From: Desulfocapsaceae bacterium
Lineage (GTDB): Bacteria > Desulfobacterota > Desulfobulbia > Desulfobulbales > Desulfocapsaceae
Direction of reading: 5' to 3'
Assembly: GCA_963675545.2 (NCBI GenBank)
Contig: CAXXRX010000001.1
Location: 96,326 to 160,325 of the forward strand
Length of the DNA: 64,000 nt
Shown: piece by piece, positions 1 to 64,000 of the stretch
How positions within the stretch are numbered: position 1 is the first letter of the stretch
Layout: every line of letters begins with the position of its first letter
Program-made: the position numbers and the translations under genes
The notes under the pieces: model-generated
What the model saw: the letters and a program-made list of their open reading frames with translations, nothing else
What the model was told of the DNA's origin: nothing
Databases searched by the model: none

Positions 1-1119
1 AGAAACGGCATCACCACAGCGCTGCCGATTGCCTCACTGTTTTACCGTGAATGGGGTGAATCGTGGGATGAGTTCTCTGCCGCAGCAAGTGCTGCAAAAG
101 AACTTGGGCTGCGAGTGTATCTTGGCCCCGCGTACCGTACAGGAAACACATTTATCCGGCATGATGGGGAGATAGATTTCCACTTCGACGAGACACGCGG
201 TCTCAGAGGTCTTGACGAAGCAATACAGTTCTGCCGTACCTTTGAGGGCCAGGCGGGAGGGTTGATCAGCACGATGCTTTCCCCCGACAGGGTTGAAACC
301 TGTACTCCTGAACTCCTGCGTCGTTCAGCAGCAGCAGCTCGTGATCTCGAAGTACCGATCAGGCTTCATTGTTGTCAGTCTCTTTTTGAATATGAAGCCG
401 TGTTGAAACTGCACGGGATGAGTCCTCCAGAGTGGCTGGAGCGTCTTGATTTTCTCTCCGAGCGAACAATCCTGCCTCATGTCACCGTTGTTTCCGGGGC
501 AAATGGGGTTGAAAGGAAAGCCCCGGATATTCAGATCATTCGTGATTCCGGTGCCTCCATTGCCCATTGCCCTCTCGTCATGGCTCGCCATGGTATGGCT
601 ATGCAATCGTTTCGGAAGTTTAATGACCTAGGAATTACAATCGGCATGGGCACCGACACCCATCCCCCTGATATGATCCTTAACATGCAGCTCGGCCTGA
701 TGCTCTGTCGTGTTGCTGAAGCTGATTCCCAGGCCTGCCGGGCTGAAGATTTTTTTAATGCTGCAACGCTGGGTGGAGCTGCAGCCCTTGGCAGAAAAGA
801 CCTGGGACGTTTATCGCCGGGCGCAAAAGCTGATCTCGTGGTCATTGATTTCGATGATCCGGTGATGGGACAGAACATCGACCCGATACAAACACTCATG
901 CTAAATGGCTCCGGCCGGGAAATCAGCACCGTTGTGATTGATGGAAAGTTTGTTATGGAAGACAGGCAGATTAAAGGAATCGATGACAGGAAAATGCGCC
1001 TTCAGGCCCAGCATCAGTTTGATCGACTGGTTTCCCAGTATCCTGATAGAACCTTTAATCATCCGCCTGTCGAGCAGATTTTCTCAACAAGTTATCCTTA
1101 TATAAAGAGGACCTCATGA
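1..1119 (+). CDS. amidohydrolase-family protein (aminohydrolase/chlorohydrolase-like); 5' end lies outside the window
   Basis: Frame +1 is open from base 1 (RNGITTALPIASLFYREW...) into the listed 115..1119 ORF. It shows metal-dependent amidohydrolase-like motifs (IAHCPLV, GMGTDTHP, AKADLVVIDF). Its stop overlaps the next start (ATGA at 1116-1119). Confidence 0.75.
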   Translation, partial: RNGITTALPIASLFYREWGESWDEFSAAASAAKELGLRVYLGPAYRTGNTFIRHDGEIDFHFDETRGLRGLDEAIQFCRTFEGQAGGLISTMLSPDRVETCTPELLRRSAAAARDLEVPIRLHCCQSLFEYEAVLKLHGMSPPEWLERLDFLSERTILPHVTVVSGANGVERKAPDIQIIRDSGASIAHCPLVMARHGMAMQSFRKFNDLGITIGMGTDTHPPDMILNMQLGLMLCRVAEADSQACRAEDFFNAATLGGAAALGRKDLGRLSPGAKADLVVIDFDDPVMGQNIDPIQTLMLNGSGREISTVVIDGKFVMEDRQIKGIDDRKMRLQAQHQFDRLVSQYPDRTFNHPPVEQIFSTSYPYIKRTS

Positions 1120-2573
1120 CAGATATTCTGATACGCAACGTAACAGCGGTGACAATGGATGCTGACCGGCGAATCATCAATGATGCATGCATTACTGTAA
1201 AAGAAGACCGAATTGTTTCAATCAAACACGGGTGCGATGATGTTGAAGACAGAGGTAAACGGGTTATTGACGGCAGGAACATGGTGGCGATTCCCGGGTT
1301 GATCGATTGCCACTCGCATGCCGGGCATGGTCTGGTTCGCTCACTGGGTGCAGGAGATGGCCAAGCGTGGTTTGACGCCTGCGCTCAAATTTATGCCCGT
1401 TATTCTACTGTTGAATTTTGGCGGGCAGAGGCACAGCTCGCCCAGTTGGAACGGCTCAAGTCGGGTGTCACCACCGCCCTGACTCTGCTGGGTGGTGGTG
1501 CGGATGTGTACCGCACCGATGATCCGATTTTTGGCGATGCGCACTGCGAGGTCACGGTAGCGTCGGGCCTCCGGACAATTCTTGCTGTTGGACCAGGCCC
1601 ACGACCATTTCCGCAACGGTTTTATAGAATACAGGAGACGGGCTCTCTGGTGTCTGACATTTCGTTTGAGCGACAGCTTGAGGTAAGTGAGGATCTGATC
1701 CGGCGATGGAATGATGCAGGTAATCGTCGAACCGGAATCTGCCTGATTATGCCCGTTTATAAAGCAGATGATTTGAACGGTAATCCAGCGGTCCGCGGCG
1801 AAATAGAGTTGATGTCACAGCGGATTTCGGATTTGCGCGCCAGATATGGAGTGCTGTTTACTCAGGACGGGCATCGCAATGGTTCCATAAAAATCGCAGA
1901 TGATCTTGGATTACTTGGTCCCTTTGCCCTGCTTTCTCACAGTGTCGATTTGACGCAGGAAGATATTGCCGCACTGAAGAGTTCAGGCTCCAGTGTTGTT
2001 CACAACCCCAGCGCTATTATGTCGGTCTATGGCCGCTGCCCTGCCCCGGAGTTGATTGGTGAAGGAATAACAGTATGCATGGGCTCGGATGCAGGGGCGC
2101 CGGACCGGGGTTTTGATATGTTCAAACACATGACTCAGTGCATGCATTATCATCGCCGCCATTTCCGTGATCCATCCTGGATGCCTCCAGGAAAGGTTCT
2201 TGAGATGACAACGATTGATGCAGCAAAAGCTCTGGGTATGGATGATCTGATTGGCTCTCTCGAAGTCGGCAAGAAAGCCGATATCGTACTGGTTAATATG
2301 CGCAAACCACATCTCTATCCAGCCAATATGCCGGTAACAAGGCTGGCTCATTTTGCTAATGCTGCAGATGTTGATACCGTCATCGTCGACGGCAGGATAT
2401 TGATGTCTCTGCGAGTTTCTGAAAATATCAATGAAGATGAGATACTGGATTCCGCTAATATGCAATTGTCCCTGGCACTTGAACGGAGTGGTCTTCATCA
2501 TTTAACCGATGAACCTCCAGATTTCTGGGGGGTGAATCGTCGTCGGGCAAAAGACTATCCTGTCAAGAAGTAA
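1116..2573 (+). CDS. amidohydrolase-family protein (MTA/SAH-deaminase or chlorohydrolase-like)
   Basis: 485-aa ORF. N-terminal 'ILIRNVTAVTMD' plus 'GLIDCHSHAGHG' (HxH metal site), 'GSDAGAP' and 'KKADIVLVN' are typical of the amidohydrolase superfamily. It is translationally coupled to the upstream paralogue. Confidence 0.8.
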   Translation: MTDILIRNVTAVTMDADRRIINDACITVKEDRIVSIKHGCDDVEDRGKRVIDGRNMVAIPGLIDCHSHAGHGLVRSLGAGDGQAWFDACAQIYARYSTVEFWRAEAQLAQLERLKSGVTTALTLLGGGADVYRTDDPIFGDAHCEVTVASGLRTILAVGPGPRPFPQRFYRIQETGSLVSDISFERQLEVSEDLIRRWNDAGNRRTGICLIMPVYKADDLNGNPAVRGEIELMSQRISDLRARYGVLFTQDGHRNGSIKIADDLGLLGPFALLSHSVDLTQEDIAALKSSGSSVVHNPSAIMSVYGRCPAPELIGEGITVCMGSDAGAPDRGFDMFKHMTQCMHYHRRHFRDPSWMPPGKVLEMTTIDAAKALGMDDLIGSLEVGKKADIVLVNMRKPHLYPANMPVTRLAHFANAADVDTVIVDGRILMSLRVSENINEDEILDSANMQLSLALERSGLHHLTDEPPDFWGVNRRRAKDYPVKK

Positions 2574-2701
2574 ACGTTTCATTTTTTTCGCTCCTCAAAC
2601 AGTGCTTCATTGGTTATGATACGGTGTTTATCGCCCAATTTGTGAGGGCACCAGGAACGCAAAATGAAAAAAACCGGAATATAAACGTTTTGCCAACATC
2701 C

Positions 2702-3418
2702 ATGAATACAAAATTATCAGCAGATAAGAAATCTCGAGCTGAAATTGCCTATCTCTCGTTGCGTCGGGCAATTATCGAGCAGACACTGGAACCGGGCACC
2801 AAACTGCCGGAAATTGAAATCGGCTCCGCTTTTGAAATGAGTCGAACGCTGGCCCGTGAGGTCTTGGCTCAACTCAGAAGTGACGGACTTGTTGATGTAG
2901 AGAAAAATCGGGTTGCTACCATTGCCAGTCCCAGCTTAGGTGAAGCTCAAAAGGTGTTCAGTGTTAGAAAATGCCTCGAGCGAGAGGTCGTTCGCCAGGT
3001 TTGTCAGCACTGGAATACAGAAATAGGAGAAACCCTTGAGAATCATATACAGCAAGAGCGTGAAGCGGTTGACGAAAACAACCAGAAGTTGTCAATTCGT
3101 CTTGCCGGTGAATTTCATATCCTGTTGGCCGAACTTTCGGGAAATTTTCTGTTAAAAAAATATGTCAATGAGGTTGTAAGTCGGTGCTCGTTGATCCTTG
3201 CCCTTCACGGTCGTCCCCATTCATCAGAGTGTGCAGTGACAGAACATCTTGAACTGGCTAAAGCATTTTCCATAAATGATAGAGAACGTGCGAGCGAGTT
3301 GATGGATGCACATATTGGATCGGTTGAACAACGCGCTATGATATCTGGAAACTCAGCTAAGAAACTCGATTTAAGCTCTGTTCTCGGGAATTATGCCAAA
3401 CAAATCAACGGGGTGTGA
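2702..3418 (+). CDS. GntR-family transcriptional regulator (FadR/FCD-type C-terminal domain)
   Basis: Winged-helix N-terminus ('AYLSLRRAIIEQTLEPGTKLPEIEIGSAFEMSRTLAREVLAQLRSDGLV') is followed by an all-helical ligand domain. I chose the internal ATG at 2702 (MNTKLS...); the ORF is open from 2624. Confidence 0.8.
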   Translation: MNTKLSADKKSRAEIAYLSLRRAIIEQTLEPGTKLPEIEIGSAFEMSRTLAREVLAQLRSDGLVDVEKNRVATIASPSLGEAQKVFSVRKCLEREVVRQVCQHWNTEIGETLENHIQQEREAVDENNQKLSIRLAGEFHILLAELSGNFLLKKYVNEVVSRCSLILALHGRPHSSECAVTEHLELAKAFSINDRERASELMDAHIGSVEQRAMISGNSAKKLDLSSVLGNYAKQINGV

Positions 3419-3503
3419 TATTGATAAAAGCGGGGATATCTGCTTGACATGAGCAATGCAACACCATCAAAAGCCAGCTGAGAGCATATTTTGAGAAGCG
3501 CGC

Positions 3504-3538
3504 CCAAAGCCATCAGTCTATAACGGATGGCTTTGGGG
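3504..3538. other. perfect 12-bp stem / 11-nt loop hairpin in the 250-bp intergenic region
   Basis: cccaaagccatc (3504-3515) pairs with gatggctttggg (3527-3538). No flanking U-tract, so terminator function is unproven. Confidence 0.3.
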
Positions 3539-3732
3539 CATGCTTGAAACGAGCGGTATCAGACTATTTTCTGACAATACAAAATGTCACGGAATCAGAC
3601 GAACAGAGCTCTGAATCCGGTATAACCCTGTTGTAACAGTTCGCCGTTTTAAAACCAGCTTTTGATGTGATTTCAATCAGATCTGAATGGGAAAAACAAA
3701 TCCATGCTAAATATCAAATAAAGGGTGCGTTC

Positions 3733-4221
3733 ATGAGTGATTTTGAGCAGCTACAGAAAAAACAAAACAAGACGTTCATAGTGGTTTTTATCAATTTCTT
3801 TTTGTTCATGATTCTTTTTGCGGGCCTGGGCTATGTGACCTGGCAATCAGCTACGCTGGTAAACCGGCTAAAAGGAGACCTGGACAGAGCCGAGCAGACG
3901 ATAGCCCACCTGCAGAACCGTTTCCAACAGATAGACACGGATGCGATCGTTGACCGGCTGGTTGCCACAGCATCACAACGAATTGGCGAGTCAATTAAGG
4001 AAGTTGTTCAAGGATCTGATATTACTGGGCCAATCGTGCAGGCATCGGAAAAACTGGCAGCCACCCATGACATGATCGAACAGACAGTTCAAGCAATACA
4101 GGGGATCCAGGATACAGTCAAAGATTTGGATAATAAGGAAATAGCCGAACTGGTTTCATATCAGATCTTAAAAGGCCTTGGCGATGGCTTTCAGGAAGCG
4201 GCAGAGGCCCGAAAACCATAA
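3733..4221 (+). CDS. hypothetical membrane-anchored coiled-coil protein
   Basis: One N-terminal TM segment (FIVVFINFFLFMILFAGLGYV) followed by a Q/E/D-rich helical region. Start taken at ATG 3733; the ORF is open from 3667. No recognisable family. Confidence 0.5.
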   Translation: MSDFEQLQKKQNKTFIVVFINFFLFMILFAGLGYVTWQSATLVNRLKGDLDRAEQTIAHLQNRFQQIDTDAIVDRLVATASQRIGESIKEVVQGSDITGPIVQASEKLAATHDMIEQTVQAIQGIQDTVKDLDNKEIAELVSYQILKGLGDGFQEAAEARKP

Positions 4222-4310
4222 AAGAGTAAGCGCCTTTTAACGTTTCAACCAAATCTGTAGACATAACTGCGGCTACGAATTTGTAACCGAAAAAATTATC
4301 ATCGAGTTTG

Positions 4311-4706
4311 TCAATGCGAGGAGGAAATTCTTTCTATTCTGACGAGAGCCAGCCAGCAGACGGGGACATAAACGGCAGCCCACCATGGCATATCAAAGCA
4401 GAGCATTGATGAGCTGTCTTCCGTCCGGTCGAGTTTATGACCGGTTGCCCCAAAGGGGCCGATGCGCCAACTCCAAAAGTCCAGATCTCTGAACTCGGAG
4501 ATCGTGAAGGGAAGCCAGAAATAAAACAGTGTTTGCACCCGCCCGCTGCTATTGAACCGGATATGCCGATCCTGGCAGTCGACACGAAGAAGAGAAGGGC
4601 CCCATTGCGGCCAAAGATGAGTATCGGTTAACACACTCCAGACAGTCTCAGGCGTTGCGGCTATTTTTCTGCAGATTGCAATTCTGTTCTTCTCAAGCCG
4701 TATCAT
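4311..4706 (-). CDS. SRPBCC-superfamily protein (polyketide cyclase/START-like)
   Basis: 131 aa. The N-terminus 'I.A.PETVWSVLTDTHLWPQWGPSL' is the typical SRPBCC opening motif. It lies 7 bp downstream of the preceding gene. Confidence 0.6.
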   Translation of the reverse strand: MIRLEKNRIAICRKIAATPETVWSVLTDTHLWPQWGPSLLRVDCQDRHIRFNSSGRVQTLFYFWLPFTISEFRDLDFWSWRIGPFGATGHKLDRTEDSSSMLCFDMPWWAAVYVPVCWLALVRIERISSSH

Positions 4707-4713
4707 CTCGTGC

Positions 4714-5697
4714 TCACGCCTTTGTTGTGCTCACATACCGTGTGGTCATATCAGCAGCTTCAACCGAAGGAAGTGACCTGATTCGTTGAAAAAGGGTTCT
4801 GCATTTTTCAACGGAGAGCTTTTTCACCGCAGCTATCGATTCAATTTCATTTCGAATGTGAGGAAATCCGCCATCAGTACTCGTCATCTCTTCCTTTGCT
4901 ATAATCTTCGAATATATCAGGGACTGGGCGCAGCACGATTGCCATCTTTGCGTGCTCACAGGACGGCCAAAAATATAGTCGAGTGTCAGTTCATCACCCG
5001 GACTGAACAGGCTGCCCTTGAGATTCAGCATTTTCACAACTTCCCCATCGATGTCGCGTGTTCGCAGGTGCCATTCCTTTGTGAGACGTTTGGTAAGTAA
5101 TTCTCCGAGCAGAAGATGTATTGAGCCTGCCTCTATATAGGTGTTCTTCCCTGGAACCAATACTTCGAAAATACGCTTTGTCCGCAATGCGTCCCGAAGC
5201 GCAAAGCGTCTGGCATCGGCAATTGCAAAGGAGTTCATGGCAGCCAGTATTTTTGAGAAGTTGTCTCCGCGGACTTCCTTATAATACGATATCAGATGTT
5301 TCGTTGCATCGCGTTCAGCGCAGTAAACAGCATGGGCGGGAGTGTTTGGCAGAATCTCATCAGGGCGATGATCTTCGGCAAAAAAATTTTGAATCCAAAA
5401 CAGATGATCGAAATATGGTTCGACCTGCAGTATTTCTTTTCCTGTCGTGAAGAATTGCTGGAGTAGCCGGTACTGAGCCAGAGTAAAGGCCGGATAATCA
5501 TTATCGAGTTCAAGCAGGTGTTCCCCGAGCTCAATGTCACCGCGTAGTACCTTGCAAAAATCGGGGTGAAGAGGCTCTTCAAGAAGAATCACATCATGGT
5601 CAGTCATGACTCTGGCTGTAAATTCCAAAGTCTCCGGACCATGAGCAGAGTAACAGAGGGTTACATCACACATGGGGTCATGATAATCACGATACAC
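4714..5697 (-). CDS. hypothetical protein (327 aa, no family recognised)
   Basis: Long uninterrupted ORF, co-directional and tightly spaced with the SRPBCC gene. Overlapping opposite-strand ORFs are shorter and low-complexity. Confidence 0.6.
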   Translation of the reverse strand: MYRDYHDPMCDVTLCYSAHGPETLEFTARVMTDHDVILLEEPLHPDFCKVLRGDIELGEHLLELDNDYPAFTLAQYRLLQQFFTTGKEILQVEPYFDHLFWIQNFFAEDHRPDEILPNTPAHAVYCAERDATKHLISYYKEVRGDNFSKILAAMNSFAIADARRFALRDALRTKRIFEVLVPGKNTYIEAGSIHLLLGELLTKRLTKEWHLRTRDIDGEVVKMLNLKGSLFSPGDELTLDYIFGRPVSTQRWQSCCAQSLIYSKIIAKEEMTSTDGGFPHIRNEIESIAAVKKLSVEKCRTLFQRIRSLPSVEAADMTTRYVSTTKA

Positions 5698-5975
5698 TCT
5701 TGAATGAACCTAGAAATTGAAAGCAATTGAGGAAGTCTATAAGGGCAGGGAAAGAAAGAAGTCTTCAGACAAACGTGGACTTGATCATCATGTTGTAAGT
5801 ATCTATGGTGGGTGAATTGTATAGGTGGAATTATCATGTTCCGTAGATTTTTTCTCTTGTCTGACCGAAAAAAAATCATATTGTTGATAGTTAAAAAGGT
5901 ATGAACAGGCGGTTTCCATAAGAGCCTGCTCTACAGCAACACTCAGATAGTTAAATCTTAGAACATGGAGGAAGT

Positions 5976-6155
5976 ATGAAAGGCGAAACGATTTCGAAAG
6001 AATTTCAGAAAATGGTATGGGTTCAGGACCAGAATGGAAAAGAATATGCTTGTTATATCGATGACCTCAAAAACATAAAGAAGAAGGAAGACCTGACTGA
6101 AGAGGAAAAGGCAAAATGCACCGACCTGAGCACTGTGTTAGGTGATAGCTGGTAA
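5976..6155 (+). CDS. small hypothetical protein (59 aa), absent from the ORF track (below its size cut-off)
   Basis: ATG at 5976 is preceded by a strong SD (GGAGGAAGT, spacing 5-6 nt). It translates to MKGETISKEFQKMVWVQDQNGKEYACYIDDLKNIKKKEDLTEEEKAKCTDLSTVLGDSW, with TAA at 6153-6155, and is followed by a hairpin. Confidence 0.5.
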   Translation: MKGETISKEFQKMVWVQDQNGKEYACYIDDLKNIKKKEDLTEEEKAKCTDLSTVLGDSW

Positions 6156-6194
6156 GGATTACGTTGTATGATTCATGCCCTGAGTCTCACTGCA

Positions 6195-6235
6195 CCCCTG
6201 TTACTGATTAAGTGACAGGGGGGCTGCTTTATTAT
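6195..6235. terminator. putative bidirectional terminator hairpin between convergent genes
   Basis: cccctgttac (6195-6204) pairs with gtgacagggg (6212-6221), giving 10 bp with one G-U and a 7-nt loop. It is followed by ggcugcUUUAUUAU and overlaps the last codons of the minus-strand oxidoreductase. Confidence 0.4.
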
Positions 6236-7481
6236 CAGTTATTTCCTCTACGATAGCTTCTCCTGTCTGACGACCCGAGAGCAGTGCCCATTGAGTTCCC
6301 GGCAGACTCCCATGCTCGCCACAGGCTCGTACGTTTTCACGAACGGGAGCCGGAAGCATATAAGGGTTTGGCGTGGGAGGCTCCTGACAGGGCAGGGCAT
6401 GCGCTATGTGGTAGGTATGAAGATAATCCCAGTCTTTGACAGCACTGCCAAACCAGTCAAGACACTGGTTGCGTACCTGGTCTTTCAGATCTTCCTTTCC
6501 AAGATAGTTCCGCCCCAGCACAACGACGGATATCAGTGTTTTGCCTGAAGCAGAATAGCCGGGAGAAACCAGGCTGGGAAAGGCCATGTTGTTGATCGGC
6601 CCGTTGCCGTCTCCATTTAAAACGAGAAAAGGATCTTTGAATGGTGGTCGCCAGTCACCGGCGAAATACAAACAGCTCTCGCCAATGGATGAATCTGAGG
6701 ATGGCAGTCCTAACAGTTGTTCACAAGCTGGTTGAGACGTTGCAAGTACCACCCTGCGGCCCTGGATTTTACGGCCATCAGCGAGGGTAACAATGTTGTT
6801 GTCCAGATGTACTGCCTTGCTGTTAAGCAGAATAGCTTCTGCGGGAAGCTTCGCTGCCATTTGCCTGGGAATATCTCCCATACCCTGTGCCGGAAGGGCA
6901 GCATCTCCGTCTGCAAAGACCCTGAAAATATATTGAAGAACACGACTGGAGGCCTGTATGGACGGGTCAAGACAGGCTCCGGCAAAAAATGGTACGAAAA
7001 ACCTCCTGATAAACCCCTCTGAAAATCCCTGTTTGTGAAGAAAATCTATGGTTTTGTCTTCCCGTTGCCTGAATATCTGTTCGAAACTTCCCCTGCACAC
7101 TGCTTTCGTCAGGCGCAACATGGCCAGGCGGTCCTTCAGTGTACCAATGGGTGATGCAAGTGTTGACGGAATATACCGGGGATGATGCCGGGGATCGGCA
7201 ATAATGTGGAAATCTCCGTTATACCGTACAGCAACCCCGGCGGGGAATTTCATCAGCTTTAAATGCTCAAGGTCCAGCATTCTCCGGGCTTCAGGATAAC
7301 CGGTCTGCAGAACCTGGAAGCCATGGTCAAGACGAAATCCGTCTATTGTGTCGGTTTGAATTCTTCCACCAACGGTATTTCCTGACTCAAGAATGATGAA
7401 GCTGAGGTCGCTCTTCTGCAGCGTCAGTGCGCAACTCAGTCCCGCAATTCCGGCACCAATGATAACAACATCAAACTTCAT
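6201..7481 (-). CDS. NAD(P)/FAD-dependent oxidoreductase (amine-oxidase / phytoene-desaturase-like fold)
   Basis: N-terminal Rossmann dinucleotide motif 'DVVIIGAGIAGLSCAL...ILESGNTVGGR'; 426 aa. Confidence 0.85.
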   Translation of the reverse strand: MKFDVVIIGAGIAGLSCALTLQKSDLSFIILESGNTVGGRIQTDTIDGFRLDHGFQVLQTGYPEARRMLDLEHLKLMKFPAGVAVRYNGDFHIIADPRHHPRYIPSTLASPIGTLKDRLAMLRLTKAVCRGSFEQIFRQREDKTIDFLHKQGFSEGFIRRFFVPFFAGACLDPSIQASSRVLQYIFRVFADGDAALPAQGMGDIPRQMAAKLPAEAILLNSKAVHLDNNIVTLADGRKIQGRRVVLATSQPACEQLLGLPSSDSSIGESCLYFAGDWRPPFKDPFLVLNGDGNGPINNMAFPSLVSPGYSASGKTLISVVVLGRNYLGKEDLKDQVRNQCLDWFGSAVKDWDYLHTYHIAHALPCQEPPTPNPYMLPAPVRENVRACGEHGSLPGTQWALLSGRQTGEAIVEEITDNKAAPLSLNQ

Positions 7482-7530
7482 GGTAACTGACCTCCTGTGT
7501 TGTCCGAAATCGGAATATCATATAGCTTTT

Positions 7531-8568
7531 TCATTGTTCGAGCAGAACAATCGGCGGAGGGTTCAGCAAGCCTTTAACCCACCGTGAGGGCCAGCCGTGC
7601 TGTCCATACAGGGCTCCGAAAAGAGCGCCAAGGACAGCGCCCCTTCCGGCATTGTCACCCCCGCACATGGTGTTTGCTATCATTCCACTCTCTGGTGCAT
7701 GCTGATATTTGAGGGCAAGATAGAGTGTTGCCGGCACCGCTTGATCAACATAACAGGCTGAGGAGAAATGTCTGCCCACGACAACCGAATCAGGATAGTC
7801 GGAAAAGTTCTGGAGGGCCGGCCCGTCAAGATTGACAGAAGATTCTTTTATCCCCGCACAAATAGCCTGGTAGAGGGTTTCTCCCTGCAGAAGGCTGAGA
7901 AGAGTGACGGAAATCAGCTCACCCCACTGTCTCATGGCTGCTCCGCCATGGGTTAGCGCCAGATGCTGCAATGAAATTTCGCGGGCATAAGCGGGTTTTT
8001 TCGAGAACGCGATGGTCAAGGGGAGCATCAGGCTATATCCGCCAATATGGTTTTCATCCATTCGGCCGCAACGAGACGGCTCTTTACCTTTGCCATAATT
8101 GCTGAAAAAATGTCTGAGATACTCCTCAATATAGGTATCTTTATGGCATCCGGGGGTGGTCATGAACGCTATGAGTCTGTCAAGCCAGGATGCGGCTGAA
8201 TAGAGGCCGTCTTCCCGGAGCATCAGCAGAAGTTCTCTTGCCAGTTGAAGGTTGAGTGTGTTTTCTCCGGCCTGGAGGAACTGGTGGTAATGGATGTCCC
8301 TTTTGCCCCAATACTGCGCCTGATCATGGAGAATATCAACGTTTCCAGAAGATGGTGTGTAGGATGAGCGCCAGAGAATGGAGTCGGGATGTGGATTATG
8401 GGGACGCCGGTAGTCTGTAATTTTGCCGTAATCATTTAACAGGGCCTGCGTGTTGTAATACCAGTGGACCGGCATTGCCAGGGCATCTCCGATAAACATG
8501 CCGAGGAGCGCACCCGAAACACGATCCATTGATGAAATGGGTTTGTTCATACCACTTTGCTGTTTCAT
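7531..8568 (-). CDS. ADP-ribosylglycohydrolase-family protein
   Basis: 'DRVSGALLGMFIGDALAMPVHWYY' at the N-terminus and 'GGDNAGRGAVLGALFGA' near the C-terminus are the two conserved metal-binding blocks of this family. Confidence 0.8.
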   Translation of the reverse strand: MKQQSGMNKPISSMDRVSGALLGMFIGDALAMPVHWYYNTQALLNDYGKITDYRRPHNPHPDSILWRSSYTPSSGNVDILHDQAQYWGKRDIHYHQFLQAGENTLNLQLARELLLMLREDGLYSAASWLDRLIAFMTTPGCHKDTYIEEYLRHFFSNYGKGKEPSRCGRMDENHIGGYSLMLPLTIAFSKKPAYAREISLQHLALTHGGAAMRQWGELISVTLLSLLQGETLYQAICAGIKESSVNLDGPALQNFSDYPDSVVVGRHFSSACYVDQAVPATLYLALKYQHAPESGMIANTMCGGDNAGRGAVLGALFGALYGQHGWPSRWVKGLLNPPPIVLLEQ

Positions 8569-8873
8569 TATTGCTCCGGTTCCTCCGTGGGCGATACCGG
8601 TATTTTGGTTTTATGTAAAAACCAGGGGAAAACTGTTGTTTTCTGTCATATAAGCTTGCAATTCCATATTTTCCCGGTGCATTTACCAAATGTTCCTGGG
8701 TCATAGACCGTTAGTAGCAGTTTGGCTACATAGCAACATTTTCGATATCACTTCCCGACGAGGGAGTCTGAAAAATCTTGTGGTCACCCTGTTTTCTCTG
8801 TTAATCATTAACAAGCGGTCGTCAACGTTTGATGATACAGTTGCTGAACACCTTTCATTATGGACGGTAGACT

Positions 8874-9332
8874 ATGATACGCCAGTTGCGAGGAATCATA
8901 CTTATAAGCGTTTTTACCGGCATGCTGGCTTCCTGCTCCGGGGAAAAGCCAACCCAGCTGGGAGTTTTTGGCGGAAGGCTGAGCGAATGTCCCGATTCAC
9001 CGAATTGTGTTTCCAGCCAGGCGGAGGACGCAGCTCATCGTATCGCACCACTGGAATTTAAAGATGAACCTGAACCCGCCTTTTCCCGCTTAAAACAGAT
9101 ACTGGTGCGTCGGGGAGATACTGATATTATTGAAGAGCTTCCAGGTTATCTGCAGGTTGAGTTTCATACACTGCTTTTCGTCGATGACGGGGAATTCCTG
9201 CTCGATGATGAGCAGCGGCTGATTCAGGTTCGCTCGGCCTCCCGACTGGGATACTCGGATCTGGGGAAAAACCGCAGTCGCCTGGAGGAGATCAGGCAGC
9301 AGTTTAACGAACCAAAGAGCAGCCGCGAGTAG
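8874..9332 (+). CDS. DUF1499-family lipoprotein
   Basis: Lipobox 'GMLASC' after a signal peptide. 'CPDSPNCVSS' is the characteristic DUF1499 motif. Confidence 0.75.
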   Translation: MIRQLRGIILISVFTGMLASCSGEKPTQLGVFGGRLSECPDSPNCVSSQAEDAAHRIAPLEFKDEPEPAFSRLKQILVRRGDTDIIEELPGYLQVEFHTLLFVDDGEFLLDDEQRLIQVRSASRLGYSDLGKNRSRLEEIRQQFNEPKSSRE

Positions 9333-9424
9333 AGTTGGTGAACGTAAATCTACTTGTTTTGGCCGCGTGGCTGTTGAGCAAAGATCACGGGGCTGGTTAA
9401 CTTCATGTAAAAGGAGGAAGAGCA

Positions 9425-9964
9425 ATGAATCTTGAATTATCGGCTAAACGCTGGAGTCCTTACTTGGCAGGAGCTCTGGTCGGTGTACTGGCAACGCTAA
9501 CGGTACTGATCAGCACGGCGGTTCTCGGCAGTCCGAAATATCTGGGTGCCTCGACCACCTTCGTGCGTGTCGCCGGACTGGCCGAGCAGACGGTTGCGGC
9601 GGAACACGTTGCTGCCAATGACTACTTCACCAAGACAAAAGTGAAAGTCGACTGGCAGATGATGGTGGTCTGCGGCATATTCATTGGTGCCCTGCTGTCT
9701 GCCCGCCTGGGCAAGAGCAGTCAGTACGAAACTGTACCGCCGATCTGGCGGGAACGGTTTGGCAACAGTGCTTTGACCCGCGGTTTGGGTGCCTTCGCCG
9801 GGGGGGCTATACTTCTTTTCGGCGCCAGGCTGGCAAGCGGTTGTCCGAGCGGCCACGGTCTTTCCGGGAACATGCAGCTGGCGGTGAGTGGCCTGCTGGC
9901 CCTGGTGTTTTTCATTGTCGGTGGTATCGTTACTGCCCGGCTTCTCTACGGGCAAGGGAGGTGA
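9425..9964 (+). CDS. YeeE/YedE-family (sulfur-compound transport) membrane protein, N-terminal-type half
   Basis: Polytopic membrane protein with the 'SGCPSGHGLSG' Cys-loop. Strong SD (AAGGAGGAAG) upstream. Confidence 0.8.
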   Translation: MNLELSAKRWSPYLAGALVGVLATLTVLISTAVLGSPKYLGASTTFVRVAGLAEQTVAAEHVAANDYFTKTKVKVDWQMMVVCGIFIGALLSARLGKSSQYETVPPIWRERFGNSALTRGLGAFAGGAILLFGARLASGCPSGHGLSGNMQLAVSGLLALVFFIVGGIVTARLLYGQGR

Positions 9965-9967
9965 AAC

Positions 9968-10492
9968 ATGGAGCTTATTCTTGGCCTGTTAACAGGTATT
10001 TTTTTCGGGTTTTTATTGCAGAAAGGTGAGGTGCTGCGCTTTGAAAGACAGGTTGGTTTTCTGTTGCTGAAGGACATGACGATCATCAAGTTCATGTTCA
10101 GTGCTGTCCTTGTCGGCATGGTGGGCATCTACGCCTGTCACAGTTTCGGCCTGATCAGCCTCAGTCTCAAGGACACGAATGTCGGTGCCGTTATCATCGG
10201 CGGTATTCTTTTCGGCATAGGCTGGGCCATCGCCGGCTTCTGCCCGGGCACCTCGGTCGGAGCACTGGCCGAGGGCCGTATACATGCGCTGTGGGCTATC
10301 CTGGGAATGATCGTCGGGGCCTCCGTATACGCAGAGGTTTTTCCCTTTCTCTCTAAAACGGTTCTTACCTGGGGGAATTACGGCAAGATAACATTGCCGC
10401 AGGTCCTCAGTATATCACCCTGGGTGGTTATTCTTTTCTTTATCGCTGTCGGCATTTCCATGTTTACCGTATTCGAGAAAAAGGGACTATAA
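9968..10492 (+). CDS. YeeE/YedE-family membrane protein, C-terminal-type half
   Basis: Starts 3 nt after the previous stop. Has the 'GFCPGTS' Cys-loop and 4-5 TM segments. Confidence 0.8.
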   Translation: MELILGLLTGIFFGFLLQKGEVLRFERQVGFLLLKDMTIIKFMFSAVLVGMVGIYACHSFGLISLSLKDTNVGAVIIGGILFGIGWAIAGFCPGTSVGALAEGRIHALWAILGMIVGASVYAEVFPFLSKTVLTWGNYGKITLPQVLSISPWVVILFFIAVGISMFTVFEKKGL

Positions 10493-10538
10493 AGGCATTC
10501 TGGGTATGCAGTTGCTCATATACTGAGTCGGATACAGC

Positions 10539-11480
10539 TTAATCGTTGTTCAGGAGCAGGTATAACAGTGCCATACGGATATAGAGACCGTTCTGGGCCT
10601 GCTCGAAATAGCGTGCCTGCGGTGCCGTATCGACTTCCTGAGGAATCTCATCGACCCGGGGGAGCGGGTGCATGATAATCGCCTCCGGTTTCATTTCCTT
10701 TACCAGTTCCGGGGAAAGGATATATTTGCTTGCCGCCGCATGGTAATCGTCGATGGAATGAAAACGTTCTTTCTGGATTCGGGTTATATAAACACAATCC
10801 GCTTCACGGACTACTCTGCCAAGGTCGGTCTCCTCCCGCCAGCTTACGTTATTTTTATCCAGGTAGGTTTTTATGTCGTTTTCCATCTTACAGACCGGCG
10901 GTGAGACAAAAACAATCTGCATATTCTCATATTTGCTCAGCAGGTACGACAATGACCTCACGGTTCTGCCATAGCGTAAATCGCCTACCAGCGCGACATT
11001 GAGGTTCCGCATCTCGGGGAATGCGTCGACAATGGTGTAGATGTCGAGCAATGCCTGGGTCGGATGCTGTCCGGCACCATCCCCGGCGTTAATGATCGGA
11101 ATGGTTGAAATCTCTGCAGCGCGAACGGCGCTTCCTGCCTCATTATGGCGCATAACGATAATATCGGCATAGCCGTTCATGATCCGGGTTGAGTCAGAGA
11201 GGCTCTCACCTTTGGCTGCGCTGGAGAATTCCCGGGCATTTTCCGTTGTAATAACATCGCCGCCCAATCTTCTCATGGCACTTTCAAAAGAAAACCGGGT
11301 TCGGGTTGACGGCTCGTAGAACAGCGATGCCATAATTTTACCGTCCAGGGATTTGGCCAGCGTGCGGTCCCCATGGAGGTCTGCTTTCATCCTGTCGGCA
11401 GTCTGAAAAACCAGATCCAGCAACTCTTTGTCGAACTGCTGCGATTCAACAACATGTTTTAAAGCAAACGTCGGCATCAT
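10539..11480 (-). CDS. pyrB: aspartate carbamoyltransferase catalytic subunit
   Basis: STRTRFSFE, HPTQALLD, RIQKERF and HPLPR motifs; 313 aa. Confidence 0.9.
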   Translation of the reverse strand: MMPTFALKHVVESQQFDKELLDLVFQTADRMKADLHGDRTLAKSLDGKIMASLFYEPSTRTRFSFESAMRRLGGDVITTENAREFSSAAKGESLSDSTRIMNGYADIIVMRHNEAGSAVRAAEISTIPIINAGDGAGQHPTQALLDIYTIVDAFPEMRNLNVALVGDLRYGRTVRSLSYLLSKYENMQIVFVSPPVCKMENDIKTYLDKNNVSWREETDLGRVVREADCVYITRIQKERFHSIDDYHAAASKYILSPELVKEMKPEAIIMHPLPRVDEIPQEVDTAPQARYFEQAQNGLYIRMALLYLLLNND

Positions 11481-11551
11481 CGTTCTCCTGAATGGTTTGA
11501 GGTATTCTTCCTGTTATATAGAGTAATCCGCCTGCAGTGAGTCGTGCTTGA

Positions 11552-12583
<1,032 letters not shown>

Positions 12584-12760
12584 TCAATGAATGTATCAAA
12601 CCTTGGGTTGAAACCAGTATTTTTTACTAATTATTAGACTTGTTAATGCCCAATTTGCTAAAATGGCAAAAAGAATATAAAAAAATGATAAATCGCTACC
12701 TTATAGGAAGCATGCACGTGTCGTTGCCATTGACTTCGCAGGGCATGGTTTCCCGGTCTC

Positions 12761-15085
12761 ATGGCTGATCACAAATACAATATCGATCTCAAAATTGAAC
12801 AAGAGCGGCTTGACAATCTCTATGAGCGCTCGCTTGTTGCATCCAGAACGCTCTCTGTTGTCATAGGCGTCTATATACTGATGCTGAGCCAGAAATTCAA
12901 CTGGCAGCATCTTCTCGGTTGGTATCTGCTTCTGCTCGCGGTTCTTTGCGGCCGCTGGTATCTGTGCCGTCTCTACAGAAAAGACCGGGGGACTCATCAC
13001 TCTCTGTCTCGCTGGCTGTTTCTGTTTCGACTGGGTATTTTCGGTACCGGGATGATGGTGGGCGGTCTCAACCTGCTGTTCTTTTCGTTTGAACCTCTGT
13101 CTCTTCTGTTGATAGCAATCATTTTACCGTGTGGGACTGCAGTCGCTGCAGTAACGATGCTGCTTGATGTCACCTCTTTTTTTATTTATGCGTTGACCCT
13201 GCTGTCGCCGATAGTTTATCAGACAGGCATGGCCGGCGACCGCCATTATCTGGGGGTTGCTATCTTGGCATGTTTGTTCGGTGCTTTTCTGTTCAGGTTC
13301 AGCAGGGAGTATAACAGGAATTTTATCAACAATGCGCGCCTGCGCTACGAGAACAAACAGTTGCTGGAAGATATTGAGGAGGAAAAAAACAAACTGAACA
13401 ACCGTCTGGGTAGAATTTTAAATGACAGCACGACGGAAATTTATGTTGTTGATGCTGATTCATTGATGTGTGTGCAGGTGAATCAGGGGGCGGTTGACAA
13501 ACTCGGCTATTCCAGGGAGGAGTTCAAAAACGTCAGTCTTCTTGATATCTTTGTAGATCTGGACAAGGAGTCATTTTCGGATCTTCTTCTACCGGCGTAC
13601 AGGGGAAAATGGGAACCTATTGTCCATAAAGGAGTGAGCAGGCGAAAAGACGGCAGCACCTTTCCGGTTGAAGCCAGCATACAGCTGTCGGTTGCCGACG
13701 ATCCGCCGATTATCGTTGCCAATGTACAGGATATAACGGAGCGTACCAGGTGGGAGGAACAGCTTATCTACCAGGCGAACTACGACCAGCTGACGGGCCT
13801 GCATAATCGCCATTATATCCAGTCGTATATGCATTCTGCGTTTAATCGGGCGCAAAGGCATGATAAAAAGCTGGCCTTGCTTTTTATGGATCTTGACAAC
13901 TTTAAAGACATCAACGATACGCTCGGCCATGACACCGGGGATGAAGTGCTGAAGCAGACCGCTCAGCGACTCTCTTCTCTTTTGAGAGAGTCCGATACTG
14001 CCGCTCGGACAGGAGGCGACGAATTCACGATTTTTCTCGAGAACCTCGATAAAACCAGGTATGCCGGCATTGTGGCTCAAAAAATTATCAGGAACCTGCA
14101 GCAGCCGATTATGCTCGAGGGACGGGAGCTCTATACCTCGGTGAGTATCGGTATCAGCATCTTCCCTGATGACGGCATGAGCCATGAACGGCTGATGCAG
14201 TGTGCAGATCTGGCAATGTATCAGGCAAAAAAAGATGGGCGAAATACCTACCGTTATTTTTCAAACGAAATGCGTCGGATCTCTGAAGAGCAGATGCTGA
14301 TATCAAACCAGCTGCGCTATGCGCTGTCCAGAGATGAATTTTCACTGGTGTTTCAACCAAAAATCGATGTGAAAAAAAGCTGTATCGTTGGTGCGGAGGC
14401 CCTTCTTCGCTGGAACAACCGGGAACTTGGCAATGTGTCGCCCTATATTTTTATTCCTCTTGCAGAAAATATCGGTATTATTAATGAGATAGGGGTGTGG
14501 GTTCTTGAGCAGGCCTGTCTTGAGGCAGCCACCTGGCAGGGCCTTACAGACGAGAAACTGAAAGTATCAGTCAATGTGTCGCCGCAACAGTTCCGCAACG
14601 GCTCGTTGCTCGAGGACGTTGAAGATGCACTGAAAAAGAGTGCACTTTCCTGTGATCGGCTTGAACTCGAGATTACCGAAAGCCTGCTGATGCAGGACTC
14701 GGATAAGCCGCTTGCCATACTGGGCAGCTTGCACAAGCGTGGGGTGAGTCTTGCTCTGGACGATTTCGGTACCGGGTATTCATCCCTCAGCTATCTGCGG
14801 AGCTTTCCACTGCAGGTCCTGAAAATAGATCGAAGTTTTATTCAGGATCTGGAAATTGACCAGAACCACAAAACCCTTGTTGATGCCATTATAGCCATGG
14901 CCCAGAGTCTGAAGTTGGAAATTGTTGCCGAAGGAGTTGAAAATGAGAATCAGCTTCAGTACCTGCGCCAGCGCGATGTCGGAATCATTCAGGGGTATCT
15001 TTTCAGCCCTCCGGTCCCGGCCGAAGAGTTTCGGGTTCTGTTGAAGAAATCTCGTCAAGGCGTGTTGCCGGCAGCACGTGCTTGA
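12761..15085 (+). CDS. membrane-bound PAS / GGDEF / EAL c-di-GMP turnover protein
   Basis: About 190-aa polytopic N-terminus, then a PAS-like segment. GGDEF domain with an intact 'GGDEF' ('RTGGDEFTIFL'). EAL domain with 'EALLRW', 'ELEITES', 'DDFGTGYSS' and 'QGYLFSPP'. Confidence 0.9.
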   Translation: MADHKYNIDLKIEQERLDNLYERSLVASRTLSVVIGVYILMLSQKFNWQHLLGWYLLLLAVLCGRWYLCRLYRKDRGTHHSLSRWLFLFRLGIFGTGMMVGGLNLLFFSFEPLSLLLIAIILPCGTAVAAVTMLLDVTSFFIYALTLLSPIVYQTGMAGDRHYLGVAILACLFGAFLFRFSREYNRNFINNARLRYENKQLLEDIEEEKNKLNNRLGRILNDSTTEIYVVDADSLMCVQVNQGAVDKLGYSREEFKNVSLLDIFVDLDKESFSDLLLPAYRGKWEPIVHKGVSRRKDGSTFPVEASIQLSVADDPPIIVANVQDITERTRWEEQLIYQANYDQLTGLHNRHYIQSYMHSAFNRAQRHDKKLALLFMDLDNFKDINDTLGHDTGDEVLKQTAQRLSSLLRESDTAARTGGDEFTIFLENLDKTRYAGIVAQKIIRNLQQPIMLEGRELYTSVSIGISIFPDDGMSHERLMQCADLAMYQAKKDGRNTYRYFSNEMRRISEEQMLISNQLRYALSRDEFSLVFQPKIDVKKSCIVGAEALLRWNNRELGNVSPYIFIPLAENIGIINEIGVWVLEQACLEAATWQGLTDEKLKVSVNVSPQQFRNGSLLEDVEDALKKSALSCDRLELEITESLLMQDSDKPLAILGSLHKRGVSLALDDFGTGYSSLSYLRSFPLQVLKIDRSFIQDLEIDQNHKTLVDAIIAMAQSLKLEIVAEGVENENQLQYLRQRDVGIIQGYLFSPPVPAEEFRVLLKKSRQGVLPAARA

Positions 15086-15093
15086 ACGATGTG

Positions 15094-15128
15094 GCCCCTG
15101 GTTTCCGGGGCTGTCCGTTGTTGTTTTT
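15094..15128 (+). terminator. possible intrinsic terminator between convergent genes
   Basis: Short GC hairpin gcccc-tggtttcc-ggggc (15094-15111) followed by a T-rich tract (gttgttgttttt). The stem is short, so support is weak. Confidence 0.3.
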
Positions 15129-15133
15129 CCGGT

Positions 15134-16288
15134 TTACCGTACCGCCACACATTCCGGGCAGCGAACGCTGGTATAGCCCTTGACATTTCCTTTGGGAGAG
15201 GCAACGATCTGCCAGACCTGCATATGCCGCGCCCGAAACCCCCCGGCAAGAGAGAGGAGATAATACCGCCACATCCTGAAAAAGCTCTCTGAGTAACCAC
15301 TCTTGATTTTGTTCCAGTTTTTTTCGAAATTTTGATACCAGGCCATCAGGGTTCTATCGTAATCGACTCCAAGATTGTGCCAGTCTTCCATCACAAAATT
15401 TCCTTCAAGTGCGTCACCGATCTGTACGATTGCCGGCAGCATGCCGTTTGGGAATATATATTTGTCAAACCATTGGTCGCACCTGATCTGGGTTCGGTTT
15501 GAGCCGATCGTGTGAAGAAGAAACAACCCGTTTTTCTTCAGACAGCGCCTCACCACCTGCATGAAAGTGGGGTAATTCTTGTAGCCCACGTGTTCAAACA
15601 TTCCGACAGAGGCAATGGCGTCAAATTGCCCAGTCAGATTTCTGTAATCCTGCAGGATGATCGTGACCGGAAGGCCGCGGCAACGTTGTTCGGCATAGTC
15701 GGCCTGCTCCGTTGAAACAGTGATCCCCACCGCTTCAACACCATAGTGTCGTGCGGCATGATGAATCAGGCTCCCCCAGCCGCAGCCGATATCCAGCAGC
15801 CGCATCCTTTTCGACAGTTTCAGTTTCCTGCAGATTATATCGAGCTTGTCCTGCTGAGCTTTTTCAAGCGTGTCCGCTTCTTTCCAATACCCGCAGCTAT
15901 AGGCCATCGAACTGTCCAGCATGATTTCAAAAAGATCATTGCCGGCATCATAGTGCTCTTCTCCTACCTGGAAGGCGCGTCGCCGACTTTGACAGTTGAA
16001 AATCCGTGCTTTGATCATCTTGACTATATCAGGCAGGCTTGCCACGGCCTTGCTGCGCAGGTCAGCCCGGAGAATTCTGTAGAACAGTTGATCAAGCGCT
16101 TCACACTCCCAGTCCCCCTCAATATAGGACTCGCCAAGCCCCAGGGATCCCTGGAGGATCACACGTGTGTAAAAATCGCTGTTTTTGACCTTGATATCCC
16201 AGGGTCTGTCACCGTTAACGGCTATGTCAGCCTGGAGAAGCAGCTTTCTGACATAGTCTTCTGCGGATTTTCTCAAGAACTTTCTCAT
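15134..16288 (-). CDS. cfa: cyclopropane-fatty-acyl-phospholipid synthase family methyltransferase
   Basis: SAM motif 'LLDIGCGWGSL', 'FDAIASVGMFEHVG' and a C-terminal 'FRMWRYYL' block. Start taken at ATG 16288 (MRKFLRK...); the ORF is open to 16390. Confidence 0.85.
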   Translation of the reverse strand: MRKFLRKSAEDYVRKLLLQADIAVNGDRPWDIKVKNSDFYTRVILQGSLGLGESYIEGDWECEALDQLFYRILRADLRSKAVASLPDIVKMIKARIFNCQSRRRAFQVGEEHYDAGNDLFEIMLDSSMAYSCGYWKEADTLEKAQQDKLDIICRKLKLSKRMRLLDIGCGWGSLIHHAARHYGVEAVGITVSTEQADYAEQRCRGLPVTIILQDYRNLTGQFDAIASVGMFEHVGYKNYPTFMQVVRRCLKKNGLFLLHTIGSNRTQIRCDQWFDKYIFPNGMLPAIVQIGDALEGNFVMEDWHNLGVDYDRTLMAWYQNFEKNWNKIKSGYSESFFRMWRYYLLSLAGGFRARHMQVWQIVASPKGNVKGYTSVRCPECVAVR

Positions 16289-16721
16289 GGGAGCATCCCT
16301 TTGTCGGCAGTAACAGATAAGGATTGTTTCCACAACGGCGGGTTTGAAAAAAGAGTAAGAAAACAGCAGTGTCGATGACAATATCGACAAGGCGCTGCAC
16401 TACCCTAACGGTTACTGCAGGTTTATTGTTTTTAGAAAAAAAATGGCGGGTTTCTGAAGGATTTGCTGATGTTGAATGAGACGTTGTATATACGCAGGTA
16501 TCTGTTGGGCTGAATAGATATACTGAAGGATATGTGATTGTTAGATTATTGTGCCACATTTCTGGTAACCTGTGGGAATCTACCAAGCTAGCTATTGTCA
16601 CGAAGTAACCTTCCACCTGAAAAAAACAGGCTTCCAAGGGGTTTGTCCGCTCACATATTTGTTCTTCTTATCGGTAAAAAATAGCTATTGCAGGTTTTAA
16701 AGTCAACCTCAAGAGATGTTG

Positions 16722-17147
16722 TCAGGTTTGCTTCTTGATAATGTCCATGTCATAGAGAAGGGCAATGGCTTTATCCTCGGTGGTCGGTAAAAAAACGCTG
16801 CCCTCTTCCTCTCCGTATTTCTGCTTCAATCTGTTTTCAAGCTCCAGGTTAAGGTCGAATATCCCGAACCCTTTCATCCGCCATTCGTTGAAAAGAGGAG
16901 TGTCAACCTGGCGGAAACTAACCAGTTTGATATCTTTGTGTCTCAGGTCTTCAACGATCCGGAAGAATGTTGCGTTTACTTCGTCAAAATCACCTTCAAG
17001 GAACTGGAGAAAATGCGAACTGGTGGCAATGAGCGCACCGTTTACCCGGTCAGCCCGATTCTTTTCAAGGCTCGTATAGAGAATATCCCTGAGGTTTTCC
17101 TTGCTGATCGATCCTGAAGATCTGCTTTTATAGATGAGTCTGTGCAT
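16722..17147 (-). CDS. short BLUF-domain (blue-light FAD) photoreceptor
   Basis: 'HRLIYKS' (photoactive Tyr), 'NRADRVNGALI', 'FLQFLEG' (photoactive Gln), 'DLRHKD' and 'NEWRMKGF' (Trp/Met) match the BLUF core. It is 141 aa with no fused output domain. Confidence 0.8.
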   Translation of the reverse strand: MHRLIYKSRSSGSISKENLRDILYTSLEKNRADRVNGALIATSSHFLQFLEGDFDEVNATFFRIVEDLRHKDIKLVSFRQVDTPLFNEWRMKGFGIFDLNLELENRLKQKYGEEEGSVFLPTTEDKAIALLYDMDIIKKQT

Positions 17148-17383
17148 TAGCCACGTACCGTCTCTGACTGGTTAAAAGACCGGCATGGTCCATGTTATCG
17201 TTAATCTTCTGTTTTATAACCTACAATACTTGAATTTTTCCTGTTCTGAAACATGCGTCAGCTTATTATTGGAAAAAAGACTGTACGGAGCCACAAGTAA
17301 TTGCTATACAAGTTGTGATATATCATAATCAGCATGCAATACCCAAAGTTATTCAAGTTTTCAACATATTACAAGAGGTTGAC

Positions 17384-18322
17384 ATGACGAATTTACGGTT
17401 CACTTTTTTCATATCCTTTTTAAGCCTTTCACTCCTTTCAGCAACCATTTGCACAGCCCAGCAGCAGGAGCAGAGCGGGCGTCCAGGAGCAATGCAGGGA
17501 TGGTCAAGCTTTGTTCGAGGCGGCAGTGTTTATCAGTTTGATACCGACCTGGATGAAGGAGGCAGCTACGACGTTACCAGGTTTAATATCCAGGCAGGCC
17601 ATGGGTATGCCTGGGACCCACGTACCACGGTATCTCTTGCTCTTGGCTACAGCTATGACGGCTACTCATTTTCCCGGGGAAGCGGCATTGCGGCAACTGC
17701 CCCCTGGGAAAACGTACACTCGTTTTCCTTGGGTTTACCTGTGCGCAAGGGAATTAATGATGACTGGTCGGCGTTTTTAATACCGTCCATCCGCTCAACG
17801 GGAGAGAGTGGCTCAAGCTTTGAAGATACCATCACGGGCGGTGTTCTGGCTGGGGTTGCCTATCGCTTCGGCGAACGATTGACCATAGGCCCGGGGATAG
17901 GCGTTTTTTCTCAGCTTGAAGATTCTGCAACCATTATCCCTATTCTCATCATCGACTGGAAGATAACCGACAAGCTCAGCCTCGAGACCGGTCGCGGCCT
18001 GGGCGCCACGCTCGGACCAGGCCTGACGCTCAATTACCAGGCTGATCGGCAATGGAGCTTTGCCATTGGCGGCCGCTACGAGACATTGCGTTTCCGCCTC
18101 GATGACAAGGGTCCTGTTTCCGGAGGTATCGGTGAAGACAAATCGTTCCCCCTGTTTGTCAGCAGCACCTACAGTTACAGCCCCAAGATAAACCTCAGCC
18201 TGGTCGGCGGGGTTGAGTTCGGAACTGAGCTAACCGTAGAAGATAGTGACGGTCGACGCATCAGAAAAGAATCCTCAGACCCGGGAGCATTCCTGGGATT
18301 TACTTTCAATGTCAGGCTGTAG
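17384..18322 (+). CDS. putative outer-membrane beta-barrel protein
   Basis: Signal peptide (FFISFLSLSLLSATICTAQQ) followed by alternating-hydrophobicity, G/Y/S-rich strands. Start at ATG 17384; family not recognised. Confidence 0.5.
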   Translation: MTNLRFTFFISFLSLSLLSATICTAQQQEQSGRPGAMQGWSSFVRGGSVYQFDTDLDEGGSYDVTRFNIQAGHGYAWDPRTTVSLALGYSYDGYSFSRGSGIAATAPWENVHSFSLGLPVRKGINDDWSAFLIPSIRSTGESGSSFEDTITGGVLAGVAYRFGERLTIGPGIGVFSQLEDSATIIPILIIDWKITDKLSLETGRGLGATLGPGLTLNYQADRQWSFAIGGRYETLRFRLDDKGPVSGGIGEDKSFPLFVSSTYSYSPKINLSLVGGVEFGTELTVEDSDGRRIRKESSDPGAFLGFTFNVRL

Positions 18323-18437
18323 GTATTAGCGGTCCAGGCACTGCTTTTTAAACAAATACGTAATGATGTCGATGCCCTATGAGGTTTGAAATCTGTGACT
18401 TGTTGACAATCTTATCTACTGCAATGTAACAATGTTA

Positions 18438-18476
18438 CACTCAATAGTTTTCAGGAGCCCTGACAACTATTGAGTG
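18438..18476. terminator. strong hairpin between convergent genes (possible bidirectional terminator)
   Basis: cactcaatagttttcagg (18438-18455) pairs with cctgacaactattgagtg (18459-18476): an 18-bp stem with one mismatch and a 3-nt loop. No clear U-tract. Confidence 0.4.
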
Positions 18477-18500
18477 CTGCGAGTCTTGAGGTTAAAGCAG

Positions 18501-19820
18501 TTAATGAGCAAAAGCGAGATTTGTCAGATAGGTTACGAATTGAGGGAAGATTGCAACCAAAATAAGTCCGATAATTTGCAGCATAATGAAAGGAATCGCT
18601 CCCTTGTAAATATCACCAAGTGTAACGCCGGGTAATTTAAGTGACTTCATGAAAAAGAGAGCATACCCAAATGGCGGCGACAGGAATGAAACCTGTAGAT
18701 TGATGGCTACCAGCATACCGAACCAGAAAGGATCCAGTCCATATACCTGTTTTGCAATCGGGAAAAATATCGGTACGAGCAGCATCAGGATGGCGGTCCA
18801 GTCGATAATCATGCCAAGCAGATAGACCAGTAGCATGGTCATTGCAAAAAACATCCACTTGTTTCCAAGTGCTTCAAAAAGTCCTCCCAGAGTTCTACCG
18901 CATCCCATTGCCATAAAAACAGCTGAAAAAATATTTACTCCAATAATGATAAACATCACCATGCACGAGGTTTTGACGGTTGCCGTAGCAGCGTAGCGTA
19001 GATTGCTGAGGTTGAATTCTCCATAGCAGATCATCAGGATTATCGCTGCAAAGGCACCAATAGCACCGGCTTCCGAAGGAGTTGCAATCCCAAAGAAGAT
19101 AGAACCAAGAACAACGGCCATGAGCAGAACCGGCGGAGTCACGCTCAGCATGCCCCGTACAAAACGGACGCTGAGATTATCCATTTCCGCTTTGGGAACC
19201 GGTGGCCCCAGAGATGGCTTGATCCGGCATAAAATGTAAATGTAGAACATATAGAGCCCTGAAAGCAGCAGGCCAGGGCCTATGGCTCCGATAAAAAGCT
19301 GGCCAACTGAAATACCGGCTACCGCACCGAGCACGATCAGCAGCATACTCGGTGGTATGAGAATGCCGAGTGTTCCACCGGCCATGATGGTACCGACCGT
19401 TAATTTCTTATCATATTTTTGTTCAAGCAGATAAGGACCTGCCAGGACCCCCATGCTGACAATTGAGGCACCGATGATCCCAGTGCTTGCTGCAAACACG
19501 GTACAGACAATGGTTACCGCGATTGCCAGGCCACCTGGCAGGGGGGCGACCAGATCGCGAATTCCATCGAACATTTTTTTAGCGATGCCGGAACGTTCCA
19601 GTATATAGGCCATAAAAATGAAGAGAGGTATGGCAATCAGTGGAAAGCTCACCATGACGGAATAGGTCTTTGTTACGGCTATAGGCAGAGTCGCGGGACC
19701 GATAAATACCAGGCCGAGGAGAATACCAAGGCCTCCAAATGTGAGAGCTACCGGATGACCTAAAAAAAGACTGCCGATGGTCAGGAATGCCGTTAATAGC
19801 AACAATAAGGTGTCACTCAT
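18501..19820 (-). CDS. dctM: TRAP transporter large permease subunit
   Basis: About 439-aa polytopic protein with typical DctM composition. Start at ATG 19820 (MSDTLLLLL...) gives the classic 4-bp ATGA overlap with dctQ; the ORF is open to 20063. Confidence 0.9.
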   Translation of the reverse strand: MSDTLLLLLTAFLTIGSLFLGHPVALTFGGLGILLGLVFIGPATLPIAVTKTYSVMVSFPLIAIPLFIFMAYILERSGIAKKMFDGIRDLVAPLPGGLAIAVTIVCTVFAASTGIIGASIVSMGVLAGPYLLEQKYDKKLTVGTIMAGGTLGILIPPSMLLIVLGAVAGISVGQLFIGAIGPGLLLSGLYMFYIYILCRIKPSLGPPVPKAEMDNLSVRFVRGMLSVTPPVLLMAVVLGSIFFGIATPSEAGAIGAFAAIILMICYGEFNLSNLRYAATATVKTSCMVMFIIIGVNIFSAVFMAMGCGRTLGGLFEALGNKWMFFAMTMLLVYLLGMIIDWTAILMLLVPIFFPIAKQVYGLDPFWFGMLVAINLQVSFLSPPFGYALFFMKSLKLPGVTLGDIYKGAIPFIMLQIIGLILVAIFPQFVTYLTNLAFAH

Positions 19821-20326
19821 AGTTTCGTACCTCTGAGGGCTGCTATATGTTTTATAATTGAAGATATCCCTTGGAGAAAAATCAGAAAGAAGGCGACCGG
19901 GATAACGGTCCTGAAGTGAGCAATTGGTGGGCGCCAGACACTGTGGCCGAGTTCCATGGCTTTCCAGGAATTTACTGCAATGGGAATACCCCCTTTGACC
20001 ATCGCCAGAGAAAATACGGATGTGAAACCGATGAAACAGGCTATTGCCAGCATATGCTGCCATTTTTCCGGCATTCGCTCAGATATGAGATCGATAGCCA
20101 CATGGCCTTTGTGCAGGAAAGTATAAGCCGAGCCAAACAGGATATAATAACCAAAGATAAAGTAGGATGTTTCGGTGAACCATATCTGGGGAGCAGAAAA
20201 GCCCTTTCGAAGAACTGATTCAATAATAAAAACGACAACCAGGAGAACAATTGCCCATTGGATAACTCTGCCTACCCAGTCATTGCAGGTATCTATCCAC
20301 CCGGCGATTGAGAGTAGTAGTTTCAT
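19817..20326 (-). CDS. dctQ: TRAP transporter small permease subunit
   Basis: 169 aa with 4 TM segments, immediately upstream of and overlapping dctM. Confidence 0.8.
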   Translation of the reverse strand: MKLLLSIAGWIDTCNDWVGRVIQWAIVLLVVVFIIESVLRKGFSAPQIWFTETSYFIFGYYILFGSAYTFLHKGHVAIDLISERMPEKWQHMLAIACFIGFTSVFSLAMVKGGIPIAVNSWKAMELGHSVWRPPIAHFRTVIPVAFFLIFLQGISSIIKHIAALRGTKL

Positions 20327-20360
20327 GTCAGTCTCATAATTTGATTTTAAGAATCAAGCG

Positions 20361-21230
20361 TCAGACCTCAAATTCCGTACATGTTCCAGCCATATTGAAA
20401 AAGAATTTATCACCAAATTCATTAAATAGTCGGGCACTTGCTATCTGTCCTGTGCAATGTGAAACCCCGATGTGCTGTATGTCAAGGCGCCTGAATTCAT
20501 CGATCGTCTTCTGGAGGCGCTCTTCATCAGCGCCGAAGAGGTGAATTCCACCGATAACAGCATACACGTTCTCACTTCCGGTCAATTCTTTGCCCCGGAT
20601 AATGGTATTGATGATACCCCGGTGTGCACACCCGGAAATGACAATCAGCCCCTTGTCTGATTTAATGAAAAGGGTCTGGTCGTCATCGAGCGGATCATCT
20701 GAAACCCCGGCAACTGTCTTTACGCAGGCGTTGTAATCAATTTTTTCAAAATCAGTAACCATCGGTACTTCACCGCTTGTGACGATGTGATCCGTGATCC
20801 ATACCGGTTCTTTTGATAAAAAGAATGTTGCACCGAGTTCCTCGGCATACTCACGCGAGTAGGGAATTCCAATTTCGTCAAATCTTGTTCCGTCGGGGGA
20901 TCGCCAAACCTTGGGTTTCCAGACGTCGGGGTGGGCAATGATTTCTACTGGTTTGTTTTTGAGATTTCGGAGCTTTAAGATTTCTGGTAACCCGCCGGTG
21001 TGATCTTCATGGCCATGGCTAAAAACGATCTTGTCAACTTTGCTCAGGTCTTCCCCCATTATTCTTGCATTATGTGCAGCTACTATGCTGTAACCGGTAT
21101 CCATCAGAATAGTAGTGTCATCCACTTCAACCAGAATACTTAATCCCCATTCAGCGAGCAATTTAAGCCAGCTTGCTGAATTTTCGGCTATTGTAGAAAT
21201 GCGTATATGCATTGTCGTCTCCTGTTCCAT
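20361..21230 (-). CDS. MBL-fold metallo-hydrolase (COG1237-like)
   Basis: 'LLAEWGLSILVE.DDTTILMDTG' and 'SHGHEDHTGGL' (HxHxDH) are metallo-beta-lactamase fold signatures. Confidence 0.8.
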   Translation of the reverse strand: MEQETTMHIRISTIAENSASWLKLLAEWGLSILVEVDDTTILMDTGYSIVAAHNARIMGEDLSKVDKIVFSHGHEDHTGGLPEILKLRNLKNKPVEIIAHPDVWKPKVWRSPDGTRFDEIGIPYSREYAEELGATFFLSKEPVWITDHIVTSGEVPMVTDFEKIDYNACVKTVAGVSDDPLDDDQTLFIKSDKGLIVISGCAHRGIINTIIRGKELTGSENVYAVIGGIHLFGADEERLQKTIDEFRRLDIQHIGVSHCTGQIASARLFNEFGDKFFFNMAGTCTEFEV

Positions 21231-21345
21231 CCTCGTTCAGTCCTTCCGATCAATGATTCAATCCTTTTACTGCCCGATTCAGAGGCCATGTAGTCCCGTC
21301 CAAAACCCAGATAACCAGGTATGGACGGGACTGGCGTTTAAAGAA

Positions 21346-22521
21346 CTATTTTGCTCCTTTTTCAAAGATTGAAAAATATTTGTCGTCACGTTTGTCGGTT
21401 ATCCACGGAAACCCCGGCTCTTCATCGACGAATTGTGGCCAGTATTTATGGACTTTACCTTGTCCATATGGTTTCTGGTAGGATCTCCAGGTACTGTATC
21501 CCTTTAAGAAGTTGTACTGAGATTTGGCGACTTTCAGGAAATCCGGATTCTTGTCAGCTTCTTGCTCGGCGAGTTTGACCGTGAGTTTTTCGAGTTCTTC
21601 AATCGTTTCGTTTTCAAGTTTGGTTATTTTTGTGCCGGCTTTCTCGAAGATGTTGATTGCATCGATGTTCGAGTATTCCCATTTTGCATAAGAAACGATG
21701 TACGATACCTTGGTGGCATACTCAAGGAGCGGTTTTAATTCTTCAGGCAGCTTTTCATAGCTGTCTTTATTGACGGCAAGCAGTGTTATCATCGAGGTCT
21801 GCCACCAGGCCGGAACAATCAGATACTCAGCTACTTCGTGAAGCGAGATGGAGACATCTCCTGAAGGAAACGAGAATTCGGCGGCATCGACGACACCCCT
21901 GTCCATTGCCAGGTAGATTTCGTCCGGGCTGATAGCCATTGTGGTTGCCCCGAGCATGGTGAGAATATCCTCGCTGAATCCTGGGCACCTGATTTTCAGA
22001 CCTTTGAAGTCCTCAGGCTTGGTTACTTTGACATTTGACCAGAGACCGCCTTCTATACTGCCTCCTCCTGCAGCAAATGGTTTGAGGTTGTACTTGCCGT
22101 ACATTTCATCGGCAAGCTGCCGGCCACCGCCATAGTAGTACCAAATGGCAAAATCTTCAGGGGTGTAAGAATTGGGGAATGAGCCAAAGAGCACGAGTGC
22201 GCTGTTCAAGCCCTTTAGAAAACCAGGCCAGCCGATAGCGGCATCGAGCGCACCGGTCCGTGCAGCTTCAAATGTTTCAGCCATCGGGAACAATTCAGAA
22301 CCATAGTGATAGTCGATTTCAAGACGATAATCAGGGGTTTGGACGATGTCATTAATGGTTCGTGCGAGAATCTCCCCACTCCAGGAAAGAGCAATTCCAG
22401 CAGCAAAAGTGTCCTGTACCCTCCATTTAATGACTTTCTGCTTGGCCGCGGCAGGAAAAGGGGAGACCAATCCAATGCAAATCAGTGAAGCAGTTAACAT
22501 TAAAAGACATGTTTTCTTCAT
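21346..22521 (-). CDS. dctP: TRAP transporter solute-binding protein (DctP-type, FcbT1-like)
   Basis: Signal peptide, then 'IKWRVQDTF', and about 390 aa. Same strand as dctQM. Confidence 0.85.
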   Translation of the reverse strand: MKKTCLLMLTASLICIGLVSPFPAAAKQKVIKWRVQDTFAAGIALSWSGEILARTINDIVQTPDYRLEIDYHYGSELFPMAETFEAARTGALDAAIGWPGFLKGLNSALVLFGSFPNSYTPEDFAIWYYYGGGRQLADEMYGKYNLKPFAAGGGSIEGGLWSNVKVTKPEDFKGLKIRCPGFSEDILTMLGATTMAISPDEIYLAMDRGVVDAAEFSFPSGDVSISLHEVAEYLIVPAWWQTSMITLLAVNKDSYEKLPEELKPLLEYATKVSYIVSYAKWEYSNIDAINIFEKAGTKITKLENETIEELEKLTVKLAEQEADKNPDFLKVAKSQYNFLKGYSTWRSYQKPYGQGKVHKYWPQFVDEEPGFPWITDKRDDKYFSIFEKGAK

Positions 22522-22685
22522 TACTCTATCCTCCTGTTATGTTGGTGTGTTGGTAAAACATCCTTTATTGGAAAGGATCATGAACAATCAAGGATTTGAT
22601 AATGCTCTTTATGTCGATTGTGTTGTTATCAGTTCAACAGTGTATTGTTCTTTTGATTAGTCGGCTGTTTTATATGTTTATCTGT

Positions 22686-23393
22686 TCAATCTGAAGTGGG
22701 TGAACCCTGAGCTTCAATCATTTTGATTGAAACAAGCATGTGGTCCCGCATGGCCTTACGTGCGCCATTTTCATCCCTTTTTGATATTGTTTCTATTAAT
22801 TCCAAATGTTCTTTGACCGCTGTTTTATTGCGGCCCTTTGTTTTGATTGCTGCTTTCCATCCGTGAAATGAAATACGGGCCAGGGAATTAAAAAGCATTA
22901 ATAGTGTTTCATTTCTGGCTGCTTCGGCTATCAGGCAATGGAAATTTATATCGGTCTGAATTCTGTCAGCAAGCTGCTCATCTGTAAAGCTAGCCTGGAT
23001 TTTGATATTTTCTCGGAGTAATTCGATATCGTGTGGTGTCGAGCGACGTGCGGCTAAAGCTGCAATTTCAGGTTCCAGGATCAACCGTGCTTCAAAATGT
23101 TTGTGAATTTTGTCTCTGTAATCAGATACCCAAACTGGCAGAGGTGTGAAAAGGTCTCCGGTAAGGTCTTTCACATAGGTACCTTTGCCGGATTTCACCT
23201 CGACAAGACCCATGATCTCAAGTATACGCAGGGCCTCACGAATAGACGATCGGCTTATTTGTAATCGTTTTCCGAGTTCACGTTCGGAAGGAAGTTTGGA
23301 GCCCGGTTGAAGCTCGTGATGAATGATGAACTCTTTGATTTGATTTATGGCAGACTCTGAAAGGCGTGTCCTGGAAATCGGTGTAAAATCCAT
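22686..23393 (-). CDS. GntR-family transcriptional regulator (FadR/FCD type)
   Basis: 'LPSERELGKRLQISRSSIREALRILEIMGLVEVKSGKGTYV' HTH followed by a helical FCD-like domain. Confidence 0.85.
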   Translation of the reverse strand: MDFTPISRTRLSESAINQIKEFIIHHELQPGSKLPSERELGKRLQISRSSIREALRILEIMGLVEVKSGKGTYVKDLTGDLFTPLPVWVSDYRDKIHKHFEARLILEPEIAALAARRSTPHDIELLRENIKIQASFTDEQLADRIQTDINFHCLIAEAARNETLLMLFNSLARISFHGWKAAIKTKGRNKTAVKEHLELIETISKRDENGARKAMRDHMLVSIKMIEAQGSPTSD

Positions 23394-23430
23394 AGTAAAT
23401 AATCCTAAACAATATTTGGGCCAGCTAGTA

Positions 23431-23453
23431 TGCGGTCTACTGGTCAGACCGCA
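23431..23453. promoter_or_regulatory. candidate GntR/FadR-type operator palindrome
   Basis: tgcggtct-actggtc-agaccgca is an 8-bp perfect inverted repeat. The core TGGTCAGACC fits the FadR-subfamily t.GT-N3-AC.a pattern. It lies 38 bp upstream of the GntR start, in the divergent intergenic region. Confidence 0.3.
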
Positions 23454-23986
23454 CTTAAAAATAGACTACCTAGTGTACTATGTCAATTACTTTTTATGGG
23501 TGATAATGTAAAATTTTTGGTGATCTTTTATAGCGTTTCTCGGCTTGTCATACGTTAAATCTATGAGAAACTCTGACCATGCTTATCGAGTTTTCTCCAT
23601 AACGTGATTCTGTTGATTCCCGGTTTTTTACCTCTCGTGGTTTGTTGTTGCCGGGAAGAATTTTAACTGTGGGTCAGACGCTCGTCATGAGGCATTCGCC
23701 TTCCTTGAAAGCGCCTTGTTATTGAATAGTTATTTACCCTTAAATGTATGGCGATGCCATTACCTCAGGCCACCACTTGTGGTTTTACCTGAGCTGTCAG
23801 GAATATAGCGTACAAGGAGATGAGCTTGAGATTGGTGTTGAAAGTGATATCTTGATTAATGATTAATGTACACTCAAGCACTGCTAACAAGGTCGGACCT
23901 TTGAAAGTTTTTGTGATGGATATTTTGAAGAATGGTGTGATACATGTACTGGTTCGTAAACAATTCTCAGACGAGGTGAGCAGATC

Positions 23987-25057
23987 ATGAACTACAAAAT
24001 CGCATTGATTCCCGGTGACGGAATCGGAAAAGAGGTTGTGCCTGAAGGTGTCAGGGTACTTGATGTCCTGGCTGCGGAGTTTGGTTTTACCGTTTCTTAT
24101 GATGAATTTCCGTTTTCCTGTGAATACTTTCTTGAACACGGCGCAATGATGCCGGTAGACGGTATTGATCAGCTTGAGCAGTTTGACGCTATCCTCCTTG
24201 GTGCCGTGGGGAATCCCTCTGTGCCGGATCACGTGTCGCTCTGGGGACTCCTTTTGCCGATTCGTCGCCGTTTTGATCAATATGTAAACCTGAGGCCGGT
24301 GAGACTTCTGAAAGGGATTTCTTCGCCACTTGCCGGCAGGGATAGTTCTGATATCGACTTCATGATTGTCAGGGAAAACACGGAAGGAGAATATTCGGAA
24401 ATAGGCGGGCGCCTCTTTGCCGGAAGTGAGCGGGAGGTCGTTGTCCAGGAGTCCGTTTTCACCAGGGCGGGGGTCGACCGCATACTTCAGTTTGCCTGTG
24501 AACTTGCCCGGAAAAGAGCCGCCAAACACATTACTTCTGCAACGAAATCAAACGGCATTCGCTTCACCATGCCATTCTGGGATGAGCGCTTCAAAGCAAT
24601 TACCGCCGGGTTTCCCGAGCTGCGCTGTGACCAGTTTCATATTGACATACTGACTGCCCATTTCGTCCAGCACCCCGACTGGTTCGATGTTGTCGTCGGC
24701 AGCAATCTTTTCGGCGACATACTCTCGGATCTGGGCCCAGCCATCGCCGGGGGGATCGGTATCGCACCATCGGCCAATATCAATGTGCCAAAACACTATC
24801 CGTCAATGTTTGAACCGGTTCATGGTTCAGCCCCGGACATTGCCGGCAAAGGTATTGCAAATCCGATAGCGACGTTATGGTCCGTGCAGATGATGCTCGA
24901 TTTTCTCGGTGAGGAGCAGGCTGGCAATGCACTGATGGCAGCTGTAGAGGCGACTACTTCAACTGGCCGTGTTACTGCTGATCTTGGTGGAAATGAAACT
25001 ACGGTTTCCTTCACTGATCATGTGATAGCTGCTTTAAAGGATGCTTTTCGTTCTTAA
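23987..25057 (+). CDS. tartrate dehydrogenase / D-malate dehydrogenase (decarboxylating), isopropylmalate-dehydrogenase family (DmlA/TtuC-like)
   Basis: 'IALIPGDGIGKEV', 'YVNLRPVR', 'VRENTEGEYS', 'NLFGDILSDLG' and 'FEPVHGSAPDIAGKGIANP' are collinear with E. coli YeaU/DmlA as I recall it. Confidence 0.8.
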   Translation: MNYKIALIPGDGIGKEVVPEGVRVLDVLAAEFGFTVSYDEFPFSCEYFLEHGAMMPVDGIDQLEQFDAILLGAVGNPSVPDHVSLWGLLLPIRRRFDQYVNLRPVRLLKGISSPLAGRDSSDIDFMIVRENTEGEYSEIGGRLFAGSEREVVVQESVFTRAGVDRILQFACELARKRAAKHITSATKSNGIRFTMPFWDERFKAITAGFPELRCDQFHIDILTAHFVQHPDWFDVVVGSNLFGDILSDLGPAIAGGIGIAPSANINVPKHYPSMFEPVHGSAPDIAGKGIANPIATLWSVQMMLDFLGEEQAGNALMAAVEATTSTGRVTADLGGNETTVSFTDHVIAALKDAFRS

Positions 25058-25380
25058 ACGCTGTTCATGGCATCGGTTGCCGGAACGTTGGTCGGCATGG
25101 GGGCATACCAACCGGATCCGCCTGAATTTTCTAGGTTGCGCTGCTTGTAACGTCCCTGGTTAAATTGAGTATTCCCATCCCCGCAATACACCTTTTTGCC
25201 TTTTATTCTGCAATCCTGTCAGGTCTAAAACCCTGCCCTGGTTATCATTGCCGAATAGGCAGCCATGCAATTTTCCGGACTTAGTTGTGGAAAATGCCCC
25301 TGGTCATAATATTGTTTCATCTCATCGACAAGAACCCCATCGAGATAGCGCATCTCCGGCTGACCGAAGGTCAGATACCA

Positions 25381-25560
25381 ATGAAACTATTCAATCAATT
25401 TCGGTACCTCAAGAAGAAGCCATACTGGGGAAACCATTTTTGGGCAAAAGGGTATTATGTCGACAAAGTCGGTCTTGATGCGGACATGATACGTAGGTAT
25501 GTCCGCTATCAGGAGAAGCAGGAAAGGCAGGTCGAACAATTACAATTGTTTGATCAGTAA
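25381..25560 (+). pseudogene. C-terminal relic of an IS200/IS605-type Y1 transposase (TnpA)
   Basis: 'YLKKKPYWGNHFWAKGYYVDKVGLDADMIRRYVRYQEKQE' matches the conserved TnpA C-terminus ('..RYWG.HFWARGYF..TVG.......YI..Q'). The N-terminal HUH/Tyr catalytic part is missing. Confidence 0.6.
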
Positions 25561-25954
25561 TTACTAGGCGGCAAGACTCATGAGCCCCCTCCTTTAGGGG
25601 ACAGGGCCTTGTTCCCCCCCCTATGGATGTGGATATTTACTTAATAACTATTCTCTATGTATACTATGTATTGGTTTGGGTTGATAGAATAGGTTTATCT
25701 ATAGTTGTGTTCCAGCAAGCCATCCAGCATATCTCGGAAAATGCTGCAATTATAGATAAACCGTGAAGAACTGAACTGCTCTGCTCTTTATAAACCCGGT
25801 ATGTAAGATTTTGTTGACAATCAGGCAGTTGAGGCGTTAGATCGAGCCTCGATCTCTACAACTTACCATTGATGCCTCCTATTTCTCAGGTATGCATGAT
25901 TTCAAGACGTGATTCTATTTCCTTCTGTATTGCTCGTGTGCTTAGGAGGGGGCA

Positions 25955-26695
25955 GTGAACGATATTGATTATCTTTTCATATTGTTCGCTTACATTATCG
26001 CTGGCATCATTAAAGGCGTGACTGGTGTCGGATTTTCAACCTCTTGTCTGCCGATAATGGTACTTCGTATTGATCTAAAACTGGCAATCCCTCTTGTTAT
26101 CATTCCATCAATTGTCAGCAACGTTGTTATCATGGCACAAGCCGGACGATTTATAGATGTGATCCGCAGGTTTTGGCCTCTTTATGTGTCAAGCATCCCC
26201 GGTCTTCTGGTTGGCCTGGCAATTCTCGTATCCATCAATGTTGATACGGCGAGAATTTTTCTCGGCATCGTTCTGATCCTTTATTCCCTCTGGGCGCTTG
26301 CAAACAGGACACTTAAGGTTTCAGAGGCCTGGGAACGAGCACTGAATTTGCCAGCCGGCTTTCTTACCGGATTCGTCAATGGCTTGACGGGGTCCCAGGT
26401 AATGCCGGTACTCCCTTACCTTTTATCACTCAATCTGAATAAAAATATCTTCATTCAGGCGATAAATATTTCTTTTACCTTGTCGAGTATAATCATGCTG
26501 TTTGGTATGCAGCAAAGAGGCTATCTGCTTCCTGGCAACCTCCTCGTAGCTGTTGCCGGGGCGTTGCCTGTGGTGGCGATCGTATATGTCTGTGGCAAGG
26601 TAAGAAATCGCATCTCGACGATGTTTTATCGCCGAATAGTCTTGATTTTTTTGCTAACTTTGGGGGTTGTCTTGCTTGTAAAATCGATACTATGA
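25955..26695 (+). CDS. TauE/SafE-family sulfite/anion exporter membrane protein
   Basis: 246 aa, about 8 TM, internally duplicated Gly-rich helices ('GIIKGVTGVGFS', 'GFVNGLTGSQ'). GTG start. Confidence 0.75.
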   Translation: MNDIDYLFILFAYIIAGIIKGVTGVGFSTSCLPIMVLRIDLKLAIPLVIIPSIVSNVVIMAQAGRFIDVIRRFWPLYVSSIPGLLVGLAILVSINVDTARIFLGIVLILYSLWALANRTLKVSEAWERALNLPAGFLTGFVNGLTGSQVMPVLPYLLSLNLNKNIFIQAINISFTLSSIIMLFGMQQRGYLLPGNLLVAVAGALPVVAIVYVCGKVRNRISTMFYRRIVLIFLLTLGVVLLVKSIL

Positions 26696-26780
26696 TTATC
26701 ATTGAGAAACAGGAATAGTATTAACGAACGAGAAAAGTGCAGAACTAAATTCTTAGAATTGGCAGTGTTAACGCTGCGGA

Positions 26781-27824
26781 TCATGGATTAAGGTTAATCT
26801 TTTGGAAGATATCGATCAGTCCATCAATGCTGTAAACCGTGTGCCCTGCCAGCTGTATCGCCTTGTTATCTTTTGCAATCAGGTGAACGACGGTTGTCAT
26901 GGTATATTTTTCCCGATACTGCCATAGGATTTGAATCTGATAGGCATCGAATTCCTTATAAGTTGATATCGGATTCTGTGAGACAATTTTTATATCATTG
27001 CCCATGTTTTTCTTCAGCCCATAGGCATATGCTTCCGCCAATCTCTTTAACTGCATGTTAATATCTTCACCGACCTGAAGCCATGAAATCAATATCGCCA
27101 TCGACAGCGCCGCATGGGGAACACTGGCATTAAAAATCTGGTTGGATTGAAGCACTTGGTTTTGAAACGCTATAGGATAGTTTAACGTAAAGGCAGGAGA
27201 ATCCGTTCGAACAAACTTACCGTCTTTAGCATAGCCTCTTGCCTTCAAAGCCGCCTCATCCACTTCGACATCAAGCCTCAAGGATTTCACCATAGCTGTT
27301 AGATGTTCCATGGATTCATCCTGGTTGTCCGCAGCACCAAAGACAATTAGGCGGTCGTTCTTTTGCGCTGCGACAATAGCGGATATCAACTCTGACCCTC
27401 TGATATTCATTTTTGTTTCAAAATAATTGGCCTTGCTACCATCTTTCAGCTCGATTAACTGTTGATTGCTGACGTTATGAATCAGGCAGTCGGGTATCAT
27501 CTTTGGCAACGCATCTGAAACATGGGCCGCCGTATCCTCCAAAGCTATACCCGATGGATAAGGCCCTGCAGTTAACCCCAAAGATGGCATGCCCTCTTCG
27601 GATGCCCGCCTGAAAACAAATGAACCGATTGGTCCCATTTCCTTGGTTAGTTTGTCAGCGTCATAATCAATGGAAAAACCGATTACTTTGTCCTCATAGT
27701 GCTCCAATTTGGGCACTGAAACCGACTTTTCCGCTTGCCCGGCTATTGGAGCAGACGCAAAGAATAAAGAAGCTGTGAATACACGAAATACAATCCAGGT
27801 TGCTCTTTTTATATCGTTTTTCAT
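26781..27824 (-). CDS. hypothetical secreted protein
   Basis: N-terminal signal peptide (WIVFRVFTASLFFASAPIAGQA); 347 aa; no family recognised. Confidence 0.6.
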   Translation of the reverse strand: MKNDIKRATWIVFRVFTASLFFASAPIAGQAEKSVSVPKLEHYEDKVIGFSIDYDADKLTKEMGPIGSFVFRRASEEGMPSLGLTAGPYPSGIALEDTAAHVSDALPKMIPDCLIHNVSNQQLIELKDGSKANYFETKMNIRGSELISAIVAAQKNDRLIVFGAADNQDESMEHLTAMVKSLRLDVEVDEAALKARGYAKDGKFVRTDSPAFTLNYPIAFQNQVLQSNQIFNASVPHAALSMAILISWLQVGEDINMQLKRLAEAYAYGLKKNMGNDIKIVSQNPISTYKEFDAYQIQILWQYREKYTMTTVVHLIAKDNKAIQLAGHTVYSIDGLIDIFQKINLNP

Positions 27825-28207
27825 AACGTCTCCTTTTTCAGCCTAACAAGAAATTATGAATAAACTGTAGAACACGCTTTTAAAAGGTTCTACAGAAAAA
27901 AAGGCTACTCGGCAATAATCAGAGTATTACGGCAGTATCGTGCGGGCACAGATTCAATATTAGTTCAGGCAAGGCTAAGCTCTTTTCAGTCTGACGGGGT
28001 GAAGGTGCTTCCTGTCCATCGCCGATTTCTGCCAATGGTGGTCGGCGACCGGTTCCTAATGCCCTCCATCCTGGAGAGAAACAGGAAGAACCTATAATCT
28101 CCCTTTTCCTTTAAAATCAGAATACTTGTAGGGGCAATCTCAATCGATCGTATCGTTAATTACAGCAGATCGTTTGTAGCTGTCATACCCATGATTGTGC
28201 TGATACT

Positions 28208-29482
28208 CTATATAATCACATAAGGGCGGGTTGCCTGCCATTTTTTTAATCGGTTAGACAGCCAACCTTCCAACTCTTGTGCTAAGTAAAAATGCGGATA
28301 AAGTAAGTTTGTTTGAGGGGTTATGACTCCTTGATTTATTGCAGTTTTAGCCAATGCGGTGTCCGGGTATATACGAATACCAGCGGTAACTCGCAAAGTG
28401 TCAAGTTTTAAAGAATCTGCAAAAACAAGGCTTTCTTCTACGGATTGCTTTGTCTCCCCAGGGCCTCCTAACAACAAGAATCCCATCCGTTTAATTCCAT
28501 GTTCTGCAAATATTTCAGAACTTACACGAACATCATTCAAGGTAAACTGTTTGTTGAGATTCCTAAGCATCTGTTTCGAACCGCTTTCAAATCCAAAGCT
28601 TATGTGCTTACAGCCAGCAGCGGCTATCAATTCGACCAATTCCCTATCAACTTTATGGGGATAAATGATACACTGCCAGTTGATCGTCAGATTTCTCTCC
28701 AGGATATGCTGGCATATTGATTTCGCATAGTCTGGTGGTAGATTGAACGTGTTGTCCACAAAGAAAAAACTCGAGTATCCGGCTTTTACCCAACTTTCAA
28801 GCCAAGCTGAGATGATCTCGGGCGATCTTTTTCGCAGGTCCAGCCCTTCGATGGTGGCGGTTGAACAGTAGCTACATTTGAGAGCGCATCCACGCCTCGT
28901 CTGCACCGGAATCCAGGATTCGTCACGTTGTGATGCAGATCCAGAAAGAATGCTGGTTTCCGGCAAGGGAAATTTATCAAGATTCTTGCACAAGATTTTT
29001 GGCTCAGATGAGCCTTTACCTCTTACATGGAGGCCTGGAATACTGGAAGGGCCTTCATTGTTTTGCAAATGGTCTAACAAATCAAGAAAGGCAACTTCCC
29101 CTTCACCAGCAATTCCATAATCTGCATCAAGATAAGCCAGAGCACTCTCAGGAAACATGCTATATCCAGCGCCTCCAAGGATTATCGGTGAATTTGAAAA
29201 TTTTCGGCAAACGGCCATAACCCGCTTAACCTTTTCTATTAAAAACTGTGGTTTCTCAAGGTTCTGATCATCAATATTTCGTACCGAAATCCCGATGCAT
29301 TCAGGCTGGGTTTTTAAAAGCATGTTTTCAAGTGTAGTGCTGACATCCGTTCGGAACATTAAATCCAGCATAGTGACATCGTGTCCTGCCATTTTGCTAG
29401 CTTCAGCCACGCACGCTAGTCCTAAAGGCAAGGCTGGCATATTGAACTGTTCAGTATTAGCTGAAATGAGCAGGACTCTCAT
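28208..29482 (-). CDS. B12-binding-domain radical SAM protein (class B)
   Basis: N-terminal Rossmann-like cobalamin-binding region (MRVLLISAN...GHDVTMLD) plus the radical SAM cluster 'RRGCALKCSYCS' (CxxxCxxC). No SPASM-type Cys cluster seen. Confidence 0.85.
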   Translation of the reverse strand: MRVLLISANTEQFNMPALPLGLACVAEASKMAGHDVTMLDLMFRTDVSTTLENMLLKTQPECIGISVRNIDDQNLEKPQFLIEKVKRVMAVCRKFSNSPIILGGAGYSMFPESALAYLDADYGIAGEGEVAFLDLLDHLQNNEGPSSIPGLHVRGKGSSEPKILCKNLDKFPLPETSILSGSASQRDESWIPVQTRRGCALKCSYCSTATIEGLDLRKRSPEIISAWLESWVKAGYSSFFFVDNTFNLPPDYAKSICQHILERNLTINWQCIIYPHKVDRELVELIAAAGCKHISFGFESGSKQMLRNLNKQFTLNDVRVSSEIFAEHGIKRMGFLLLGGPGETKQSVEESLVFADSLKLDTLRVTAGIRIYPDTALAKTAINQGVITPQTNLLYPHFYLAQELEGWLSNRLKKWQATRPYVII

Positions 29483-30021
29483 ATCTTTTATTTCACCTCA
29501 CGCATTCTTACACCTGCTGTGGTCGGAACATGAAGAAGGTTGTTCTTTTTACTGGAGATTAGAGTTTCAGCCATATTGATCGGAGCCCGATAAGGTTTCT
29601 GATTTGGCGTATAAAAATTATCATAAAAACGACAAGAAGTTATCGACATAATTAACAATCGGCGGCAGCCGCTCTAGGAGAGTAAACTCATTACTTTCTG
29701 GAGGCCGCCATGGGAAACAAGTGATACTCCACTATCCCCGGAACCCTGCTTGAATGTATCACATTTCTCGCCGGGGCTCTATCGAATCCTATTTTACCGA
29801 CCTTTATTAAGTTGTTAGTCGGCAGCATGATCAATCAGCGATATCTAGACTGAATTTCAGACTACAAGAAACAGGAATAAGTTGAATTTGCGTGTTTTCT
29901 TAAACAGTTAACCTTGCCAAGACGAGCCTCTTGAGTTTTGATGAAGCGGTTCCCGGCAACTTCTCGGGAAGAATTATTAACCCATTCACAAATGTAGCGC
30001 CGCATTCAGTTATCAGATAAT

Positions 30022-30549
30022 TTAATCGTCACATAGCAAGTCATTATTTGGTGTGAATTTACAATGTATTCCGTCAGTTGCTTCAAATGATAATCGGAAT
30101 TCAAGTGACTCTTTTTCATAATTAAACTGATGTGTTGATATAATACCCATTGCTGTAGGAGGGATAGAGGAAATATACTTTGGAACAAGTTCTTCAAGTA
30201 TCATTGGGTAATTCATATTATTAGAATAATGTTTATTTAGAGCTGTTATAATAAGATTTGCTCGAAGAAGTGTTTCGTCCATTTTCTTGTTAAATAACCG
30301 TTCACTAGTCATAGTTGCTGCTATAGGAACTAGGCAAAATAAAAAACAGATAATTGTGCCAGGAAATTCTCGTTTCGCCAACATTTTGAACCCCAAAACG
30401 AGTCCTGCAACAAAAATCAATATCGAAACAAGCCCCCTTAGCATGAGTGGCAAGAAGAAGGAAAAACTTTCTAACCTCCAAATAATGAGTATTACGTATA
30501 GGGCTAAAGCAAGAGCGCATATCATTACAAAATTCAGATTACGAACCAT
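30022..30549 (-). CDS. hypothetical membrane protein in AT-rich islet
   Basis: 175 aa with 3-4 TM segments then a soluble tail. A long ORF in an AT-rich (stop-rich) context. Confidence 0.5.
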   Translation of the reverse strand: MVRNLNFVMICALALALYVILIIWRLESFSFFLPLMLRGLVSILIFVAGLVLGFKMLAKREFPGTIICFLFCLVPIAATMTSERLFNKKMDETLLRANLIITALNKHYSNNMNYPMILEELVPKYISSIPPTAMGIISTHQFNYEKESLEFRLSFEATDGIHCKFTPNNDLLCDD

Positions 30550-30838
30550 ATATCAGCTAATCTCCAATCAATAAGTGAGGTTTTGATACTTAAAATCTCA
30601 GTGGTATGGATCTCATGTGACGAAGGAAGTGTTTAGAAAACTAGGGGCGATTCAAAGTTCCAAGCTTTGATACCGAGTCGCTCTTCCTATTCATTTTCAA
30701 TGTGTTACAGAGGGAGAATCTTTAATTCATCTTCACCTTCTTTGATGCGTTAATGACTGTAAAGCTATCATTTATGTGGCTACAAAAAATATCAATATAC
30801 ATTTGACTCACTAGTTTATTCAAAACTATAATTGTCTA

Positions 30839-31186
30839 ATGGAGAATAAACTCAAAACAAGTAAACTGGCAATATTGAGCGGATTTTGTGCCGCAATAGT
30901 AGCCTTTATTTTTTTTATAATATTTCCATATATTGCCTATTGGGACGACGTTGATAAAAGCGGACCGGGCACACCTTATGACTCACTTTTGGGGTTATTT
31001 ATGTCGAGCGTATTTGTGCTTTGGATTGTTATTCTTCTGGGAGTTCCTTTAAGTCTTTTAGCACTTCTGAGAATTAAGAAAAATAGGGACAAACTAAGAG
31101 GAAATAGGATTGCATCTATTTCATTAGTGGTATGCACGCTTCCTATTATCTTATACATGACCTTAGCGCTAATTAGTCAATTTTGA
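30839..31186 (+). CDS. hypothetical small membrane protein in AT-rich islet
   Basis: 115 aa with 3 TM segments. An ORF in an AT-rich context. Confidence 0.45.
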   Translation: MENKLKTSKLAILSGFCAAIVAFIFFIIFPYIAYWDDVDKSGPGTPYDSLLGLFMSSVFVLWIVILLGVPLSLLALLRIKKNRDKLRGNRIASISLVVCTLPIILYMTLALISQF

Positions 31187-31459
31187 AAATGATTCTTGAT
31201 TCAGGTAATTCAACAATTCAGCAGTGAATTTAACACTTCCATATCAAAGGTAAGTATTTCTGACTTTACCCTCCGCAAAGGTAGTTCCTGTGCAGTTACG
31301 GTTTGGTAGGGAGTAGCAATTTGTTGATCGGAAATTAAATGGTTGCAGGAAAAATCTTTACACTACAGAAATGAAAATAACCGGCTTTGAAAGACATTGA
31401 AAATGGCATAACCATCAAAGCCTATATTTTTTTACTTTGAGCTGAGAACTGCTTTTCTG

Positions 31460-31648
31460 GCTCGGAGATAATTCGTCTTACCGCCCTGAAAGACAATATC
31501 AGCAAGCATCTCAGCCCTCTCTATCATGTCGGAGTACCTGAAAGTCCAGGGACGTTTCAAGCATCTTTCTCCGGAGCAGGTGGAAGGCATCTAGCAGGAG
31601 GTCGATGAACGTTATCAGGGTCTTGTGGAACTGGCCTCAGGGAAGTAG
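31460..31648 (+). pseudogene. decayed 3' fragment resembling the C-terminus of a 2-oxoacid:ferredoxin oxidoreductase beta subunit (PorB-like)
   Basis: Reads '..SEYLKVQGRFKHLSPEQVEGI*QEVDERYQGLVELASGK*' with an in-frame TAG and an upstream frame change. This resembles the '..EYLK.QGRF.HL..E.I..IQ..VD.RW..L' tail of PorB-type proteins as I recall it. Confidence 0.3.
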
Positions 31649-31708
31649 AGTGCGGGCATCATGCCTGGAAAAGCAAGGCTGTTTAAGGACTTCCAGCGTC
31701 TCTGGGCC

Positions 31709-32851
31709 TTACATATAGCGAGGGAGTACATCGAACAGTCGATCGACCTCGGCCTTGTCATTATAAACATGAGGAGCCAGTCGAATGCTGCGTCCCCGGA
31801 TGTTGATGTAGACCTTGTCCTTCTGCAATGCTGTTGCCAATTCAGGCGATACGTTCGGGGAGAGGGTAACGCCGACCATGTTGCTGGAACAGTGAGCTGC
31901 TGCAGTGTGTCTGAAACCGCAGGCCCGGGCTTTTTCCATGATGTAGGTGACCAGTGATCTGTTGTACTCGGTTACCGATTCAATTCCCCACTCGAGCAGT
32001 TGTTCAAGTGCGGCAATAGCCATTCCGAGGGATACAGGATTTGCCCGTTCGCCAAAATCATAGCGTCGGGCTCCTTTCTGGTAGTCCGACTGGTAATTGG
32101 TCAGGTTCGCGAATTCGTTGCTTTTTGCACGATTCAGCCAGCCCTGTTCGAGCGGAATGCCGTTGCGCCATTGTTCTGCCATGTAGACAAAACAGAGTCC
32201 GTAGGGACCAAGCAAGCCCTTGTAGCCGGTATTGATCAGGAAATCAGGCTGGATCGAAGCAGCATTAAATAACGAGGCTCCCAGTGACTGCGAGGCGTCA
32301 ACGACCAGCGCCGCACCGACTTCCCTGGTTTTCTTCCTGACCTTGACGAGATCGATTCCGGCTCCGCTGATCCAGTGTATCTGTGGCAGTGAGACGATGG
32401 CGGTCTCTGAGTCGATGGAAGCAAGTACCGCCTGGGTCAGGTCATCATCATCCGGGTAGGGGACCCGAGTCAGACGTGCTCCGTTTTCTTTGGCAAGAAC
32501 TTCCCAGGGATAGACATTAGAGGGGAACTGTTCTTTCAGGATGACGATAGCCTGCCCTTTTGTAACCGGAATATTGAGAGCCGCCAAGCCGACACCATAA
32601 CTGACTGAGGGTGCAAGTGCCACGCCGTCGGCATCTCCTTGTATCAACTCGGCAAAAAGCCTGCGGACCTTCTCCGCCGGTTCAAAGAAATCAGGCGGGG
32701 TAATCGCCCATGGCTCCAGGCGCCGGTGAACGCCGGCGACAGCGGCTGCCTCCACGCTCTTCAACAGTGGAGACATATATGAGCAGTTCATGTAACAGAC
32801 GCCCTCAGGGATAAGGAAGGCGTCACGCCGGCAGGTCAGGGGAGCAGTCAT
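31709..32851 (-). CDS. aminotransferase class-V fold PLP-dependent enzyme (cysteine desulfurase / selenocysteine lyase-like)
   Basis: 380 aa. 'LVVDASQSLG' followed by 'NTGYKGLLGPYG' (Lys in the PLP position) is typical of class V. Confidence 0.75.
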   Translation of the reverse strand: MTAPLTCRRDAFLIPEGVCYMNCSYMSPLLKSVEAAAVAGVHRRLEPWAITPPDFFEPAEKVRRLFAELIQGDADGVALAPSVSYGVGLAALNIPVTKGQAIVILKEQFPSNVYPWEVLAKENGARLTRVPYPDDDDLTQAVLASIDSETAIVSLPQIHWISGAGIDLVKVRKKTREVGAALVVDASQSLGASLFNAASIQPDFLINTGYKGLLGPYGLCFVYMAEQWRNGIPLEQGWLNRAKSNEFANLTNYQSDYQKGARRYDFGERANPVSLGMAIAALEQLLEWGIESVTEYNRSLVTYIMEKARACGFRHTAAAHCSSNMVGVTLSPNVSPELATALQKDKVYINIRGRSIRLAPHVYNDKAEVDRLFDVLPRYM

Positions 32852-33017
32852 CTCGATGTTCTCGGTTGTGATTATTCGTGATTCGCATGGTGCACAAACT
32901 GGTGGCGAATGTACTACTGAACACTGATGAAAACAAGATGAAATATGGGGGGCGCAGCCGTTGAACGATCAGCAGCAATATGCATTATCGAGAGTAATGT
33001 TGCAGAGTATTAGAAGC

Positions 33018-35177
33018 TCAGCTGCCCAGTAGGGTTTTCTTGTCCTGCAGCCAGTCACGTACCCGGTTGCTGATCAGGCGTCCAAGTGAAATACGGGATC
33101 CGCGTGTGTACAGGGTCGCCGGTTGACCGTCTTTCACTTTTTCCGTCACTTCTGCCGGCAGCTCCACATCAAGTGTGAACCGTGGTGCAAACAGTTCAAA
33201 ACGATAGCGCTGCTCCATATCCTTTCCGGTAGTGGAGACAGCCTGCTGTCGGACATCGAGCGGCCCTCCGTACACTGCTCCCAGCGCCGGATGGATCAGT
33301 TCACTGGTTGCAGTGGGTGAAACCTGTTTGAGTGTGCCGGTAACAATACCGAGTCCTGCGGAGCGCATGTCTATTTTCAGGGGCTGGTTTATCAGTGCCC
33401 GGAACTGTTCAACATCATCTTGAGAGGCGCTTGCGGTGATCTGCTTCTGTCCCGGACTGACGATCCAGAAAACTTCCTGGCCCCTGAAAAGATAGGTTCC
33501 CTCAAGTGCATCAAGACCGGCGCCAACAATAACGCCATCACCTTGGGCGCGGACATTGATGGCTCTCAGGTCTGCCTCTCTATCCTGCAGTTTTTCCGAC
33601 AGGTTCTGCTGCTGTTCCTGGAGGATCTGCAGTTTGGTGAGTTGGCCGGTGGACTGGGCGAGACGTCGTTCCAGTTCCAGCTGTTGGATCTGCAGCTGCA
33701 GATCACGGGCAGCATGTGTGAGCTCAGTATTCTCCAGGGTCAGCAGCAGCGCACCCCGGCGTACCTGCTGGCCTGCCGTGACGTAGACATTGCCGACAAA
33801 ACCTTCGGTTTCCGGGCGGACACTGTACTGGTGTCGGTATTCAACGATTGCCGGAGCTTGAATCCTCTGCTCCCAGCTGATCAGGCGAAGGGTGACGGTG
33901 ATGACCAGCAGGGTTAGAGAAAGGCGCAGCAGCAGGTGGCGCAGGGCATGAGGATTCTGTTGCCGGTGAAGCGGCAGCCGCTTAAGAAACTGGTAGACAG
34001 GCATGCCGACCCAGACAACGGCAGCACCGATCGTTGCCAGGATGCCGAAGCCTCCGGCCATGGTGCTGGCGATATAGCCAAGAGAGACGAGAATGAAGAG
34101 GCGCCAGAGATAGATGGCGACGCCATAAAACCTGATAAACCACTGTTTCGGGCTGTTTCGATACAGAGCTCCAGAGGAAATGCCGAGAAACCAGCGTGTT
34201 CCGATTGACCTGATGAACTGCAGGCCGTGGCTGTAAAGATTGGGTATGCCGATCAGGTCGGAAAGGACGTAATAACCATCAAAACGCATGAGCGGATTGG
34301 CATTGAAAAGCAGGGAACTGACCGAGGCGATTATGAACGTATTATGGGCTATGAACCCCGCCGTGGTGTTCGGTTGTCCGGCCCAGACCAGAAGCGCTGC
34401 CCAGCCGATACCGAGCTCGATGAACATGCCGGCGACAGCAACGTGAATGCGCTGCCATTTTGAGGGAAAATTCCATGACGAGGTGGCATTGACATAGGTA
34501 AGCGGAATAAAGAGAATCAGCAGAATGCCGGCCTCGTAAACTCTGCCGCCGTAGCGGCGACAGACCAGGGCGTGAAACAATTCATGAAACAGTTTGAGAG
34601 AAAACCAGATGAGCCAGATAAAAAAAACATTGCCTGCTGAGAAAAAACCGGCGGCCTGACTGCTGAACTCCTGCCATCTTGAAAAAAGCGTACCGAGCGC
34701 CGAGACGGCAAGAATCAGCCAGAGCGCAGCAAACCACTTGCCGGTCAGCCAGGTAAATTTTGGACTGAGGTAGTCCAGCAGAGGGTCCGGATTGAACAGC
34801 GGCACCTTGATGGTGATGATATTGAGCCGGCTGAAGCGCCGGGCATTTTTCTGTTTCTCTTCGATCTCCAGGGCCTGGACCAGGGGGGCGGCATCATCTA
34901 CCTGCAGGAGCTGCCTGGCTGCCAGCCAGTTGAGAATAGCCTGGGCCTGTTCGCTGTCCAGGCGTGTATCACCGGTCTGCGCGACACTCTCCAGCAATTG
35001 TTCAAGTCCGGAGGCCTGGTTCAGCCTGCTGATAAACAGATACTCCTCAAGGCCGATCCGGTAATAGGTGTTGCGAACCGGATCTTTCAGGATGTACTGA
35101 ATACGGTTGCCTTCTTTGACCGGGGAAAAGCGGAGCTCGGAACGGAGTCTCGGCAGGGATGATTCGGCGTGTGCCAT
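33018..35177 (-). CDS. M50 (site-2-protease-type) zinc metalloprotease fused to a C-terminal HlyD-type periplasmic adaptor domain
   Basis: Intramembrane 'HELFH' (34572-34586) and 'NANPLMRFDG' (34275-34304) are the two M50 catalytic motifs. The C-terminal ~300 aa has a lipoyl-like hairpin ('GFVGNVYVTAGQQVRRGALLLTLEN'), a long coiled coil and a beta-barrel like membrane-fusion proteins. Confidence 0.8.
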   Translation of the reverse strand: MAHAESSLPRLRSELRFSPVKEGNRIQYILKDPVRNTYYRIGLEEYLFISRLNQASGLEQLLESVAQTGDTRLDSEQAQAILNWLAARQLLQVDDAAPLVQALEIEEKQKNARRFSRLNIITIKVPLFNPDPLLDYLSPKFTWLTGKWFAALWLILAVSALGTLFSRWQEFSSQAAGFFSAGNVFFIWLIWFSLKLFHELFHALVCRRYGGRVYEAGILLILFIPLTYVNATSSWNFPSKWQRIHVAVAGMFIELGIGWAALLVWAGQPNTTAGFIAHNTFIIASVSSLLFNANPLMRFDGYYVLSDLIGIPNLYSHGLQFIRSIGTRWFLGISSGALYRNSPKQWFIRFYGVAIYLWRLFILVSLGYIASTMAGGFGILATIGAAVVWVGMPVYQFLKRLPLHRQQNPHALRHLLLRLSLTLLVITVTLRLISWEQRIQAPAIVEYRHQYSVRPETEGFVGNVYVTAGQQVRRGALLLTLENTELTHAARDLQLQIQQLELERRLAQSTGQLTKLQILQEQQQNLSEKLQDREADLRAINVRAQGDGVIVGAGLDALEGTYLFRGQEVFWIVSPGQKQITASASQDDVEQFRALINQPLKIDMRSAGLGIVTGTLKQVSPTATSELIHPALGAVYGGPLDVRQQAVSTTGKDMEQRYRFELFAPRFTLDVELPAEVTEKVKDGQPATLYTRGSRISLGRLISNRVRDWLQDKKTLLGS

Positions 35178-35183
35178 AATGGG

Positions 35184-37049
35184 CTAGAAAAGGAAATCCT
35201 TCAACTGCAGCAGGGTATACCAGGGTTTGTGAAAGACAATCCAGCCCAGGGGCCGGGAACCGGCCTGGATAACTGCCTGTCCACGCATGCCCGGCCTGAG
35301 CCTGCCGTCCGGGTTGTCGAACTCAAGCTCGGCAATAAAAACATTGCGATTCTCCCTGATCTCTGATTTCGGGTTGATTTTTTTTATGGATCCAACCCAG
35401 GAACTATCGGGATAGGCGTCGAATCTCACCCGCACATCCATGTCCGGCTGCAGGTGGGTAATATGGTTTTCGCGCACCGCAAGTTCAACAATCATTACTT
35501 CCAGTGGTGACACTTCAAACAGGCTCTGGCCTTTGCTCACAGGGCTGCCGAGTGCCCGCTTGAGGTCGCCGGAGAGCACGATGCCGTCCACCGGGCTCTG
35601 CAGGATGAGGTGCTTTTGCTGCTCGAGCAGCAGGTTGAGCTGCTCGTCGAGCCGCTGTTCCTCGAGCCTGGCAATCTGGGCTCCGGCGGTATTGCCGAGT
35701 GCCAGGTGATGGTCCCGCATTTTCCGGGCCTTGTTGCGTTCTGCCGTTACTGCCGCCCGGGTACTTTCATTCTCCCTGCCATCGAGAATGGCGAGCGTAT
35801 CACCGTTCTGAACCTTGTCTCCGGGCTGCACCAGGACGTCCTGGAGAATTCCATCGAATCTGGCAACAACGAACCTGGTTGAAACCGGCTGTACCAGGCT
35901 CGGCGTACTCAGGCGAAAGGGCAGCGGCACCATGCCGATTGCTCCCAGCAGCGCAATGGCTGCAGGTACCAGCAAATATCTGCTGAACCGGCGTGTCTTG
36001 CCCGCTCCCCGATTTTTCAGCGCAGTGGAAACAGAGCTGCCTCCTTTTTCCTGCACAACGCCAAGGCAGGAAGCCAGCATGCTCCGGCCTGCAGCAAGGG
36101 ATGAAATAAGCCCCTGCCGCTTTCCCGGCTTCTGCCAGAGAAAAATGAGTGCACCTGTCATGGTGCCCTGCGAGTCGCTGAGCGAGAGGCCGACTGCCTG
36201 GGAGTTTGAGCTGCTGTTCAGCAGCTCCTGGAACAGAGCTGAGCTCTGTTCCAGTGCCTCGCTGATTGCCGGAAAAACGAGAATGTCCTGCTGGATGGTG
36301 CATTCATTGAGGGCTTTGGTGTAGATCCTTGATTGTTCGCTGCGCTGATCCACCGAGGTGAGGTGGGAAAGCGAACTGAGAATCATGCGTCCGGAAGCTG
36401 TCATCGTGCCGATTGCCACCTGCTCGCAGTCAGCCCAGGAACGCAGTCGGGCATTGAGCTGCAGCAGGGCTTCCGGCTGGTTACGGTATTCAAGGCTCGT
36501 GGCGACAAGGGCAACCAGCTGCCGGAACAGGTCCCTGTCACTGCCGGCAGGGGGGTTGTCTTTTTCGAGAAACGTACAGAGCAGGGAGGTCAGCAGCTGA
36601 ATGATCACCAGAAAAGATTCGATAGGCTGATCACCCGTGAGAATGATAAAAGACAGACAACCGGTATGTTGGTTATCATATCCTGCCGGGCAGGAAATCA
36701 GCCGGGCGGCGGGAATATTTTCAAGGGTGCCTAATTGTGCCTGTCCACTGTTCACGGCACGCTGGGCATGTTGCTGCATGCAGTCGACTAGATCTGAAGA
36801 CCAGGAGAGGGCCTGCCTGGAGAGCAGTTGCTGTTCGACTGCAAGATCACCGTTCTGCTCCCGGCTAAAATAGATGACACCTGCGGCATTGACCAGGCCG
36901 ACTGCTGCCTGCAGGAAGTCCAGGATAAGCCGATGGCGAGTCTCCGCCTGGTCGCCAAGTTGCTGGAACTGGCTGGAAAGCCGGTGAATGTCCGGGCGTT
37001 TTATGACACCACTGCCCGGAGTGGCGCGGTTTGATAGAATATCGCTCAA
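35184..37049 (-). CDS. HlyD-type membrane-fusion protein with a ~350-aa cytoplasmic N-terminal domain of unknown family
   Basis: Single TM (YLLVPAAIALLGAIGMVPLPF) at about aa 355-375, then 'ARFDGILQDVLVQPGDKVQNGDTLAILD', a coiled coil and 'SPVDGIVLSG'. TTG start at 37049 with no obvious SD. Its stop lies 6 bp before the next gene. Confidence 0.7.
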   Translation of the reverse strand: MSDILSNRATPGSGVIKRPDIHRLSSQFQQLGDQAETRHRLILDFLQAAVGLVNAAGVIYFSREQNGDLAVEQQLLSRQALSWSSDLVDCMQQHAQRAVNSGQAQLGTLENIPAARLISCPAGYDNQHTGCLSFIILTGDQPIESFLVIIQLLTSLLCTFLEKDNPPAGSDRDLFRQLVALVATSLEYRNQPEALLQLNARLRSWADCEQVAIGTMTASGRMILSSLSHLTSVDQRSEQSRIYTKALNECTIQQDILVFPAISEALEQSSALFQELLNSSSNSQAVGLSLSDSQGTMTGALIFLWQKPGKRQGLISSLAAGRSMLASCLGVVQEKGGSSVSTALKNRGAGKTRRFSRYLLVPAAIALLGAIGMVPLPFRLSTPSLVQPVSTRFVVARFDGILQDVLVQPGDKVQNGDTLAILDGRENESTRAAVTAERNKARKMRDHHLALGNTAGAQIARLEEQRLDEQLNLLLEQQKHLILQSPVDGIVLSGDLKRALGSPVSKGQSLFEVSPLEVMIVELAVRENHITHLQPDMDVRVRFDAYPDSSWVGSIKKINPKSEIRENRNVFIAELEFDNPDGRLRPGMRGQAVIQAGSRPLGWIVFHKPWYTLLQLKDFLF

Positions 37050-37064
37050 TGGTACGAAATGGTG

Positions 37065-37367
37065 CTAGTTGACGTCCGACAGCTTTGCCTGCGCAGCAGC
37101 GGGAACCTTTGCGGGATCTGCATCCTGTTTGTTTAAAACGTTGCCAAGTACGGCATGCAGGCGTTTGGCACCATTGATGGTCATGGCCATTCGGGTATGA
37201 ATCGGCAGGATGGACTCACCGCCGGCCGGGTCGGTGATCGGGCCTGAGGAAAAATTAATTGTCAGGTCTTCACCGCTGGTGTTGACAATAAACTGGGACG
37301 CATAGAGGGCCGAGGTCTCGTTGTAACGGACCTTGATCTGCTGTTGTTTCTTGGCATCATCTGTCAT
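37065..37367 (-). CDS. DUF3467-like small cytoplasmic protein
   Basis: 100 aa. 'YASQFIVNTSGEDLTINFSSG....LPIHTRMAMTINGAKRLHAVLGNVL' follows the DUF3467 pattern (Y.N......s..EF.lDF ... sR....p..AKRL..aL..n). GGAG SD upstream. Confidence 0.55.
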   Translation of the reverse strand: MTDDAKKQQQIKVRYNETSALYASQFIVNTSGEDLTINFSSGPITDPAGGESILPIHTRMAMTINGAKRLHAVLGNVLNKQDADPAKVPAAAQAKLSDVN

Positions 37368-37385
37368 GTAGCTATCTCCATGAAG

Positions 37386-38219
37386 TTATCGTTTCGTGAA
37401 CGTGCAGCGGCTGCCGCTCATCAGGTTGTTATCCGGGTTGGCAATGGTGACGCGGACCTCGACGGTACCGCTCTGGGCATTGATGATTGGTGAGATAAAA
37501 GCAATTGTTCCGGAAGCGGCTACCCCATCAATTTCAAGAGGCAGCGTTGTCCCGTGATCCAGGGTGATCGCAATCTCAGGCGGCAGGTGAAAGAGCGCCT
37601 GCAGCGGGTCGAGCTGGACGATCGTCATGAACCGTTCCTGGTCAGTACCGCCGATCAGTTCCGCCAGTTGGCGGTCGATTGTAACGACGATGCCGTCAAC
37701 CGGGCTGCGGAGTTTCTTTTCTTCGATCTGGGCCCGGATGATTGCCGCTTCAAGTTTTTTCAGTGTCTGTTCTTCGAGTGCGCTCTGCAGTTGTGCCCGG
37801 GCCATGAAAAGATCCGTCTGGGCTTTGGTCATTTCCTGGGGGCGGGCGTTGCCGCTTTTCTGCAGGTCCTGTAGCATCTCATACCTGTTTTCCTGCATGG
37901 TGACAAACGCTTTGGCCGAATCTATTCTGCCCTTGAACGAAGCGGCGGTTTCGGCTGATTCCAGCCTCGCTTTGAGCACACTGCTGTCAAGTTCGGCAAG
38001 CAGCTGTCCTGCCTCAACCTTGTCTCCAATGCCGACGTGGATAGCGGTTATACGGTCTCGAAACGGCGCAGAGATCTCTACAACCTGCACCGGTTCCAGA
38101 AAGGCGTCATAGCTCTGGGCCGAAACAAATTGAGCCGGCAAGAGAAGAAAAACAGCAATAATGAGACAGCGTGCAGCACGCGGCCATGCAGTGGTGTCCT
38201 GCCGAGTAATCAGGGTCAT
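37386..38219 (-). CDS. short HlyD/RND-type periplasmic adaptor (membrane-fusion) protein
   Basis: Signal/anchor (CLIIAVFLLLPAQFVSAQ), a lipoyl-like motif 'ISAPFRDRITAIHVGIGDKVEAGQLLAELD', a coiled coil and 'SPVDGIVVTI'. Start at ATG 38219, 13 bp after the TolC-like stop; the ORF is open to 38294. Confidence 0.7.
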   Translation of the reverse strand: MTLITRQDTTAWPRAARCLIIAVFLLLPAQFVSAQSYDAFLEPVQVVEISAPFRDRITAIHVGIGDKVEAGQLLAELDSSVLKARLESAETAASFKGRIDSAKAFVTMQENRYEMLQDLQKSGNARPQEMTKAQTDLFMARAQLQSALEEQTLKKLEAAIIRAQIEEKKLRSPVDGIVVTIDRQLAELIGGTDQERFMTIVQLDPLQALFHLPPEIAITLDHGTTLPLEIDGVAASGTIAFISPIINAQSGTVEVRVTIANPDNNLMSGSRCTFTKR

Positions 38220-38232
38220 CGCGGTCGGAGAA

Positions 38233-40056
38233 TCAGTTCGATCGTACCTGCATGTCCGGCAGCGTTTGCCCATCTTCAGGTTTAACCTCTGCAAAGGTGA
38301 TATTGTTGTTGCTGACCAGGATTCCCATGGCCCGATAAAGGTTGAAAAGCGAGTAATTGTAGGTCAGCTCACTTTTGGCAAACAGTTCCTCTGAATCGCT
38401 CAGCCGTTCGCCGGCGTCCATCAGTCGGTAGAGCACATCTCCATAGGGTTCGTTGTTGGCCAGCAGGTAATCGACCTGCGAGAGCAGGGCCTTGACCTCT
38501 TCATCATCAGAGATCATGATCTGGTAACTCTGTACCATGGAACGGTAATTTTTTTCAAGCTCCCGATATGAAACCTGGGTTTCGAGCAGCACGTTTTCAA
38601 CGGTGGTGTCAAGCTGGTGCAGGAGCTGCCGGATCTCCAGCTTTTTTCTGGTGTTACGGGCCTTGGCGCCATTGTTGCCCAGCGGGTACTCAAAGCGCAG
38701 TCCCGCCACATAGCTGGGACCGCCTTCATCAAACTGGTCGGAGTAGGCTGTGCCATACTCGTAATCTCCCTCAAGCCCTTTGACATAGGTCTGGAAAAAC
38801 AGATCCAGGTCCGGCATCAGTTCATTTTTGGAACGGTCCAGACGCAGGTTGGCAGACTGGATATGCTTGACGGCCTGGGCTACTTCAGGGCGATTGTTTA
38901 AGGTTGTCTGCAGAGCCTGGTCAAAAACGACCTCAAACGGCTTGTTGCTGGGCATCTGGCTGGTGACCATCTCCAGTCCTGAAGCATTTAACAACTCCGG
39001 ATCGTTGACCAGAGCGCGGATGCGGGACTGGGCGTTGAGCATGGCGTATTCCGCCTGCATCGCGGCGAGCTTGTGGGCATTGACCAGGGACCTGGAGCGT
39101 GCCAGCAGGCTGGGCGGCACATCGACGCCGCTGCGCTGCTGCATCTGTTTGAAAATGTCGAGGCTTTTACTGGCAAGCTGTTTTTTCTGCAGCAGCAGGG
39201 AGCGTTCCAGGTAAAGCCCCCAATAGGCGCGGCTCACCTCAAGCAGATGGCTCTCCACACTGCGCCGCAGTTCCTCACCGGCGATTGAATAATCAATTCC
39301 GGCAAGATCAATAGGTGAGCGGTTGTAACCAATGCCGAAGCGCTTCAGCAGTGGCTGGCTGATGGTCAGGTAGGTGCCTGCCCTGGCCTGTTCTTCCGGG
39401 TTGAAATAAATGGAATTGGTGTCCATGTCGCCGATATTCTGCTTCAGCTCGACCTCTGTTCCTGTCAGGAATTTTTTACGCACACCGTATTCCAGATTCC
39501 TGGCATCTTCTTCATAGCGCAGCGGCCCGCCGGTCTGCAGGTCATCCCCCACCGGTTCATCGAGATCAGAGAGACGTCCTTCGGCGAACAGCCTGAAATC
39601 GTATGGTCCTTGCGCTTCCTGGATTGTTGTCTGGCGAATAAGCGGCAGGTCGCTGAAAACCTTGATCTGGGATGAGTGTTTCAGGGCACGACTGAACAGC
39701 GAGGTAACGTTTGTTGAGATTTCCGCTACGCTCTGATTGATCCGACCGTTGACACGTGTCTGCCACCAGGGAGAAAAATTTTCCGGGATGGAACCGGAGT
39801 CGATTTCCAATTGGTCTTCCGAGGTGCCGGAAAAAACACTGGTGTAGCCCTTTTCAGACTGTTCCATCTGCTCGATCAGCATCGAGTATCTCTGGAACAG
39901 CCTGGTCTTCAGATCATCATAATCGAGCTCGCTTTGCTGTGCAGCCTCTACAACCAGCTCATAGTCTGATGCCGCCTTGTCCTGGGCGTGGAGGGCGTTT
40001 ATCCAGGAAAGACTGCCGACAACTGCAAGCGCAATGAATATGGATCGTGTTTTCAT
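38233..40056 (-). CDS. TolC-family outer membrane efflux/secretion protein (unusually long, 607 aa)
   Basis: Signal peptide (IALAVVGSLSWINALHA). Two OEP-type repeats, e.g. 'ALQTTLNNRPEVAQAVKHIQSANLRLDRSKNELMPDLDLF'. Confidence 0.85.
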   Translation of the reverse strand: MKTRSIFIALAVVGSLSWINALHAQDKAASDYELVVEAAQQSELDYDDLKTRLFQRYSMLIEQMEQSEKGYTSVFSGTSEDQLEIDSGSIPENFSPWWQTRVNGRINQSVAEISTNVTSLFSRALKHSSQIKVFSDLPLIRQTTIQEAQGPYDFRLFAEGRLSDLDEPVGDDLQTGGPLRYEEDARNLEYGVRKKFLTGTEVELKQNIGDMDTNSIYFNPEEQARAGTYLTISQPLLKRFGIGYNRSPIDLAGIDYSIAGEELRRSVESHLLEVSRAYWGLYLERSLLLQKKQLASKSLDIFKQMQQRSGVDVPPSLLARSRSLVNAHKLAAMQAEYAMLNAQSRIRALVNDPELLNASGLEMVTSQMPSNKPFEVVFDQALQTTLNNRPEVAQAVKHIQSANLRLDRSKNELMPDLDLFFQTYVKGLEGDYEYGTAYSDQFDEGGPSYVAGLRFEYPLGNNGAKARNTRKKLEIRQLLHQLDTTVENVLLETQVSYRELEKNYRSMVQSYQIMISDDEEVKALLSQVDYLLANNEPYGDVLYRLMDAGERLSDSEELFAKSELTYNYSLFNLYRAMGILVSNNNITFAEVKPEDGQTLPDMQVRSN

Positions 40057-40083
40057 TCTTTTTCCCTTTTAATCGTGTGGTTA

Positions 40084-43000
40084 TCAGTGACTGTTACGTG
40101 CCGGCTGGGTCGATGGGGCGTCAAACTCATAGCCCTTGAAACCGTCCCACCTTATATCAAAGGTCGAGAGATTGCTCTGGTGCATGGACTGCAACACCGT
40201 AGAAGGCAGATAGGCAAATACCGTCTCCACGTCCAGGCTGGTGCTTGAATAGACCATGCTGCTGAAGCTTGGGTAAAAATAGGTGCGCATGTTGAAGAAA
40301 CCGGCACTGCTCGCATTATAGCTCGATATCGTCTGGCCGATTTCCATGTGATGCGGCAGCTCGAACATGATGGTTTCAGGCAGGTCGGCAAGCCAGTTGC
40401 CGGCCGTGTCGGCCATGACGCTGCGGTAGCCGACCTGGTTGCCCATGGCGTCGTGGAGAACAAGCTCAATCGTGGTTCCCGGCTCTGCCAGGCCGGAATA
40501 AATCGGCGACACCGGTAGCGGCGGCAGCAACCACGGTTGCTCCTCGAAGCGGGTAAAGATATCGCCCTGGTCGCCAAACTGGCGATACATGAAGAAGGCA
40601 TCGGCCACAAGACCCTGCGCAGGAGGTTCAACCGGGCCCGGAGATGGCGGGCGGGACGGCGGTGTTATGGGTACTACCGGTTCGCCCGGGTCCGGTGGCC
40701 GGGGACCTGGAAATGGTGAGGGGCCGAAATATCCGAAATCCCTGCTCAGGTCGTTTTCACCGGCAGCAAGCGTCACTTGAGACTGGTTGTCAAGTATTGC
40801 ATCGGGGTCTCCTGTCTGGGTCAGGTCAGGCGGCAATGTCGTGGTGTCAACGTAGACGGTGTACTGCCCAGCCGTGAGGTTGTCGAAGAGGTAGGTCCCG
40901 GTTGCATCCGTTGTGGTCGTCACCGCTTCTATGGTACCGTCGTTGTCAAAATCTCCCTGCAGGGTTACCCTCACTCCGGAAAGCCCGCGTTCACCTGAAC
41001 TCTGGTAGCCGTTGCCGTCCGCATCAAAATAGATGGTATCGCCGATGGAGCCGGTGCCGGTATAGCCGAAATCCTGGTCGTTATTGACGGCTCCCGGGCC
41101 CAGGTTAAGCGTGGTGCTGTTGTCAGGCGTGCCATCGGGGTCACCGCTCGGCCTGACATCAGCGGGCAGGCTGGCCGGGTCCACGCTGATTGTGTATTCA
41201 CCGGCCGGCAAATTATCAAAACTGTAGGTTCCGGCGGCATCAGTTGCCACTGTTGCTGTGTAGTCGGGAGTTCCGTCTCCATCAAAATCAACACTGATGG
41301 TGACGTCAATACCCGGCATGCCGTTTTCGCCGGCATCCTGGGTTCCGTCACCATCGGTATCAAAATAGATCGTGTCACCGATGACGCCGCTGCCGGTGTA
41401 GCCGAAATCCTGCTCGTCATTGTCTTCACCTGCTCCAAGCGATACCACGGTGGTACTGTTATTGACTCCGTCAGGATCCTCCGTCTGGCTCATTCCGCCG
41501 GGCAGGGTTGACTGGTCAACAGTTATGGTATAATCACCTGCCGGCAGATTATCGAAGCTGTAGGTCCCGCTTGCATCAGTTGTCGTGGTGACCGTCTCCG
41601 TTGTGCCGTCACCATCAATATCACCGCTCAGAGAGACGGTGACGCCCGGTAGACCGACATCACTGCCATCCTGGGTGCCGTTATTGTTCTCATCAAAATA
41701 GATGGTATCACCGATGGAACCGGTGGATGCCCCTGTATTATGGTAGCCAAAATCCTGATCGAGATTTGTTCCTCCGGCAGGAAGGTTGACTGTCGATGTT
41801 GAGTCCGGGTTAGAATCAGGGTCGGCAGTGAGTACGTACCCGTCTGGTATATCAGATGTATCCACTGAAACAACGTAGGTTCCGCCAGGCAGATTCTCGA
41901 AAAGATAGTTCCCGGAAGCATCGGTGGTGTCGGTCTGGGTATAGTCCACTGTTCCGTCGCCGTCAAAATCGAAAGAGAGGGTTACGTCAATGCCGGGCAA
42001 TCCGGGTTCCCCTCCATCCTGGATGCCATCGTTGATCACATCATTCCAGATGGTATCGCCGATCGAACCGCTTCCCTGGTACCCGAAATCCTGGTCAAGA
42101 TTGTCTTCACCATCGGCTAGTATAACCGAAGCCTGGTTTGCGATACCGTCGTTGTCGGGATCTGCTGTCTGGTTCATACCGGCAGGCAGCGAAGCGGGGT
42201 CGACTGTAATGACAAAGCTTCCGGCCGGCAGATTGTCAAACAGGTAATTGCCGTTGGCATCGGTTGTGGTGGTGACGCTGTCGGGTGTACCGTCGCCGTC
42301 TAGATCACCTGTCAGCGTAACCGAAACGCCGGGCAGTCCAGTCTCGGTACCATTCTGATCACCACTGCCGTCACTGTCAAAGAAGATAGTATCACCGATG
42401 GAGCCGGTCCCGCTGTTGTAGCCGAAATCCTGGTCAAGGTTGTTTTCACCGGCTGTGAGACCGAGCATGGTCATATTGTCGTTTGTGCCGTCGGGATCAC
42501 CGCTCTGACTCAGGCCGGCAGGCAGGGTTAAGGGGTCAACGATGAGGGTGTAATCTCCGTCCGGCAGGTTGTTAAAAAGATAGGTACCGTTGCTGTCGGT
42601 TGTAACGGTCTGCGTGTAATCAGGAGTACCATCGCTGTCGATATCAGCAGTGATAGTAATATCCACACCAGCTATGCCGGTTTCGCTGCCGTTTTGTAAA
42701 CCATCGCCGTCCGTGTCATTCCAGATCGTGTCACCGATGGAACCGGTCCCGGTGTAGCCGAAATCCTGCAGCAGGTTGTTCTGGGCACCTCCCAGAACAA
42801 GGGTTGAGGTGTTGTCAAGGGCGCTGTCGGGATCACTGCTCTGGATAATGCCCAGGGGCAGCGACGCCGGGTCAACGGTCACCGTGTATCCGCCGGCCGG
42901 CAGGTTTTCAAAGAGATAGTTGCCATCTGCGTCGGTCGTGTCGACATAGGTGTAGTCCGCCACACCATCGCCGTCGAGGTCGAGGTCGATGGTGACCTGG

Positions 43001-46000
43001 ACTCCGTTGATACCACCTTCATTGGTTTCCTGTGTTCCGTTATTATTGCCGTCAAAGAAAATGGTGTCACCGATGGAGCCGGTCCCGTTGTAGCCGAAAT
43101 CCTGGTCGAGATTGTCTTCGTCAGCTGCCAGCGTAAGTATCGCTTGATTTGCAGTTCCGCCGTCAGGATCCTGCGTCGGGCTCAGCCCGGCTGGCAGTGT
43201 TGCCGGGTTGATGATAATCGTGTAGTCACCGCCGACGATATTATCGAAAAGATACATGCCGTTGCTGTCGGTCGTAGTTGTTACCGTGTCCGCTGTCCCA
43301 TCACCGTCGATGTCGCCGGTCAGGGTTACCGTGACTCCAGAGAGTCCGGGTTCAGTGCCGTTTTGCCCGCCGCTGCCGTCCGCGTCAAAGTAGATCGTGT
43401 CGCCGATGGAGCCTGTGGATTGTCCACTATCCCAGTAGCCGAAATCCTGGTCCAGGTTGGTCCCGCCTGCAGGCAGGTTGACGGTTGTGGTCGAATCGGG
43501 GTTAGCATCGGGGTCTGCGGTGAGGACATATCCGTCAGGGATATCGTCGGTATCGATACTGATGGTATAGGTTCCCTCGGGCAGGTTGCCGAAACTGTAG
43601 GTACCGCTGCCATTTGTTGTGGTTGTTGCCGTATAGTCCGGAGTCCCGTCGCCGTCAAAATCAACGGACAGGGTTACGTCGACGCCGGAAAGTCCTGTTT
43701 CACCACCATTCTGGGTGCCGTCACCGTCAACATCGTCCCAGATAGTGTCACCGATGATACCGGTTCCGGTGTAGCCGAAATCTTCATCAAGCTCATCGAT
43801 ACCGCCTGCCAGAATAACCGTGGAGGTGTTGTCGTTGCCGCCGTCAGGATCGGCAGACGGGCTCATGCCGCCGGGCAGATCCGCCGGATCGACCGTTACC
43901 GTGTAGGTGCCGTCCCGAAGATTTTCGAAGAGATACCTGCCGTCGGCATCGGTTGTCGTGGTAAGCACATCCTCGATACCGTCGTTATTCACATCACCGG
44001 TCAGGGTAACGGTAATCCCGGGAATACCTGCATCTCCGGGTGTTTCACCTCCGGAGTTGTCGGCATCGAAAAAGATCGTATCGCCGATGGAGCCTGCGCC
44101 GGTGTAGCCGAAGTCGACGTTGTTGTTGTTTTCGCCGTCGGCCAGTGCAATCGAGGCATTGTCCGGAGTCCCGAGACCGTCGAGATCAAAGGTCTGCTCC
44201 ATGCCGGCCGGTGTTGCATCAATTGTTACCGTATAGTTTCCAGGCAGCAGATTCTCGAAGCTGTAGTTGCCGTTTTCATCAGTCGTAGTGGTAAGGGAGA
44301 TATCACCAAGATTGTCACCGGTAATATCGCCGGTCAGGGTCAGCGTTACGCCACCAAGGCCCTGTTCGCCGGCATCGAATACACCGTCAGCATCCGCGTC
44401 GTACCAGACGGTATCGCCGATTGAGCCGGTGCCTTGATTAAAATAACCAAAGTCCGCATCGTCTCTGGCTTCAGCGATATCAAGTGCGATTCCGCTGATG
44501 ACATGCTCGGTGTCAATTCCGTCCAAATCGTATGTTGCTATTGTGCCGTCCGGAAGATTCACCGGATCTACGGTTACCGTGTAATTGTCAAAGGCCGGCA
44601 GGTTTTCAAACAGGTAGTAACCATTTTCATCGGTTGTGTCTGTCCAGGTAAAGTCCGACGTGCCGTCACCGTCAGTGTCAGCGCTCAGTGTCACCAGGAT
44701 ATCGGTAATACCGGTATCGCCAGGGGTTTCACTGCCAGACTGATCGGTGTCAAAGAACACGGTATCGCCGATGCTGCTGGTTGTGATAACGGTAAAAACA
44801 GTCTCACCAACATCTCTGTCGGCAAAGATGCCGTCATCAACGGGTGAATCGATTCCGTCGTCTTCATCGTATACACGCTCATCGGGGTCTGATCCATCCT
44901 GGCCTGACCAGTCGGCATCTACACTGTTTTCATGAGGGGTGGGTAGAAATATGGCATCCAGTACGGTTACCGTATATTCAATCTCGACATATTCTCCGAC
45001 CGGTATATCCCAGTTGCCGACGATGGAAACCGTGCCATCATCGTTGTCAGTCATGGTCGGGTCAGCTACTGCGCCAAAACTGCTGGAGACAGAGGAGTAA
45101 CTAACAAAGCTGGTACCCGGCGCCAGAGTATCCAGCGCATTGACTTCATAGGCAGTGGAATTGCCGCCATTGGTGAACCGTACTGTATAGGTGAGTGTTT
45201 CATTCCACTGGGCATCCGTGCCGCTATCGAGGGAGTCTGCCACGCTTTTTTCGGTTTCGATCCACGGCTCGACAACGCTCAGGCTGTCAGTATCATCGTC
45301 TGTTACCTCGTCGCCGTCAACATTGTCATAGCTCAGGGTGACCGTATTGCCGAGAGCGGCGCTGTCAAAATTGCCGGAAACATTGGCTACCCGTGCCGTA
45401 TAGGAAATGATCAGCGGATCGTCGGTATCAACGATGGTATCGCCAAGGTTCCAGGTTATGGTGACCGCGGTGCTGCCGTCATTGGTGCCGAAGGTCGGAT
45501 CCTGGCTCAATTCGGTGGAAAAACTGCCGCTTGCCGTGCTGATTGTTGCATCATCGTTAAAAACCAGGCCGGCGATCAAAACATCTTCAATCACCAGGTT
45601 GTTGATGGTTCCTTCCGGAGCGTCAATCGTCAGGGTATAGGTGATCGTATCACCAATGGTGGCTGTGCTGGTATCACCGTCACTTTTATCGATGGTTACG
45701 CCGGGGATGGTGAATTCCGCGGTATCAACATCACGGTCTGCATTGACGCCGCCGTCGACCGGCGAGTCCACACCGTCGTTTTCATCATAGACCCGTTCGT
45801 TCGCTTCACCCGGATCGTTGTTGTCAAGGCTTGACCAGTCTGCATCCACGGTGTTTGTGTGGCTGCCGTCAACGATTGCTGCGTTGGTCACGGTGGCCGT
45901 ATAGACCAGAACCAGCTCGGCGCCCTGGGCAAGATCCCAGGCGTCATCGGCAAAGGTGATGACGGAGTTGTCACCATTCGGGGTTGCGGTGTTCAGATCG

Positions 46001-49000
46001 AAGTTGGTGTCGACGCCATCGATCCGGGCGCTCTGGATAGCTCCGAACGTAGTCCCCTGGGCCAGGGTATCGTTGAAATTGACCTCGTAGGCCGTGGCGT
46101 TGCCGCCATTGTAAAGGGTCACCGTATAGGTGACGGTATCTCCAGCTTCCACGCCGGATGTCGGAGAGACATCTTTGTTCGTTTCGATCCACGGCTCGAC
46201 AACGCTCAGGCTGTCAGTATCATCGTCTGTTACCTCGTCGCCGTCAACATTGTCATAGCTCAGGGTGACCGTATTGCCGAGAGCGGTGCTGTCAAAATTG
46301 CCGGAAACATTGGCTACCCGTGCCGTATAGGAAATGATCAATGGATCGTCGGTATCAACGATGGTATCGCCAAGGTTCCAGGTTATGGTGACGGTGGCGC
46401 TGCCGTCATTGGTGCCGAAGGTCGGATCCTGGCTCAATTCGGTGGAAAAACTGCCGCTTGCCGTGCTGATTGTTGCATCATCGTTAAAAACCAGGCCGGC
46501 GATCAAAACATCTTCAATCACCAGGTTGTTGATGGTTCCTTCCGGTGCGTCGATCGTCAGGGTATAGGTGATCGTATCACCGATGGTGGCACTTGTTATA
46601 CCGCCGTCGCTCTTATCGATGGTCACGCCGGGGATGGTGAATTCCACAGTATCGATATCACGGCCAGCATTTAGGCCGTCGTCCACCGGTGAATCGACGC
46701 CGTCGTCTTCGTCATAGACCCGTTCGTTTGCTTCTCCCGGGTCGTTGTTGTCAAGACTGGACCAGTCGGCATCCACCGTGTTGGTATGGCTGCCGTCAAC
46801 AACAGCAGCGTTGGTAACGGTGGCCGTATAGACCAGGACCAGTTCAGCACCCGGAGCAAGGTCCCAGGCGTCATCGGCAAAGGTGATGACGGAGCCGTCA
46901 CCATTTGGGGTTGCGGTATTCAGATCGAAGTTGGTGTCGACGCCATCGATCCGGGCACTCTGGATAGCTCCGAACGCAGTCCCCTGGGCCAGGGTATCGT
47001 TGAAATTGACCTCGTAGGCCGTGGCGTTGCCGCCATTGTAAAGGGTCACCGTATAGGTGACTGTATCTCCAGCTTCCACGCCGGATGTCGGAGAGACATC
47101 TTTGTTCGTTTCGATCCATGGCTCGACAACGCTCAGGCTGTCACTATCATCGTCTGTTACCTCGTCGCCGTCAACATTGTCATAGCTCAGGGTGACCGTG
47201 TTGCCGAGAGCGGCGCTGTCAAAATTGCCGGAAACATTGGCTACCCGTGCCGTATAGGAAATGATCAGCGGATCGTCGGTATCAACGATGGTATCGCCAA
47301 GGTTCCAGGTTATGGTGACCGCGGTGCTGCCGTCATTGGTGCCGAAGGTCGGATCCTGGCTCAATTCGGTGGAAAAACTGCCGCTTGCCGTGCTGATTGT
47401 TGCATCATCGTTAAAAACCAGGCCGGCGATCAAAACATCTTCAATCACCAGGTTGTTGATGGTTCCTTCCGGAGCGTCAATCGTCAGGGTATAGGTGATC
47501 GTATCACCAATGGTGGCTGTGCTGGTATCACCGTCACTTTTATCGATGGTTACGCCGGGGATGGTGAATTCCGCGGTATCAACATCACGGTCTGCATTGA
47601 CGCCGCCGTCGACCGGCGAGTCCACACCGTCGTTTTCATCATAGACCCGTTCGTTCGCTTCACCCGGATCGTTGTTGTCAAGGCTTGACCAGTCTGCATC
47701 CACGGTGTTTGTGTGGCTGCCGTCAACGATTGCTGCGTTGGTCACGGTGGCCGTATAGACCAGAACCAGCTCGGCGCCCTGGGCAAGATCCCAGGCGTCA
47801 TCGGCAAAGGTGATGACGGAGTTGTCACCATTCGGGGTTGCGGTGTTCAGATCGAAGTTGGTGTCGACGCCATCGATCCGGGCGCTCTGGATAGCTCCGA
47901 ACGTAGTCCCCTGGGCCAGGGTATCGTTGAAATTGACCTCGTAGGCCGTGGCGTTGCCGCCATTGTAAAGGGTCACCGTATAGGTGACGGTATCTCCAGC
48001 TTCCACGCCGGATGTCGGAGAGACATCTTTGTTCGTTTCGATCCATGGCTCTATGACGGTAACGACAGGATCGATCGGGTCATCCACTCTGATGGGATCC
48101 CCGCCGACAGGGTTGTCATAGACCATGTAGGTGTCGTTGGTAAGCGTCGACCCGTCGTAATTGCCGGTACCAGTGAGGACATCAAGAACCAGGGCCCTGA
48201 TCCCGATGACAAAGGCGTCGTTTTCAAAACCGCCCGGGTCATTGTCAGGAGCTATCGAAACAGTGCCGAAACCAAATGATACGGCTTCACCATTTGCTGT
48301 ACCCCCGGTGATTGCCGCCGGAGGCAGGACCGGGCCGGAAAAATCCGCTGCGAGCAATCCGGATGGGTCGTTGCCTATACCGGCCTGAGTGAAGAGCTGG
48401 TAGGAGCCGTCAATATAGCTCATGCCGGCAGGTAAATCGTCGGTGACAATCAGGTTGGCCGTGTCGCCTTCGGGTAGAGTCACCAGTATATAATATTGTA
48501 CTTCCTCACCGATGGTGTAGCTCAGCGGATCTGGATCGACCTTGTCAATTGTTCCCCCTACCGTGACTATAGCGGAGGCATCAGTGATATAGTCGTCGGG
48601 ATCACCCGTGGCTGGGGTCCCAGTGCGCTCACCAGGATCGCCGTCTTCCGGCAGGCTGGTCCAGTCAATCGTGGCGGTGTTGGTCAGGTTTTCCCCGGCC
48701 TGCGGGTCGGTGGCAAGATGGGCGGTCAGGGTGATGGTATAGGTGTCGCCGAGCTCAAAACTATCCCAGAAACCCGAAAGGGTATTACCGCTGACCGTGA
48801 CGGCGTCAGATACTCCGGAAAGGGAGCCGGTGCCGGCCTGACTGGTAATGGTAACCGTGTCGTAACCTGCCGGCAGAGTGTCGGCAAGGGTGACGTCAAA
48901 GGCATCGGCAGTACTTATTTCGTTGTCGATGGCGGTCTCATTATCATGATTAATCTCGATCGTGAAGGTGACGGTATCGTCTTCGTCGGGGGTCGGGTTG

Positions 49001-52000
49001 TCGACGCTCTTGCTGACCAGCAGCTTCGGTTCGACAATCGTTACGCTTTCACCTTCGCTGACGCTATGATTATCGGAGTTGCCATCGGTCCAACTCCACA
49101 CCGCATTATTGGACAGGTTGTCGTTGTTCTGGTTGGCGCCGATATTTCTGACCAGTGCGGTGTAGGTCAGGGTCAGGGTTTCAGCCACACCGTTGTCGCG
49201 GTTCTGATTATCTAACGTGTTAAAATCGACAAAAAAGGACAGGCCGTCAGCGGCGATGCTGCCGTTTGCAGCAAGAAAAGCAAGATTGTTCGGATCACTT
49301 AGATTGCTCAGATCATAAATGGTCCCGACTGACGAGGTAAAATCAGTTGATGCTGTGGTCAGTGAGTCAAGTGAGATGATCTCCAGGCCGCCACTGGGGT
49401 CGAGATCATCAGCGAGCATGACATTCGTTGCCTGGCCCTCAGGAAGCGTGATTGCTACCGTGTAGGTGATCGTTTCCCCGATCGTGACATTCGGGTTATC
49501 GGTATGGGGCTGGCTGGTAGTATCAATTGCCTTGTCGACAAGGACATCAGGTATCTGTGCGCTCGCCTGATCTGTCAGGCCGCCGGGAATATGATTGCTG
49601 GCACCGTTGTCGCCGCCGTAGTTCTCAAGCGTTGCTGTGTTGAGCAGGGTCTGGCTGGGTCCGACATTGTCGGCCAGCAGCAGATCATAGGTAATCACCA
49701 TGATATTGGTCCCTACTGTCGGGTCGTAACCCGCAAGAGCACCGTCATCGACTGTGTCATTAAGGATCAGTCCGGTGCCGAACAGATCACCGCTGTAGGA
49801 AAGAGCGGTGCCATTGCCGTCGGTTGCCTGCAGGCTGAGGGCGACGAAGGTATAACCTGTCGGCAGCACATCGCTTATGGTGACGTCGAAAGCATCTGAA
49901 TGGCCGGTATTTTCGACGACAATGGCGACAGTGATGGTATCGCCGGCGTCGATGTTGGAGATATCGGTATCGATATTATGAGAATCCAGCCAGTCGGAGG
50001 TAATGTTCTGTTCGAGTCGACCTGCGCTACCCGGCTCGGTGAAATAGTTGTCAACAGTGGTGTTGCCGCTGTAGATATCGGCCTCATTGTCGCTCTCGAC
50101 AATACCCTTGGTAATCTCCAGTACCGGCTGGTCCAGGACGATCTGAAATATATCGTCAGTATTCGAGTCGACCAGTGGCGTGCCATTTTCGGTACCGCGC
50201 ACCTGGTTTGCCAGGTAGAGTCCGTCGGCAAATGGTTCACTGTTGACTGTTACGGTGAAAAGAATATCGATATAGGTCTGCTGAGGGGCGATATCATCGT
50301 TTTCACCGTAGACAAAGCTGAGCCTGTTTTCGCCATTTTCCGTGAACGTCTCAAGAAAGATCGGTTCGAGTGGAAAGACAGTGGAAAACGTGTCGGTGGG
50401 ACCCAGGCTCCATTCTCCTGCCCCGGGTAAACCGGCTACGGGATCACTTCCCTCGGTGAATTCATCAGCATCGAAAACCGGCAGCGGCAGGTAGTCATCA
50501 AGGCGAAACGACTCGAATTCACTGGTCGGCATCAGGTACTGCAGCTGGTAGGTAACGGTATCCCCTGGCTGCATATGCAGCCGGCCTTGGGCATCGGTGA
50601 AGCTGCTGAGATCGGTAAAACCGTTTATTGCATAGACATCTTTCTGGATCAGCTCACCGACCTCGATCTGAATTGCCGTGGCGGAATCATCAGTGTCGGT
50701 GTCGAAGCCTGTATCCGTGAGAGTACCGCTGCCGTTATCTCCATAAATCTGGCCGCTGATGTCAACATTGTTGGTAAGGAAATCACCCTGGTCAACGGAC
50801 TCATCTCCCGGGCCGGAACTGTCGCCGGTACTAATGTAGCTGTCCTTGATCAGGGCATAATAGGTGATCGTGCCCCCGGCCGGAGTGCCTGAAACAGCGC
50901 CGTCGTAAAGATCACCCTGAAGGATACCGTCCAGTCCACCTGCTACGGCCGAAATATCGAAGCTGAGTGAAGTGTCATCATCAGCCTGGGAACTGCTGGT
51001 CAGGTCGGTGCCGACAGTCCAGCCACCTGTCCATGAACCTGTTTCATCCTGAATGTCATAGATCGGAGCATAGGCCCCTGTGGTCTGGAGCTCGAGTCCG
51101 TCTGCCAGAATATCGGTGACAACAATGTCGCCGAAATTGAAATAATCTGAAATCTGAAACTCAACGGTATATTCGAGGATGTCGCCAGGGTTGTAGCCGC
51201 CGATGATACCGGTATCACTGCCCGGAAACGGTGCAAAGTCGACACCTTTCTGTACGGCAATCGCCTCCGCCTGGAAAATCTCATCGATATTCGGTGTCGG
51301 CGAGATGGTGCCGTCTCCATAGACCTCGGCATTGACAACGAGGCTCACCGAAGAATCATCGGGGTCTGTCGGGGTCCAGTTACCTTCCACCCGGGCGTTG
51401 TTGATGACTTCGCGGTCTTCAGTGCCGCCGATTACATCATCGCCGGTAGCGGGGTCGAGTATCGGTGTAACCCCGTCGGCGTAGAACTCCGGCACATAAA
51501 AATCGAACGTGATGACGACATCCTGAGCTGTAGCACCTCCAGTCACCGGGTTGTCCAATTCAACCTCAAGGACGCCGTCGGTGAAGATACCGCCTGCTGC
51601 ATTGGGCGAGGTGACGGTAAAAGACTGCCCGGTGCTGACTGCAACAGTGGCGTCGCCCAGATAATAAATTTCGTTGGGTAAGAGTTCGGTAAGCTGCAGG
51701 TTGTTGATGGTCTGGCCGTCGGCGATATCGATGGTGATCTGATATTGGTGTGGATAATTGGGTCCTGTGGCGGTTTCCTGTTCCGGGCCGAGATAAACCT
51801 TTTCAAAGCGGATAACTTCGGGGCGGAAGGTCTGGGTGTCGACCAGCGTCGGGCCGATCGGCGGATCAGTCGGTGGATCGCCAGTTGGATCATTGAGTGC
51901 GGTTTCGCCATAGCGGTAGCCGTTGTAGACCCGGATATCAAAATCCTCAGCGGCCCCGCCACTACTGTCTACCTGCCGGAATTCATCAATATGTGCGGTT

Positions 52001-52857
52001 ACCTGGACTTCGGCCGGTGGCTGGTCCGGGGTAAACGAGCCGAACGGCATCTCTATGGTGACATAGGTGTCACCCGGGGTGCCGGTGATGATAGTTGGGG
52101 CCCCGGTGGTTCCGTTAAAGTCGTAGGGGTGGATGATTTCACCGTTTGAATCAAAGGTCTGGACCGTGACCTCGAGCGGAGAACCGAGATAGGTGGCGGA
52201 GTCGGGGACGTAGGTGACCCCGTCTCCGTCTCCGTCATCCCCGCTGCTGGGCATATACAGGTCGATATAGGGTCCGTAGAGTGTCGTTCCTGAAGTATTG
52301 TTAAGTGTGACGGTAAAGGTGAAGTCCTCACCGATCATCGGATCGATTGCTTCTACTGCTGCGGGTTCGCCTTCTTGATCGCCTTCCCTGCTTTCGCTGG
52401 AGTCATTGTTCGAGTCTGCAAGAGTAGCAGGCTCCGGGGTATCATCGTCGGGAGCGTCGGCCTCGTCTTGAAGCTGCTGCTCTGTGTCTGTTTCAAGAGG
52501 AGCTTCCCCGTTATCAGCGGATTCACCGCTGTCCGGTTGTGAAGCTGCCGCGACTATTTCCTGGCCTTCTTCAGCTGCAGTGGGGGGAATTGTAGCAGCG
52601 GGCTCATCACCGGTCTCTTCCGGTACGCTTTCTGGTTGGCTTTCCTGAACACTGCCGTTGGTCTCGGTATCCTGGGGCGCGGCGGAGATATCAGGCTGCG
52701 GGAGTATAACGGGCTGGGTCGGGTTCAGATCACCTGCCGGGTCAACAGCGGTGTCGAACGGCTCGACGGGATCCAGTGCCGCGACTGGGTTGGCATCAAG
52801 AAAGATACGTTCTTCCAGTTGTTCGAGAAGCAAATATTTTTTAAGAGATTTTTTCAT
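40084..52857 (-). CDS. giant (4257 aa) secreted/surface repeat protein: LEPR-XLL-like N-terminus, acidic disordered region, DUF11-type beta-domains, 12 SdrD-B/Cna-B-like Ca-binding domains, Pro-rich linker, C-terminal domain
   Basis: Single uninterrupted 12,774-nt ORF. The N-terminus 'MKKSLKKYLLLEQLEERIFLDANPV' has no hydrophobic Sec h-region. Repeated 'TYT(V/L)T..N.G...A' DUF11-like strands, then 12 x 'GSIGDTI(F/W/Y).D.D..G......G..GV.VTL..D.DGDGT......TTD..G.Y.F.NLP.G.Y.V.VD...LP'. Confidence 0.9.
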   Translation of the reverse strand: MKKSLKKYLLLEQLEERIFLDANPVAALDPVEPFDTAVDPAGDLNPTQPVILPQPDISAAPQDTETNGSVQESQPESVPEETGDEPAATIPPTAAEEGQEIVAAASQPDSGESADNGEAPLETDTEQQLQDEADAPDDDTPEPATLADSNNDSSESREGDQEGEPAAVEAIDPMIGEDFTFTVTLNNTSGTTLYGPYIDLYMPSSGDDGDGDGVTYVPDSATYLGSPLEVTVQTFDSNGEIIHPYDFNGTTGAPTIITGTPGDTYVTIEMPFGSFTPDQPPAEVQVTAHIDEFRQVDSSGGAAEDFDIRVYNGYRYGETALNDPTGDPPTDPPIGPTLVDTQTFRPEVIRFEKVYLGPEQETATGPNYPHQYQITIDIADGQTINNLQLTELLPNEIYYLGDATVAVSTGQSFTVTSPNAAGGIFTDGVLEVELDNPVTGGATAQDVVITFDFYVPEFYADGVTPILDPATGDDVIGGTEDREVINNARVEGNWTPTDPDDSSVSLVVNAEVYGDGTISPTPNIDEIFQAEAIAVQKGVDFAPFPGSDTGIIGGYNPGDILEYTVEFQISDYFNFGDIVVTDILADGLELQTTGAYAPIYDIQDETGSWTGGWTVGTDLTSSSQADDDTSLSFDISAVAGGLDGILQGDLYDGAVSGTPAGGTITYYALIKDSYISTGDSSGPGDESVDQGDFLTNNVDISGQIYGDNGSGTLTDTGFDTDTDDSATAIQIEVGELIQKDVYAINGFTDLSSFTDAQGRLHMQPGDTVTYQLQYLMPTSEFESFRLDDYLPLPVFDADEFTEGSDPVAGLPGAGEWSLGPTDTFSTVFPLEPIFLETFTENGENRLSFVYGENDDIAPQQTYIDILFTVTVNSEPFADGLYLANQVRGTENGTPLVDSNTDDIFQIVLDQPVLEITKGIVESDNEADIYSGNTTVDNYFTEPGSAGRLEQNITSDWLDSHNIDTDISNIDAGDTITVAIVVENTGHSDAFDVTISDVLPTGYTFVALSLQATDGNGTALSYSGDLFGTGLILNDTVDDGALAGYDPTVGTNIMVITYDLLLADNVGPSQTLLNTATLENYGGDNGASNHIPGGLTDQASAQIPDVLVDKAIDTTSQPHTDNPNVTIGETITYTVAITLPEGQATNVMLADDLDPSGGLEIISLDSLTTASTDFTSSVGTIYDLSNLSDPNNLAFLAANGSIAADGLSFFVDFNTLDNQNRDNGVAETLTLTYTALVRNIGANQNNDNLSNNAVWSWTDGNSDNHSVSEGESVTIVEPKLLVSKSVDNPTPDEDDTVTFTIEINHDNETAIDNEISTADAFDVTLADTLPAGYDTVTITSQAGTGSLSGVSDAVTVSGNTLSGFWDSFELGDTYTITLTAHLATDPQAGENLTNTATIDWTSLPEDGDPGERTGTPATGDPDDYITDASAIVTVGGTIDKVDPDPLSYTIGEEVQYYILVTLPEGDTANLIVTDDLPAGMSYIDGSYQLFTQAGIGNDPSGLLAADFSGPVLPPAAITGGTANGEAVSFGFGTVSIAPDNDPGGFENDAFVIGIRALVLDVLTGTGNYDGSTLTNDTYMVYDNPVGGDPIRVDDPIDPVVTVIEPWIETNKDVSPTSGVEAGDTVTYTVTLYNGGNATAYEVNFNDTLAQGTTFGAIQSARIDGVDTNFDLNTATPNGDNSVITFADDAWDLAQGAELVLVYTATVTNAAIVDGSHTNTVDADWSSLDNNDPGEANERVYDENDGVDSPVDGGVNADRDVDTAEFTIPGVTIDKSDGDTSTATIGDTITYTLTIDAPEGTINNLVIEDVLIAGLVFNDDATISTASGSFSTELSQDPTFGTNDGSTAVTITWNLGDTIVDTDDPLIISYTARVANVSGNFDSAALGNTVTLSYDNVDGDEVTDDDSDSLSVVEPWIETNKDVSPTSGVEAGDTVTYTVTLYNGGNATAYEVNFNDTLAQGTAFGAIQSARIDGVDTNFDLNTATPNGDGSVITFADDAWDLAPGAELVLVYTATVTNAAVVDGSHTNTVDADWSSLDNNDPGEANERVYDEDDGVDSPVDDGLNAGRDIDTVEFTIPGVTIDKSDGGITSATIGDTITYTLTIDAPEGTINNLVIEDVLIAGLVFNDDATISTASGSFSTELSQDPTFGTNDGSATVTITWNLGDTIVDTDDPLIISYTARVANVSGNFDSTALGNTVTLSYDNVDGDEVTDDDTDSLSVVEPWIETNKDVSPTSGVEAGDTVTYTVTLYNGGNATAYEVNFNDTLAQGTTFGAIQSARIDGVDTNFDLNTATPNGDNSVITFADDAWDLAQGAELVLVYTATVTNAAIVDGSHTNTVDADWSSLDNNDPGEANERVYDENDGVDSPVDGGVNADRDVDTAEFTIPGVTIDKSDGDTSTATIGDTITYTLTIDAPEGTINNLVIEDVLIAGLVFNDDATISTASGSFSTELSQDPTFGTNDGSTAVTITWNLGDTIVDTDDPLIISYTARVANVSGNFDSAALGNTVTLSYDNVDGDEVTDDDTDSLSVVEPWIETEKSVADSLDSGTDAQWNETLTYTVRFTNGGNSTAYEVNALDTLAPGTSFVSYSSVSSSFGAVADPTMTDNDDGTVSIVGNWDIPVGEYVEIEYTVTVLDAIFLPTPHENSVDADWSGQDGSDPDERVYDEDDGIDSPVDDGIFADRDVGETVFTVITTSSIGDTVFFDTDQSGSETPGDTGITDILVTLSADTDGDGTSDFTWTDTTDENGYYLFENLPAFDNYTVTVDPVNLPDGTIATYDLDGIDTEHVISGIALDIAEARDDADFGYFNQGTGSIGDTVWYDADADGVFDAGEQGLGGVTLTLTGDITGDNLGDISLTTTTDENGNYSFENLLPGNYTVTIDATPAGMEQTFDLDGLGTPDNASIALADGENNNNVDFGYTGAGSIGDTIFFDADNSGGETPGDAGIPGITVTLTGDVNNDGIEDVLTTTTDADGRYLFENLRDGTYTVTVDPADLPGGMSPSADPDGGNDNTSTVILAGGIDELDEDFGYTGTGIIGDTIWDDVDGDGTQNGGETGLSGVDVTLSVDFDGDGTPDYTATTTTNGSGTYSFGNLPEGTYTISIDTDDIPDGYVLTADPDANPDSTTTVNLPAGGTNLDQDFGYWDSGQSTGSIGDTIYFDADGSGGQNGTEPGLSGVTVTLTGDIDGDGTADTVTTTTDSNGMYLFDNIVGGDYTIIINPATLPAGLSPTQDPDGGTANQAILTLAADEDNLDQDFGYNGTGSIGDTIFFDGNNNGTQETNEGGINGVQVTIDLDLDGDGVADYTYVDTTDADGNYLFENLPAGGYTVTVDPASLPLGIIQSSDPDSALDNTSTLVLGGAQNNLLQDFGYTGTGSIGDTIWNDTDGDGLQNGSETGIAGVDITITADIDSDGTPDYTQTVTTDSNGTYLFNNLPDGDYTLIVDPLTLPAGLSQSGDPDGTNDNMTMLGLTAGENNLDQDFGYNSGTGSIGDTIFFDSDGSGDQNGTETGLPGVSVTLTGDLDGDGTPDSVTTTTDANGNYLFDNLPAGSFVITVDPASLPAGMNQTADPDNDGIANQASVILADGEDNLDQDFGYQGSGSIGDTIWNDVINDGIQDGGEPGLPGIDVTLSFDFDGDGTVDYTQTDTTDASGNYLFENLPGGTYVVSVDTSDIPDGYVLTADPDSNPDSTSTVNLPAGGTNLDQDFGYHNTGASTGSIGDTIYFDENNNGTQDGSDVGLPGVTVSLSGDIDGDGTTETVTTTTDASGTYSFDNLPAGDYTITVDQSTLPGGMSQTEDPDGVNNSTTVVSLGAGEDNDEQDFGYTGSGVIGDTIYFDTDGDGTQDAGENGMPGIDVTISVDFDGDGTPDYTATVATDAAGTYSFDNLPAGEYTISVDPASLPADVRPSGDPDGTPDNSTTLNLGPGAVNNDQDFGYTGTGSIGDTIYFDADGNGYQSSGERGLSGVRVTLQGDFDNDGTIEAVTTTTDATGTYLFDNLTAGQYTVYVDTTTLPPDLTQTGDPDAILDNQSQVTLAAGENDLSRDFGYFGPSPFPGPRPPDPGEPVVPITPPSRPPSPGPVEPPAQGLVADAFFMYRQFGDQGDIFTRFEEQPWLLPPLPVSPIYSGLAEPGTTIELVLHDAMGNQVGYRSVMADTAGNWLADLPETIMFELPHHMEIGQTISSYNASSAGFFNMRTYFYPSFSSMVYSSTSLDVETVFAYLPSTVLQSMHQSNLSTFDIRWDGFKGYEFDAPSTQPARNSH
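40723..44778 (-). repeat. array of 12 diverged ~113-aa SdrD-B/Cna-B-like domain repeats (coding)
   Basis: Counted 12 'IGDT(I/V)(F/W/Y)' repeat starts between 'SSIGDTVFFDTD' (44778) and the final 'DFGYFG' (40723). Each carries DxDxDG-type loops. Confidence 0.8.
45271..48051 (-). repeat. three tandem 927-bp (309-aa) near-identical coding repeats inside the giant gene
   Basis: The 'EPWIETNKD' unit boundaries recur at about 48051, 47124 and 46197, with a diverged fourth boundary ('EPWIETEKS') at about 45270. Antisense track ORFs repeat at exactly 927-bp steps (45859/46786/47713). Confidence 0.9.
52753..52857 (-). other. LEPR-XLL-like N-terminal motif of the giant protein (aa 1-35)
   Basis: 'YLLLEQLEERIFLDANPVAA' compared with the family-defining 'LEPR.LL(S/D)A' pattern; here LE-E-R-I-F-L, with Pro replaced by Glu. 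It sits at the extreme N-terminus of a very large repetitive protein, as in that family. Confidence 0.6.
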
Positions 52858-53180
52858 GATGTAATACTCTTGCTTGATTTAACCAGCAGCGCAAACATGC
52901 CAACACTATGAAGTACAGTACTAAAGACCCATCGTGCCATTATAAGTACATAATTTTGATTTACTATTACTAAATATATCGGAACCTATCAATTAACTTA
53001 AGAATAATTATCATCATGTTCAATGTTATGTATCGACATCCCAGAGAGGAATCTGAATGACTTTTTGATGTCAGCGTAGCGGTCAGGTCAAAAAGGAGTT
53101 CGAGACCGGGAAGCTGCTGTTGGCAGGATTTTGATGTAATGCTGTTTCTGCGGGAGGATAGCTGCAGGGTTAATGTGAAA

Positions 53181-53378
53181 TCAGTTGTTTTTCGACTTTT
53201 GGTATTCCTTGTAATTCATACTATTTACTCTCTCCAGGCAGGCATCGATATCGCTATTGTTGAGATGTTTGTAGCATTCATTTCGTTCTCGTGCCCGGAA
53301 TCCTTCATACCAGGCCTGATAGCTGCACCCCTGGACAAGCAGGGCAGCAAAAAAAAAACAAAACAAGACCATGAGCAA
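53181..53378 (-). CDS. possible small Cys-containing lipoprotein (63-65 aa)
   Basis: Hydrophobic N-terminus ending in the lipobox-like 'LLVQGC', with three further Cys. TTG start at 53378 or ATG at 53372, and no basic n-region, so support is weak. Contains a T10 (A10 on the plus strand) tract. Confidence 0.35.
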   Translation of the reverse strand: MLMVLFCFFFAALLVQGCSYQAWYEGFRARERNECYKHLNNSDIDACLERVNSMNYKEYQKSKNN

Positions 53379-53408
53379 CGTTTTTATTTCGTAATTGTAT
53401 CGACACTG

Positions 53409-54176
53409 TCAGAGAATCTGGCTGAGAAAGAGCTTGGTCCGCTCGTGTTGCGGGTTATCGAAGAATTCATTCGGCTTATTTTCTTCAACGATTTCACCAA
53501 AATCCATAAAGATGACCCGGTCGGCGACGGTCTTGGCAAAACCCATCTCGTGGGTTACCACGATCATCGTCATGCCCTCCCGGGCAAGATCGACCATGAC
53601 ATCGAGCACTTCCTTGATCATCTCGGGGTCAAGGGCTGAGGTGGGCTCATCAAAGAGCATGATCTTCGGCTTCATGCAGAGGCTGCGGGCAATTGCCACG
53701 CGCTGCTGCTGGCCGCCGGAGATCTGGCCGGGATACTTGAGCGCCTGCTCCGGAATCTTGACGATTTCCAGGTAATGCATGGCAAGCTCTTCGGCCTCTT
53801 TTTTCGGAGTTTTTCTCACCCAGATGGGGCCGACCGTCAGGTTTTCGAGGATGGTCAAGTGGGGGAAAAGATTGAAATGCTGAAAAACCATACCGACTTC
53901 GGTTCGTACCTTTTCAATATTTTTCAGGTCGGTGGTGAGTTCTATGCCGTTAACGATAATCTGGCCGCGCTGGTGCTCTTCCAAGCGGTTGATGCAGCGG
54001 ATCATTGTTGATTTGCCGGATCCGGAAGGCCCGCAGACCACGATCCGTTCCTGCGGATGAACGACAAGGTTGATGTCCTTGAGCACGTGGAAATCGTCGA
54101 ACCATTTGTGCATCTTGATAATTTCGATGATCGGTCGATCGTTTGTACTGTTGTTTCTGGCCGGATCGCTGTTCAT
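53409..54176 (-). CDS. aapP: polar amino-acid ABC transporter ATP-binding protein (AapP/GlnQ-type)
   Basis: Walker A 'GPSGSGKST', signature '[13 protein letters not shown]' (here [15 protein letters not shown]), Walker B '[12 protein letters not shown]'. Confidence 0.9.
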
Positions 54177-54196
54177 GGTGATTTTCCCACCTCAGT

Positions 54197-55306
54197 TCAT
54201 GAGATTTTTTTTTCCGTGTGCTTGTATTCAAGCTCTTTTTCTATCTTGCGGCTGTATTGAGACATGGAAAAGCAGCAGAGATAGTAGATGATTGCGATGA
54301 AGATATATGCCTCAGTACTGAAGCCGGTCCATTCGGGTTCGGTCAGAATGGATTTTGTGGTGTTGAGAATATCGTAAAGGGCGATGATGACGACAAGGGA
54401 GGTGTCCTTGAAGGCCGAGATCAAAATTCCGACCGTTGGTGGAATCACAATCTTCAAGGCCTGGGGCAGGATGATCATACGCATCATCTGGTAATAATTG
54501 AGTCCCAGAGATTCTGCAGCTTCATACTGGCCTTTGTCCATTGCCTGCAGACCTCCGCGTACGACTTCGGCAATGTAGGCAGCGGTAAACAGGATGATGG
54601 CTGCCTGGGCCCGCAGAACCTTGTCTATGGTAATACCTTCGGGCAGAAACAGCGGAAACATGACCGAGGACATGAACAGCATGGTGATCAGCGGGACCCC
54701 CCGGATCATTTCGATATAGACAACGCAGAGTGATTTGATGATCGGCATTGTCGACTGACGGCCGAGTGCAAGCACTACTCCCAGCGGATACGAGGCCAGG
54801 ATTCCGAAAAAGGAGAGCAGCAGGGTGAGCGGCAGGCCGCTCCATTTCGTACTCTCAACGGGCACCAGGCCGAAAAGCCCGCCTTTCATCAGCAGCCCCA
54901 TGATGAAAAGGGCAAACAGCCAGAGGTAGCCGAGTTTTTTGTTCCACCTGTTCCAGTCGCGGCTGTAAAACAACATGCAGACCAGGATGATCATCGCCAG
55001 CAGCGGCCGCCACTGGTGTTCGTAGGGAAAATATCCGAAGATGTTGAAGCGGATATTCTGGGTTATAACCGACCAGCAGGCCCCGCTTGCGGCATGACAT
55101 TCCGCACCCGAGGTAAACCAGACACTGTCGATGAACGCCCAGCGGACAAACTGGGGAACAAATTTGATCAGCAGGGCCAGGATGAACAGTGTTGCCAGTG
55201 AATTGAACACACCATTGAACAGATGGCGCTTCAGCCAGCCGAGGATACCCACGTCGGTTGCCGGCGGCTTGATTTCCTCAATATGTGACGGTGTTGTCGC
55301 GTTCAT
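54197..55306 (-). CDS. aapM: general amino-acid ABC transporter permease (AapM/YhdY-type)
   Basis: Polytopic, with the His/Glu/Gln/Arg-type permease EAA loop ('EAAESLGLNYYQMMRMIILPQAL'). ATG 55306 chosen because it lies after the upstream stop; the alternative TTG at 55333 would overlap. Confidence 0.85.
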   Translation of the reverse strand: MNATTPSHIEEIKPPATDVGILGWLKRHLFNGVFNSLATLFILALLIKFVPQFVRWAFIDSVWFTSGAECHAASGACWSVITQNIRFNIFGYFPYEHQWRPLLAMIILVCMLFYSRDWNRWNKKLGYLWLFALFIMGLLMKGGLFGLVPVESTKWSGLPLTLLLSFFGILASYPLGVVLALGRQSTMPIIKSLCVVYIEMIRGVPLITMLFMSSVMFPLFLPEGITIDKVLRAQAAIILFTAAYIAEVVRGGLQAMDKGQYEAAESLGLNYYQMMRMIILPQALKIVIPPTVGILISAFKDTSLVVIIALYDILNTTKSILTEPEWTGFSTEAYIFIAIIYYLCCFSMSQYSRKIEKELEYKHTEKKIS

Positions 55307-55313
55307 GGGTACT

Positions 55314-56492
55314 CTACCGTTCGATGATGGCAATTTTTTTGTTGTACCAGTTCATAAAAGCAGACGTGGTGAGGCTGAACGTCAGGTAGACAATCATCAT
55401 CAGCGCAACTCCCTCAACGGCCTGGCCGGTCTGGTTGATCGTGGTGCCGGCGACCTGGACAAAATCAGGATAACCGATGGCCACAGCAAGGGAACTGTTC
55501 TTGGTCAGGTTGAGGAGCTGGGATGTCAATGGTGGTACGATTACCCGCAATGCCTGGGGAAATATAACGATTTTAAGCACAAACCGGGGCTTGAGGCCGA
55601 TCGACATGGCGGCTTCCGTCTGACCATGGCTGATGGACTGGATGCCTGCCCTGACGATCTGGGCAATGAACGATGCCGTGTAGAGTACCAGCCCGATCAG
55701 CAGTGCGGAAAACTCAGGGCTGATGTTTCTGCCGCCCTCGAAGTTAAAGCCTTTCATTTCCGGTATGTCCATCTGGACCGGGGCCCCGCTGACCAGCCAG
55801 GCAAGAAGGGGCAGACCGGCAAGAACACCGATACCGACCCAGAACGTGGGAAACTGCTGCCCGGTAGCTTCCTGTCGCTTTGTCGCCCAGCGATTGATAG
55901 CATATACAAGAATGCAGGCAGCCAGGAATGCGATACCCATGTACCCCCAGGCGGGATGGCTCGCAGGAACGGCAAAATCAACGCCCCTGTTGGTGATATA
56001 AATGCCGGTTACCGGGTTGAGCGCCTGTCTGGGTCCGGGAAATATTTCATAAAAAAGTGCATAAAAGAAAAAGAGCTGGAGCAGGACCGGAATGTTCTGG
56101 AACAGTTCGACATAGGCGGTACCGAGTTTTGCGATCAGCCAGTTGGAAGAAAGGGTACAGACCCCAACAATGGTGCCGAGCATCGTGGTGAGCACCATGC
56201 CGACCAGTGAAATTTTAAGCGTATTGAGTACTCCGACAAGCAGGGCCCTGCCGTAGCTGTCGGCAGCGGAATAGTCGATCAGACTTTCGCCGATCTCAAA
56301 CGCTGCTTCTTTGTCGATAAATCCAAAACCACTGGCGATTGATTGTTTGGCCATATTTTCCTGAACATTTGAAATCAGGTAATAGCCCATGAAGGCGACA
56401 AACGCTGCGGTTATGATCTGGTAGAGGATCGCCCGTGTCTTCTTGTCATTCCAGAAGTATGTTTTTCCCGAATTTGTTGCTCCGGATACCAT
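55314..56492 (-). CDS. aapQ: general amino-acid ABC transporter permease (AapQ/YhdX-type)
   Basis: 'SGFGFIDKEAAFEIGESLIDYSAADSYGRALLVGVLNTL' is collinear with E. coli YhdX as I recall it. EAA loop 'TEAAMSIGLKPRFVLKIVIFPQAL'. ATG 56492 gives a YhdX-like N-terminal length; the ORF is open to 56564. Confidence 0.8.
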   Translation of the reverse strand: MVSGATNSGKTYFWNDKKTRAILYQIITAAFVAFMGYYLISNVQENMAKQSIASGFGFIDKEAAFEIGESLIDYSAADSYGRALLVGVLNTLKISLVGMVLTTMLGTIVGVCTLSSNWLIAKLGTAYVELFQNIPVLLQLFFFYALFYEIFPGPRQALNPVTGIYITNRGVDFAVPASHPAWGYMGIAFLAACILVYAINRWATKRQEATGQQFPTFWVGIGVLAGLPLLAWLVSGAPVQMDIPEMKGFNFEGGRNISPEFSALLIGLVLYTASFIAQIVRAGIQSISHGQTEAAMSIGLKPRFVLKIVIFPQALRVIVPPLTSQLLNLTKNSSLAVAIGYPDFVQVAGTTINQTGQAVEGVALMMIVYLTFSLTTSAFMNWYNKKIAIIER

Positions 56493-56686
56493 AGACAGTG
56501 TGAATACGGAATTGGATAACAAGGGCGGACCGTCACCGTTGTCCTTGTCAATGGGGGGACACAAGCAGGTTATTCAAAATACAGCAAATAACCGTGTGCA
56601 CCAGGCGCCGCCGGTTCATGCTGAATGCCGGCTGCGGACATTCAGCATGAACCCTTGAGAATCTGCGTGATTCCTGTTTTAAAAAT

Positions 56687-57715
56687 TTATTTGAATGGCG
56701 GTGAATACATCAGGCCGCCGTTGGTCCACAATGCGTTGAGACCACGCTCAATGCCAAGTGGCGTGTTAACACCGACATTGCGCTCGAAAATTTCGCTGTA
56801 ATTGCCCACCTGCTTGATGATGTTGTAGGCGAATTTTTCGTCAAGGCCAAGAGCTGCACCGTTTCCGGGAGAGACACCGAGGAATCTCTGGATGACCGGG
56901 TTGGTGGATTTCAGCATTTCGTCGACATTTTTAGAATCAATGCCGAGCTCTTCAGCGTTGATCATTGCCAGAACAGCATAGTTAACGATGTCTTTCCACT
57001 GGTTGTCGCCATGCCGTACAGCAGGGGCAAGGGGTTCCTTGGAAATGATGTCGGGAAGAATCATGAAGTCGGCGGGATTCGGCGCACTGGCGCGCAGACC
57101 GGCGAGCTGGGAGGCATCAGAGGTCATCACGTCACAGCGTCCGGCATAGAATGCCTGTGAAAGTTCCGCAGTGCTCTCGATGGTGACGGTTTTCCAATCC
57201 ATGTTGTTGGAACGGAAAAAGTCGGCGGCATTCTGTTCAGTGGTTGTACCGGGGAGAACACAGACGGTTGCTCCGCTGAGCTCTTTTGCACTTTTTACGC
57301 CGAGCGCTTTGGGGACCATGAAGCCCTGGCCGTCATAGTAGTTCACCTGGACAAAATCAAGGCCGAGAGAGGTGTCCCGTCCCAAGGTCTGGGTGGCATT
57401 TCTTGTCAACAGATCAATTTCTTTTGACTGGAGGGCGGTAAAGCGGGTTTTTGCAGTGAGCGGTACATAGCGCAGGCGGTCATTGAGGTCACCGAATACG
57501 GCCACAGCTACTGCCCGGGCGGTATCAACATCAAGACCCTTCCACTCGCCTTTCTGGTCTGCCTTCCCGAATCCGAAGAGATCTCCATTGACCCCGACCT
57601 GGATATAGCCTTTTTCGGTGACGGATTTCAGTGTGTCGCCGTTTTCGGCAAAGGCAATTCCGGTAGATACCATGAGCAGCGCGCATACGATAAACAAGCT
57701 CTTCCAGTGTTTCAT
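56687..57715 (-). CDS. aapJ: amino-acid ABC transporter periplasmic binding protein (AapJ-type)
   Basis: Signal peptide (MKHWKSLFIVCALLMVSTGIAFA) and about 340 aa mature length; first gene of the aapJQMP-like order. Start at ATG 57715. Confidence 0.85.
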   Translation of the reverse strand: MKHWKSLFIVCALLMVSTGIAFAENGDTLKSVTEKGYIQVGVNGDLFGFGKADQKGEWKGLDVDTARAVAVAVFGDLNDRLRYVPLTAKTRFTALQSKEIDLLTRNATQTLGRDTSLGLDFVQVNYYDGQGFMVPKALGVKSAKELSGATVCVLPGTTTEQNAADFFRSNNMDWKTVTIESTAELSQAFYAGRCDVMTSDASQLAGLRASAPNPADFMILPDIISKEPLAPAVRHGDNQWKDIVNYAVLAMINAEELGIDSKNVDEMLKSTNPVIQRFLGVSPGNGAALGLDEKFAYNIIKQVGNYSEIFERNVGVNTPLGIERGLNALWTNGGLMYSPPFK

Positions 57716-58050
57716 AGACTTCCTCCAGATAGATGGTATTGATTTTGGGATTGACGTCCCGGGCTTAAAACCTGCTGTTAAAGGTACTGCAGGTGTGACA
57801 ACTGTCCATGTCACCACCATTTGATAACACAGGTTTATACTTATCAGCAACAAGTTTGATGAACGCTTAAAATTTCCTTTTAAAAAAACACCAGAGCTGT
57901 GAGCCCCACCTTCCCACTGTTTAGCTTTTCTTTCACGATGAGAAATAGTAAGCTCCGCACTGATTGATTATTGTGTGGTAAAAAGACGGCTATATTTACT
58001 ATGGCAAACAGATAACAATGTGATTTGAGACACCAACGGAGATTGACGGG

Positions 58051-59319
58051 ATGGCAATACTGCTCGGAGCGATAGCGGATGATTTTACCGGGGCAACGGA
58101 TCTGGCAAACACCCTGGTCAAAGAGGGCATGCCGACGATCCAGACATTCGGTATTCCCACCAAGGATTTTGATCCCGGTAAGGCGGCGGCAATTATTGTT
58201 GCCCTGAAGTCTCGCTCGACCCCGGTCGGGGATGCGGTGCAGGAGTCGCTTGAAGCGCTTGAGTGGCTCATGTCGCTGGGAACAAAACAGTTCTTTTTCA
58301 AATACTGCTCAACCTTCGATTCAACCGCAGAGGGTAATATCGGCCCGGTTGCAGAGGCGTTGCTCGGAAGGCTTGGCGAGCCGTTTTCGATTGCCTGTCC
58401 CGCCTTTCCGACCAACGGCAGAACCATTTACAAGGGGCATCTTTTTGTCGGAGATCTGCTGCTCAGCGATTCGAGCATGAAAGATCATCCGCTGACCCCG
58501 ATGAATGATGCAAACCTGGTGCGTTTCCTCGGCAGGCAGACAACGGGTTCGGTCGGCCTGGTTCCCTTTGAAGATGTTGAAGCCGGCTCCGAGGCAATTC
58601 GGCAGACATATGAGCGGTTAAGCGCTTTGGGTAACATGTTTGCTGTGGTCGATGCGCTCAATGACCAGAACCTGTATGCCATCGGAGAAGCCTCAAAAGA
58701 CCTGAAACTGATCACCGGCGGGTCTGGTGTGGCCCTCGGGATTCCAGAAAATTTTCGAAAGTCCGGCGAACTGCAGAGCGCTGACGGCTGTTACCAGTGG
58801 CAGCCGGACGGGCGGGCTGCGGTACTGTCGGGAAGCTGTTCCGCAATGACCAGAGCCCAGGTCGCCGCAGTAAAGGATCGCTGGCCATGTTTCAATCTTG
58901 AGGCGATTGCCCTTGATAAGGACAAAAATGGGGTTGTCGAGAAGGTGTTGGCATGGGTTGACAAACAGGACGGGGATGTGCCCTATCTTATCTATTCTTC
59001 AGCCGACCCCGGTGATGTCGCCAAAGTTCAGGAGCAACTGGGAAGAACCAGGGCCGGGCTGCTTGTCGAAGAGGCAATGGGCGTCATTGCCGCTGGAATC
59101 GTCAAGCGCGGTATCGGGCGTCTGGTTGTCGCCGGCGGGGAAACCTCTGGTGCGGTCGTCAAAAGCCTTGGTGTTGAGGCCATACAAATCGGTAAAGAGA
59201 TCGATCCTGGTGTGCCGTGGTGTAAAACGATCGGAGATGTCAGTCTGTCGCTGGCCCTGAAGTCGGGTAATTTTGGAAACGAGGATTTTTTTACCAAGGC
59301 GTTTGAGGTCCTTGGCTGA
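58051..59319 (+). CDS. otnK: four-carbon acid-sugar kinase family protein (YgbK / 3-oxo-tetronate kinase-like)
   Basis: N-terminal 'LGAIADDFTGATDLANTL' is the hallmark of this (DUF1537) kinase family. C-terminal 'VAGGETSGAV' nucleotide-binding block. Adjacent to a class II aldolase-like gene, as in ygbK-ygbL. Confidence 0.65.
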   Translation: MAILLGAIADDFTGATDLANTLVKEGMPTIQTFGIPTKDFDPGKAAAIIVALKSRSTPVGDAVQESLEALEWLMSLGTKQFFFKYCSTFDSTAEGNIGPVAEALLGRLGEPFSIACPAFPTNGRTIYKGHLFVGDLLLSDSSMKDHPLTPMNDANLVRFLGRQTTGSVGLVPFEDVEAGSEAIRQTYERLSALGNMFAVVDALNDQNLYAIGEASKDLKLITGGSGVALGIPENFRKSGELQSADGCYQWQPDGRAAVLSGSCSAMTRAQVAAVKDRWPCFNLEAIALDKDKNGVVEKVLAWVDKQDGDVPYLIYSSADPGDVAKVQEQLGRTRAGLLVEEAMGVIAAGIVKRGIGRLVVAGGETSGAVVKSLGVEAIQIGKEIDPGVPWCKTIGDVSLSLALKSGNFGNEDFFTKAFEVLG

Positions 59320-59336
59320 AAAGAGCAGGTAACTAC

Positions 59337-59975
59337 ATGGATACAAGAGAAAAAGAGCTGCGGGAAACAATCAGCAGGACTGCCAAATCACTCTTTGACC
59401 GGGGACTGACGTCCGGATCTTCAGGAAACCTCAGTGTCAGGATTAATGACGGCTGGCTGATGACACCGACGGGGTCAACATTCGGAGATCTGGCCCCGGA
59501 ACGGATTTCGCTGCTTGACGGCAACGGTGAACTGCTCAGTGGAGACCCGCCGACCAAGGAACATTTTCTGCACATGGCAATCTATCGCATGCGTCCCCAG
59601 GCTGGAGCGGTCGTTCATCTTCATTCGCTGCATTCGGTGGCAGTCAGCTGCCTGGCCGATGTCGATCCGGAGAATATCCTGCCGCCGATTACCGCGTATT
59701 ACGTGATGAAGATCGGCAGGCTGCCGTTGATTCCCTATTTTCCACCCGGTGATCATGCCCTGGCGGCGGCGGTGGAGGAAAAAGCGGCCCTGCACCGGGC
59801 CGTCATGCTGGCAAATCACGGCCCGGTTGTCTCGGGTAAAAGTCTCGAGGATGCACTCTACGCTGCCGAAGAGCTCGAGGATACGGCACGGCTCTACCTG
59901 CTTACCCGCAACCTGCCGGTAAACTATCTGAACGATGAGCAGATAGCTGAGTTGGAAAAACGCTTTCCCTCCTGA
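59337..59975 (+). CDS. otnC: class II aldolase/adducin-family protein (YgbL / 3-oxo-tetronate 4-phosphate decarboxylase-like)
   Basis: 'GSSGNLSVR', 'PTGS', 'EHFLHMAIY', 'VVHLHS' and 'LANHGPVV' are class II aldolase-fold motifs. It lies 17 bp downstream of the kinase. Confidence 0.6.
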   Translation: MDTREKELRETISRTAKSLFDRGLTSGSSGNLSVRINDGWLMTPTGSTFGDLAPERISLLDGNGELLSGDPPTKEHFLHMAIYRMRPQAGAVVHLHSLHSVAVSCLADVDPENILPPITAYYVMKIGRLPLIPYFPPGDHALAAAVEEKAALHRAVMLANHGPVVSGKSLEDALYAAEELEDTARLYLLTRNLPVNYLNDEQIAELEKRFPS

Positions 59976-60065
59976 CAAAACGGTACAAGCACTCACCTGT
60001 GCATTGCCGGATGGCAGCTAGCGCAGACAGGAAGCCTTCCAGGGCACCGGCCAGAGGCCTCTCTT

Positions 60066-61019
60066 CTAAGGCAGTTCCACAGCCCATTCCTCAAGCGGTT
60101 TCAGCGCTGTGATCATGCTCTGCGTGCGGAGGAATTCAGCAAACCTGAGGTAGCGGTTTTTATCAAGCGCACCCGGCCTGAGAGCGAACCGGGGCAGGGT
60201 GTCAACCCAGGCCCGTCTGTTGAGTTCATCGTCAAGTTCTGCCCGCTCACCTTTTACAAACAGCTCCCAGCTCTGGTCCGGGTGGTTGAGCAGAAACTGG
60301 ACCCCGGACTCGAGGGCGTTGACGAATTTGCGCAGGTTCTTGTCACCGATCCGCTCCCTGTTGGCAACCAGGATCAGCTCATCGTAGGCAGGGATGCCAT
60401 ACTCCTCCACATAAAACGCTCTGCCGGGGCGTTTTTCCATCTCCATCTGATTAAGTTCAAAGTTGCGAAAGGCCCCGATTACCGCATCTGTCTTGCCGGT
60501 GAACAGCGACGGTGAGAGCGAGAAATTGACGTTTACCAGCGTGACGTCGGAGAGTGTAAGGCCGGCTTCAGCCAGCATAACCCCGAGCAATACCGTCTCA
60601 AAGCCCCCGACTGAGTAGCCGATGGTTTTTCCCTTGAGATCGGCCATGGTTTTTATATCGCTGTCGGCAAGAACTACGAGCGAGTTGAGCGGTGTCGCCA
60701 CCAGGGTGGCTATACGAACCAGCGGCAGTCCCTGGTCCACCTGCAGCTGGTGCTGGTGCTGGTAGGATACGGCAATGTCCGCTTTACCGGCGGCGACAAT
60801 CTTGGGAGGGTCGTTGGGGTTTGCGGGGGCCACAAAGATGACGTCAAGCCCCTGTTCCTGGAAGTAGCCTTTTTCTTTAGCGATGATGAGCGGTGCATGG
60901 TCCGGGTTTATAAACCAGTCAAGCAGCACGGTAATTTTTGTTTCGGCCAGGGCGCTGGTGGTAATTGACAAAGAGAGGGCAATAACAATCAGAAACGTTT
61001 TTTTACAGAGTTCAGGCAT
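60066..61019 (-). CDS. NMT1/THI5-like ABC substrate-binding protein (ThiY-like, pyrimidine-precursor binding candidate)
   Basis: Signal peptide, 'LDWFINPDHAPLIIAKEKGYF', about 317 aa. Located in a thiM-thiD operon. Confidence 0.65.
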   Translation of the reverse strand: MPELCKKTFLIVIALSLSITTSALAETKITVLLDWFINPDHAPLIIAKEKGYFQEQGLDVIFVAPANPNDPPKIVAAGKADIAVSYQHQHQLQVDQGLPLVRIATLVATPLNSLVVLADSDIKTMADLKGKTIGYSVGGFETVLLGVMLAEAGLTLSDVTLVNVNFSLSPSLFTGKTDAVIGAFRNFELNQMEMEKRPGRAFYVEEYGIPAYDELILVANRERIGDKNLRKFVNALESGVQFLLNHPDQSWELFVKGERAELDDELNRRAWVDTLPRFALRPGALDKNRYLRFAEFLRTQSMITALKPLEEWAVELP

Positions 61020-61818
61020 GATTCAACTCCTGTGGGGTTTCCCAGTAAATTAATTTTTTTAGAAGAAAATCGATTGAAAAATAGATGGTTAATGAGGCAC
61101 CGGAGAGCAGCGCCAGGGCTGCAAACATGGTGTCGATCTGCATCCGGGCATTGGCATGCAGCATGTAATAACCGAGGCCGGCGCTGGATCCTACCCATTC
61201 ACCGACGATGGCGCCGATTGGTGCGACAGCTGCTGCTACTCTGAGGCCCGAGGCAAAAGCAGGCAGTGCCGAGGGAATGGCGATATAGCGCATGATGCCG
61301 CCGGTTCCTGCCTCCATGACCCGGGCAAGTTCAAGCAGGTCCGGTAGTGTTGCCCGCAAACCGTGATAAAACGATGAGGCAACCGGAAAGAAGATGATGA
61401 GGACAGCCATGGCAATTTTGGAGGCCATTCCATAACCGAGCCAGAGCACCAGTATCGGTGCCAGGGCAAAAACCGGAATAGCCTGGCTGACAACCAGCAC
61501 CGGCAGCATCCAGCGTTTCAGGTGGGGAGAGAGAAACATGGTCAGGGCGCATGAACAACCGAGCAGGGTGCCGATTGTAAGTCCTGCCAGGATTTCACTG
61601 ACGGTTATCAGCAGGTGTCTCAACAGTGTCGGCCAGTGGTTGACCAGTGCGGCACAGACCGGGCCGGGCCCGGGAAGGATGTAGTGGGGAACGCCGGTAA
61701 CAGAAACGAGCAGCTGCCAGAGCAGGGTAAAACCCGATAGAAGCACGGTGAGTCTGAAAACGATCATATGATCGGCACCAGGTTGTCGGTACAACAGCTC
61801 TTTCCGGTAATCATTCAA
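61012..61818 (-). CDS. ABC transporter permease (NitT/TauT/ThiX-like)
   Basis: 6-TM permease with an EAA-like loop ('ELARVMEAGTGGIMRYIAIPSALP'). Overlaps both neighbours by 4-8 nt. Confidence 0.8.
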   Translation of the reverse strand: MNDYRKELLYRQPGADHMIVFRLTVLLSGFTLLWQLLVSVTGVPHYILPGPGPVCAALVNHWPTLLRHLLITVSEILAGLTIGTLLGCSCALTMFLSPHLKRWMLPVLVVSQAIPVFALAPILVLWLGYGMASKIAMAVLIIFFPVASSFYHGLRATLPDLLELARVMEAGTGGIMRYIAIPSALPAFASGLRVAAAVAPIGAIVGEWVGSSAGLGYYMLHANARMQIDTMFAALALLSGASLTIYFSIDFLLKKLIYWETPQELNHA

Positions 61819-62576
61819 TGCTCCATCAGTGTTTTCAGCAGCTGCGGATACTGTTCATGCATAATACCTCCGTCTGCCTCCCTGGGCGGGGTTCCGTCCA
61901 TGTCAAAACGTGCCGCCACCCGTGTCGGACTGCCGGCCAGCACCAAAATGGTGTCCCCAAGCCGCAGCGCCTCCAGCGGATCATGGGTCACCAGCAGTAC
62001 AGTCTTTCCCTTGATCAGCCTGGCTGCCAGATCCTGAAGCCTGATCCTGGTCAGCGCGTCGAGCGCCGAAAACGGTTCATCCATCAGCAGGACCGGTCGA
62101 TTTTCCATCAGTGTGCGCAGCAGGGCAACCCGCTGCCGCATCCCCCCTGACAGGGAGGAGGGCAGTGAGGTACGATACGACCCAAGGCCCGCTTTTTCCA
62201 GAAGCTGAACTGCTTTTTGCCGAAGTGCTGCAGAAATCTCGAAACGGAGTTTTGCGCCCAGCAGGACATTGTCTTCAACACTCATCCAGGGGAGTAGAAG
62301 GTCGTTCTGGCTCATCCAGGCAGTGAGGTTGGCTCCTGCAGGCCCGGGAGCTATGCTGATGATTCCCTGGTGATCGATGGAGCGGTTTCCTGAAATCAAC
62401 CTCAGCAGTGTGGATTTCCCGCAGCCGCTTGGCCCCAGGATACAGGTACATTTGCCGCCTTCGATCTGCAGGGAGAGGTGGTCAAAGATGATGTCTCCAT
62501 GAAACGAGAGTGAGAGCTCATCGATGAAAACCGACGGCATCACGGTGCCGGGTGGCTGGTCTGTATCCGTGGCCAT
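61815..62576 (-). CDS. ABC transporter ATP-binding protein (NitT/TauT/ThiZ-like)
   Basis: Walker A 'GPSGCGKST', signature 'LSGGMRQRVAL', Walker B 'VLLMDEPFSALD'. Confidence 0.85.
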   Translation of the reverse strand: MATDTDQPPGTVMPSVFIDELSLSFHGDIIFDHLSLQIEGGKCTCILGPSGCGKSTLLRLISGNRSIDHQGIISIAPGPAGANLTAWMSQNDLLLPWMSVEDNVLLGAKLRFEISAALRQKAVQLLEKAGLGSYRTSLPSSLSGGMRQRVALLRTLMENRPVLLMDEPFSALDALTRIRLQDLAARLIKGKTVLLVTHDPLEALRLGDTILVLAGSPTRVAARFDMDGTPPREADGGIMHEQYPQLLKTLMEH

Positions 62577-62584
62577 GTCAGGAT

Positions 62585-63409
62585 TTACTGAAAATAACGG
62601 AAAAAATGATGTACCGGACCATGCCCGTTACCAATCCTGTATCCGGCGCCGGCTGCAATTGCCCCGGTTATGTAGTCCTTGGCCGCACGCACAGCCTGCT
62701 CTATGTCCAGTCCCCGGGCACGTCCGGAGGCGATTGCCGAGGAGAGGGTACAGCCGGTGCCGTGCGTGTTGTTTGTCTCGATACGCGTGACGGGAAAAGG
62801 TATCGTTTTTCCTTCCTCGCCAAGGTAGAGCAGATCGTCGCTGTCCTGTGATTCATCAAGGTGCCCGCCCTTGATCAGTATGTTGGTGCAGCCGAGTTTA
62901 CTGAGGTCGATTGCTGCCCGGGCAAGATCGTCGCGGCTGCTGATGTCACGCTCGAGCAGCACGGAGGCTTCCGGGAGATTGGGGGTGATCAGTTCGGCAA
63001 GGGGAATCAGTTCTGTTTTCAGGGCCTTGATGGCGTCATCTTCAATAAGGCGGTCGCCGCTTGTGGCAACCATCACCGGGTCAAGAACAATGTTGCGGCA
63101 GTTGAACTTCTTCAGCATGGCGGCTACCGTCTTGATGAGTTCCGGTGAAAAAAGCATGCCGATCTTGATAGCGTCGGTGCCGATATCGCCGAGTACCGCT
63201 TCAAGCTGCTGCCTGACAAAATCGACTGGAACCGGATGAATGGCACTGACGCCGATGGTGTTCTGAGCTGTCAGGGCGGTGATAACGGACATGCCGTAAC
63301 AGTGGTTTGCCGATATGGTCTTGAGGTCTGCCTGGATACCGGCGCCGCCGCCGCTGTCGGAGCCGGCAATTGTCAATACCCTGGAATAGTGTTTTGTTTG
63401 TCTGCTCAT
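62585..63409 (-). CDS. thiD: hydroxymethylpyrimidine/phosphomethylpyrimidine kinase
   Basis: 'VLTIAGSDSGGGAGIQADLKT', 'DPVMVATSGD' and 'NTHGTGCTLSSAIA' are canonical ThiD blocks. Confidence 0.9.
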   Translation of the reverse strand: MSRQTKHYSRVLTIAGSDSGGGAGIQADLKTISANHCYGMSVITALTAQNTIGVSAIHPVPVDFVRQQLEAVLGDIGTDAIKIGMLFSPELIKTVAAMLKKFNCRNIVLDPVMVATSGDRLIEDDAIKALKTELIPLAELITPNLPEASVLLERDISSRDDLARAAIDLSKLGCTNILIKGGHLDESQDSDDLLYLGEEGKTIPFPVTRIETNNTHGTGCTLSSAIASGRARGLDIEQAVRAAKDYITGAIAAGAGYRIGNGHGPVHHFFRYFQ

Positions 63410-63458
63410 CAGAAAATCTCCCTGCCGTCTCCAAAAATTCCCGCTGCAGCCAGTCTTG

Positions 63459-64000
63459 CTATGCCTCTGTGATCCGACTCCCGGCCTCCAGTTCTTCAGG
63501 CGTCAGGTTGTAAAGGGTATCGAGCATGGCGATCATGAAACTCCCGGGACCGGAGCTCGTCTGAGCGGCCTTTTCTCCGGCAAGCCCGATAAAGGCGAGC
63601 CCACCGGCAGCAGCATCGACCATGTTTTTCTCAACCGCTGCAAAAGCTCCGATAATAGCAGTCGCCGCACAGCCGGTGCCGGTGACAGAGGGCATCATTG
63701 CATCACCGTTTGCAACCCGGAGAACCCGTGAGCCATCGGTGATCAGATCTACCGGGCCCGTTATCGCCAGCGTAGTGCCCAGGTCCCTGGCAAGCTGCGA
63801 GCTGATCTCGGCGGCATCGTCTACCGTATGCATCGCATCGACCCCCTTGGTCATCGAGTCCGGATCACCAAGTGAGAGAATTTCGGAACTGTTGCCGCGA
63901 ATAATACCGACAACCGTTTCAGCAAGCAGACGTTTTGCACTTGCAGTGCGAAATCCGGTGGCACCGGAGCCGACAGGATCAAGGATAATCGGAGTCCCCA
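63459..64000 (-). CDS. thiM: hydroxyethylthiazole kinase; 5' end lies outside the window
   Basis: The frame stays open beyond the listed Met to the window edge ('GTPIILDPVGSGATGFRTASAKRLL...IRGNSSEI...'). 'TGTGCAATAIIGAF' is the ThiM C-terminal block. Confidence 0.85.
   Translation of the reverse strand, partial: GTPIILDPVGSGATGFRTASAKRLLAETVVGIIRGNSSEILSLGDPDSMTKGVDAMHTVDDAAEISSQLARDLGTTLAITGPVDLITDGSRVLRVANGDAMMPSVTGTGCAATAIIGAFAAVEKNMVDAAAGGLAFIGLAGEKAAQTSSGPGSFMIAMLDTLYNLTPEELEAGSRITEA

Follow-up and report, generated by a model that had tools for sequence, protein, structure and literature searches.

A Putative TolC-Adaptor-Protease Secretion Module beside a Giant LEPR-Type Repeat Protein in a Desulfocapsaceae Bacterium

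Organization of the gene cluster

With a probability of about 0.55, the six-gene cluster described here represents, in Desulfobacterota, a widespread putative type-I-like trans-envelope secretion module, for which the giant protein encoded by the first gene would be the cargo. The cluster lies in a 64,000-nucleotide stretch of DNA (the window) from a Desulfocapsaceae bacterium. An ORF check of the window reproduced the six tightly packed minus-strand ORFs of the initial annotation, together with their coordinates and all five gaps, which are 27, 13, 18, 15, and 6 bp from the giant gene to the gene for the M50-HlyD fusion. The lengths of the six proteins were those in the gene calls of the source records, which give the proteins of the window no names. 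The arrangement of six same-strand genes with a spacing of 6 to 27 bp indicates an operon, with the following features.

52858..53408, minus strand: probable operon promoter region (position only), 551 bp intergenic, 5' of the giant gene
40084..52857, minus strand: giant putative cargo, ORF of 4257 aa, acidic, Cys-free, repeat-rich, adhesin-like
52786..52818, minus strand: N-terminal leader motif of the giant protein, L14-E-E-R-I-F-L-D-A-N-P24, LEPR-XLL-like, after the basic stretch MKKSLKK
38233..40056, minus strand: TolC-family outer membrane protein (OMF), 607 aa, predicted Sec signal peptide
37386..38219, minus strand: short periplasmic adaptor (short MFP), 277 aa, signal peptide or membrane anchor
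37065..37367, minus strand: DUF3467 protein, 100 aa, predicted cytoplasmic
35184..37049, minus strand: 621-aa adaptor (MFP621), cytoplasmic N-terminal domain, transmembrane (TM) helix, and periplasmic HlyD domain
33018..35177, minus strand: M50-HlyD fusion, 719 aa, site-2-protease-type intramembrane metalloprotease and periplasmic HlyD adaptor
34572..34586, minus strand: HELFH zinc-binding/catalytic motif of M50-HlyD, residues 198 to 202, invariant in alignment A1
34275..34298, minus strand: NPLMRFDG, residues 294 to 301 of M50-HlyD, second site-2-protease signature with the third zinc ligand (Asp), invariant in alignment A1

Sigma-70-like matches in the intergenic region were weak (53036 to 53007 and 52992 to 52963), and promoter and terminator scans of the window gave nothing above shuffled-sequence expectation. 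The short MFP gene has an alternative TTG start upstream, at 38294, which would overlap the OMF gene.

Conservation of the module

The initial annotation treated the system as a candidate undescribed one, a status that does not survive because the module was reported in 2015 (Kamneva, Poudel & Ward, PLoS One, PMC4452313). That study found, by comparative genomics, a module of M50-HlyD, GAF-HlyD, and short HlyD proteins, sometimes with an OEP protein, beside a truncated SecA paralogue (secondary SecA_DEAD) that was proposed as the motor. A secretion role was inferred without an ABC transporter, and the M50 protein was suggested to be the inner-membrane component; the experimental content was the re-analysis of one microarray. 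PMC4452313 names no cargo, leader motif, DUF3467, or Desulfobacterota, and it was the sole relevant paper in a literature search on LEPR-XLL, DUF3467, and M50 plus HlyD, which found no functional study.

The trio of an M50-like HlyD protein, a second HlyD protein, and a short HlyD/biotin-lipoyl protein is common to the window and the module in PMC4452313, and the gene order reported there is also that of 80 related loci retrieved with the M50-HlyD protein. Members of the trio were found in 57 to 70 of these loci: the MFP621 gene was directly upstream of the M50-HlyD gene in 70, and the short MFP was present in 57. An OMF gene was ≤10 kb away in 39 loci, and DUF3467 was found in 12, each time inside the module. 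The loci cover Planctomycetota, Verrucomicrobiota, Desulfobacterota, Thiotrichales, and Saprospiraceae. The M50-HlyD fusion family spans at least 586 species and at least 3782 clusters at 50% identity (E ≤ 1e-30), a size beyond what was reported in PMC4452313.

In Desulfobacterota and their proteobacterial relatives, a giant SdrD_B/DUF11 gene lies directly 5' of the OMF gene. Orthologues of the giant protein were encoded immediately upstream of the OMF in loci L001 to L004, L007, L081, and L088 to L090, and the complete order of leader-bearing giant gene, OMF, MFP, DUF3467, MFP, and M50-HlyD was seen again in L081/L082 and L088. In L089/L090, a lytic transglycosylase gene, another trans-envelope feature, is located inside the module, and GGDEF and PilZ genes adjoin it.

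The giant protein and its N-terminal leader

The giant protein has 12 SdrD_B and 7 DUF11 domains, as well as CarboxypepD_reg and SpaA (Pfam). It contains no cysteine and 13.2% aspartate, with 753 acidic (D+E) versus 70 basic (K+R) residues; the lack of cysteine together with strong acidity is typical of substrates that are threaded unfolded through TolC-type channels. The initial annotation described this protein as having neither RTX nonapeptides nor a Sec-type signal, and both observations hold: there are 0 GGxGxD matches in 4257 residues, and the N terminus, MKKSLKKYLLLEQLEERIFLDANP, has no hydrophobic Sec-type core, with E, Q, E, E, and R sitting within the leader. The last 399 residues had no family match besides SdrD-type repeats, which is compatible with a repeat-free, uncleaved C-terminal signal.

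Like the LEPR-XLL proteins (NF012209), the giant protein starts a very long repetitive chain with a motif of the L-E-x-R-x-L-L type. The label LEPR-XLL-like is fair but borderline, as the variant in the window, LEERIFLDANP, scored 16.4 bits (E 0.005) against a cutoff of 17; module neighbors in L057, L071, and L026 scored 25.5, 28.9, and 17.4 bits with the same model. The N terminus fits the strict regular expression that was built from module neighbors, LExRxLF(D/S)AxP. Desulfobacterota orthologues P0212, P0214, P0227, and P0261 keep LLLEQLE[ED]RIFLDANP, and P0261 carries the NCBI name LEPR-XLL domain protein. The place of this leader is taken by a classical Sec signal peptide in some homologues of the first passenger domain, and the rest carry a LEPR-type leader there; judged by these homologues, the leader appears to occupy the signal-peptide position.

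All 22 matches to the strict pattern fell among residues 1 to 70 of an ORF, and the remaining 398,546 residues contained none. Leader genes in the loci were immediate module neighbors in 19 of 21 cases compared to 9.1 expected (P about 1e-6), and two further leader genes, in L023 and L047, have Tyr at one position. Thus, the proposed link of the module to LEPR-type cargo is borne out, with colocalization above chance and adjacency in Planctomycetota, Verrucomicrobiota, and Desulfobacterota. This adjacency was not part of what PMC4452313 reported. A reverse test, from leader to module, was carried out in metagenomes with a small sample (4 loci kept of 409 pattern matches): no module was present in the flanks of these 4 leader loci, among which L085 alone had a long upstream flank, and there was no module within 10 kb in L083. 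The module-free flanks indicate that adjacency is not obligatory, and many cargoes encoded at scattered sites would have to share one module.

Proteins of the module

Profile searches confirmed the OEP, HlyD, DUF3467, SdrD_B, and DUF11 domains that had been assigned from sequence. The OMF matched Pfam OEP (E 5e-18) and TIGR01844 (E 2.4e-9, under that model's cutoff), and its predicted hydrophobic N-terminal signal comprises residues 6 to 24. HlyD_D23/HlyD_3 (Pfam) was matched by three adaptors, including M50-HlyD. The short MFP matched HlyD_D23 (E 3e-15), HlyD_3 (E 7e-14), and TIGR01730 (110.8 bits; cutoff, 94.9). In MFP621, HlyD_D23 was located at residues 394 to 588 (E 9e-21), and a TM helix is predicted at residues 358 to 376. 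The cytoplasmic domain of ∼350 aa in the initial annotation is present (∼355 aa, N-terminal) but corresponds to tandem GAF domains in homologues, with Pfam GAF scores of 26.8 and 30.3 bits in the homologues from L018 and L009 (cutoff, 22.4). Pfam detected no GAF domain in the copy in the window, which resembles these two homologues only by phmmer.

The DUF3467 protein scored 28.1 bits with PF11950 (cutoff, 25), and its predicted topology is four strands and a long helix (AF2 model; pLDDT, 70). It is a lineage-specific accessory component that may, as a guess, handle cargo or serve in docking in the cytoplasm. The topology had suggested a SecB-like chaperone, an idea that found no support: a Foldseek search of the PDB yielded neither SecB nor any significant match (the best was MRP1, 2gid_A; E 0.31), hhalign against an E. 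coli SecB sequence gave a probability of 0.05%, and a profile search of the PDB returned noise alone.

M50-HlyD scored 24.1 bits with Pfam PF02163 (Peptidase_M50), under the cutoff of 27.2, and many of its homologues have a precomputed PF02163 match. H198-E-L-F-H202 and N292..P295-x4-D300-G301 were invariant across 17 aligned homologues (alignment A1), and HExxH and NxxPx4DG were found in 79 of 79 locus homologues; by these motifs, the M50 active site is intact. In the AF2 model (pLDDT, 77.5), an N-terminal beta3-alpha3 domain (residues 16 to 87) is followed by a polytopic helical domain, a TM helix (411 to 432), and an adaptor with an alpha-hairpin (484 to 538). The adaptor part, which dominated the Foldseek search with the whole model, resembles MacA, AcrA, and MexA (E down to 6e-13), and a sequence search of the PDB with the protease part found no relatives. 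Homologues are named "putative peptide zinc metalloprotease" by IMG and efflux adaptor subunits by PGAP.

A candidate identity of the N-terminal domain as a PqqD/RRE-type leader binder met near-empty profile searches, and a receptor role is something that we infer from the model. A profile search of the PDB gave no match, Pfam PqqD weakly matched 1 of 28 members (E 0.02), and in an hhalign comparison with PqqD, the helix that would be expected was aligned, at an insignificant probability of 1%.

Proposed mechanism

In the proposed mechanism, the cargo would be synthesized in the cytoplasm, with no Sec signal but with a short leader, in which basic residues are followed by LExRxLF(D/S)AxP. M50-HlyD would capture the leader at the inner membrane, and the likely receptor is its cytoplasmic beta3-alpha3 domain, which is predicted to be like a leader-peptide-binding winged helix. 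The M50 active site would then remove the leader. Periplasmic domains of M50-HlyD, GAF-HlyD, and the short adaptor may form a tunnel to the TolC-like channel, through which the unfolded, Cys-free, very acidic polypeptide would exit, folding outside, probably with calcium. The GAF region may gate or regulate the machine. M50 proteases usually cut inside or beside membrane-embedded segments, and the leader is weakly hydrophobic, which counts against its cleavage by the M50 domain.

A broader reading is offered tentatively, at odds a little short of even. The M50-HlyD/GAF-HlyD/short-HlyD/TolC module, joined in different lineages by the SecA paralogue or DUF3467, may be a distinct ABC-independent one-step pathway in thousands of diderm lineages that exports giant "LEPR-XLL" proteins. 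Its cargo would be chosen by a cleavable N-terminal leader, which a leader-recognition-like domain would bind and an intramembrane metalloprotease would remove.

Candidate motor of the module

The initial annotation described a cluster without an ATPase, and the Walker A motif is indeed absent from its five accessory proteins. There is no SecA-like gene or ABC exporter within the 64-kb window, in which a phmmer search with an ABC exporter found just two importer-type ATPase subunits (53409-54176 and 61815-62576). Pfam agreed with the initial annotation that the nearest ABC genes encode a binding-protein-dependent importer (53409-57853; SBP_bac_3, two BPD_transp_1, and ABC_tran).

A truncated SecA paralogue is encoded in 25 of the 80 related loci and in none of the eight Desulfobacterota loci, L001 to L008. 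As defined for the module in PMC4452313, it consists of SecA_DEAD, PP_bind, and P-loop regions (∼640 aa); it keeps GEGKT, DEVD, TGT, and RSGRQG and is largely devoid of the SecA wing/scaffold and C-terminal parts. Locus L049 has an ABC exporter in the slot of the SecA paralogue, and L041 and L056 have the SecA paralogue and DUF3467 together. In contrast to the module in PMC4452313, the window and the eight Desulfobacterota loci lack the SecA paralogue, and this lineage has DUF3467 instead; the presence of DUF3467 without a cis-encoded SecA paralogue is a trait of this lineage that goes beyond that report.

Because many lineages have the SecA paralogue, the absence of an ATPase is a trait of the cluster in this lineage and not of the system. 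Within the overall interpretation of the initial annotation, the composition and the link to LEPR-type cargo stand, but neither the undescribed status nor the generality of an ATPase-free system does. In Planctomycetota and Verrucomicrobiota, the module-encoded SecA paralogue would give ATP-driven pushing. With no motor in cis in the lineage of the window, a motor would have to be supplied in trans, by a distant SecA paralogue or housekeeping SecA, or be replaced by another energy source.

The SecA paralogue also bears on an unlikely two-step or hybrid route, in which the cargo would cross the inner membrane through SecYEG (with housekeeping SecA or the paralogue) and the LEPR-type leader would serve as an atypical signal for Sec targeting. 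Passage across the outer membrane alone would then fall to the adaptors and TolC-like channel, in the way that MacAB-TolC handles enterotoxin STII, and M50 would clear the leader from the membrane, as RseP clears signal peptides; site-2 proteases are known to clear leftover signal peptides (RseP/SppA). A SecA-family ATPase is a conserved partner in the 25 loci, homologous proteins have a Sec signal peptide where the leader stands, and the OMF and short MFP are themselves predicted Sec substrates. However, the leader has no hydrophobic core, with charged and polar residues inside, and the SecA paralogue is without most of the wing/scaffold and C-terminal regions. Furthermore, the fusion of adaptor and protease is more easily reconciled with a dedicated platform in the inner membrane than with SecYEG, and the 4257-aa Cys-free acidic protein resembles a one-step substrate.

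Comparison with type I secretion systems

The cluster is like canonical type I secretion systems (HlyB-HlyD-TolC; LapB-LapC-LapE) in having an HlyD adaptor and a TolC channel beside a giant acidic Cys-free adhesin, and one-step export of an unfolded substrate is likely their common logic. In contrast to those systems, the cluster in the window has no ABC transporter, it has three adaptors rather than one, with a protease or a GAF region fused to two of these, and its putative signal is N-terminal rather than C-terminal, without RTX nonapeptides.

LapA-type adhesins are retained by their N termini in the TolC-like LapE. By analogy, the giant adhesin could leave the cell through a canonical type I system encoded elsewhere, and the module could be LapD/LapG/LapE-like, with a GAF sensor that controls a protease cutting an N-terminal anchor, so that the adhesin is freed or held at the TolC-like pore. 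This is slightly less probable than the two-step route. The established retention in LapE, the GAF sensory region of homologues, the protease and N-terminal motif beside a TolC-like gene, and the GGDEF and PilZ genes adjoining the module in L089/L090 are consistent with it. However, there are no RTX repeats in the giant protein, no ABC exporter in 64 kb, and no LapG-type protease or LapD receptor domains found in the module (LapD_MoxY_N, E 0.1). In addition, the M50 active site is expected within the inner membrane, distant from an outer-membrane plug, and the SecA-type motors of the module suggest translocation and not cleavage alone.

Comparison with peptide-maturing metalloproteases

HExxH and NxxPx4DG in a polytopic membrane domain are common to M50-HlyD, the daptide protease (NF041824), and YydH/LiaK (NF058609). 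Among NCBIfam models, the protease part was closest to the daptide intramembrane metalloprotease (E 1.6e-43; 149.3 bits against a cutoff of 300), in an alignment that begins at residue 31 and takes in most of the cytoplasmic N-terminal domain; the YydH/LiaK match (E 1.3e-5; 25 bits) was also below its cutoff, 225. Unlike M50-HlyD, these enzymes have no C-terminal periplasmic adaptor, and their substrates are small peptides.

Those matches, the IMG and PGAP names, and a class-V aminotransferase gene and B12-radical-SAM gene just downstream of the module fit an efflux function for peptides or small molecules, in which M50 would mature a small ribosomal peptide, the adaptors and TolC would expel it, and the giant gene would be a bystander, but this is highly improbable since the daptide score is half the cutoff, the 6- to 27-bp spacing is too small for a precursor ORF, no RND, MFS, or ABC pump is present, and the cross-phylum adjacency to leader-bearing giant genes is left unexplained. 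A peptide-maturation link to the downstream genes was also rejected, as neither gene keeps this position in any of the 80 loci and both lie across a GC step.

Significance

Planctomycetota, Verrucomicrobiota, and environmental bacteria related to them commonly encode giant LEPR-type repeat proteins, which have no Sec, Tat, or type-I signals that would point to their export route. Gene neighborhood ties them to a conserved TolC-adaptor-protease module and names a candidate machine, signal, and catalytic residues. If the proposed export by the module is correct, it would represent a secretion pathway that unites an N-terminal leader, protease-fused adaptors, and a SecA-derived motor that acts with a TolC channel, features that are not known to occur together, and the annotation of thousands of genes as "efflux RND adaptor subunit" would be corrected. 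Under the broader reading, the module would in effect earn its own number among secretion systems and would account for the surface display of the largest proteins in Planctomycetota, Verrucomicrobiota, and sulfate reducers. Culturable hosts of the module include Desulfogranum marinum (L088), Stieleria marina K23_9 (L054), and, according to PMC4452313, Methylobacterium extorquens AM1.

Gene content of the cluster

An ORF scan recovered six minus-strand genes between 33018 and 52857, with the coordinates and intergenic gaps (27, 13, 18, 15, and 6 bp) that the initial annotation had assigned, and the gene calls stored in the source records have identical products for all six.

Genes of the cluster
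40084-52857, minus strand: giant protein, ORF of 4257 aa
38233-40056, minus strand: TolC-family outer-membrane factor (OMF), ORF of 607 aa, OEP domain (Pfam/NCBIfam)
37386-38219, minus strand: short adaptor, ORF of 277 aa, HlyD_D23/HlyD_3
37065-37367, minus strand: DUF3467 protein, ORF of 100 aa, DUF3467 domain
35184-37049, minus strand: long adaptor, ORF of 621 aa, HlyD_D23/HlyD_3
33018-35177, minus strand: M50-adaptor fusion (M50-HlyD), ORF of 719 aa, HlyD_D23/HlyD_3

Pfam and NCBIfam searches bore out the earlier calls of the OEP protein, the three HlyD_D23/HlyD_3 proteins and the DUF3467 protein. Topology prediction placed Sec signals on the OMF and the short adaptor. For the long adaptor it gave ∼355 cytoplasmic residues and a single transmembrane helix (358-376), with the HlyD part in the periplasm. 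In Planctomycete homologues the cytoplasmic region is a tandem GAF (26.8 and 30.3 bits, Pfam). Pfam detected no GAF domain in the window's long adaptor because this copy is too diverged.

The giant protein comprises 12 SdrD_B and 7 DUF11 domains together with CarboxypepD_reg and SpaA (Pfam/NCBIfam), and has 753 acidic versus 70 basic residues and no cysteine. Its N-terminus, MKKSLKKYLLLEQLEERIFLDANP, lacks the hydrophobic core of a signal peptide, and a motif search of the protein returned no GGxGxD, so that the earlier view of a protein with neither a Sec-type signal nor RTX repeats was upheld. PF01345 is labeled CLIPPER in the precomputed Pfam annotation of several loci (for example, 13381-18771 of L081) versus DUF11 in the hmmscan library, which may reflect a recent renaming or characterization of the domain.

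No Walker A motif was found in the five accessory proteins, and neither a SecA-like gene nor an ABC exporter within the 64-kb window. The neighboring ABC genes encode an importer (SBP_bac_3, two BPD_transp_1, and ABC_tran by Pfam). Both results agree with the initial annotation, which had described a cluster without an ATPase beside an ABC importer. It may be that the motor is just not encoded in cis.

Downstream of the cluster are a B12-binding radical-SAM gene (28208-29482), a 175-aa ORF with no assignment (30022-30549), and a class-V aminotransferase (31709-32851); none of the genes at 28208-32851 is conserved beside related modules elsewhere. GC content is 0.40 at 30-32 kb versus 0.55 in the cluster. 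The plus-strand gene at 58051-59319, which encodes an SBD_N/NBD_C protein of the four-carbon acid sugar kinase family, has no relation to the cluster.

The M50-HlyD fusion

The Pfam M50 score of the fusion was below the cutoff (24.1 versus 27.2 bits), but its catalytic motifs are conserved. H198-E-L-F-H202 and N292/N294-P-L-M-R-F-D300-G301 were invariant among 17 aligned homologues, and both motifs were found in 79/79 homologues from other genomes. Because all homologues keep both motifs, the protease is judged intact. NCBIfam has no model dedicated to the fusion; the best match was the daptide intramembrane protease (149 bits versus a cutoff of 300), which aligns from residue 31 on.

The AlphaFold2 model (pLDDT, 77.5; 17-sequence alignment) predicts an N-terminal domain of three strands and three helices (residues 16-87), a polytopic helical domain carrying both catalytic motifs, a last transmembrane helix (411-432), and a periplasmic adaptor with an alpha-hairpin at 484-538. 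In structure comparisons the modeled adaptor part resembled MacA, AcrA, MexA, and EmrA (E values down to 6e-13). The predicted beta3-alpha3 order of the N-terminal domain is that of the leader-peptide-binding winged-helix domains of peptide-maturation enzymes. Direct tests gave weak results, and the domain is a candidate leader receptor.

The fusion has a large family of full-length relatives. The candidates scored gave no fewer than 1130 clusters at 90% identity; at 50% identity and an E value of ≤1e-30 there were 3782 clusters, and at least 586 species genomes carry a relative.

A module described by comparative genomics

The initial annotation had put the cluster forward as a candidate undescribed system. 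However, Kamneva, Poudel, and Ward (2015; PMC4452313) reported that secondary SecA_DEAD proteins sit in a conserved gene neighborhood with Peptidase_M50-like HlyD, GAF-HlyD, HlyD/biotin-lipoyl, and sometimes OEP proteins. They proposed a type-I-like secretion system in which the SecA paralogue supplies the ATPase and the M50 protein forms the membrane component; no cargo was named, and DUF3467, Desulfobacterota, and giant proteins were not mentioned. We found neither a follow-up study nor a paper on the function of LEPR-XLL or DUF3467. The cluster is a variant of this bioinformatically described, experimentally untouched module, with DUF3467 and a giant putative cargo encoded in cis and without the SecA paralogue.

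ORFs of the best 80 related loci were mapped against the window's proteins. These loci were from Desulfobacterota, many Pirellulaceae and other Planctomycetota, Verrucomicrobiota, Thiotrichales, and one Saprospiraceae metagenome-assembled genome (MAG).

Module genes among the 80 mapped loci
Long adaptor immediately upstream of M50-HlyD: 70/80
Short adaptor within the locus: 57/80
OMF at most 10 kb away: 39/80
SecA paralogue: 25/80
DUF3467: 12/80

In Planctomycetota and Verrucomicrobiota, the SecA paralogue is an ORF of ∼640 aa between the genes for the OMF and the short adaptor. By Pfam it is a truncated SecA, with SecA_DEAD (E value, ∼1e-91), the preprotein cross-linking domain, and the second P-loop domain, but with the wing/scaffold region nearly missing; GEGKT, DEVD, TGT, and RSGRQG are retained. 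In one locus (L049:5859-7748) a type-I-style ABC exporter of 629 aa (ABC_membrane and ABC_tran) lies between an upstream gene and the short adaptor, the slot held by the SecA paralogue in other Planctomycete modules. This position suggests that the motors of the module are interchangeable.

A putative N-terminal leader links large proteins to the module by gene neighborhood

The link to cargo is new relative to the 2015 report, and the main advance is that a probable class of cargo, and the leader motif shared by its members, could be identified. Large ORFs adjoining the module share the N-terminal motif LExRx[LMF][LMF][SD][AG]xP (for example, LEERALFDAVP, LEPRVLFDAAP, and LEDRVLFSASP). A strict regular expression matched 22 times among 2717 ORFs of at least 100 aa, with all 22 matches within the first 70 residues and none in the other 398,546 residues. 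Of the 21 matches that lie in the mapped loci, 19 are in the immediate neighbor of the module, versus 9.1 expected for a random position among non-module genes (P = 1e-6, Poisson-binomial), and the proposed link between cargo and module held in this neighborhood check. Two further neighbors (L023 and L047) have LEDRxLYDASP. The window's giant protein has the version LEERIFLDANP and scored 16.4 bits against the LEPR-XLL model (cutoff, 17), which three of the module neighbors tested passed.

In DUF3467-type and related proteobacterial clusters, a giant SdrD_B/DUF11 gene lies directly upstream of the OMF gene on the same strand (L001-L004, L007, L051, L080, L088 from Desulfogranum marinum, L089, and L090). 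Desulfobacterota orthologues, where the N-terminus is visible, carry LLLEQLE[ED]RIFLDANP there (P0212, P0214, P0227, and P0261), and P0212 heads the window's gene order in L081 and L082.

Among homologues of the first passenger domain (P0211-P0289; giant residues 1-700), about one-third have an LExR-type leader (those with a name are from Planctomycetaceae, Desulfobulbaceae, Verrucomicrobiota, Gammaproteobacteria, and a Roseococcus), whereas about half (those with a name mostly from Anaerolineales and other Chloroflexi) have a classical Sec signal peptide where the others have the leader, the type of N-terminal signal varying by lineage. Because the Sec signal peptide occupies the same position, the leader sits where an export signal would be.

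Adjacency is not obligatory in reverse: no module was found within 10 kb at L083 or at the only metagenome locus that has a leader gene and a long flank upstream of it. If the export model proposed below is true, dispersed cargoes are served by a single module.

Proposed export route

We favor, with a probability of roughly 0.55, a type-I-like, ABC-independent, one-step exporter of leader-bearing giant proteins, of which we infer every functional step. M50-HlyD would be both the inner-membrane platform and the leader peptidase, the three adaptors would build a tunnel leading to the TolC-like channel, and the GAF region would regulate the machine. The motor would differ by lineage: many lineages have a SecA paralogue, a single locus has an ABC exporter, and the window encodes none in cis.

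A two-step route via SecYEG, with the module confined to the outer-membrane step, seems unlikely given that the leader is not hydrophobic. Somewhat less probable still is a Lap-like device that retains and releases an adhesin exported elsewhere, since RTX, LapG, and LapD features and an ABC exporter are all missing from the window. A peptide or small-molecule processing pump beside an unrelated giant gene is improbable, as the gaps are too small to hold a precursor ORF, the aminotransferase downstream shows no conservation, and leader-bearing genes strongly adjoin the module across phyla.

DUF3467 proteins and locus variants

Several loci depart from the usual arrangement. One Pirellulaceae locus (L009; 9959-12121 and 14440-16605) has two modules in inverted orientation, and another (L062; 4713-6830 and 12470-14527) has two SecA-paralogue genes, one on each side of a single module. 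In Beggiatoa/Thiotrichales (L012, L017, L022, and L025) the M50-HlyD gene lacks both partner adaptor genes and neighbors sensor kinases or Cache-GAF proteins. At L089:5773-7245 and L090:4359-5810, a gene for an MltF-like lytic transglycosylase (SBP_bac_3 and SLT) separates the OMF gene from that of the short adaptor; in these loci a PilZ gene is close by and a GGDEF gene is convergent with the M50-HlyD gene.

DUF3467 was present in 7/7 Desulfobacterota loci whose sequence extends into the slot separating the short from the long adaptor gene (L008 ends before it), and also in certain Verrucomicrobiota, Saprospiraceae, "Ca. Uabimicrobium," and one Pseudomonadota MAG. It is not a simple alternative to the SecA paralogue, because both are present in L041 and L056. 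The protein is predicted to have four strands and a long helix (model pLDDT, 70), with no significant structural neighbor of the model. A SecB-like identity was considered, and no similarity to SecB was found. In an alignment of module DUF3467 proteins (A2; 37065-37367 in the window), a variable linker is followed by a conserved A-Q-A-K-L-P-K-I-Q-like C-terminal tail, which could be a docking peptide.

Follow-up and report, generated by a model that had tools for sequence, protein, structure and literature searches.

The operon examined here lies on the minus strand of the window, the term used for the whole 64-kb stretch of DNA that was analysed, and is headed by the gene for a giant 4257-aa protein, followed by those for a TolC-like channel, an adaptor, a DUF3467 protein, a second adaptor and, in last position, a fusion of an intramembrane protease to a periplasmic adaptor. 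Spacing within the operon is tight, neighbouring genes being separated by 6–27 nt or overlapping. The genes and the features within them, with the evidence for each, are:

33018..35177, minus strand: fusion protein of a RiPP-recognition-element (RRE) domain, a site-2 protease (S2P, M50) and a periplasmic adaptor protein (PAP); ORF, Pfam, NCBIfam, AF2 models, Foldseek
33021..33878, minus strand: periplasmic adaptor (PAP/membrane-fusion) module of the fusion protein, aa 434–719, with alpha-hairpin 484–538; Pfam, Foldseek
33882..34739, minus strand: membrane domain with site-2-protease core, aa 147–432; hydropathy, model, 3b4r fold match, NF041824, PF02163 in homologs
34275..34304, minus strand: NANPLMRFDG, the NxxPxxxxDG motif with third zinc ligand D300, aa 292–301; exact position, invariance
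34572..34586, minus strand: HELFH, the HExxH zinc-binding/catalytic motif (H198, E199, H202), aa 198–202; exact position, invariance
34917..35132, minus strand: beta3-alpha3 domain of RRE/PqqD-like fold, predicted to be cytoplasmic, aa 16–87; model, Foldseek
35184..37049, minus strand: partner adaptor, 621 aa; Pfam HlyD_D23, 8.8e-21
37065..37367, minus strand: small DUF3467 protein, 100 aa; PF11950 at 28.1 bits (cut-off 25)
37386..38294, minus strand: short adaptor (PAP) of at most 302 aa; TIGR01730 at 110.8 bits (cut-off 94.9)
38233..40056, minus strand: TolC-like outer-membrane factor (OMF), 607 aa; Pfam OEP, 5e-18
40084..52857, minus strand: giant repetitive adhesin-like protein, 4257 aa, the proposed cargo; 12 x SdrD_B, DUF11, CarboxypepD_reg
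52792..52818, minus strand: LEERIFLDA, core of a LEPR-XLL-type leader, aa 14–22 of the giant protein; NF012209, unique motif match

The fusion gene reads as one unbroken frame of 719 aa from an ATG start, and the architecture observed here is common to more than 100 homologs of ~700–750 aa, while in at least 587 species genomes tblastn matched the whole protein as a single stretch. Because the same one-piece architecture recurs in all of these, the fusion is genuine; a frameshift or two-gene artefact, an objection raised by an earlier note that had read the gene as an M50 protease and a HlyD-like adaptor in one polypeptide, is ruled out by the single ORF present in the window and in all full-length homologs, and that reading is confirmed. 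Relatives number in the thousands, the nearest named ones belonging to Desulfobulbaceae, Desulfogranum and Desulfomarina. AF2 models of the fusion protein (pLDDT 83.4 and 82.0) predict three modules, an N-terminal RRE-like domain, a site-2-protease core and a MacA/MexA-like periplasmic adaptor.

The case for an intact protease rests first on the two motifs, HELFH at 34572–34586 and NANPLMRFDG at 34275–34304, both located exactly by the earlier note. Across 52 aligned full-length homologs, the most distant at 37% identity, H198, E199 and H202 are invariant, as is the entire stretch N292..Y302 (NxNPLMRFDGY) save for A293, conserved at ≥90%. Since they are invariant across these homologs, the motifs are no chance matches, and NANPLMRFDG places P, D and G at +3, +8 and +9 from its first N, as in the S2P signature. 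Family profiles place the domain with varying firmness. PF02163 scores the window protein at 24.1 bits, just below its cut-off of 27.2; of the 52 homologs, 50 match it with E-values of 1e-3 or lower (the best being 2.4e-9), and precomputed matches to it are attached to many relatives. The strongest named family is that of the daptide intramembrane metalloprotease (NF041824; E 1.6e-43 over aa 31–392), of which the protein, at 149.3 bits and far short of the cut-off of 300, is a homolog and not a member, and the YydH/LiaK epipeptide maturation metalloprotease profile (NF058609) yields 25 bits against 225. Solved S2P structures gave no sequence-level match with profiles A2 or A3, and the link emerges from the fold search alone, in which the model of aa 1–440 has as its best Foldseek PDB match the M. 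jannaschii S2P 3b4r_A (probability 1.00, 187 columns, a weak E of 9e-3). The modelled core consists of the HExxH helix, a re-entrant beta-hairpin (215–230), helices 240–267 and 272–292, the NxxPxxxxDG motif immediately after the latter, and three further transmembrane (TM) helices; HELFH itself sits within model helix 181–208 and hydrophobic segment 178–198. Together with the PF02163 matches of the homologs and the motif invariance, the S2P fold and the hairpin following the HExxH helix in the AF2 model bear out the earlier assignment to the M50/site-2-protease type. Seven TM helices are predicted in all, a basic loop (399–414) preceding the last of them (411–432), and hydropathy and model are consistent with an inferred N-in/C-out topology that places both motifs near the cytoplasmic face, toward which the active site (H198, E199, H202, D300) is predicted to open.

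On either side of this core lie domains that set the protein apart. Residues 16–87 are modelled as three strands (16–22, 25–32, 37–41) followed by three helices (43–50, 58–68, 75–87), and their best Foldseek matches in the PDB are leader-bound lasso RREs (5v1v, 5v1u and 6jx3; TbiB1, lasso B1) at probability 0.99–1.00, with a target-normalised TMt of 0.66–0.72, an rmsd of ~3 Å and a weak E (1.5e-2). Pfam, including PqqD, gave no match for aa 1–141 at E up to 10. The earlier guess that the N-terminal ~140 aa serve as a leader- or substrate-recognition module is thus supported by a fold match covering aa 16–87, leader binding itself being inferred in the absence of binding data. The beta3-alpha3 winged-helix fold is shared with PqqD-like RREs (TbiB1, lasso B1, TglI, CteB), whereas fusion to a membrane protease and the lack of a PqqD Pfam match are not, and the putative ligand, the N-terminus of the giant protein, would likewise differ from those of known RREs. 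In RiPP systems an RRE beside a protease is the arrangement for leader-guided processing. At the other end, the C-terminal ~300 aa are an adaptor, as had been claimed, on the evidence of Pfam HlyD_D23 (aa 436–624, 50.7 bits, cut-off 30), Pfam HlyD_3 (30.5 against 22.2) and Foldseek matches to MacA (3fpp, E 2e-13), MexA, AcrA and EmrA. The barrel-sandwich (lipoyl), alpha-hairpin and beta-barrel domains that characterise HlyD-family adaptors are accounted for by these matches, and they follow a membrane anchor, the alpha-hairpin 484–538 coming after TM helix 411–432 in the model. A TolC-like gene is present in the same operon, and assembly of the adaptor with its product is an inference.

Among the other operon genes, the partner adaptor has an N-terminal part of ~350 aa, then by eye, without computation, a hydrophobic stretch near aa 360–380, and then the PAP portion; the N-terminal ~350 aa have no Pfam or PDB sequence match, and a GAF-like identity for this part, proposed by eye, is unsupported. 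Neither the DUF3467 protein nor its profile has a PDB sequence match, and the idea of a SecB-like chaperone found no support either (hhalign against E. coli SecB, probability 0.1). The listed TTG start of the short adaptor overlaps the preceding gene, and its true start probably lies downstream. The operon contains no ABC, RND or MFS transporter, a point that the earlier note had missed. The only ABC system in the window, at 53409..57853 upstream of the giant gene, was considered as an exporter and rejected, being a binding-protein-dependent importer (SBP_bac_3, 2 x BPD_transp_1, ABC_tran). Downstream of the operon, beyond a 166-nt gap and a low-GC stretch, lie genes for a B12-binding radical SAM protein and a class-V aminotransferase.

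The giant protein carries ten isopeptide-forming domains and is acidic, with no Cys, 13.2% Asp and 0.5% Lys. Proteins that TolC-type systems export in unfolded form typically have such a Cys-free, Asp-rich and Lys-poor composition. Family searches with the giant protein gave no match to RTX repeats or to a C-terminal signal of type I. Its N-terminus, MKKSLKKYLLLEQLEERIFLDANP..., is matched over aa 9–30 by NF012209 (LEPR-8K) at 16.8 bits, just under the cut-off of 17, and scanning all six frames of the window with the pattern [LIVMF][ED].R[LIVMATF][LIVMF][LFYM][DSN][AG] returned a single match, at this very N-terminus. In related loci (the best ~80 of at least 587) the pattern has 28 matches among 1.36 million residues of six-frame translation, where a rough hand estimate from amino-acid frequencies, not computed by any tool, would expect ~2; every one of the 28 is close to an ORF start, and 22 are ≤600 bp from a cluster gene. 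Large neighbour proteins share with the giant protein, at their N-termini, a motif, LExLExR(V/I)L(F)(S/D)AxP ("LEPR-XLL"), observed at genes neighbouring the clusters in 26 related loci (again of the best ~80 of at least 587), and the earlier idea of a substrate signal within residues 1–60 of the giant protein is strongly backed by this comparative evidence. An alignment of the 28 leaders reveals further conservation outside the pattern, R at -7, L at -5, E at -2 and P at +10, and no readable cleavage site. As a counterpoint, this charged, amphipathic leader is unlike the hydrophobic transmembrane segments that classical S2Ps cleave.

Conservation of the neighbourhood ties these elements together, with the proviso that the related loci are the best ~80 of at least 587 and mostly from Planctomycetota, a phylum whose genomes may be rich in LEPR-type proteins throughout. 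Gene order is the same in Desulfobulbaceae relatives. Within that best ~80 of at least 587, the gene directly upstream of the fusion gene encodes a partner-adaptor homolog in 64 of the 69 loci that extend far enough in that direction, a short-PAP homolog is found in 51/82 loci, an OMF homolog belongs to the cluster in 36/82, and DUF3467 occurs in 12/82. A SecA-like gene is present in 29/82 loci of the same sample (best ~80 of at least 587), clusters of Planctomycetota and Verrucomicrobiota containing a truncated SecA-like ATPase. None occurs in the 64-kb window or within reach in the Desulfobulbaceae loci, and a search that took the SecA-like gene of Gammaproteobacteria as its seed recovered no more than a small family of ~640-aa proteins (from Arenicellales, Acidiferrobacterales and others) without Desulfobacterota names. 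No ABC, RND or MFS gene lies between the cluster genes of those related loci in which these genes were examined, and conservation beside relatives does not extend to the genes for the radical SAM protein and the aminotransferase.

These observations lend a modest preference to the view that the fusion protein serves in the inner membrane as both leader-recognising protease and adaptor, within an export apparatus that depends on TolC and is dedicated to LEPR-XLL giants. The cytoplasmic RRE-like domain (aa 16–87) would capture the leader of the 4257-aa giant, whose gene heads the operon, and the S2P active site would remove or clip it while the unfolded, Cys-free, highly acidic cargo feeds outward, the C-terminal adaptor module and the two other adaptors of the operon bridging the periplasm to the TolC-like channel. 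Both cleavage and secretion are inferred, and leader removal is the simplest explanation for the combination of a strictly invariant active site with an N-terminal tag on the cargo. How a protein of 4257 aa would cross the inner membrane is left unexplained, because the operon encodes no ATPase or known translocase and the window no SecA-like gene.

The same architecture and synteny would also fit a protease with a quality-control or regulatory task, such as clearance of stalled cargo, processing of a partner or release of the adhesin, the RRE-like domain and LEPR motif serving for targeting only. Such a role, which we regard as unlikely, could account for the lack of a readable cleavage site in the leader alignment and might involve the large cytoplasmic domain of the partner adaptor, whose role is unknown. 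It sits less well with the placement of an RRE directly beside the protease, which in RiPP systems signifies leader-guided processing, with the leader-bound state of the PDB matches, and with an active-site invariance that, given an N-terminal tag, most simply denotes leader removal.

More doubtful is a degenerate S2P acting as a mere scaffold, which anchors an adaptor belonging to a classical type I system or to a tripartite efflux pump of the ordinary sort, its transporter being encoded elsewhere. The lack of a transporter in the operon would be explained in this manner, and relatives bear the NCBI label 'efflux RND transporter periplasmic adaptor subunit'. However, the four catalytic residues and their surrounding motif are invariant across phyla, which is not expected of a scaffold; no ABC, RND or MFS gene was found among the cluster genes of the loci examined, where a SecA-like ATPase recurs instead, and the giant protein matches no RTX-repeat or type I C-terminal-signal family. 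With adaptor and OMF present and neither an ABC exporter nor a C-terminal-signal or RTX match, the definition of type I secretion is unmet. Giant-adhesin type I systems (LapA/LapBCE, SiiE/SiiCDF) combine a C-terminal signal with an ABC transporter. The operon resembles them in having a giant, repetitive, acidic and Cys-free adhesin-like cargo beside OMF and adaptor genes, and departs from them in its N-terminal tag, the lack of an ABC transporter, and three different adaptors, one of which includes a protease. For the export reading, a functional parallel is offered by peptidase-containing type I exporters, in which a C39 peptidase-ABC transporter, a HlyD-type adaptor and TolC (CvaB/CvaA/TolC for colicin V) export leader-bearing peptides. 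Here, too, a proposed N-terminal leader on the cargo is combined with a protease in the inner-membrane component, which would take the leader off at the cytoplasmic face, an adaptor and a TolC-like channel, but in the C39 systems a cysteine peptidase resides on the ABC transporter and the leader has a double-glycine motif, whereas the fusion operon has a presumably RRE-guided, S2P-type zinc enzyme on the adaptor, no ABC ATPase, a 4257-aa cargo in place of a peptide, and the LEPR-XLL motif LExLExRxLF(S/D)AxP.

It is improbable, too, and slightly more so, that the protein is a RiPP-type maturation and export protease (YydH/EpeP or daptide-like) for a nearby small peptide unrelated to the giant. 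RiPP M50 proteases (NF041824; YydH/EpeP/LiaK; TglG/TmoG) are its closest named relatives in sequence, its N-terminal domain is modelled with an RRE fold, genes for a B12-binding radical SAM protein and an aminotransferase follow downstream, and the JGI label on relatives is 'putative peptide zinc metalloprotease protein'; yet both family scores fall far below their cut-offs, the two downstream genes are set apart by the gap and low-GC stretch and are not conserved beside relatives, and it is adaptors, OMF and large LEPR-motif proteins that form the conserved set. RiPP-pathway M50 proteases act on soluble leader-bearing peptides, EpeP being thought both to cleave and to export (PMC10885120). 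They lack an adaptor module, in contrast to the fusion protein, whose presumed substrate is a giant protein and whose cluster has no conserved RiPP tailoring or daptide-type genes. Finally, a classical S2P of regulated intramembrane proteolysis, cutting an anti-sigma factor or other membrane regulator, is barely credible, for although the fold, the spacing of HExxH and NxxPxxxxDG and the re-entrant hairpin after the HExxH helix are those of 3b4r, RseP and SpoIVFB, the fusion protein lacks PDZ and CBS domains, has instead an N-terminal RRE and a C-terminal periplasmic adaptor in a secretion-type context syntenic with an OMF, and no sigma or anti-sigma genes occur in the operon or related loci.

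Returning to a leader-recognising protease-adaptor for export, the comparison of loci suggests membership in a widespread, apparently undescribed machine for exporting N-terminally tagged giant surface proteins. A broader formulation, offered tentatively as a real possibility that falls somewhat short of being probable, is that the operon represents one form of an undescribed and phylogenetically broad envelope-spanning secretion system for giants with a LEPR-XLL tag, composed of the RRE-S2P-adaptor fusion, which would recognise and cleave the N-terminal leader, two further adaptors, a TolC-like channel and, in Planctomycetota and Verrucomicrobiota, a dedicated truncated SecA-like motor that would stand in for the ABC transporter of type I systems. 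The earlier statement that this fusion class has no defined substrate agrees with a literature search in which no paper defining one was found. Nor did the search find any on the fusion itself, on DUF3467, on LEPR-XLL function or on clusters of SecA-like, HlyD and TolC genes, most subscription journals being outside its coverage so that absence is no proof, and HlyD, TolC and M50 all go unmentioned in a survey of polymorphic toxins (PMC3482391). Were the broader reading true, the fusion protein would be the signature subunit of a distinct export route for the largest surface proteins, and a family of thousands, whose present annotation goes no further than "efflux adaptor" and "putative peptide zinc metalloprotease", would prove to be misnamed. 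The N-terminal LEPR-XLL motif of very large proteins, long unexplained, would be accounted for and would gain a cognate receptor and protease, RiPP-style leader recognition by an RRE would extend to protein secretion, and a TolC/adaptor conduit would be seen to operate with no pump of the ABC, RND or MFS type, alongside a SecA-like ATPase in some phyla. The question lends itself to direct testing, given a 60-residue leader, three mutable catalytic residues and a defined five-gene machine. Such a route would span Planctomycetota, Verrucomicrobiota, Desulfobulbaceae, Thiotrichales and others; in certain Thiotrichales loci the fusion gene occurs without its partner genes.

The coordinates that the earlier note had assigned to the two catalytic motifs of the fusion protein, HELFH and NANPLMRFDG, matched exactly on re-examination. 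Across 52 aligned full-length homologs, with identities down to 37%, H198, E199 and H202 as well as the block N292-x-N-P-L-M-R-F-D300-G-Y302 are invariant, so that these motifs are under strong selection rather than chance matches. The same note's view of the two halves as a single polypeptide also held up, since the gene is one ORF and homologs of ~700–750 aa with identical layout are abundant, excluding a frameshift artefact. A word-indexed search returned more than 1,130 matches to the fusion protein, and at least 587 matches were confirmed in species-representative genomes; its N-terminal half alone matched 4,689 cluster representatives at E <= 1e-30, and almost all among the best 150 of these are ~700–750 aa long.

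Features of the fusion protein (minus strand; segments given by residue number only are predicted by the AlphaFold2 model)
33018..35177, minus strand: fusion gene, 719 aa, one reading frame, ATG start
aa 16-87: beta-beta-beta-alpha-alpha-alpha domain
between this domain and the helix at 147-166: long helix and strand
aa 147-166: transmembrane helix
aa 181-208: HExxH helix
34572-34586, minus strand: HELFH, residues 198-202
aa 215-230: beta-hairpin
aa 240-267 and 272-292: helices, followed directly by the NxxPxxxxDG segment
34275-34304, minus strand: NANPLMRFDG, residues 292-301
aa 345-373, 375-407 and 411-432: three further long hydrophobic helices
aa 484-538: adaptor alpha-hairpin

Domain and fold matches lead to a predicted architecture of, in order, an RRE (RiPP recognition element)-like domain, an S2P (site-2 protease)/M50 core and a periplasmic adaptor. 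The adaptor is recognized by Pfam at aa 436–624 (HlyD_D23, 50.7 bits vs a cut-off of 30), while Peptidase_M50 at aa 193–267 remains sub-threshold (24.1 bits vs 27.2); PF02163 is matched by 50 of the 52 homologs (best E 2.4e-9). Among NCBIfam models, the daptide intramembrane metalloprotease family aligns strongly over aa 31–392 (E 1.6e-43, 149 bits vs a cut-off of 300) and YydH/LiaK matches weakly, the fusion protein being an equivalog of neither protease. Foldseek with the whole AlphaFold2 model (pLDDT 83.4) returned adaptors only (MacA 3fpp at E 2e-13; MexA, AcrA, EmrA), and aa 1–440 were therefore modelled separately (pLDDT 82.0). Within the PDB, this half-model comes closest to 3b4r, the site-2 protease of M. 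jannaschii (probability 1.00, 187 columns, E 9e-3); next come TbiB1 (5v1v, 5v1u) and lasso B1 (6jx3), lasso-peptide recognition elements solved with bound leader (target-normalised TM ~0.7, rmsd ~3 Å), and, below these, TglHI and the sactipeptide enzyme of 5why. The Foldseek E-values behind these S2P and RRE assignments are weak, and neither solved S2Ps nor PqqD were detected with the fusion protein at the sequence level. By motif and fold, the protein qualifies as both an M50/S2P protease and a periplasmic adaptor. As there are seven membrane helices, the last one preceded by a basic loop (aa 399–414), the simplest topology, an inference, has a cytoplasmic N-terminus and a periplasmic adaptor, thereby placing both catalytic motifs near the cytoplasmic face.

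The fusion gene closes a compact minus-strand operon whose genes overlap or stand 6–27 nt apart.

Genes of the operon upstream of the fusion gene, and downstream neighbours
40084..52857, minus strand: giant protein, 4257 aa
38233..40056, minus strand: TolC-like outer-membrane factor (OMF)
37386..38294, minus strand: short adaptor
37065..37367, minus strand: DUF3467 protein
35184..37049, minus strand: partner adaptor, 621 aa, with an N-terminal ~350-aa domain of no known family
28208-29482 and 31709-32851, minus strand: B12-binding radical SAM enzyme and class-V aminotransferase (SufS-like), downstream of the fusion gene on the same strand

SdrD_B, DUF11, CarboxypepD_reg and isopeptide-type repeats make up the giant protein, with twelve SdrD_B domains and ten hits for TIGR04226, an isopeptide-forming fimbrial domain; it contains no Cys, 13.2% Asp, 12.7% Thr and 0.5% Lys. 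No C-terminal sorting signal is recognisable in its last 260 aa, and its N-terminus, MKKSLKKYLLLEQLEERIFLDANP, is not a Sec-type signal; NF012209 (LEPR-XLL domain, NCBIfam) scores 16.8 bits there vs a cut-off of 17. Across all six frames of the window the motif-core pattern occurs once, at this N-terminus.

Related loci extend these observations. The 82 compared comprise two found by exact protein look-up and 80 (the best of at least 587 matches) from species genomes, including Desulfobulbaceae, many Pirellulaceae, other Planctomycetota, Verrucomicrobiota, Beggiatoa/Thiotrichales, Saprospiraceae, Kuenenia and Magnetococcales, a sample biased toward Planctomycetota. In 64 of the 69 loci that extend far enough upstream, the gene directly preceding the fusion gene encodes a partner-adaptor homolog; the short adaptor occurs in 51/82, the OMF in 36/82 and DUF3467 in 12/82, many loci being truncated. 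The gene order of the window recurs in Desulfobulbaceae relatives, where a giant SdrD_B-repeat gene runs off the locus. Large neighbouring ORFs whose starts fall inside the loci open with the giant protein's motif (e.g., LLIEQLEERALFDAVP, FEALEPRVLFDAAP, LLESLEDRILFDA). Translated in six frames (1.36 million residues), the loci contain 28 matches to the motif core, vs a chance expectation of ~2, randomly placed (a rough estimate from amino-acid frequencies); all 28 matches are near an ORF start and, for 22, a cluster gene is less than 600 bp away. Beyond the pattern itself, R at −7, L at −5, E at −2 and P at +10 are conserved. Motif counts, ORF-start placement, cluster proximity and the single match in the window thus specifically associate LEPR-XLL-type N-termini, as judged from sequence, with the fusion family.

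With the architecture, invariant catalytic residues, conserved synteny and specific N-terminal-tag association observed, the best-supported reading combines RRE binding, S2P clipping and adaptor/TolC export of the giant cargo. The cytoplasmic RRE-like domain would bind the LEPR-XLL leader, the adjoining S2P active site would clip it, and the fusion's adaptor module and the two other adaptors would form the link between the inner membrane and the TolC-like channel, through which the unfolded acidic cargo would be exported in one step. Leader binding, cleavage, topology, assembly and secretion are all inferred, without experimental data. Speaking against leader-clipping export are an operon without a translocase or ATPase and a leader that is charged, not hydrophobic. 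Membrane M50 proteases from RiPP pathways already show that enzymes of this kind can act on soluble peptides with a leader, and for one, EpeP, cleavage is believed to be coupled to export (PMC10885120). Of the other readings, a quality-control or regulatory protease fits less well, as does a small-peptide RiPP exporter beside a giant tagged protein, or an S2P acting merely as a scaffold domain of an ordinary pump, its active-site residues unvaried. Classical regulated intramembrane proteolysis, by a protease joined to an adaptor, also fits less well.

By analogy, the closest functional counterpart of leader-clipping export may be the peptidase-containing type I exporter (C39-ABC transporter, adaptor and TolC). 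The system lacks the defining features of type I secretion, having no ABC transporter and no C-terminal signal. It is rated a form of TolC/adaptor-based one-step secretion with leader processing, with a substantial chance of meriting a place of its own among secretion systems. Database names of the fusion family are generic ("efflux RND transporter periplasmic adaptor subunit", "HlyD family...", "putative peptide zinc metalloprotease protein") and no curated NCBIfam model names it specifically. Full-text literature yielded nothing on the fusion, the function of the LEPR-XLL tag or SecA-like/HlyD/TolC clusters; most subscription journals were not covered, and an earlier description is possible.

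As to a source of energy, the operon contains no ABC, RND or MFS exporter, and the window and the Desulfobulbaceae loci contain no SecA-like gene. ABC genes upstream of the giant gene were ruled out as the exporter, as they encode a binding-protein-dependent importer. In 29 of the 82 loci, mainly from Planctomycetota and Verrucomicrobiota, the cluster includes a SecA-like ATPase of ~650 aa (e.g., L012:4755-6698; L036:5010-7004; L044:4814-6925; L076:12041-14032; L082:12163-14184) with a SecA_DEAD motor, a preprotein cross-linking domain and a second nucleotide-binding (SecA P-loop) domain, and little or no wing/scaffold region. A divergent ~640-aa form, mostly annotated as hypothetical, occurs in Gammaproteobacteria (L078). 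Residues 1–~350 of the partner adaptor have no Pfam match and no PDB sequence match; this domain is presumably cytoplasmic, and could be a docking place for motor or cargo. The DUF3467 protein has no solved homolog and, by profile comparison, no similarity to SecB; its gene is duplicated in one related locus (L080).

For the short adaptor, the TTG given as start lies inside the OMF gene, creating a 62-nt overlap with its end (38233-38294), and an internal ATG (MGKRC... or later) is probably the true start. The radical SAM and aminotransferase genes are probably unrelated, since they are not kept beside the cluster in relatives. Just downstream of the cluster, positions 30000-32000 are low in GC (39.6% vs ~55% in the operon), and may be an inserted segment or island boundary; small membrane-protein-like ORFs lie there at 30022..30549 (minus strand; no family match on scan) and 30839..31186 (plus strand). 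Four loci (L009, L014, L019 and L064, from Beggiatoa, Thiotrichales, Candidatus Venteria and one Verrucomicrobiales) carry the fusion gene without an adjacent partner adaptor, OMF or LEPR-motif neighbour, L009 with a Cache-GAF protein upstream of it, and may represent another usage of the same fusion. Some genomes have two copies of the system (L021 and L023 on one Mariniblastus contig; L044 and L071; L055 and L080), and L031 and L076 have two LEPR-motif ORFs each, suggesting several cargos per machine or paralogous machines.

Follow-up and report, generated by a model that had tools for sequence, protein, structure and literature searches.

A giant LEPR-XLL-type surface protein of a Desulfocapsaceae bacterium and its probable export by an adjacent ABC-less module

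How could a diderm cell export, and then hold at its surface, a protein of more than four thousand residues that begins without a Sec-type signal peptide? The question is raised by a gene occupying a fifth of the 64,000 nucleotides of Desulfocapsaceae DNA (contig CAXXRX010000001.1 of assembly GCA_963675545.2) that were analysed here and are hereafter called the window. The explanation that we favour overall, and consider reasonably probable on the strength of gene neighbourhood and sequence, is that the protein is a fibre that would constitute the cargo of the module encoded directly behind it, with an N-terminus that targets and a C-terminus that holds.

Table 1. Positions of the features discussed in the text, numbered from the first nucleotide of the window
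Feature	Position	Strand	Remarks
Giant ORF	40084..52857	minus	4257 aa, 445 kDa, pI about 4.05, start ATG
LEPR-XLL-type motif LLLEQLEERIFLDANP	52786..52833	minus	aa 9-24; without hydrophobic signal-peptide core
Acidic Ala/Glu/Pro/Asp-rich linker	52333..52752	minus	aa 36-175; differs between relatives
Conserved N-terminal module D0-D3	50140..52332	minus	aa 176-906; triad in D1-D3; without Pfam family
CLIPPER/DUF11-like isopeptide domains D4-D7	48064..50139	minus	aa 907-1598
Three near-identical 309-aa (927-nt) units, two CLIPPER domains apiece (D8-D13)	45283..48063	minus	aa 1599-2525
CLIPPER-like domain D14	44782..45282	minus	aa 2526-2692
Twelve SdrD_B (Cna-B-type) domains	40732..44775	minus	aa 2695-4042
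Pro-rich linker	40621..40722	minus	aa 4046-4079, 50 % Pro
Conserved C-terminal domain	40087..40620	minus	aa 4080-4257; small Ig-like sandwich, then aromatic-rich tail
TolC-like outer-membrane factor	38233..40056	minus	607 aa, Sec signal peptide; begins 27 nt past giant gene
Short periplasmic adaptor (membrane fusion protein)	37386..38294	minus	~300 aa; TIGR01730 110.8 bits, cutoff 94.9
DUF3467 protein	37065..37367	minus	100 aa; PF11950 28.1 bits, cutoff 25
Long adaptor	35184..37049	minus	621 aa: N-terminal region ~355 aa, transmembrane aa 358-376, then HlyD part
M50/site-2-protease-like metalloprotease-HlyD adaptor fusion, polytopic	33018..35177	minus	719 aa

The giant frame is a single ORF, open with no interruption throughout its 12.8 kb, and the initial annotation was essentially correct in its overall layout, the domain architecture as now laid out (Table 1) being practically certain. 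The product is a cell-surface fibre and a member of a widespread, unnamed family of giant diderm proteins, whose common plan comprises, from the N- to the C-terminus, a LEPR-XLL-type motif, a variable acidic linker, the conserved domains D0-D3, a variable stalk, a linker and a C-terminal domain of ~150-180 aa. The protein is indeed rich in Asp (13.2 %), Thr (12.7 %) and Gly (11.0 %), whereas the description “almost no Cys” must be sharpened, the number of Cys residues being exactly zero. The initial picture of a fibre of Ig-like domains that is extracellular and presumably stabilised by Ca is supported; the word “adhesin”, on the other hand, is suggested by the architecture and does not correspond to any adhesive ligand-binding domain identified in the protein. 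The plus-strand ORFs lying within the giant gene were taken as by-products of its repeat composition; no RNA family was found in the window by the Rfam scan, promoter and terminator scans yielded results at chance level, and neither a second LEPR motif nor a second gene with the C-terminal domain occurs elsewhere in the 64 kb.

The sorting motif that had been noticed at the N-terminus is present and may be named as LEPR-XLL-type: NF012209 (LEPR-XLL), a 24-position NCBIfam model with a cutoff of 17 bits, matches residues 9-30 with 16.8 bits (E = 0.0038), i.e., 0.2 bits short of that cutoff. The sequence fits the family consensus LLLExLE[DE]RIL[LF]DAxP, invariant Arg included, and is identical to the motif of Desulfomarina profundi, while the relative P0354 bears the NCBI name “LEPR-XLL domain-containing protein”. 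The maximum hydropathy of this N-terminus is 1.21, as opposed to 2.64 for the signal peptide of the TolC-like neighbour. Among the 86 homologues of aa 1-906, ~35 combine the motif with low hydropathy and ~34 begin with a hydrophobic signal peptide of the classical kind; motif and signal peptide are mutually exclusive and occupy the same position in front of D0. Furthermore, the homologues with a classical signal peptide have, where seemingly complete, an LPXTG at their end, which implies that in those relatives the C-terminus is the cell-proximal end. It is rather likely that the motif functions as an export signal. The acidic character attributed to the region that follows is fully borne out by its 37 Asp + Glu as against a single Lys + Arg, in addition to 18 Pro.

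From aa ~176 to 2690 the initial annotation had placed DUF11-type and other Ig-like domains. This assignment stands insofar as PF01345 (DUF11; 185.1 bits, cutoff 24.6, 7 stretches), TIGR01451 (198.5 bits, cutoff 24, 10 stretches) and the isopeptide-domain model TIGR04226 (249.8 bits, cutoff 30, 7 stretches) all exceed their cutoffs, but it does not extend by Pfam to aa 176-906, where a domain-by-domain scan gave zero matches; the sole match of D0-D3 was a weak one to CshA_repeat (E = 0.054). The order of these four domains is the same throughout the family (86 homologues). Residues 343-2692 form a row of 14 CLIPPER-like domains, consisting of D1-D3 and eleven stalk domains, and their alignment reveals in 14/14 cases an invariant Lys, an Asp/Glu within “xDxL” and an Asn within “LxNx”. 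Between aa 8 and 4240 there are 16 Lys, 15 of which fall within a domain's first strand, with one strand-A Lys per domain and a second one in D6. The crystallised CLIPPER domain 9IFR aligns at the Lys and at the Asp region “NDTL” in a weak match (E = 0.1), in which the exact equivalence of the catalytic Asp is putative. These residues allow the prediction that Lys-Asn isopeptide bonds form in D1-D14, a prediction in which we place considerable trust. Both the triads of the stalk and the export module directly downstream had been overlooked in the initial annotation.

The three 309-aa units noted earlier are present, in a repeat tract spanning window positions 45239-48066; a repeat search and a period-927 self-comparison found units 1 and 3 to be 99.0 % identical at the nucleotide level and unit 2 to be 92-93 % identical to the others, whereas Tandem Repeats Finder returned nothing because the repeat period exceeds 500 nt. 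Likewise, the twelve SdrD_B domains, previously assigned to aa 2694-4045, are mapped to aa 2695-4042, the Pfam family (PF17210) being matched at 3.5e-181 in 12 stretches with every unit at i-Evalue <= 1e-40, and the domain searches have thus recovered both families, DUF11 and SdrD_B, that were expected. Each of the 12 units contains 1-3 loops of the DxDxDG type, the whole region contains no Lys, and the SdrD structure 10ps_A is matched at 3.2e-17. The MSCRAMM equivalogs fall below their cutoffs (355.8 vs 2500 for NF012181 and 294.8 vs 1700 for NF000535) and LPXTG is absent from the giant protein sequence.

Beyond the Pro-rich linker, whose initial delimitation is retained (Table 1), lies the C-terminal domain, which had been called unique and is instead found by its profile in 464 representative proteins, nearly all of them matched at the extreme C-terminus. 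The carriers are proteins of 2.5-7.3 kaa that have the N-terminal motif and the four-domain N-terminal module in common as well: the motif is present in 40-45 of the 86 carriers of >= 900 aa, whose 257,580 aa contain 0 matches to it at any other position, and both the motif and the domain are present in all seven complete genes of the fetched loci. The Ig-like segment perceived in this domain is corroborated by an AlphaFold model built from 39 sequences (overall pLDDT 69.6), which contains a small Ig-like beta-sandwich with pLDDT about 87-92 and is confident for the first ~70 residues only; an earlier model, obtained from 7 sequences with a pLDDT of 43, was discarded. A Foldseek comparison of the model with the PDB yielded no significant neighbour (best E 0.014). 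Within the last 212 aa no known C-terminal sorting signal (LPXTG, PEP-CTERM, GlyGly-CTERM, T9SS CTD) was found and 0 NCBIfam and Pfam families matched at E <= 1; a search of plasmids with the domain gave zero matches. The proposal that the domain could be a retention module gains by analogy from the LPXTG anchors in which the signal-peptide homologues of the N-terminal module end, and a function as an anchor may be put forward tentatively, at somewhat less than even chances.

Of all features of the locus, the co-transcribed, putative export module tells the most. The giant gene is the first of six genes on one strand, separated by gaps of 6-27 nt or overlapping, and the five that follow it make up the ABC-less “type I-related” module described by Kamneva, Poudel & Ward (2015, PLoS One; PMC4452313), in which a secondary SecA, a Peptidase_M50-HlyD, a GAF-HlyD, an HlyD and an OEP protein are encoded and whose role was called “completely unknown”; when its text was searched for terms related to DUF3467 and to cargo, nothing on a cargo emerged. 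In the present operon, the DUF3467 protein, the best-conserved gene product of the module, has neither a transmembrane segment nor a signal peptide. The M50-adaptor fusion has intact HExxH (residue 198) and NxxPxxxxDG (residue 292) motifs, ~7 hydrophobic segments and profile matches to HlyD_D23, Peptidase_M50 (weak) and NF041824 (1.6e-43), its M50 domain being homologous to the RiPP leader-cleaving intramembrane proteases of the latter model. Sequence searches of the PDB with this fusion and with the DUF3467 protein gave nothing useful. The operon, like every Desulfobulbales locus, encodes no ATPase and no known inner-membrane channel for proteins, and tblastn detected no SecA paralogue in the 64-kb window or in those loci; such a gene may be present in another part of the genome.

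The association of the two elements, cargo and module, is found well beyond this genome. Using a 10-sequence alignment of the C-terminal domain for the locus search, and counting the 41 loci with >= 7.5 kb of downstream sequence, an M50-type gene and/or a SecA paralogue is present in 34 and a TolC-like gene in 32, while 7 loci have no module within 10 kb. The gene order of the operon is conserved in six loci (L001-L006), and the succession of C-terminal-domain gene and module occurs in Desulfobulbales, Methylococcaceae, other Pseudomonadota, Alphaproteobacteria and Verrucomicrobiota. In 10 loci of other phyla the module contains a truncated SecA paralogue that scores below every SecA2 cutoff. 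A further case is offered by a Thalassospira marina plasmid, on which a 4033-aa gene, named in RefSeq “LEPR-XLL domain-containing protein”, is followed by genes for DUF3467, HlyD, the M50-adaptor fusion, an adaptor and TolC. The cargo of this locus has the N-terminal motif alone in common with the giant protein and lacks the C-terminal domain, which therefore is not the universal signal of the module; it bears RTX-like repeats, which elsewhere mark C-terminus-first secretion. An M50-adaptor locus of Phyllobacterium (23 % identity), having a non-LEPR neighbour, was regarded as belonging to another system. All in all, the link between the giant protein as cargo and the module as machine appears highly probable.

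According to the mechanism that we propose, the N-terminal motif would act as a targeting signal in place of a Sec signal peptide and the M50 protease may remove it, a cleavage that is best regarded as conjectural and for which we would not give even chances. The chain would be threaded unfolded, N-terminus first, through the conduit made of the adaptors and the TolC-like protein, and it may be because of this unfolded passage that Cys is totally absent. The motor would be, in other phyla, the truncated SecA paralogue encoded within the module, whereas in the present lineage the operon encodes no motor. Outside the cell, the SdrD-B domains would fold upon binding Ca2+ and each of the 14 CLIPPER-like domains would lock itself by a Lys-Asn isopeptide bond, while the Pro-rich linker and the C-terminal domain, the last to exit, would hold the fibre at the cell as LPXTG anchors do in the monoderm homologues. 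In a more general form, the proposal would be that there exists a distinct ABC-less trans-envelope pathway whose natural cargo is the LEPR-XLL giants, the present one included, with LEPR-XLL as the N-terminal signal and the C-terminal domain as a non-covalent anchor replacing LPXTG, a generalisation for which the balance is close to even, though slightly adverse. The components of this pathway would be the M50 protease-adaptor fusion, the long and the short adaptor, DUF3467 and the TolC-like channel, with or without the truncated SecA paralogue.

If the channel is TolC-like, could the giant protein not be an ordinary type I secretion adhesin of the LapA/SiiE type? The ABC transporter would then be encoded elsewhere, the protein would pass through the TolC-like channel with its C-terminus leading, the secretion signal would reside in the C-terminal domain, and the motif together with D0-D3 would form the retention plug. 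The adjacent TolC-like and HlyD-family genes, the very acidic nature and zero Cys of the protein, the Ca-binding repeats placed directly before a conserved extreme C-terminal domain, and the existence of LEPR-XLL giants with C-terminal RTX regions (PMC10868602; the T. marina cargo) are all in keeping with this possibility. Nevertheless, the giant protein contains 0 RTX nonapeptides (GGxGxDxUx) and no HemolysinCabind match, and no ABC ATPase is encoded on the same strand inside the module of any locus, the ABC genes of the window being those of importers only. Moreover, the motor encoded in the module, where there is one, is a SecA paralogue, a kind of motor that moves chains with the N-terminus leading; the motif sits exactly where the homologues have their cleavable Sec signal peptide, and these homologues are anchored C-terminally via LPXTG. 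Finally, the T. marina cargo dispenses with the would-be C-terminal signal. For these reasons type I secretion is judged unlikely, and N-terminus-first export by the module is preferred.

Far less probable still is a coincidental adjacency, in which the downstream genes would belong to an unrelated efflux system or to a RiPP-type system for peptide export and maturation, and the giant protein would leave the cell by another route. It is true that the best named relative of the M50 domain is a daptide leader protease, that the family bears the JGI name “putative peptide zinc metalloprotease” and that distant M50-only homologues adjoin PqqD-type RiPP genes on plasmids. However, the pairing of giant gene and module, kept in those 34/41 loci, extends over >= four phylum- or class-level lineages, the gaps between the genes are operon-like, the module includes no precursor peptide or modification enzyme, and the same pairing recurs in the T. 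marina locus, there with an otherwise unrelated LEPR-XLL cargo; in addition, the giant protein, lacking a Sec-type signal, needs a dedicated route. Least probable of all, and almost negligible, is that the ORF is an assembly artefact or a pseudogene, or else encodes an S-layer protein instead of a fibre, for although 927-nt repeats that are 92-99 % identical are easily mis-assembled and the ORF is broken in the closest relatives (L007, L008 and L011) and in D. profundi, the frame is fully open here, isolates and MAGs alike have intact orthologues of 2.5-3.5 kaa with the two termini (L021, L022, L031, L034, L040, L041 and L044), the “S-layer-like” nature once suggested finds no support, since the Pfam and NCBIfam matches of the protein include neither SLH nor another domain for S-layer anchoring or lattice formation, and tandem arrays of isopeptide and Cna-B-type domains are characteristic of fibrillar stalks (PMC12617251).

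What would export of the giant protein by its neighbouring module mean? The locus joins the LEPR-XLL motif, so far an NCBI domain name without a function, and the SecA2/M50-HlyD module into a triplet of signal, cargo and machine. If this is true, proteins of up to ~7,300 residues would be exported from diderm cells with neither an ABC transporter nor a classical signal peptide, by a route spanning Desulfobacterota, Verrucomicrobiota, Planctomycetota and Pseudomonadota, that is to say by an unrecognised secretion system for giant adhesins of diderm bacteria. The D0-D3 head and the C-terminal domain are two newly delineated modules without a Pfam or NCBIfam model, and a Cys-free stalk with 14 predicted self-locking isopeptide domains could serve as a scaffold for engineering. 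The Desulfobulbales take part in the sulfur cycle of sediments and are related to the cable bacteria, and a 445-kDa surface fibre is therefore likely to matter for their attachment or cell-cell contact.

Among known surface proteins, the closest in stalk construction are the CLIPPER (DUF11) fibrillar adhesins, such as B9T28_05395 of Acinetobacter silvestris (PDB 9IFR; PMC12617251), which are likewise long, acidic and repetitive and possess the same tandem CnaA-like stalk with a Lys/Asp/Asn triad. The giant protein departs from them in having zero Cys, disulfides being present in about 58 % of the Pseudomonadota isopeptide domains surveyed in that study, in lacking a Sec signal peptide and an OmpA-like anchor, in its different terminal modules and in the dedicated export operon behind its gene. 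With SdrD/SdrC, the MSCRAMMs of Staphylococcus, it has in common the B-repeats with DxDxDG Ca-binding loops, but not the A-domain, the SD repeat or the LPXTG, and its host is a diderm. The adhesins of the LapA/SiiE/MpIBP type are, like the present protein, giant, acidic, Cys-poor fibres stiffened by Ca, with conserved termini, a variable repeat extender and adjoining TolC-like and HlyD genes, and retention at the outer-membrane channel is proposed in both cases; here, however, RTX repeats and an ABC transporter are lacking, no LapG/LapD is found in the operon and the predicted polarity is the opposite, the signal being N-terminal and the retention C-terminal.

As to the machine, the accessory Sec system (SecA2/SecY2) of Gram-positive bacteria, which exports serine-rich repeat adhesins, offers a conceptual analogy for the loci L040, L043, L044, L046, L047 and L049-L054, in which a giant adhesin has an atypical, motif-bearing N-terminal signal and a dedicated SecA paralogue encoded alongside, although SecY2, Asp1-3, the glycosyltransferase and the KxYKxGKxW motif have no equivalent and the window contains no SecA paralogue. 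The module of Kamneva et al. (PMC4452313) corresponds to the present operon in the fusion of an M50-like polytopic protein with HlyD, in the long and the short HlyD, in the OEP/TolC-like gene, in the absence of an ABC transporter and in a patchy phylogenetic spread suggestive of horizontal transfer. The two differ in that the former has a secondary SecA_DEAD protein, whereas this operon and the Desulfobulbales loci are devoid of a SecA paralogue, and in that the long adaptor, which corresponds to the “GAF-HlyD” of PMC4452313, has no detectable GAF domain (none by Pfam at E <= 1 in residues 1-380). PMC4452313 assigned no substrate to the module, whereas here it is consistently preceded by a giant LEPR-XLL protein.

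What gives the giant protein its interest is its locus, the decisive context being the dedicated export module encoded beside it. Domain mapping confirmed and sharpened the overall anatomy read in the initial annotation. The ORF is fully open in the window and specifies a 445-kDa protein (predicted pI ~4.05) that had been described as Asp/Thr/Gly-rich with almost no Cys; in fact, Asp accounts for 13.2%, Thr for 12.7% and Gly for 11.0% of the residues, Cys is entirely missing and Lys occurs 21 times in total. The acidic and Pro-rich linkers are likewise as anticipated, with 37 acidic residues vs 1 basic at aa 36–175 and 50% Pro in the segment (aa 4046–4079) preceding the C-terminal domain. The three near-identical 309-aa units are also real: units 1 and 3 share 99.0% nucleotide identity whereas unit 2 is 92–93% identical to both, and, since these 927-nt repeats are 92–99% identical, their copy number in the giant gene is assembly-sensitive. 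Orthologue lengths in close relatives range from 2469 to 3710 aa, as expected from repeat expansion and contraction. In-frame stops split the gene in the closest relatives (L007, L008 and L011 among the genome loci fetched for comparison) and in Desulfomarina profundi, where the pieces are 148, 2264 and 121 aa long; either indel errors of long reads or true decay may be the cause.

Features of the giant locus, its module and the compared loci
Feature	Location	Strand	Size	Remarks
Giant gene	window 52857-40084	minus	4257 codons	single open frame
TolC-like protein		same as giant gene	607 aa	Sec signal peptide
Short adaptor		same as giant gene	~300 aa	TIGR01730, above cutoff
DUF3467 protein	window 37065-37367	minus	100 aa	
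Long adaptor		same as giant gene	621 aa	long N-terminal region, one transmembrane segment
M50-adaptor fusion		same as giant gene	719 aa	polytopic M50/site-2-protease-like domain, HlyD adaptor
Class-V aminotransferase/cysteine-desulfurase-like gene	window 31709-32851	minus		
ORFs without Pfam match	window 26781-27824 and 30022-30549			low-GC block
B12-binding radical SAM gene	window 28208-29482			low-GC block
PAS-GGDEF-EAL protein	window 12761-15085	plus		c-di-GMP turnover
Broken giant orthologues	L007:8714-10453, L008:8279-10417, L011:7553-10453, L001:2764-10366			in-frame stops
SecA paralogue	L040:12745-14604, L044:10448-12427, L049:12504-14558			
MltF-like lytic transglycosylase	L005:5773-7245, L042:6902-8353			SBP_bac_3 + SLT
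Thalassospira marina LEPR-XLL gene and module	L064, plasmid pCSC3H3 (NZ_CP024200), 5498-24463		4033 aa (LEPR-XLL protein)	RefSeq "LEPR-XLL domain-containing protein"

Both domain types originally proposed, DUF11 and SdrD_B, were recovered with Pfam and NCBIfam: SdrD_B matches 12 stretches (E = 3.5e-181), DUF11/PF01345 scores 185 bits, TIGR01451 matches 10 stretches and the "isopeptide-forming domain" TIGR04226 reaches 249.8 bits (cutoff 30). An iterative profile built within the protein maps the 12 SdrD-B units to aa 2695–4042; each of them contains one to three loops of the DxDxDG type, and over this region there is a match to the sequence of the SdrD crystal structure (3.2e-17). This half is devoid of Lys, which points to stabilization by Ca2+ and not by cross-links. 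Between residues 8 and 4240, 15 of the 16 Lys lie in the first β-strand of a domain, one per domain with a second in D6, and cutting the protein at these strand-A Lys delimits the CLIPPER/DUF11-like domains D1–D14 (aa 343–2692). Scanned singly, D4–D14 each match DUF11, and no Pfam family is matched by the conserved N-terminal domains D0–D3 (aa 176–906). Three positions are invariant in the D1–D14 alignment, namely the Lys, the Asp (Glu in D1) of "xDxL" and the Asn of "LxNx", and the Lys and "NDTL" Asp region aligns weakly (E = 0.1) with the crystallized CLIPPER domain 9IFR, whose Lys715–Asn806 isopeptide bond has Asp748 as catalyst (PMC12617251). Judged from these residues, the stalk is predicted to be a chain of 14 self-cross-linking domains, in which we infer that the bonds form. 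With its conserved, unnamed end modules, the giant protein adds a member to the CLIPPER/SdrD-B fibrillar class. Its supposed S-layer-like character finds no support among the Pfam/NCBIfam matches and, since no ligand-binding domain was found in the protein, "adhesin" is an architectural label.

The postulated N-terminal sorting motif is present: residues 9–30 match NF012209 (LEPR-XLL) with 16.8 bits, just 0.2 bits below the cutoff, a homologous Desulfobulbaceae protein (P0354) bears the NCBI name "LEPR-XLL domain-containing protein", and the string LLLEQLEERIFLDANP recurs unchanged in D. profundi, followed by a divergent acidic linker. The consensus of 84 sequences is LLLExLE[DE]RIL[LF]DAxP, with an invariant Arg. 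What is absent is the hydrophobic core of a signal peptide, the maximum 10-residue hydropathy being 1.21, whereas the neighboring TolC-like protein reaches 2.64 in its signal peptide; by the same measure the median of 44 family members is 1.15. By these sequence properties the motif appears to be of the LEPR-XLL type and is not a signal peptide. Furthermore, of 86 homologues of aa 1–906, ~35 have a LEPR-type motif with low hydropathy and ~34 a classical hydrophobic signal peptide (Chloroflexota, Actinomycetota and others); the two never co-occur and both are found directly ahead of D0, a comparative argument suggesting that the motif stands in place of the signal peptide. The latter group consists of P0297, P0317, P0327 and P0329 together with ~30 other matches; these four look complete and end with LPXTG sortase signals, the same D0–D3 head being thus mounted on monoderm-type sorting signals. 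In these relatives the C-terminus is therefore cell-proximal and D0–D3 the distal head, and homology thus makes the C-terminal domain, which would take the place of LPXTG, together with the Pro-rich linker the leading candidate for an anchor in the giant protein. This lends indirect support to the anchoring or retention role initially envisaged.

The C-terminal domain (aa 4080–4257), matched by no Pfam or NCBIfam model, had been regarded as unique, a view that must be abandoned: a word-indexed search finds 8 relatives only, and searching 1.84 billion representative proteins exhaustively with a profile retrieves 464, of which 263 have an E-value of at most 1e-10; almost always the matched region is the extreme C-terminus, in proteins of up to 7305 aa. 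Structure prediction succeeded for half of it; AlphaFold (39 sequences) yields a confident five-strand Ig-like sandwich (pLDDT ~87–92), the aromatic-rich tail behind it is modeled poorly, and Foldseek detects no significant PDB neighbor. Of the C-terminal-domain proteins, 86 are 900 aa or longer; the motif occurs in the first 50 residues of 40 of these (45 with a looser pattern) and has no match outside the N-termini across 257,580 residues; the remaining proteins begin inside repeats and look N-terminally truncated. Both ends are present in all seven complete giant genes of the fetched loci. After the motif the order D0-D1-D2-D3 is constant across the family; the middle comprises 0 to 26 SdrD-B and 0 to 34 CLIPPER-like domains (distant members having CLIPPER domains only), and Cys number 0–8 per member.

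Five genes follow the giant gene immediately, on the same strand, with gaps of 6–27 nt or overlaps. The M50 domain has HExxH at residue 198, NxxPxxxxDG at residue 292 and ~7 hydrophobic segments; a match to the family of daptide leader proteases was obtained at 1.6e-43. The operon encodes neither a motor nor a recognized protein channel nor an ABC exporter, the upstream ABC genes being those of an amino-acid importer. DUF3467 is the most conserved module gene, with 91% identity to L007 where the short adaptor has 62%, and is found again in the Verrucomicrobia, Methylococcaceae and Thalassospira marina versions. Its product, for which no transmembrane segment, signal peptide or solved relative was found, may act in the cytoplasm as a chaperone or targeting factor. 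The aminotransferase-like gene, 166 nt downstream of the M50-adaptor gene, is outside the conserved module in other loci. Just past the operon end, G+C steps from 0.40–0.48 (window ~20000–32000) to ~0.55 (32000–64000). Giant adhesins are often under c-di-GMP control; the PAS-GGDEF-EAL gene lies ~18 kb from the operon.

The giant gene and the module occur in the same order on six independent contigs, and genome-wide scanning with the profile of the C-terminal domain yielded 57 loci in Desulfobulbales, Thiotrichales, Methylococcaceae, Alphaproteobacteria, Verrucomicrobiota, Planctomycetota and Myxococcaceae. In the 41 loci whose sequence extends 7.5 kb or more downstream, an M50-type gene and/or a SecA paralogue follows the C-terminal-domain gene in 34 and a TolC-like gene in 32; a same-strand ABC ATPase is found inside the module in none. 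The module is absent nearby in 7/41 loci. No M50/SecA module is recognizable within 10 kb downstream at L035, L036 (Thiotrichales BB2), L037 (Thiomargarita), L052, L057 and L059, and at L038 and L057 the giant gene is instead followed downstream by an ABC ATPase on its own strand, so that the family may also use alternative or distant machinery. The SecA paralogue (619–684 aa), inside or beside the module in 10 loci (besides those tabulated, L043, L046, L047, L050, L051, L053 and L054) of Verrucomicrobiota, Planctomycetota (Ca. Uabimicrobium), an alphaproteobacterium and a Pseudomonadota MAG, retains the DEAD, preprotein-binding and P-loop domains and is missing the C-terminal third, and its scores fall under all SecA and SecA2 cutoffs; within reach of the sequence it is absent from every Desulfobulbales locus. 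In two module variants an MltF-like gene lies between the TolC-like and short adaptor genes, an insertion that would fit machine assembly through peptidoglycan.

In Thalassospira marina the LEPR-XLL gene is followed by DUF3467, HlyD, M50-adaptor fusion, adaptor and TolC genes; shortly downstream, the opposite strand carries nrfB, which encodes a c-di-GMP-activated glycosyltransferase. This cargo has the motif, 27 RTX-like nonapeptides and no Cys, and is without C-terminal domain, D0–D3, SdrD-B and CLIPPER domains. Its RTX type keeps alive a C-terminus-first mechanism in which the giant protein, as a LapA/SiiE-type type I secretion adhesin, would be exported by an ABC transporter encoded elsewhere; we consider this unlikely, the same case suggesting, by comparison, that it is the motif and not the C-terminal domain that tracks the module.

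The giant protein is instead a candidate cargo of an orphan, ABC-less, TolC-dependent export module, its locus also supplying a candidate signal (the motif) and a candidate anchor (the C-terminal domain); all three proposals are directly testable. In the model favored here, the motif would target the unfolded chain to the module and would probably be taken off by the intramembrane M50 protease, for which RiPP leader removal and site-2 protease signal-peptide processing offer models. The chain, whose direction of transport we infer, would cross the adaptor/TolC-like conduit without periplasmic folding, with which the zero Cys content is consistent; Ca2+ and isopeptide bonds would set the fold outside the cell, and the C-terminal domain would remain at the channel.

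A literature search with incomplete journal coverage found no paper linking LEPR-XLL proteins to the module. SecA domains similarly truncated are embedded in Omnitrophota giant proteins (West-Roberts et al., 2023). The module itself was described by Kamneva, Poudel & Ward (2015) as secondary SecA_DEAD, Peptidase_M50/HlyD, HlyD and GAF-HlyD, joined in some cases by OEP, without ABC transporter; the M50 protein was proposed as a possible inner-membrane pore and the biological role was called "completely unknown", and text searches of the paper found no specific cargo, adhesin or DUF11 (PMC4452313). Save for the SecA paralogue, absent in the window, and a GAF domain, which Pfam does not detect in the long adaptor, the module of the giant locus is the one described there, with M50/HlyD and HlyD genes and no ABC transporter.
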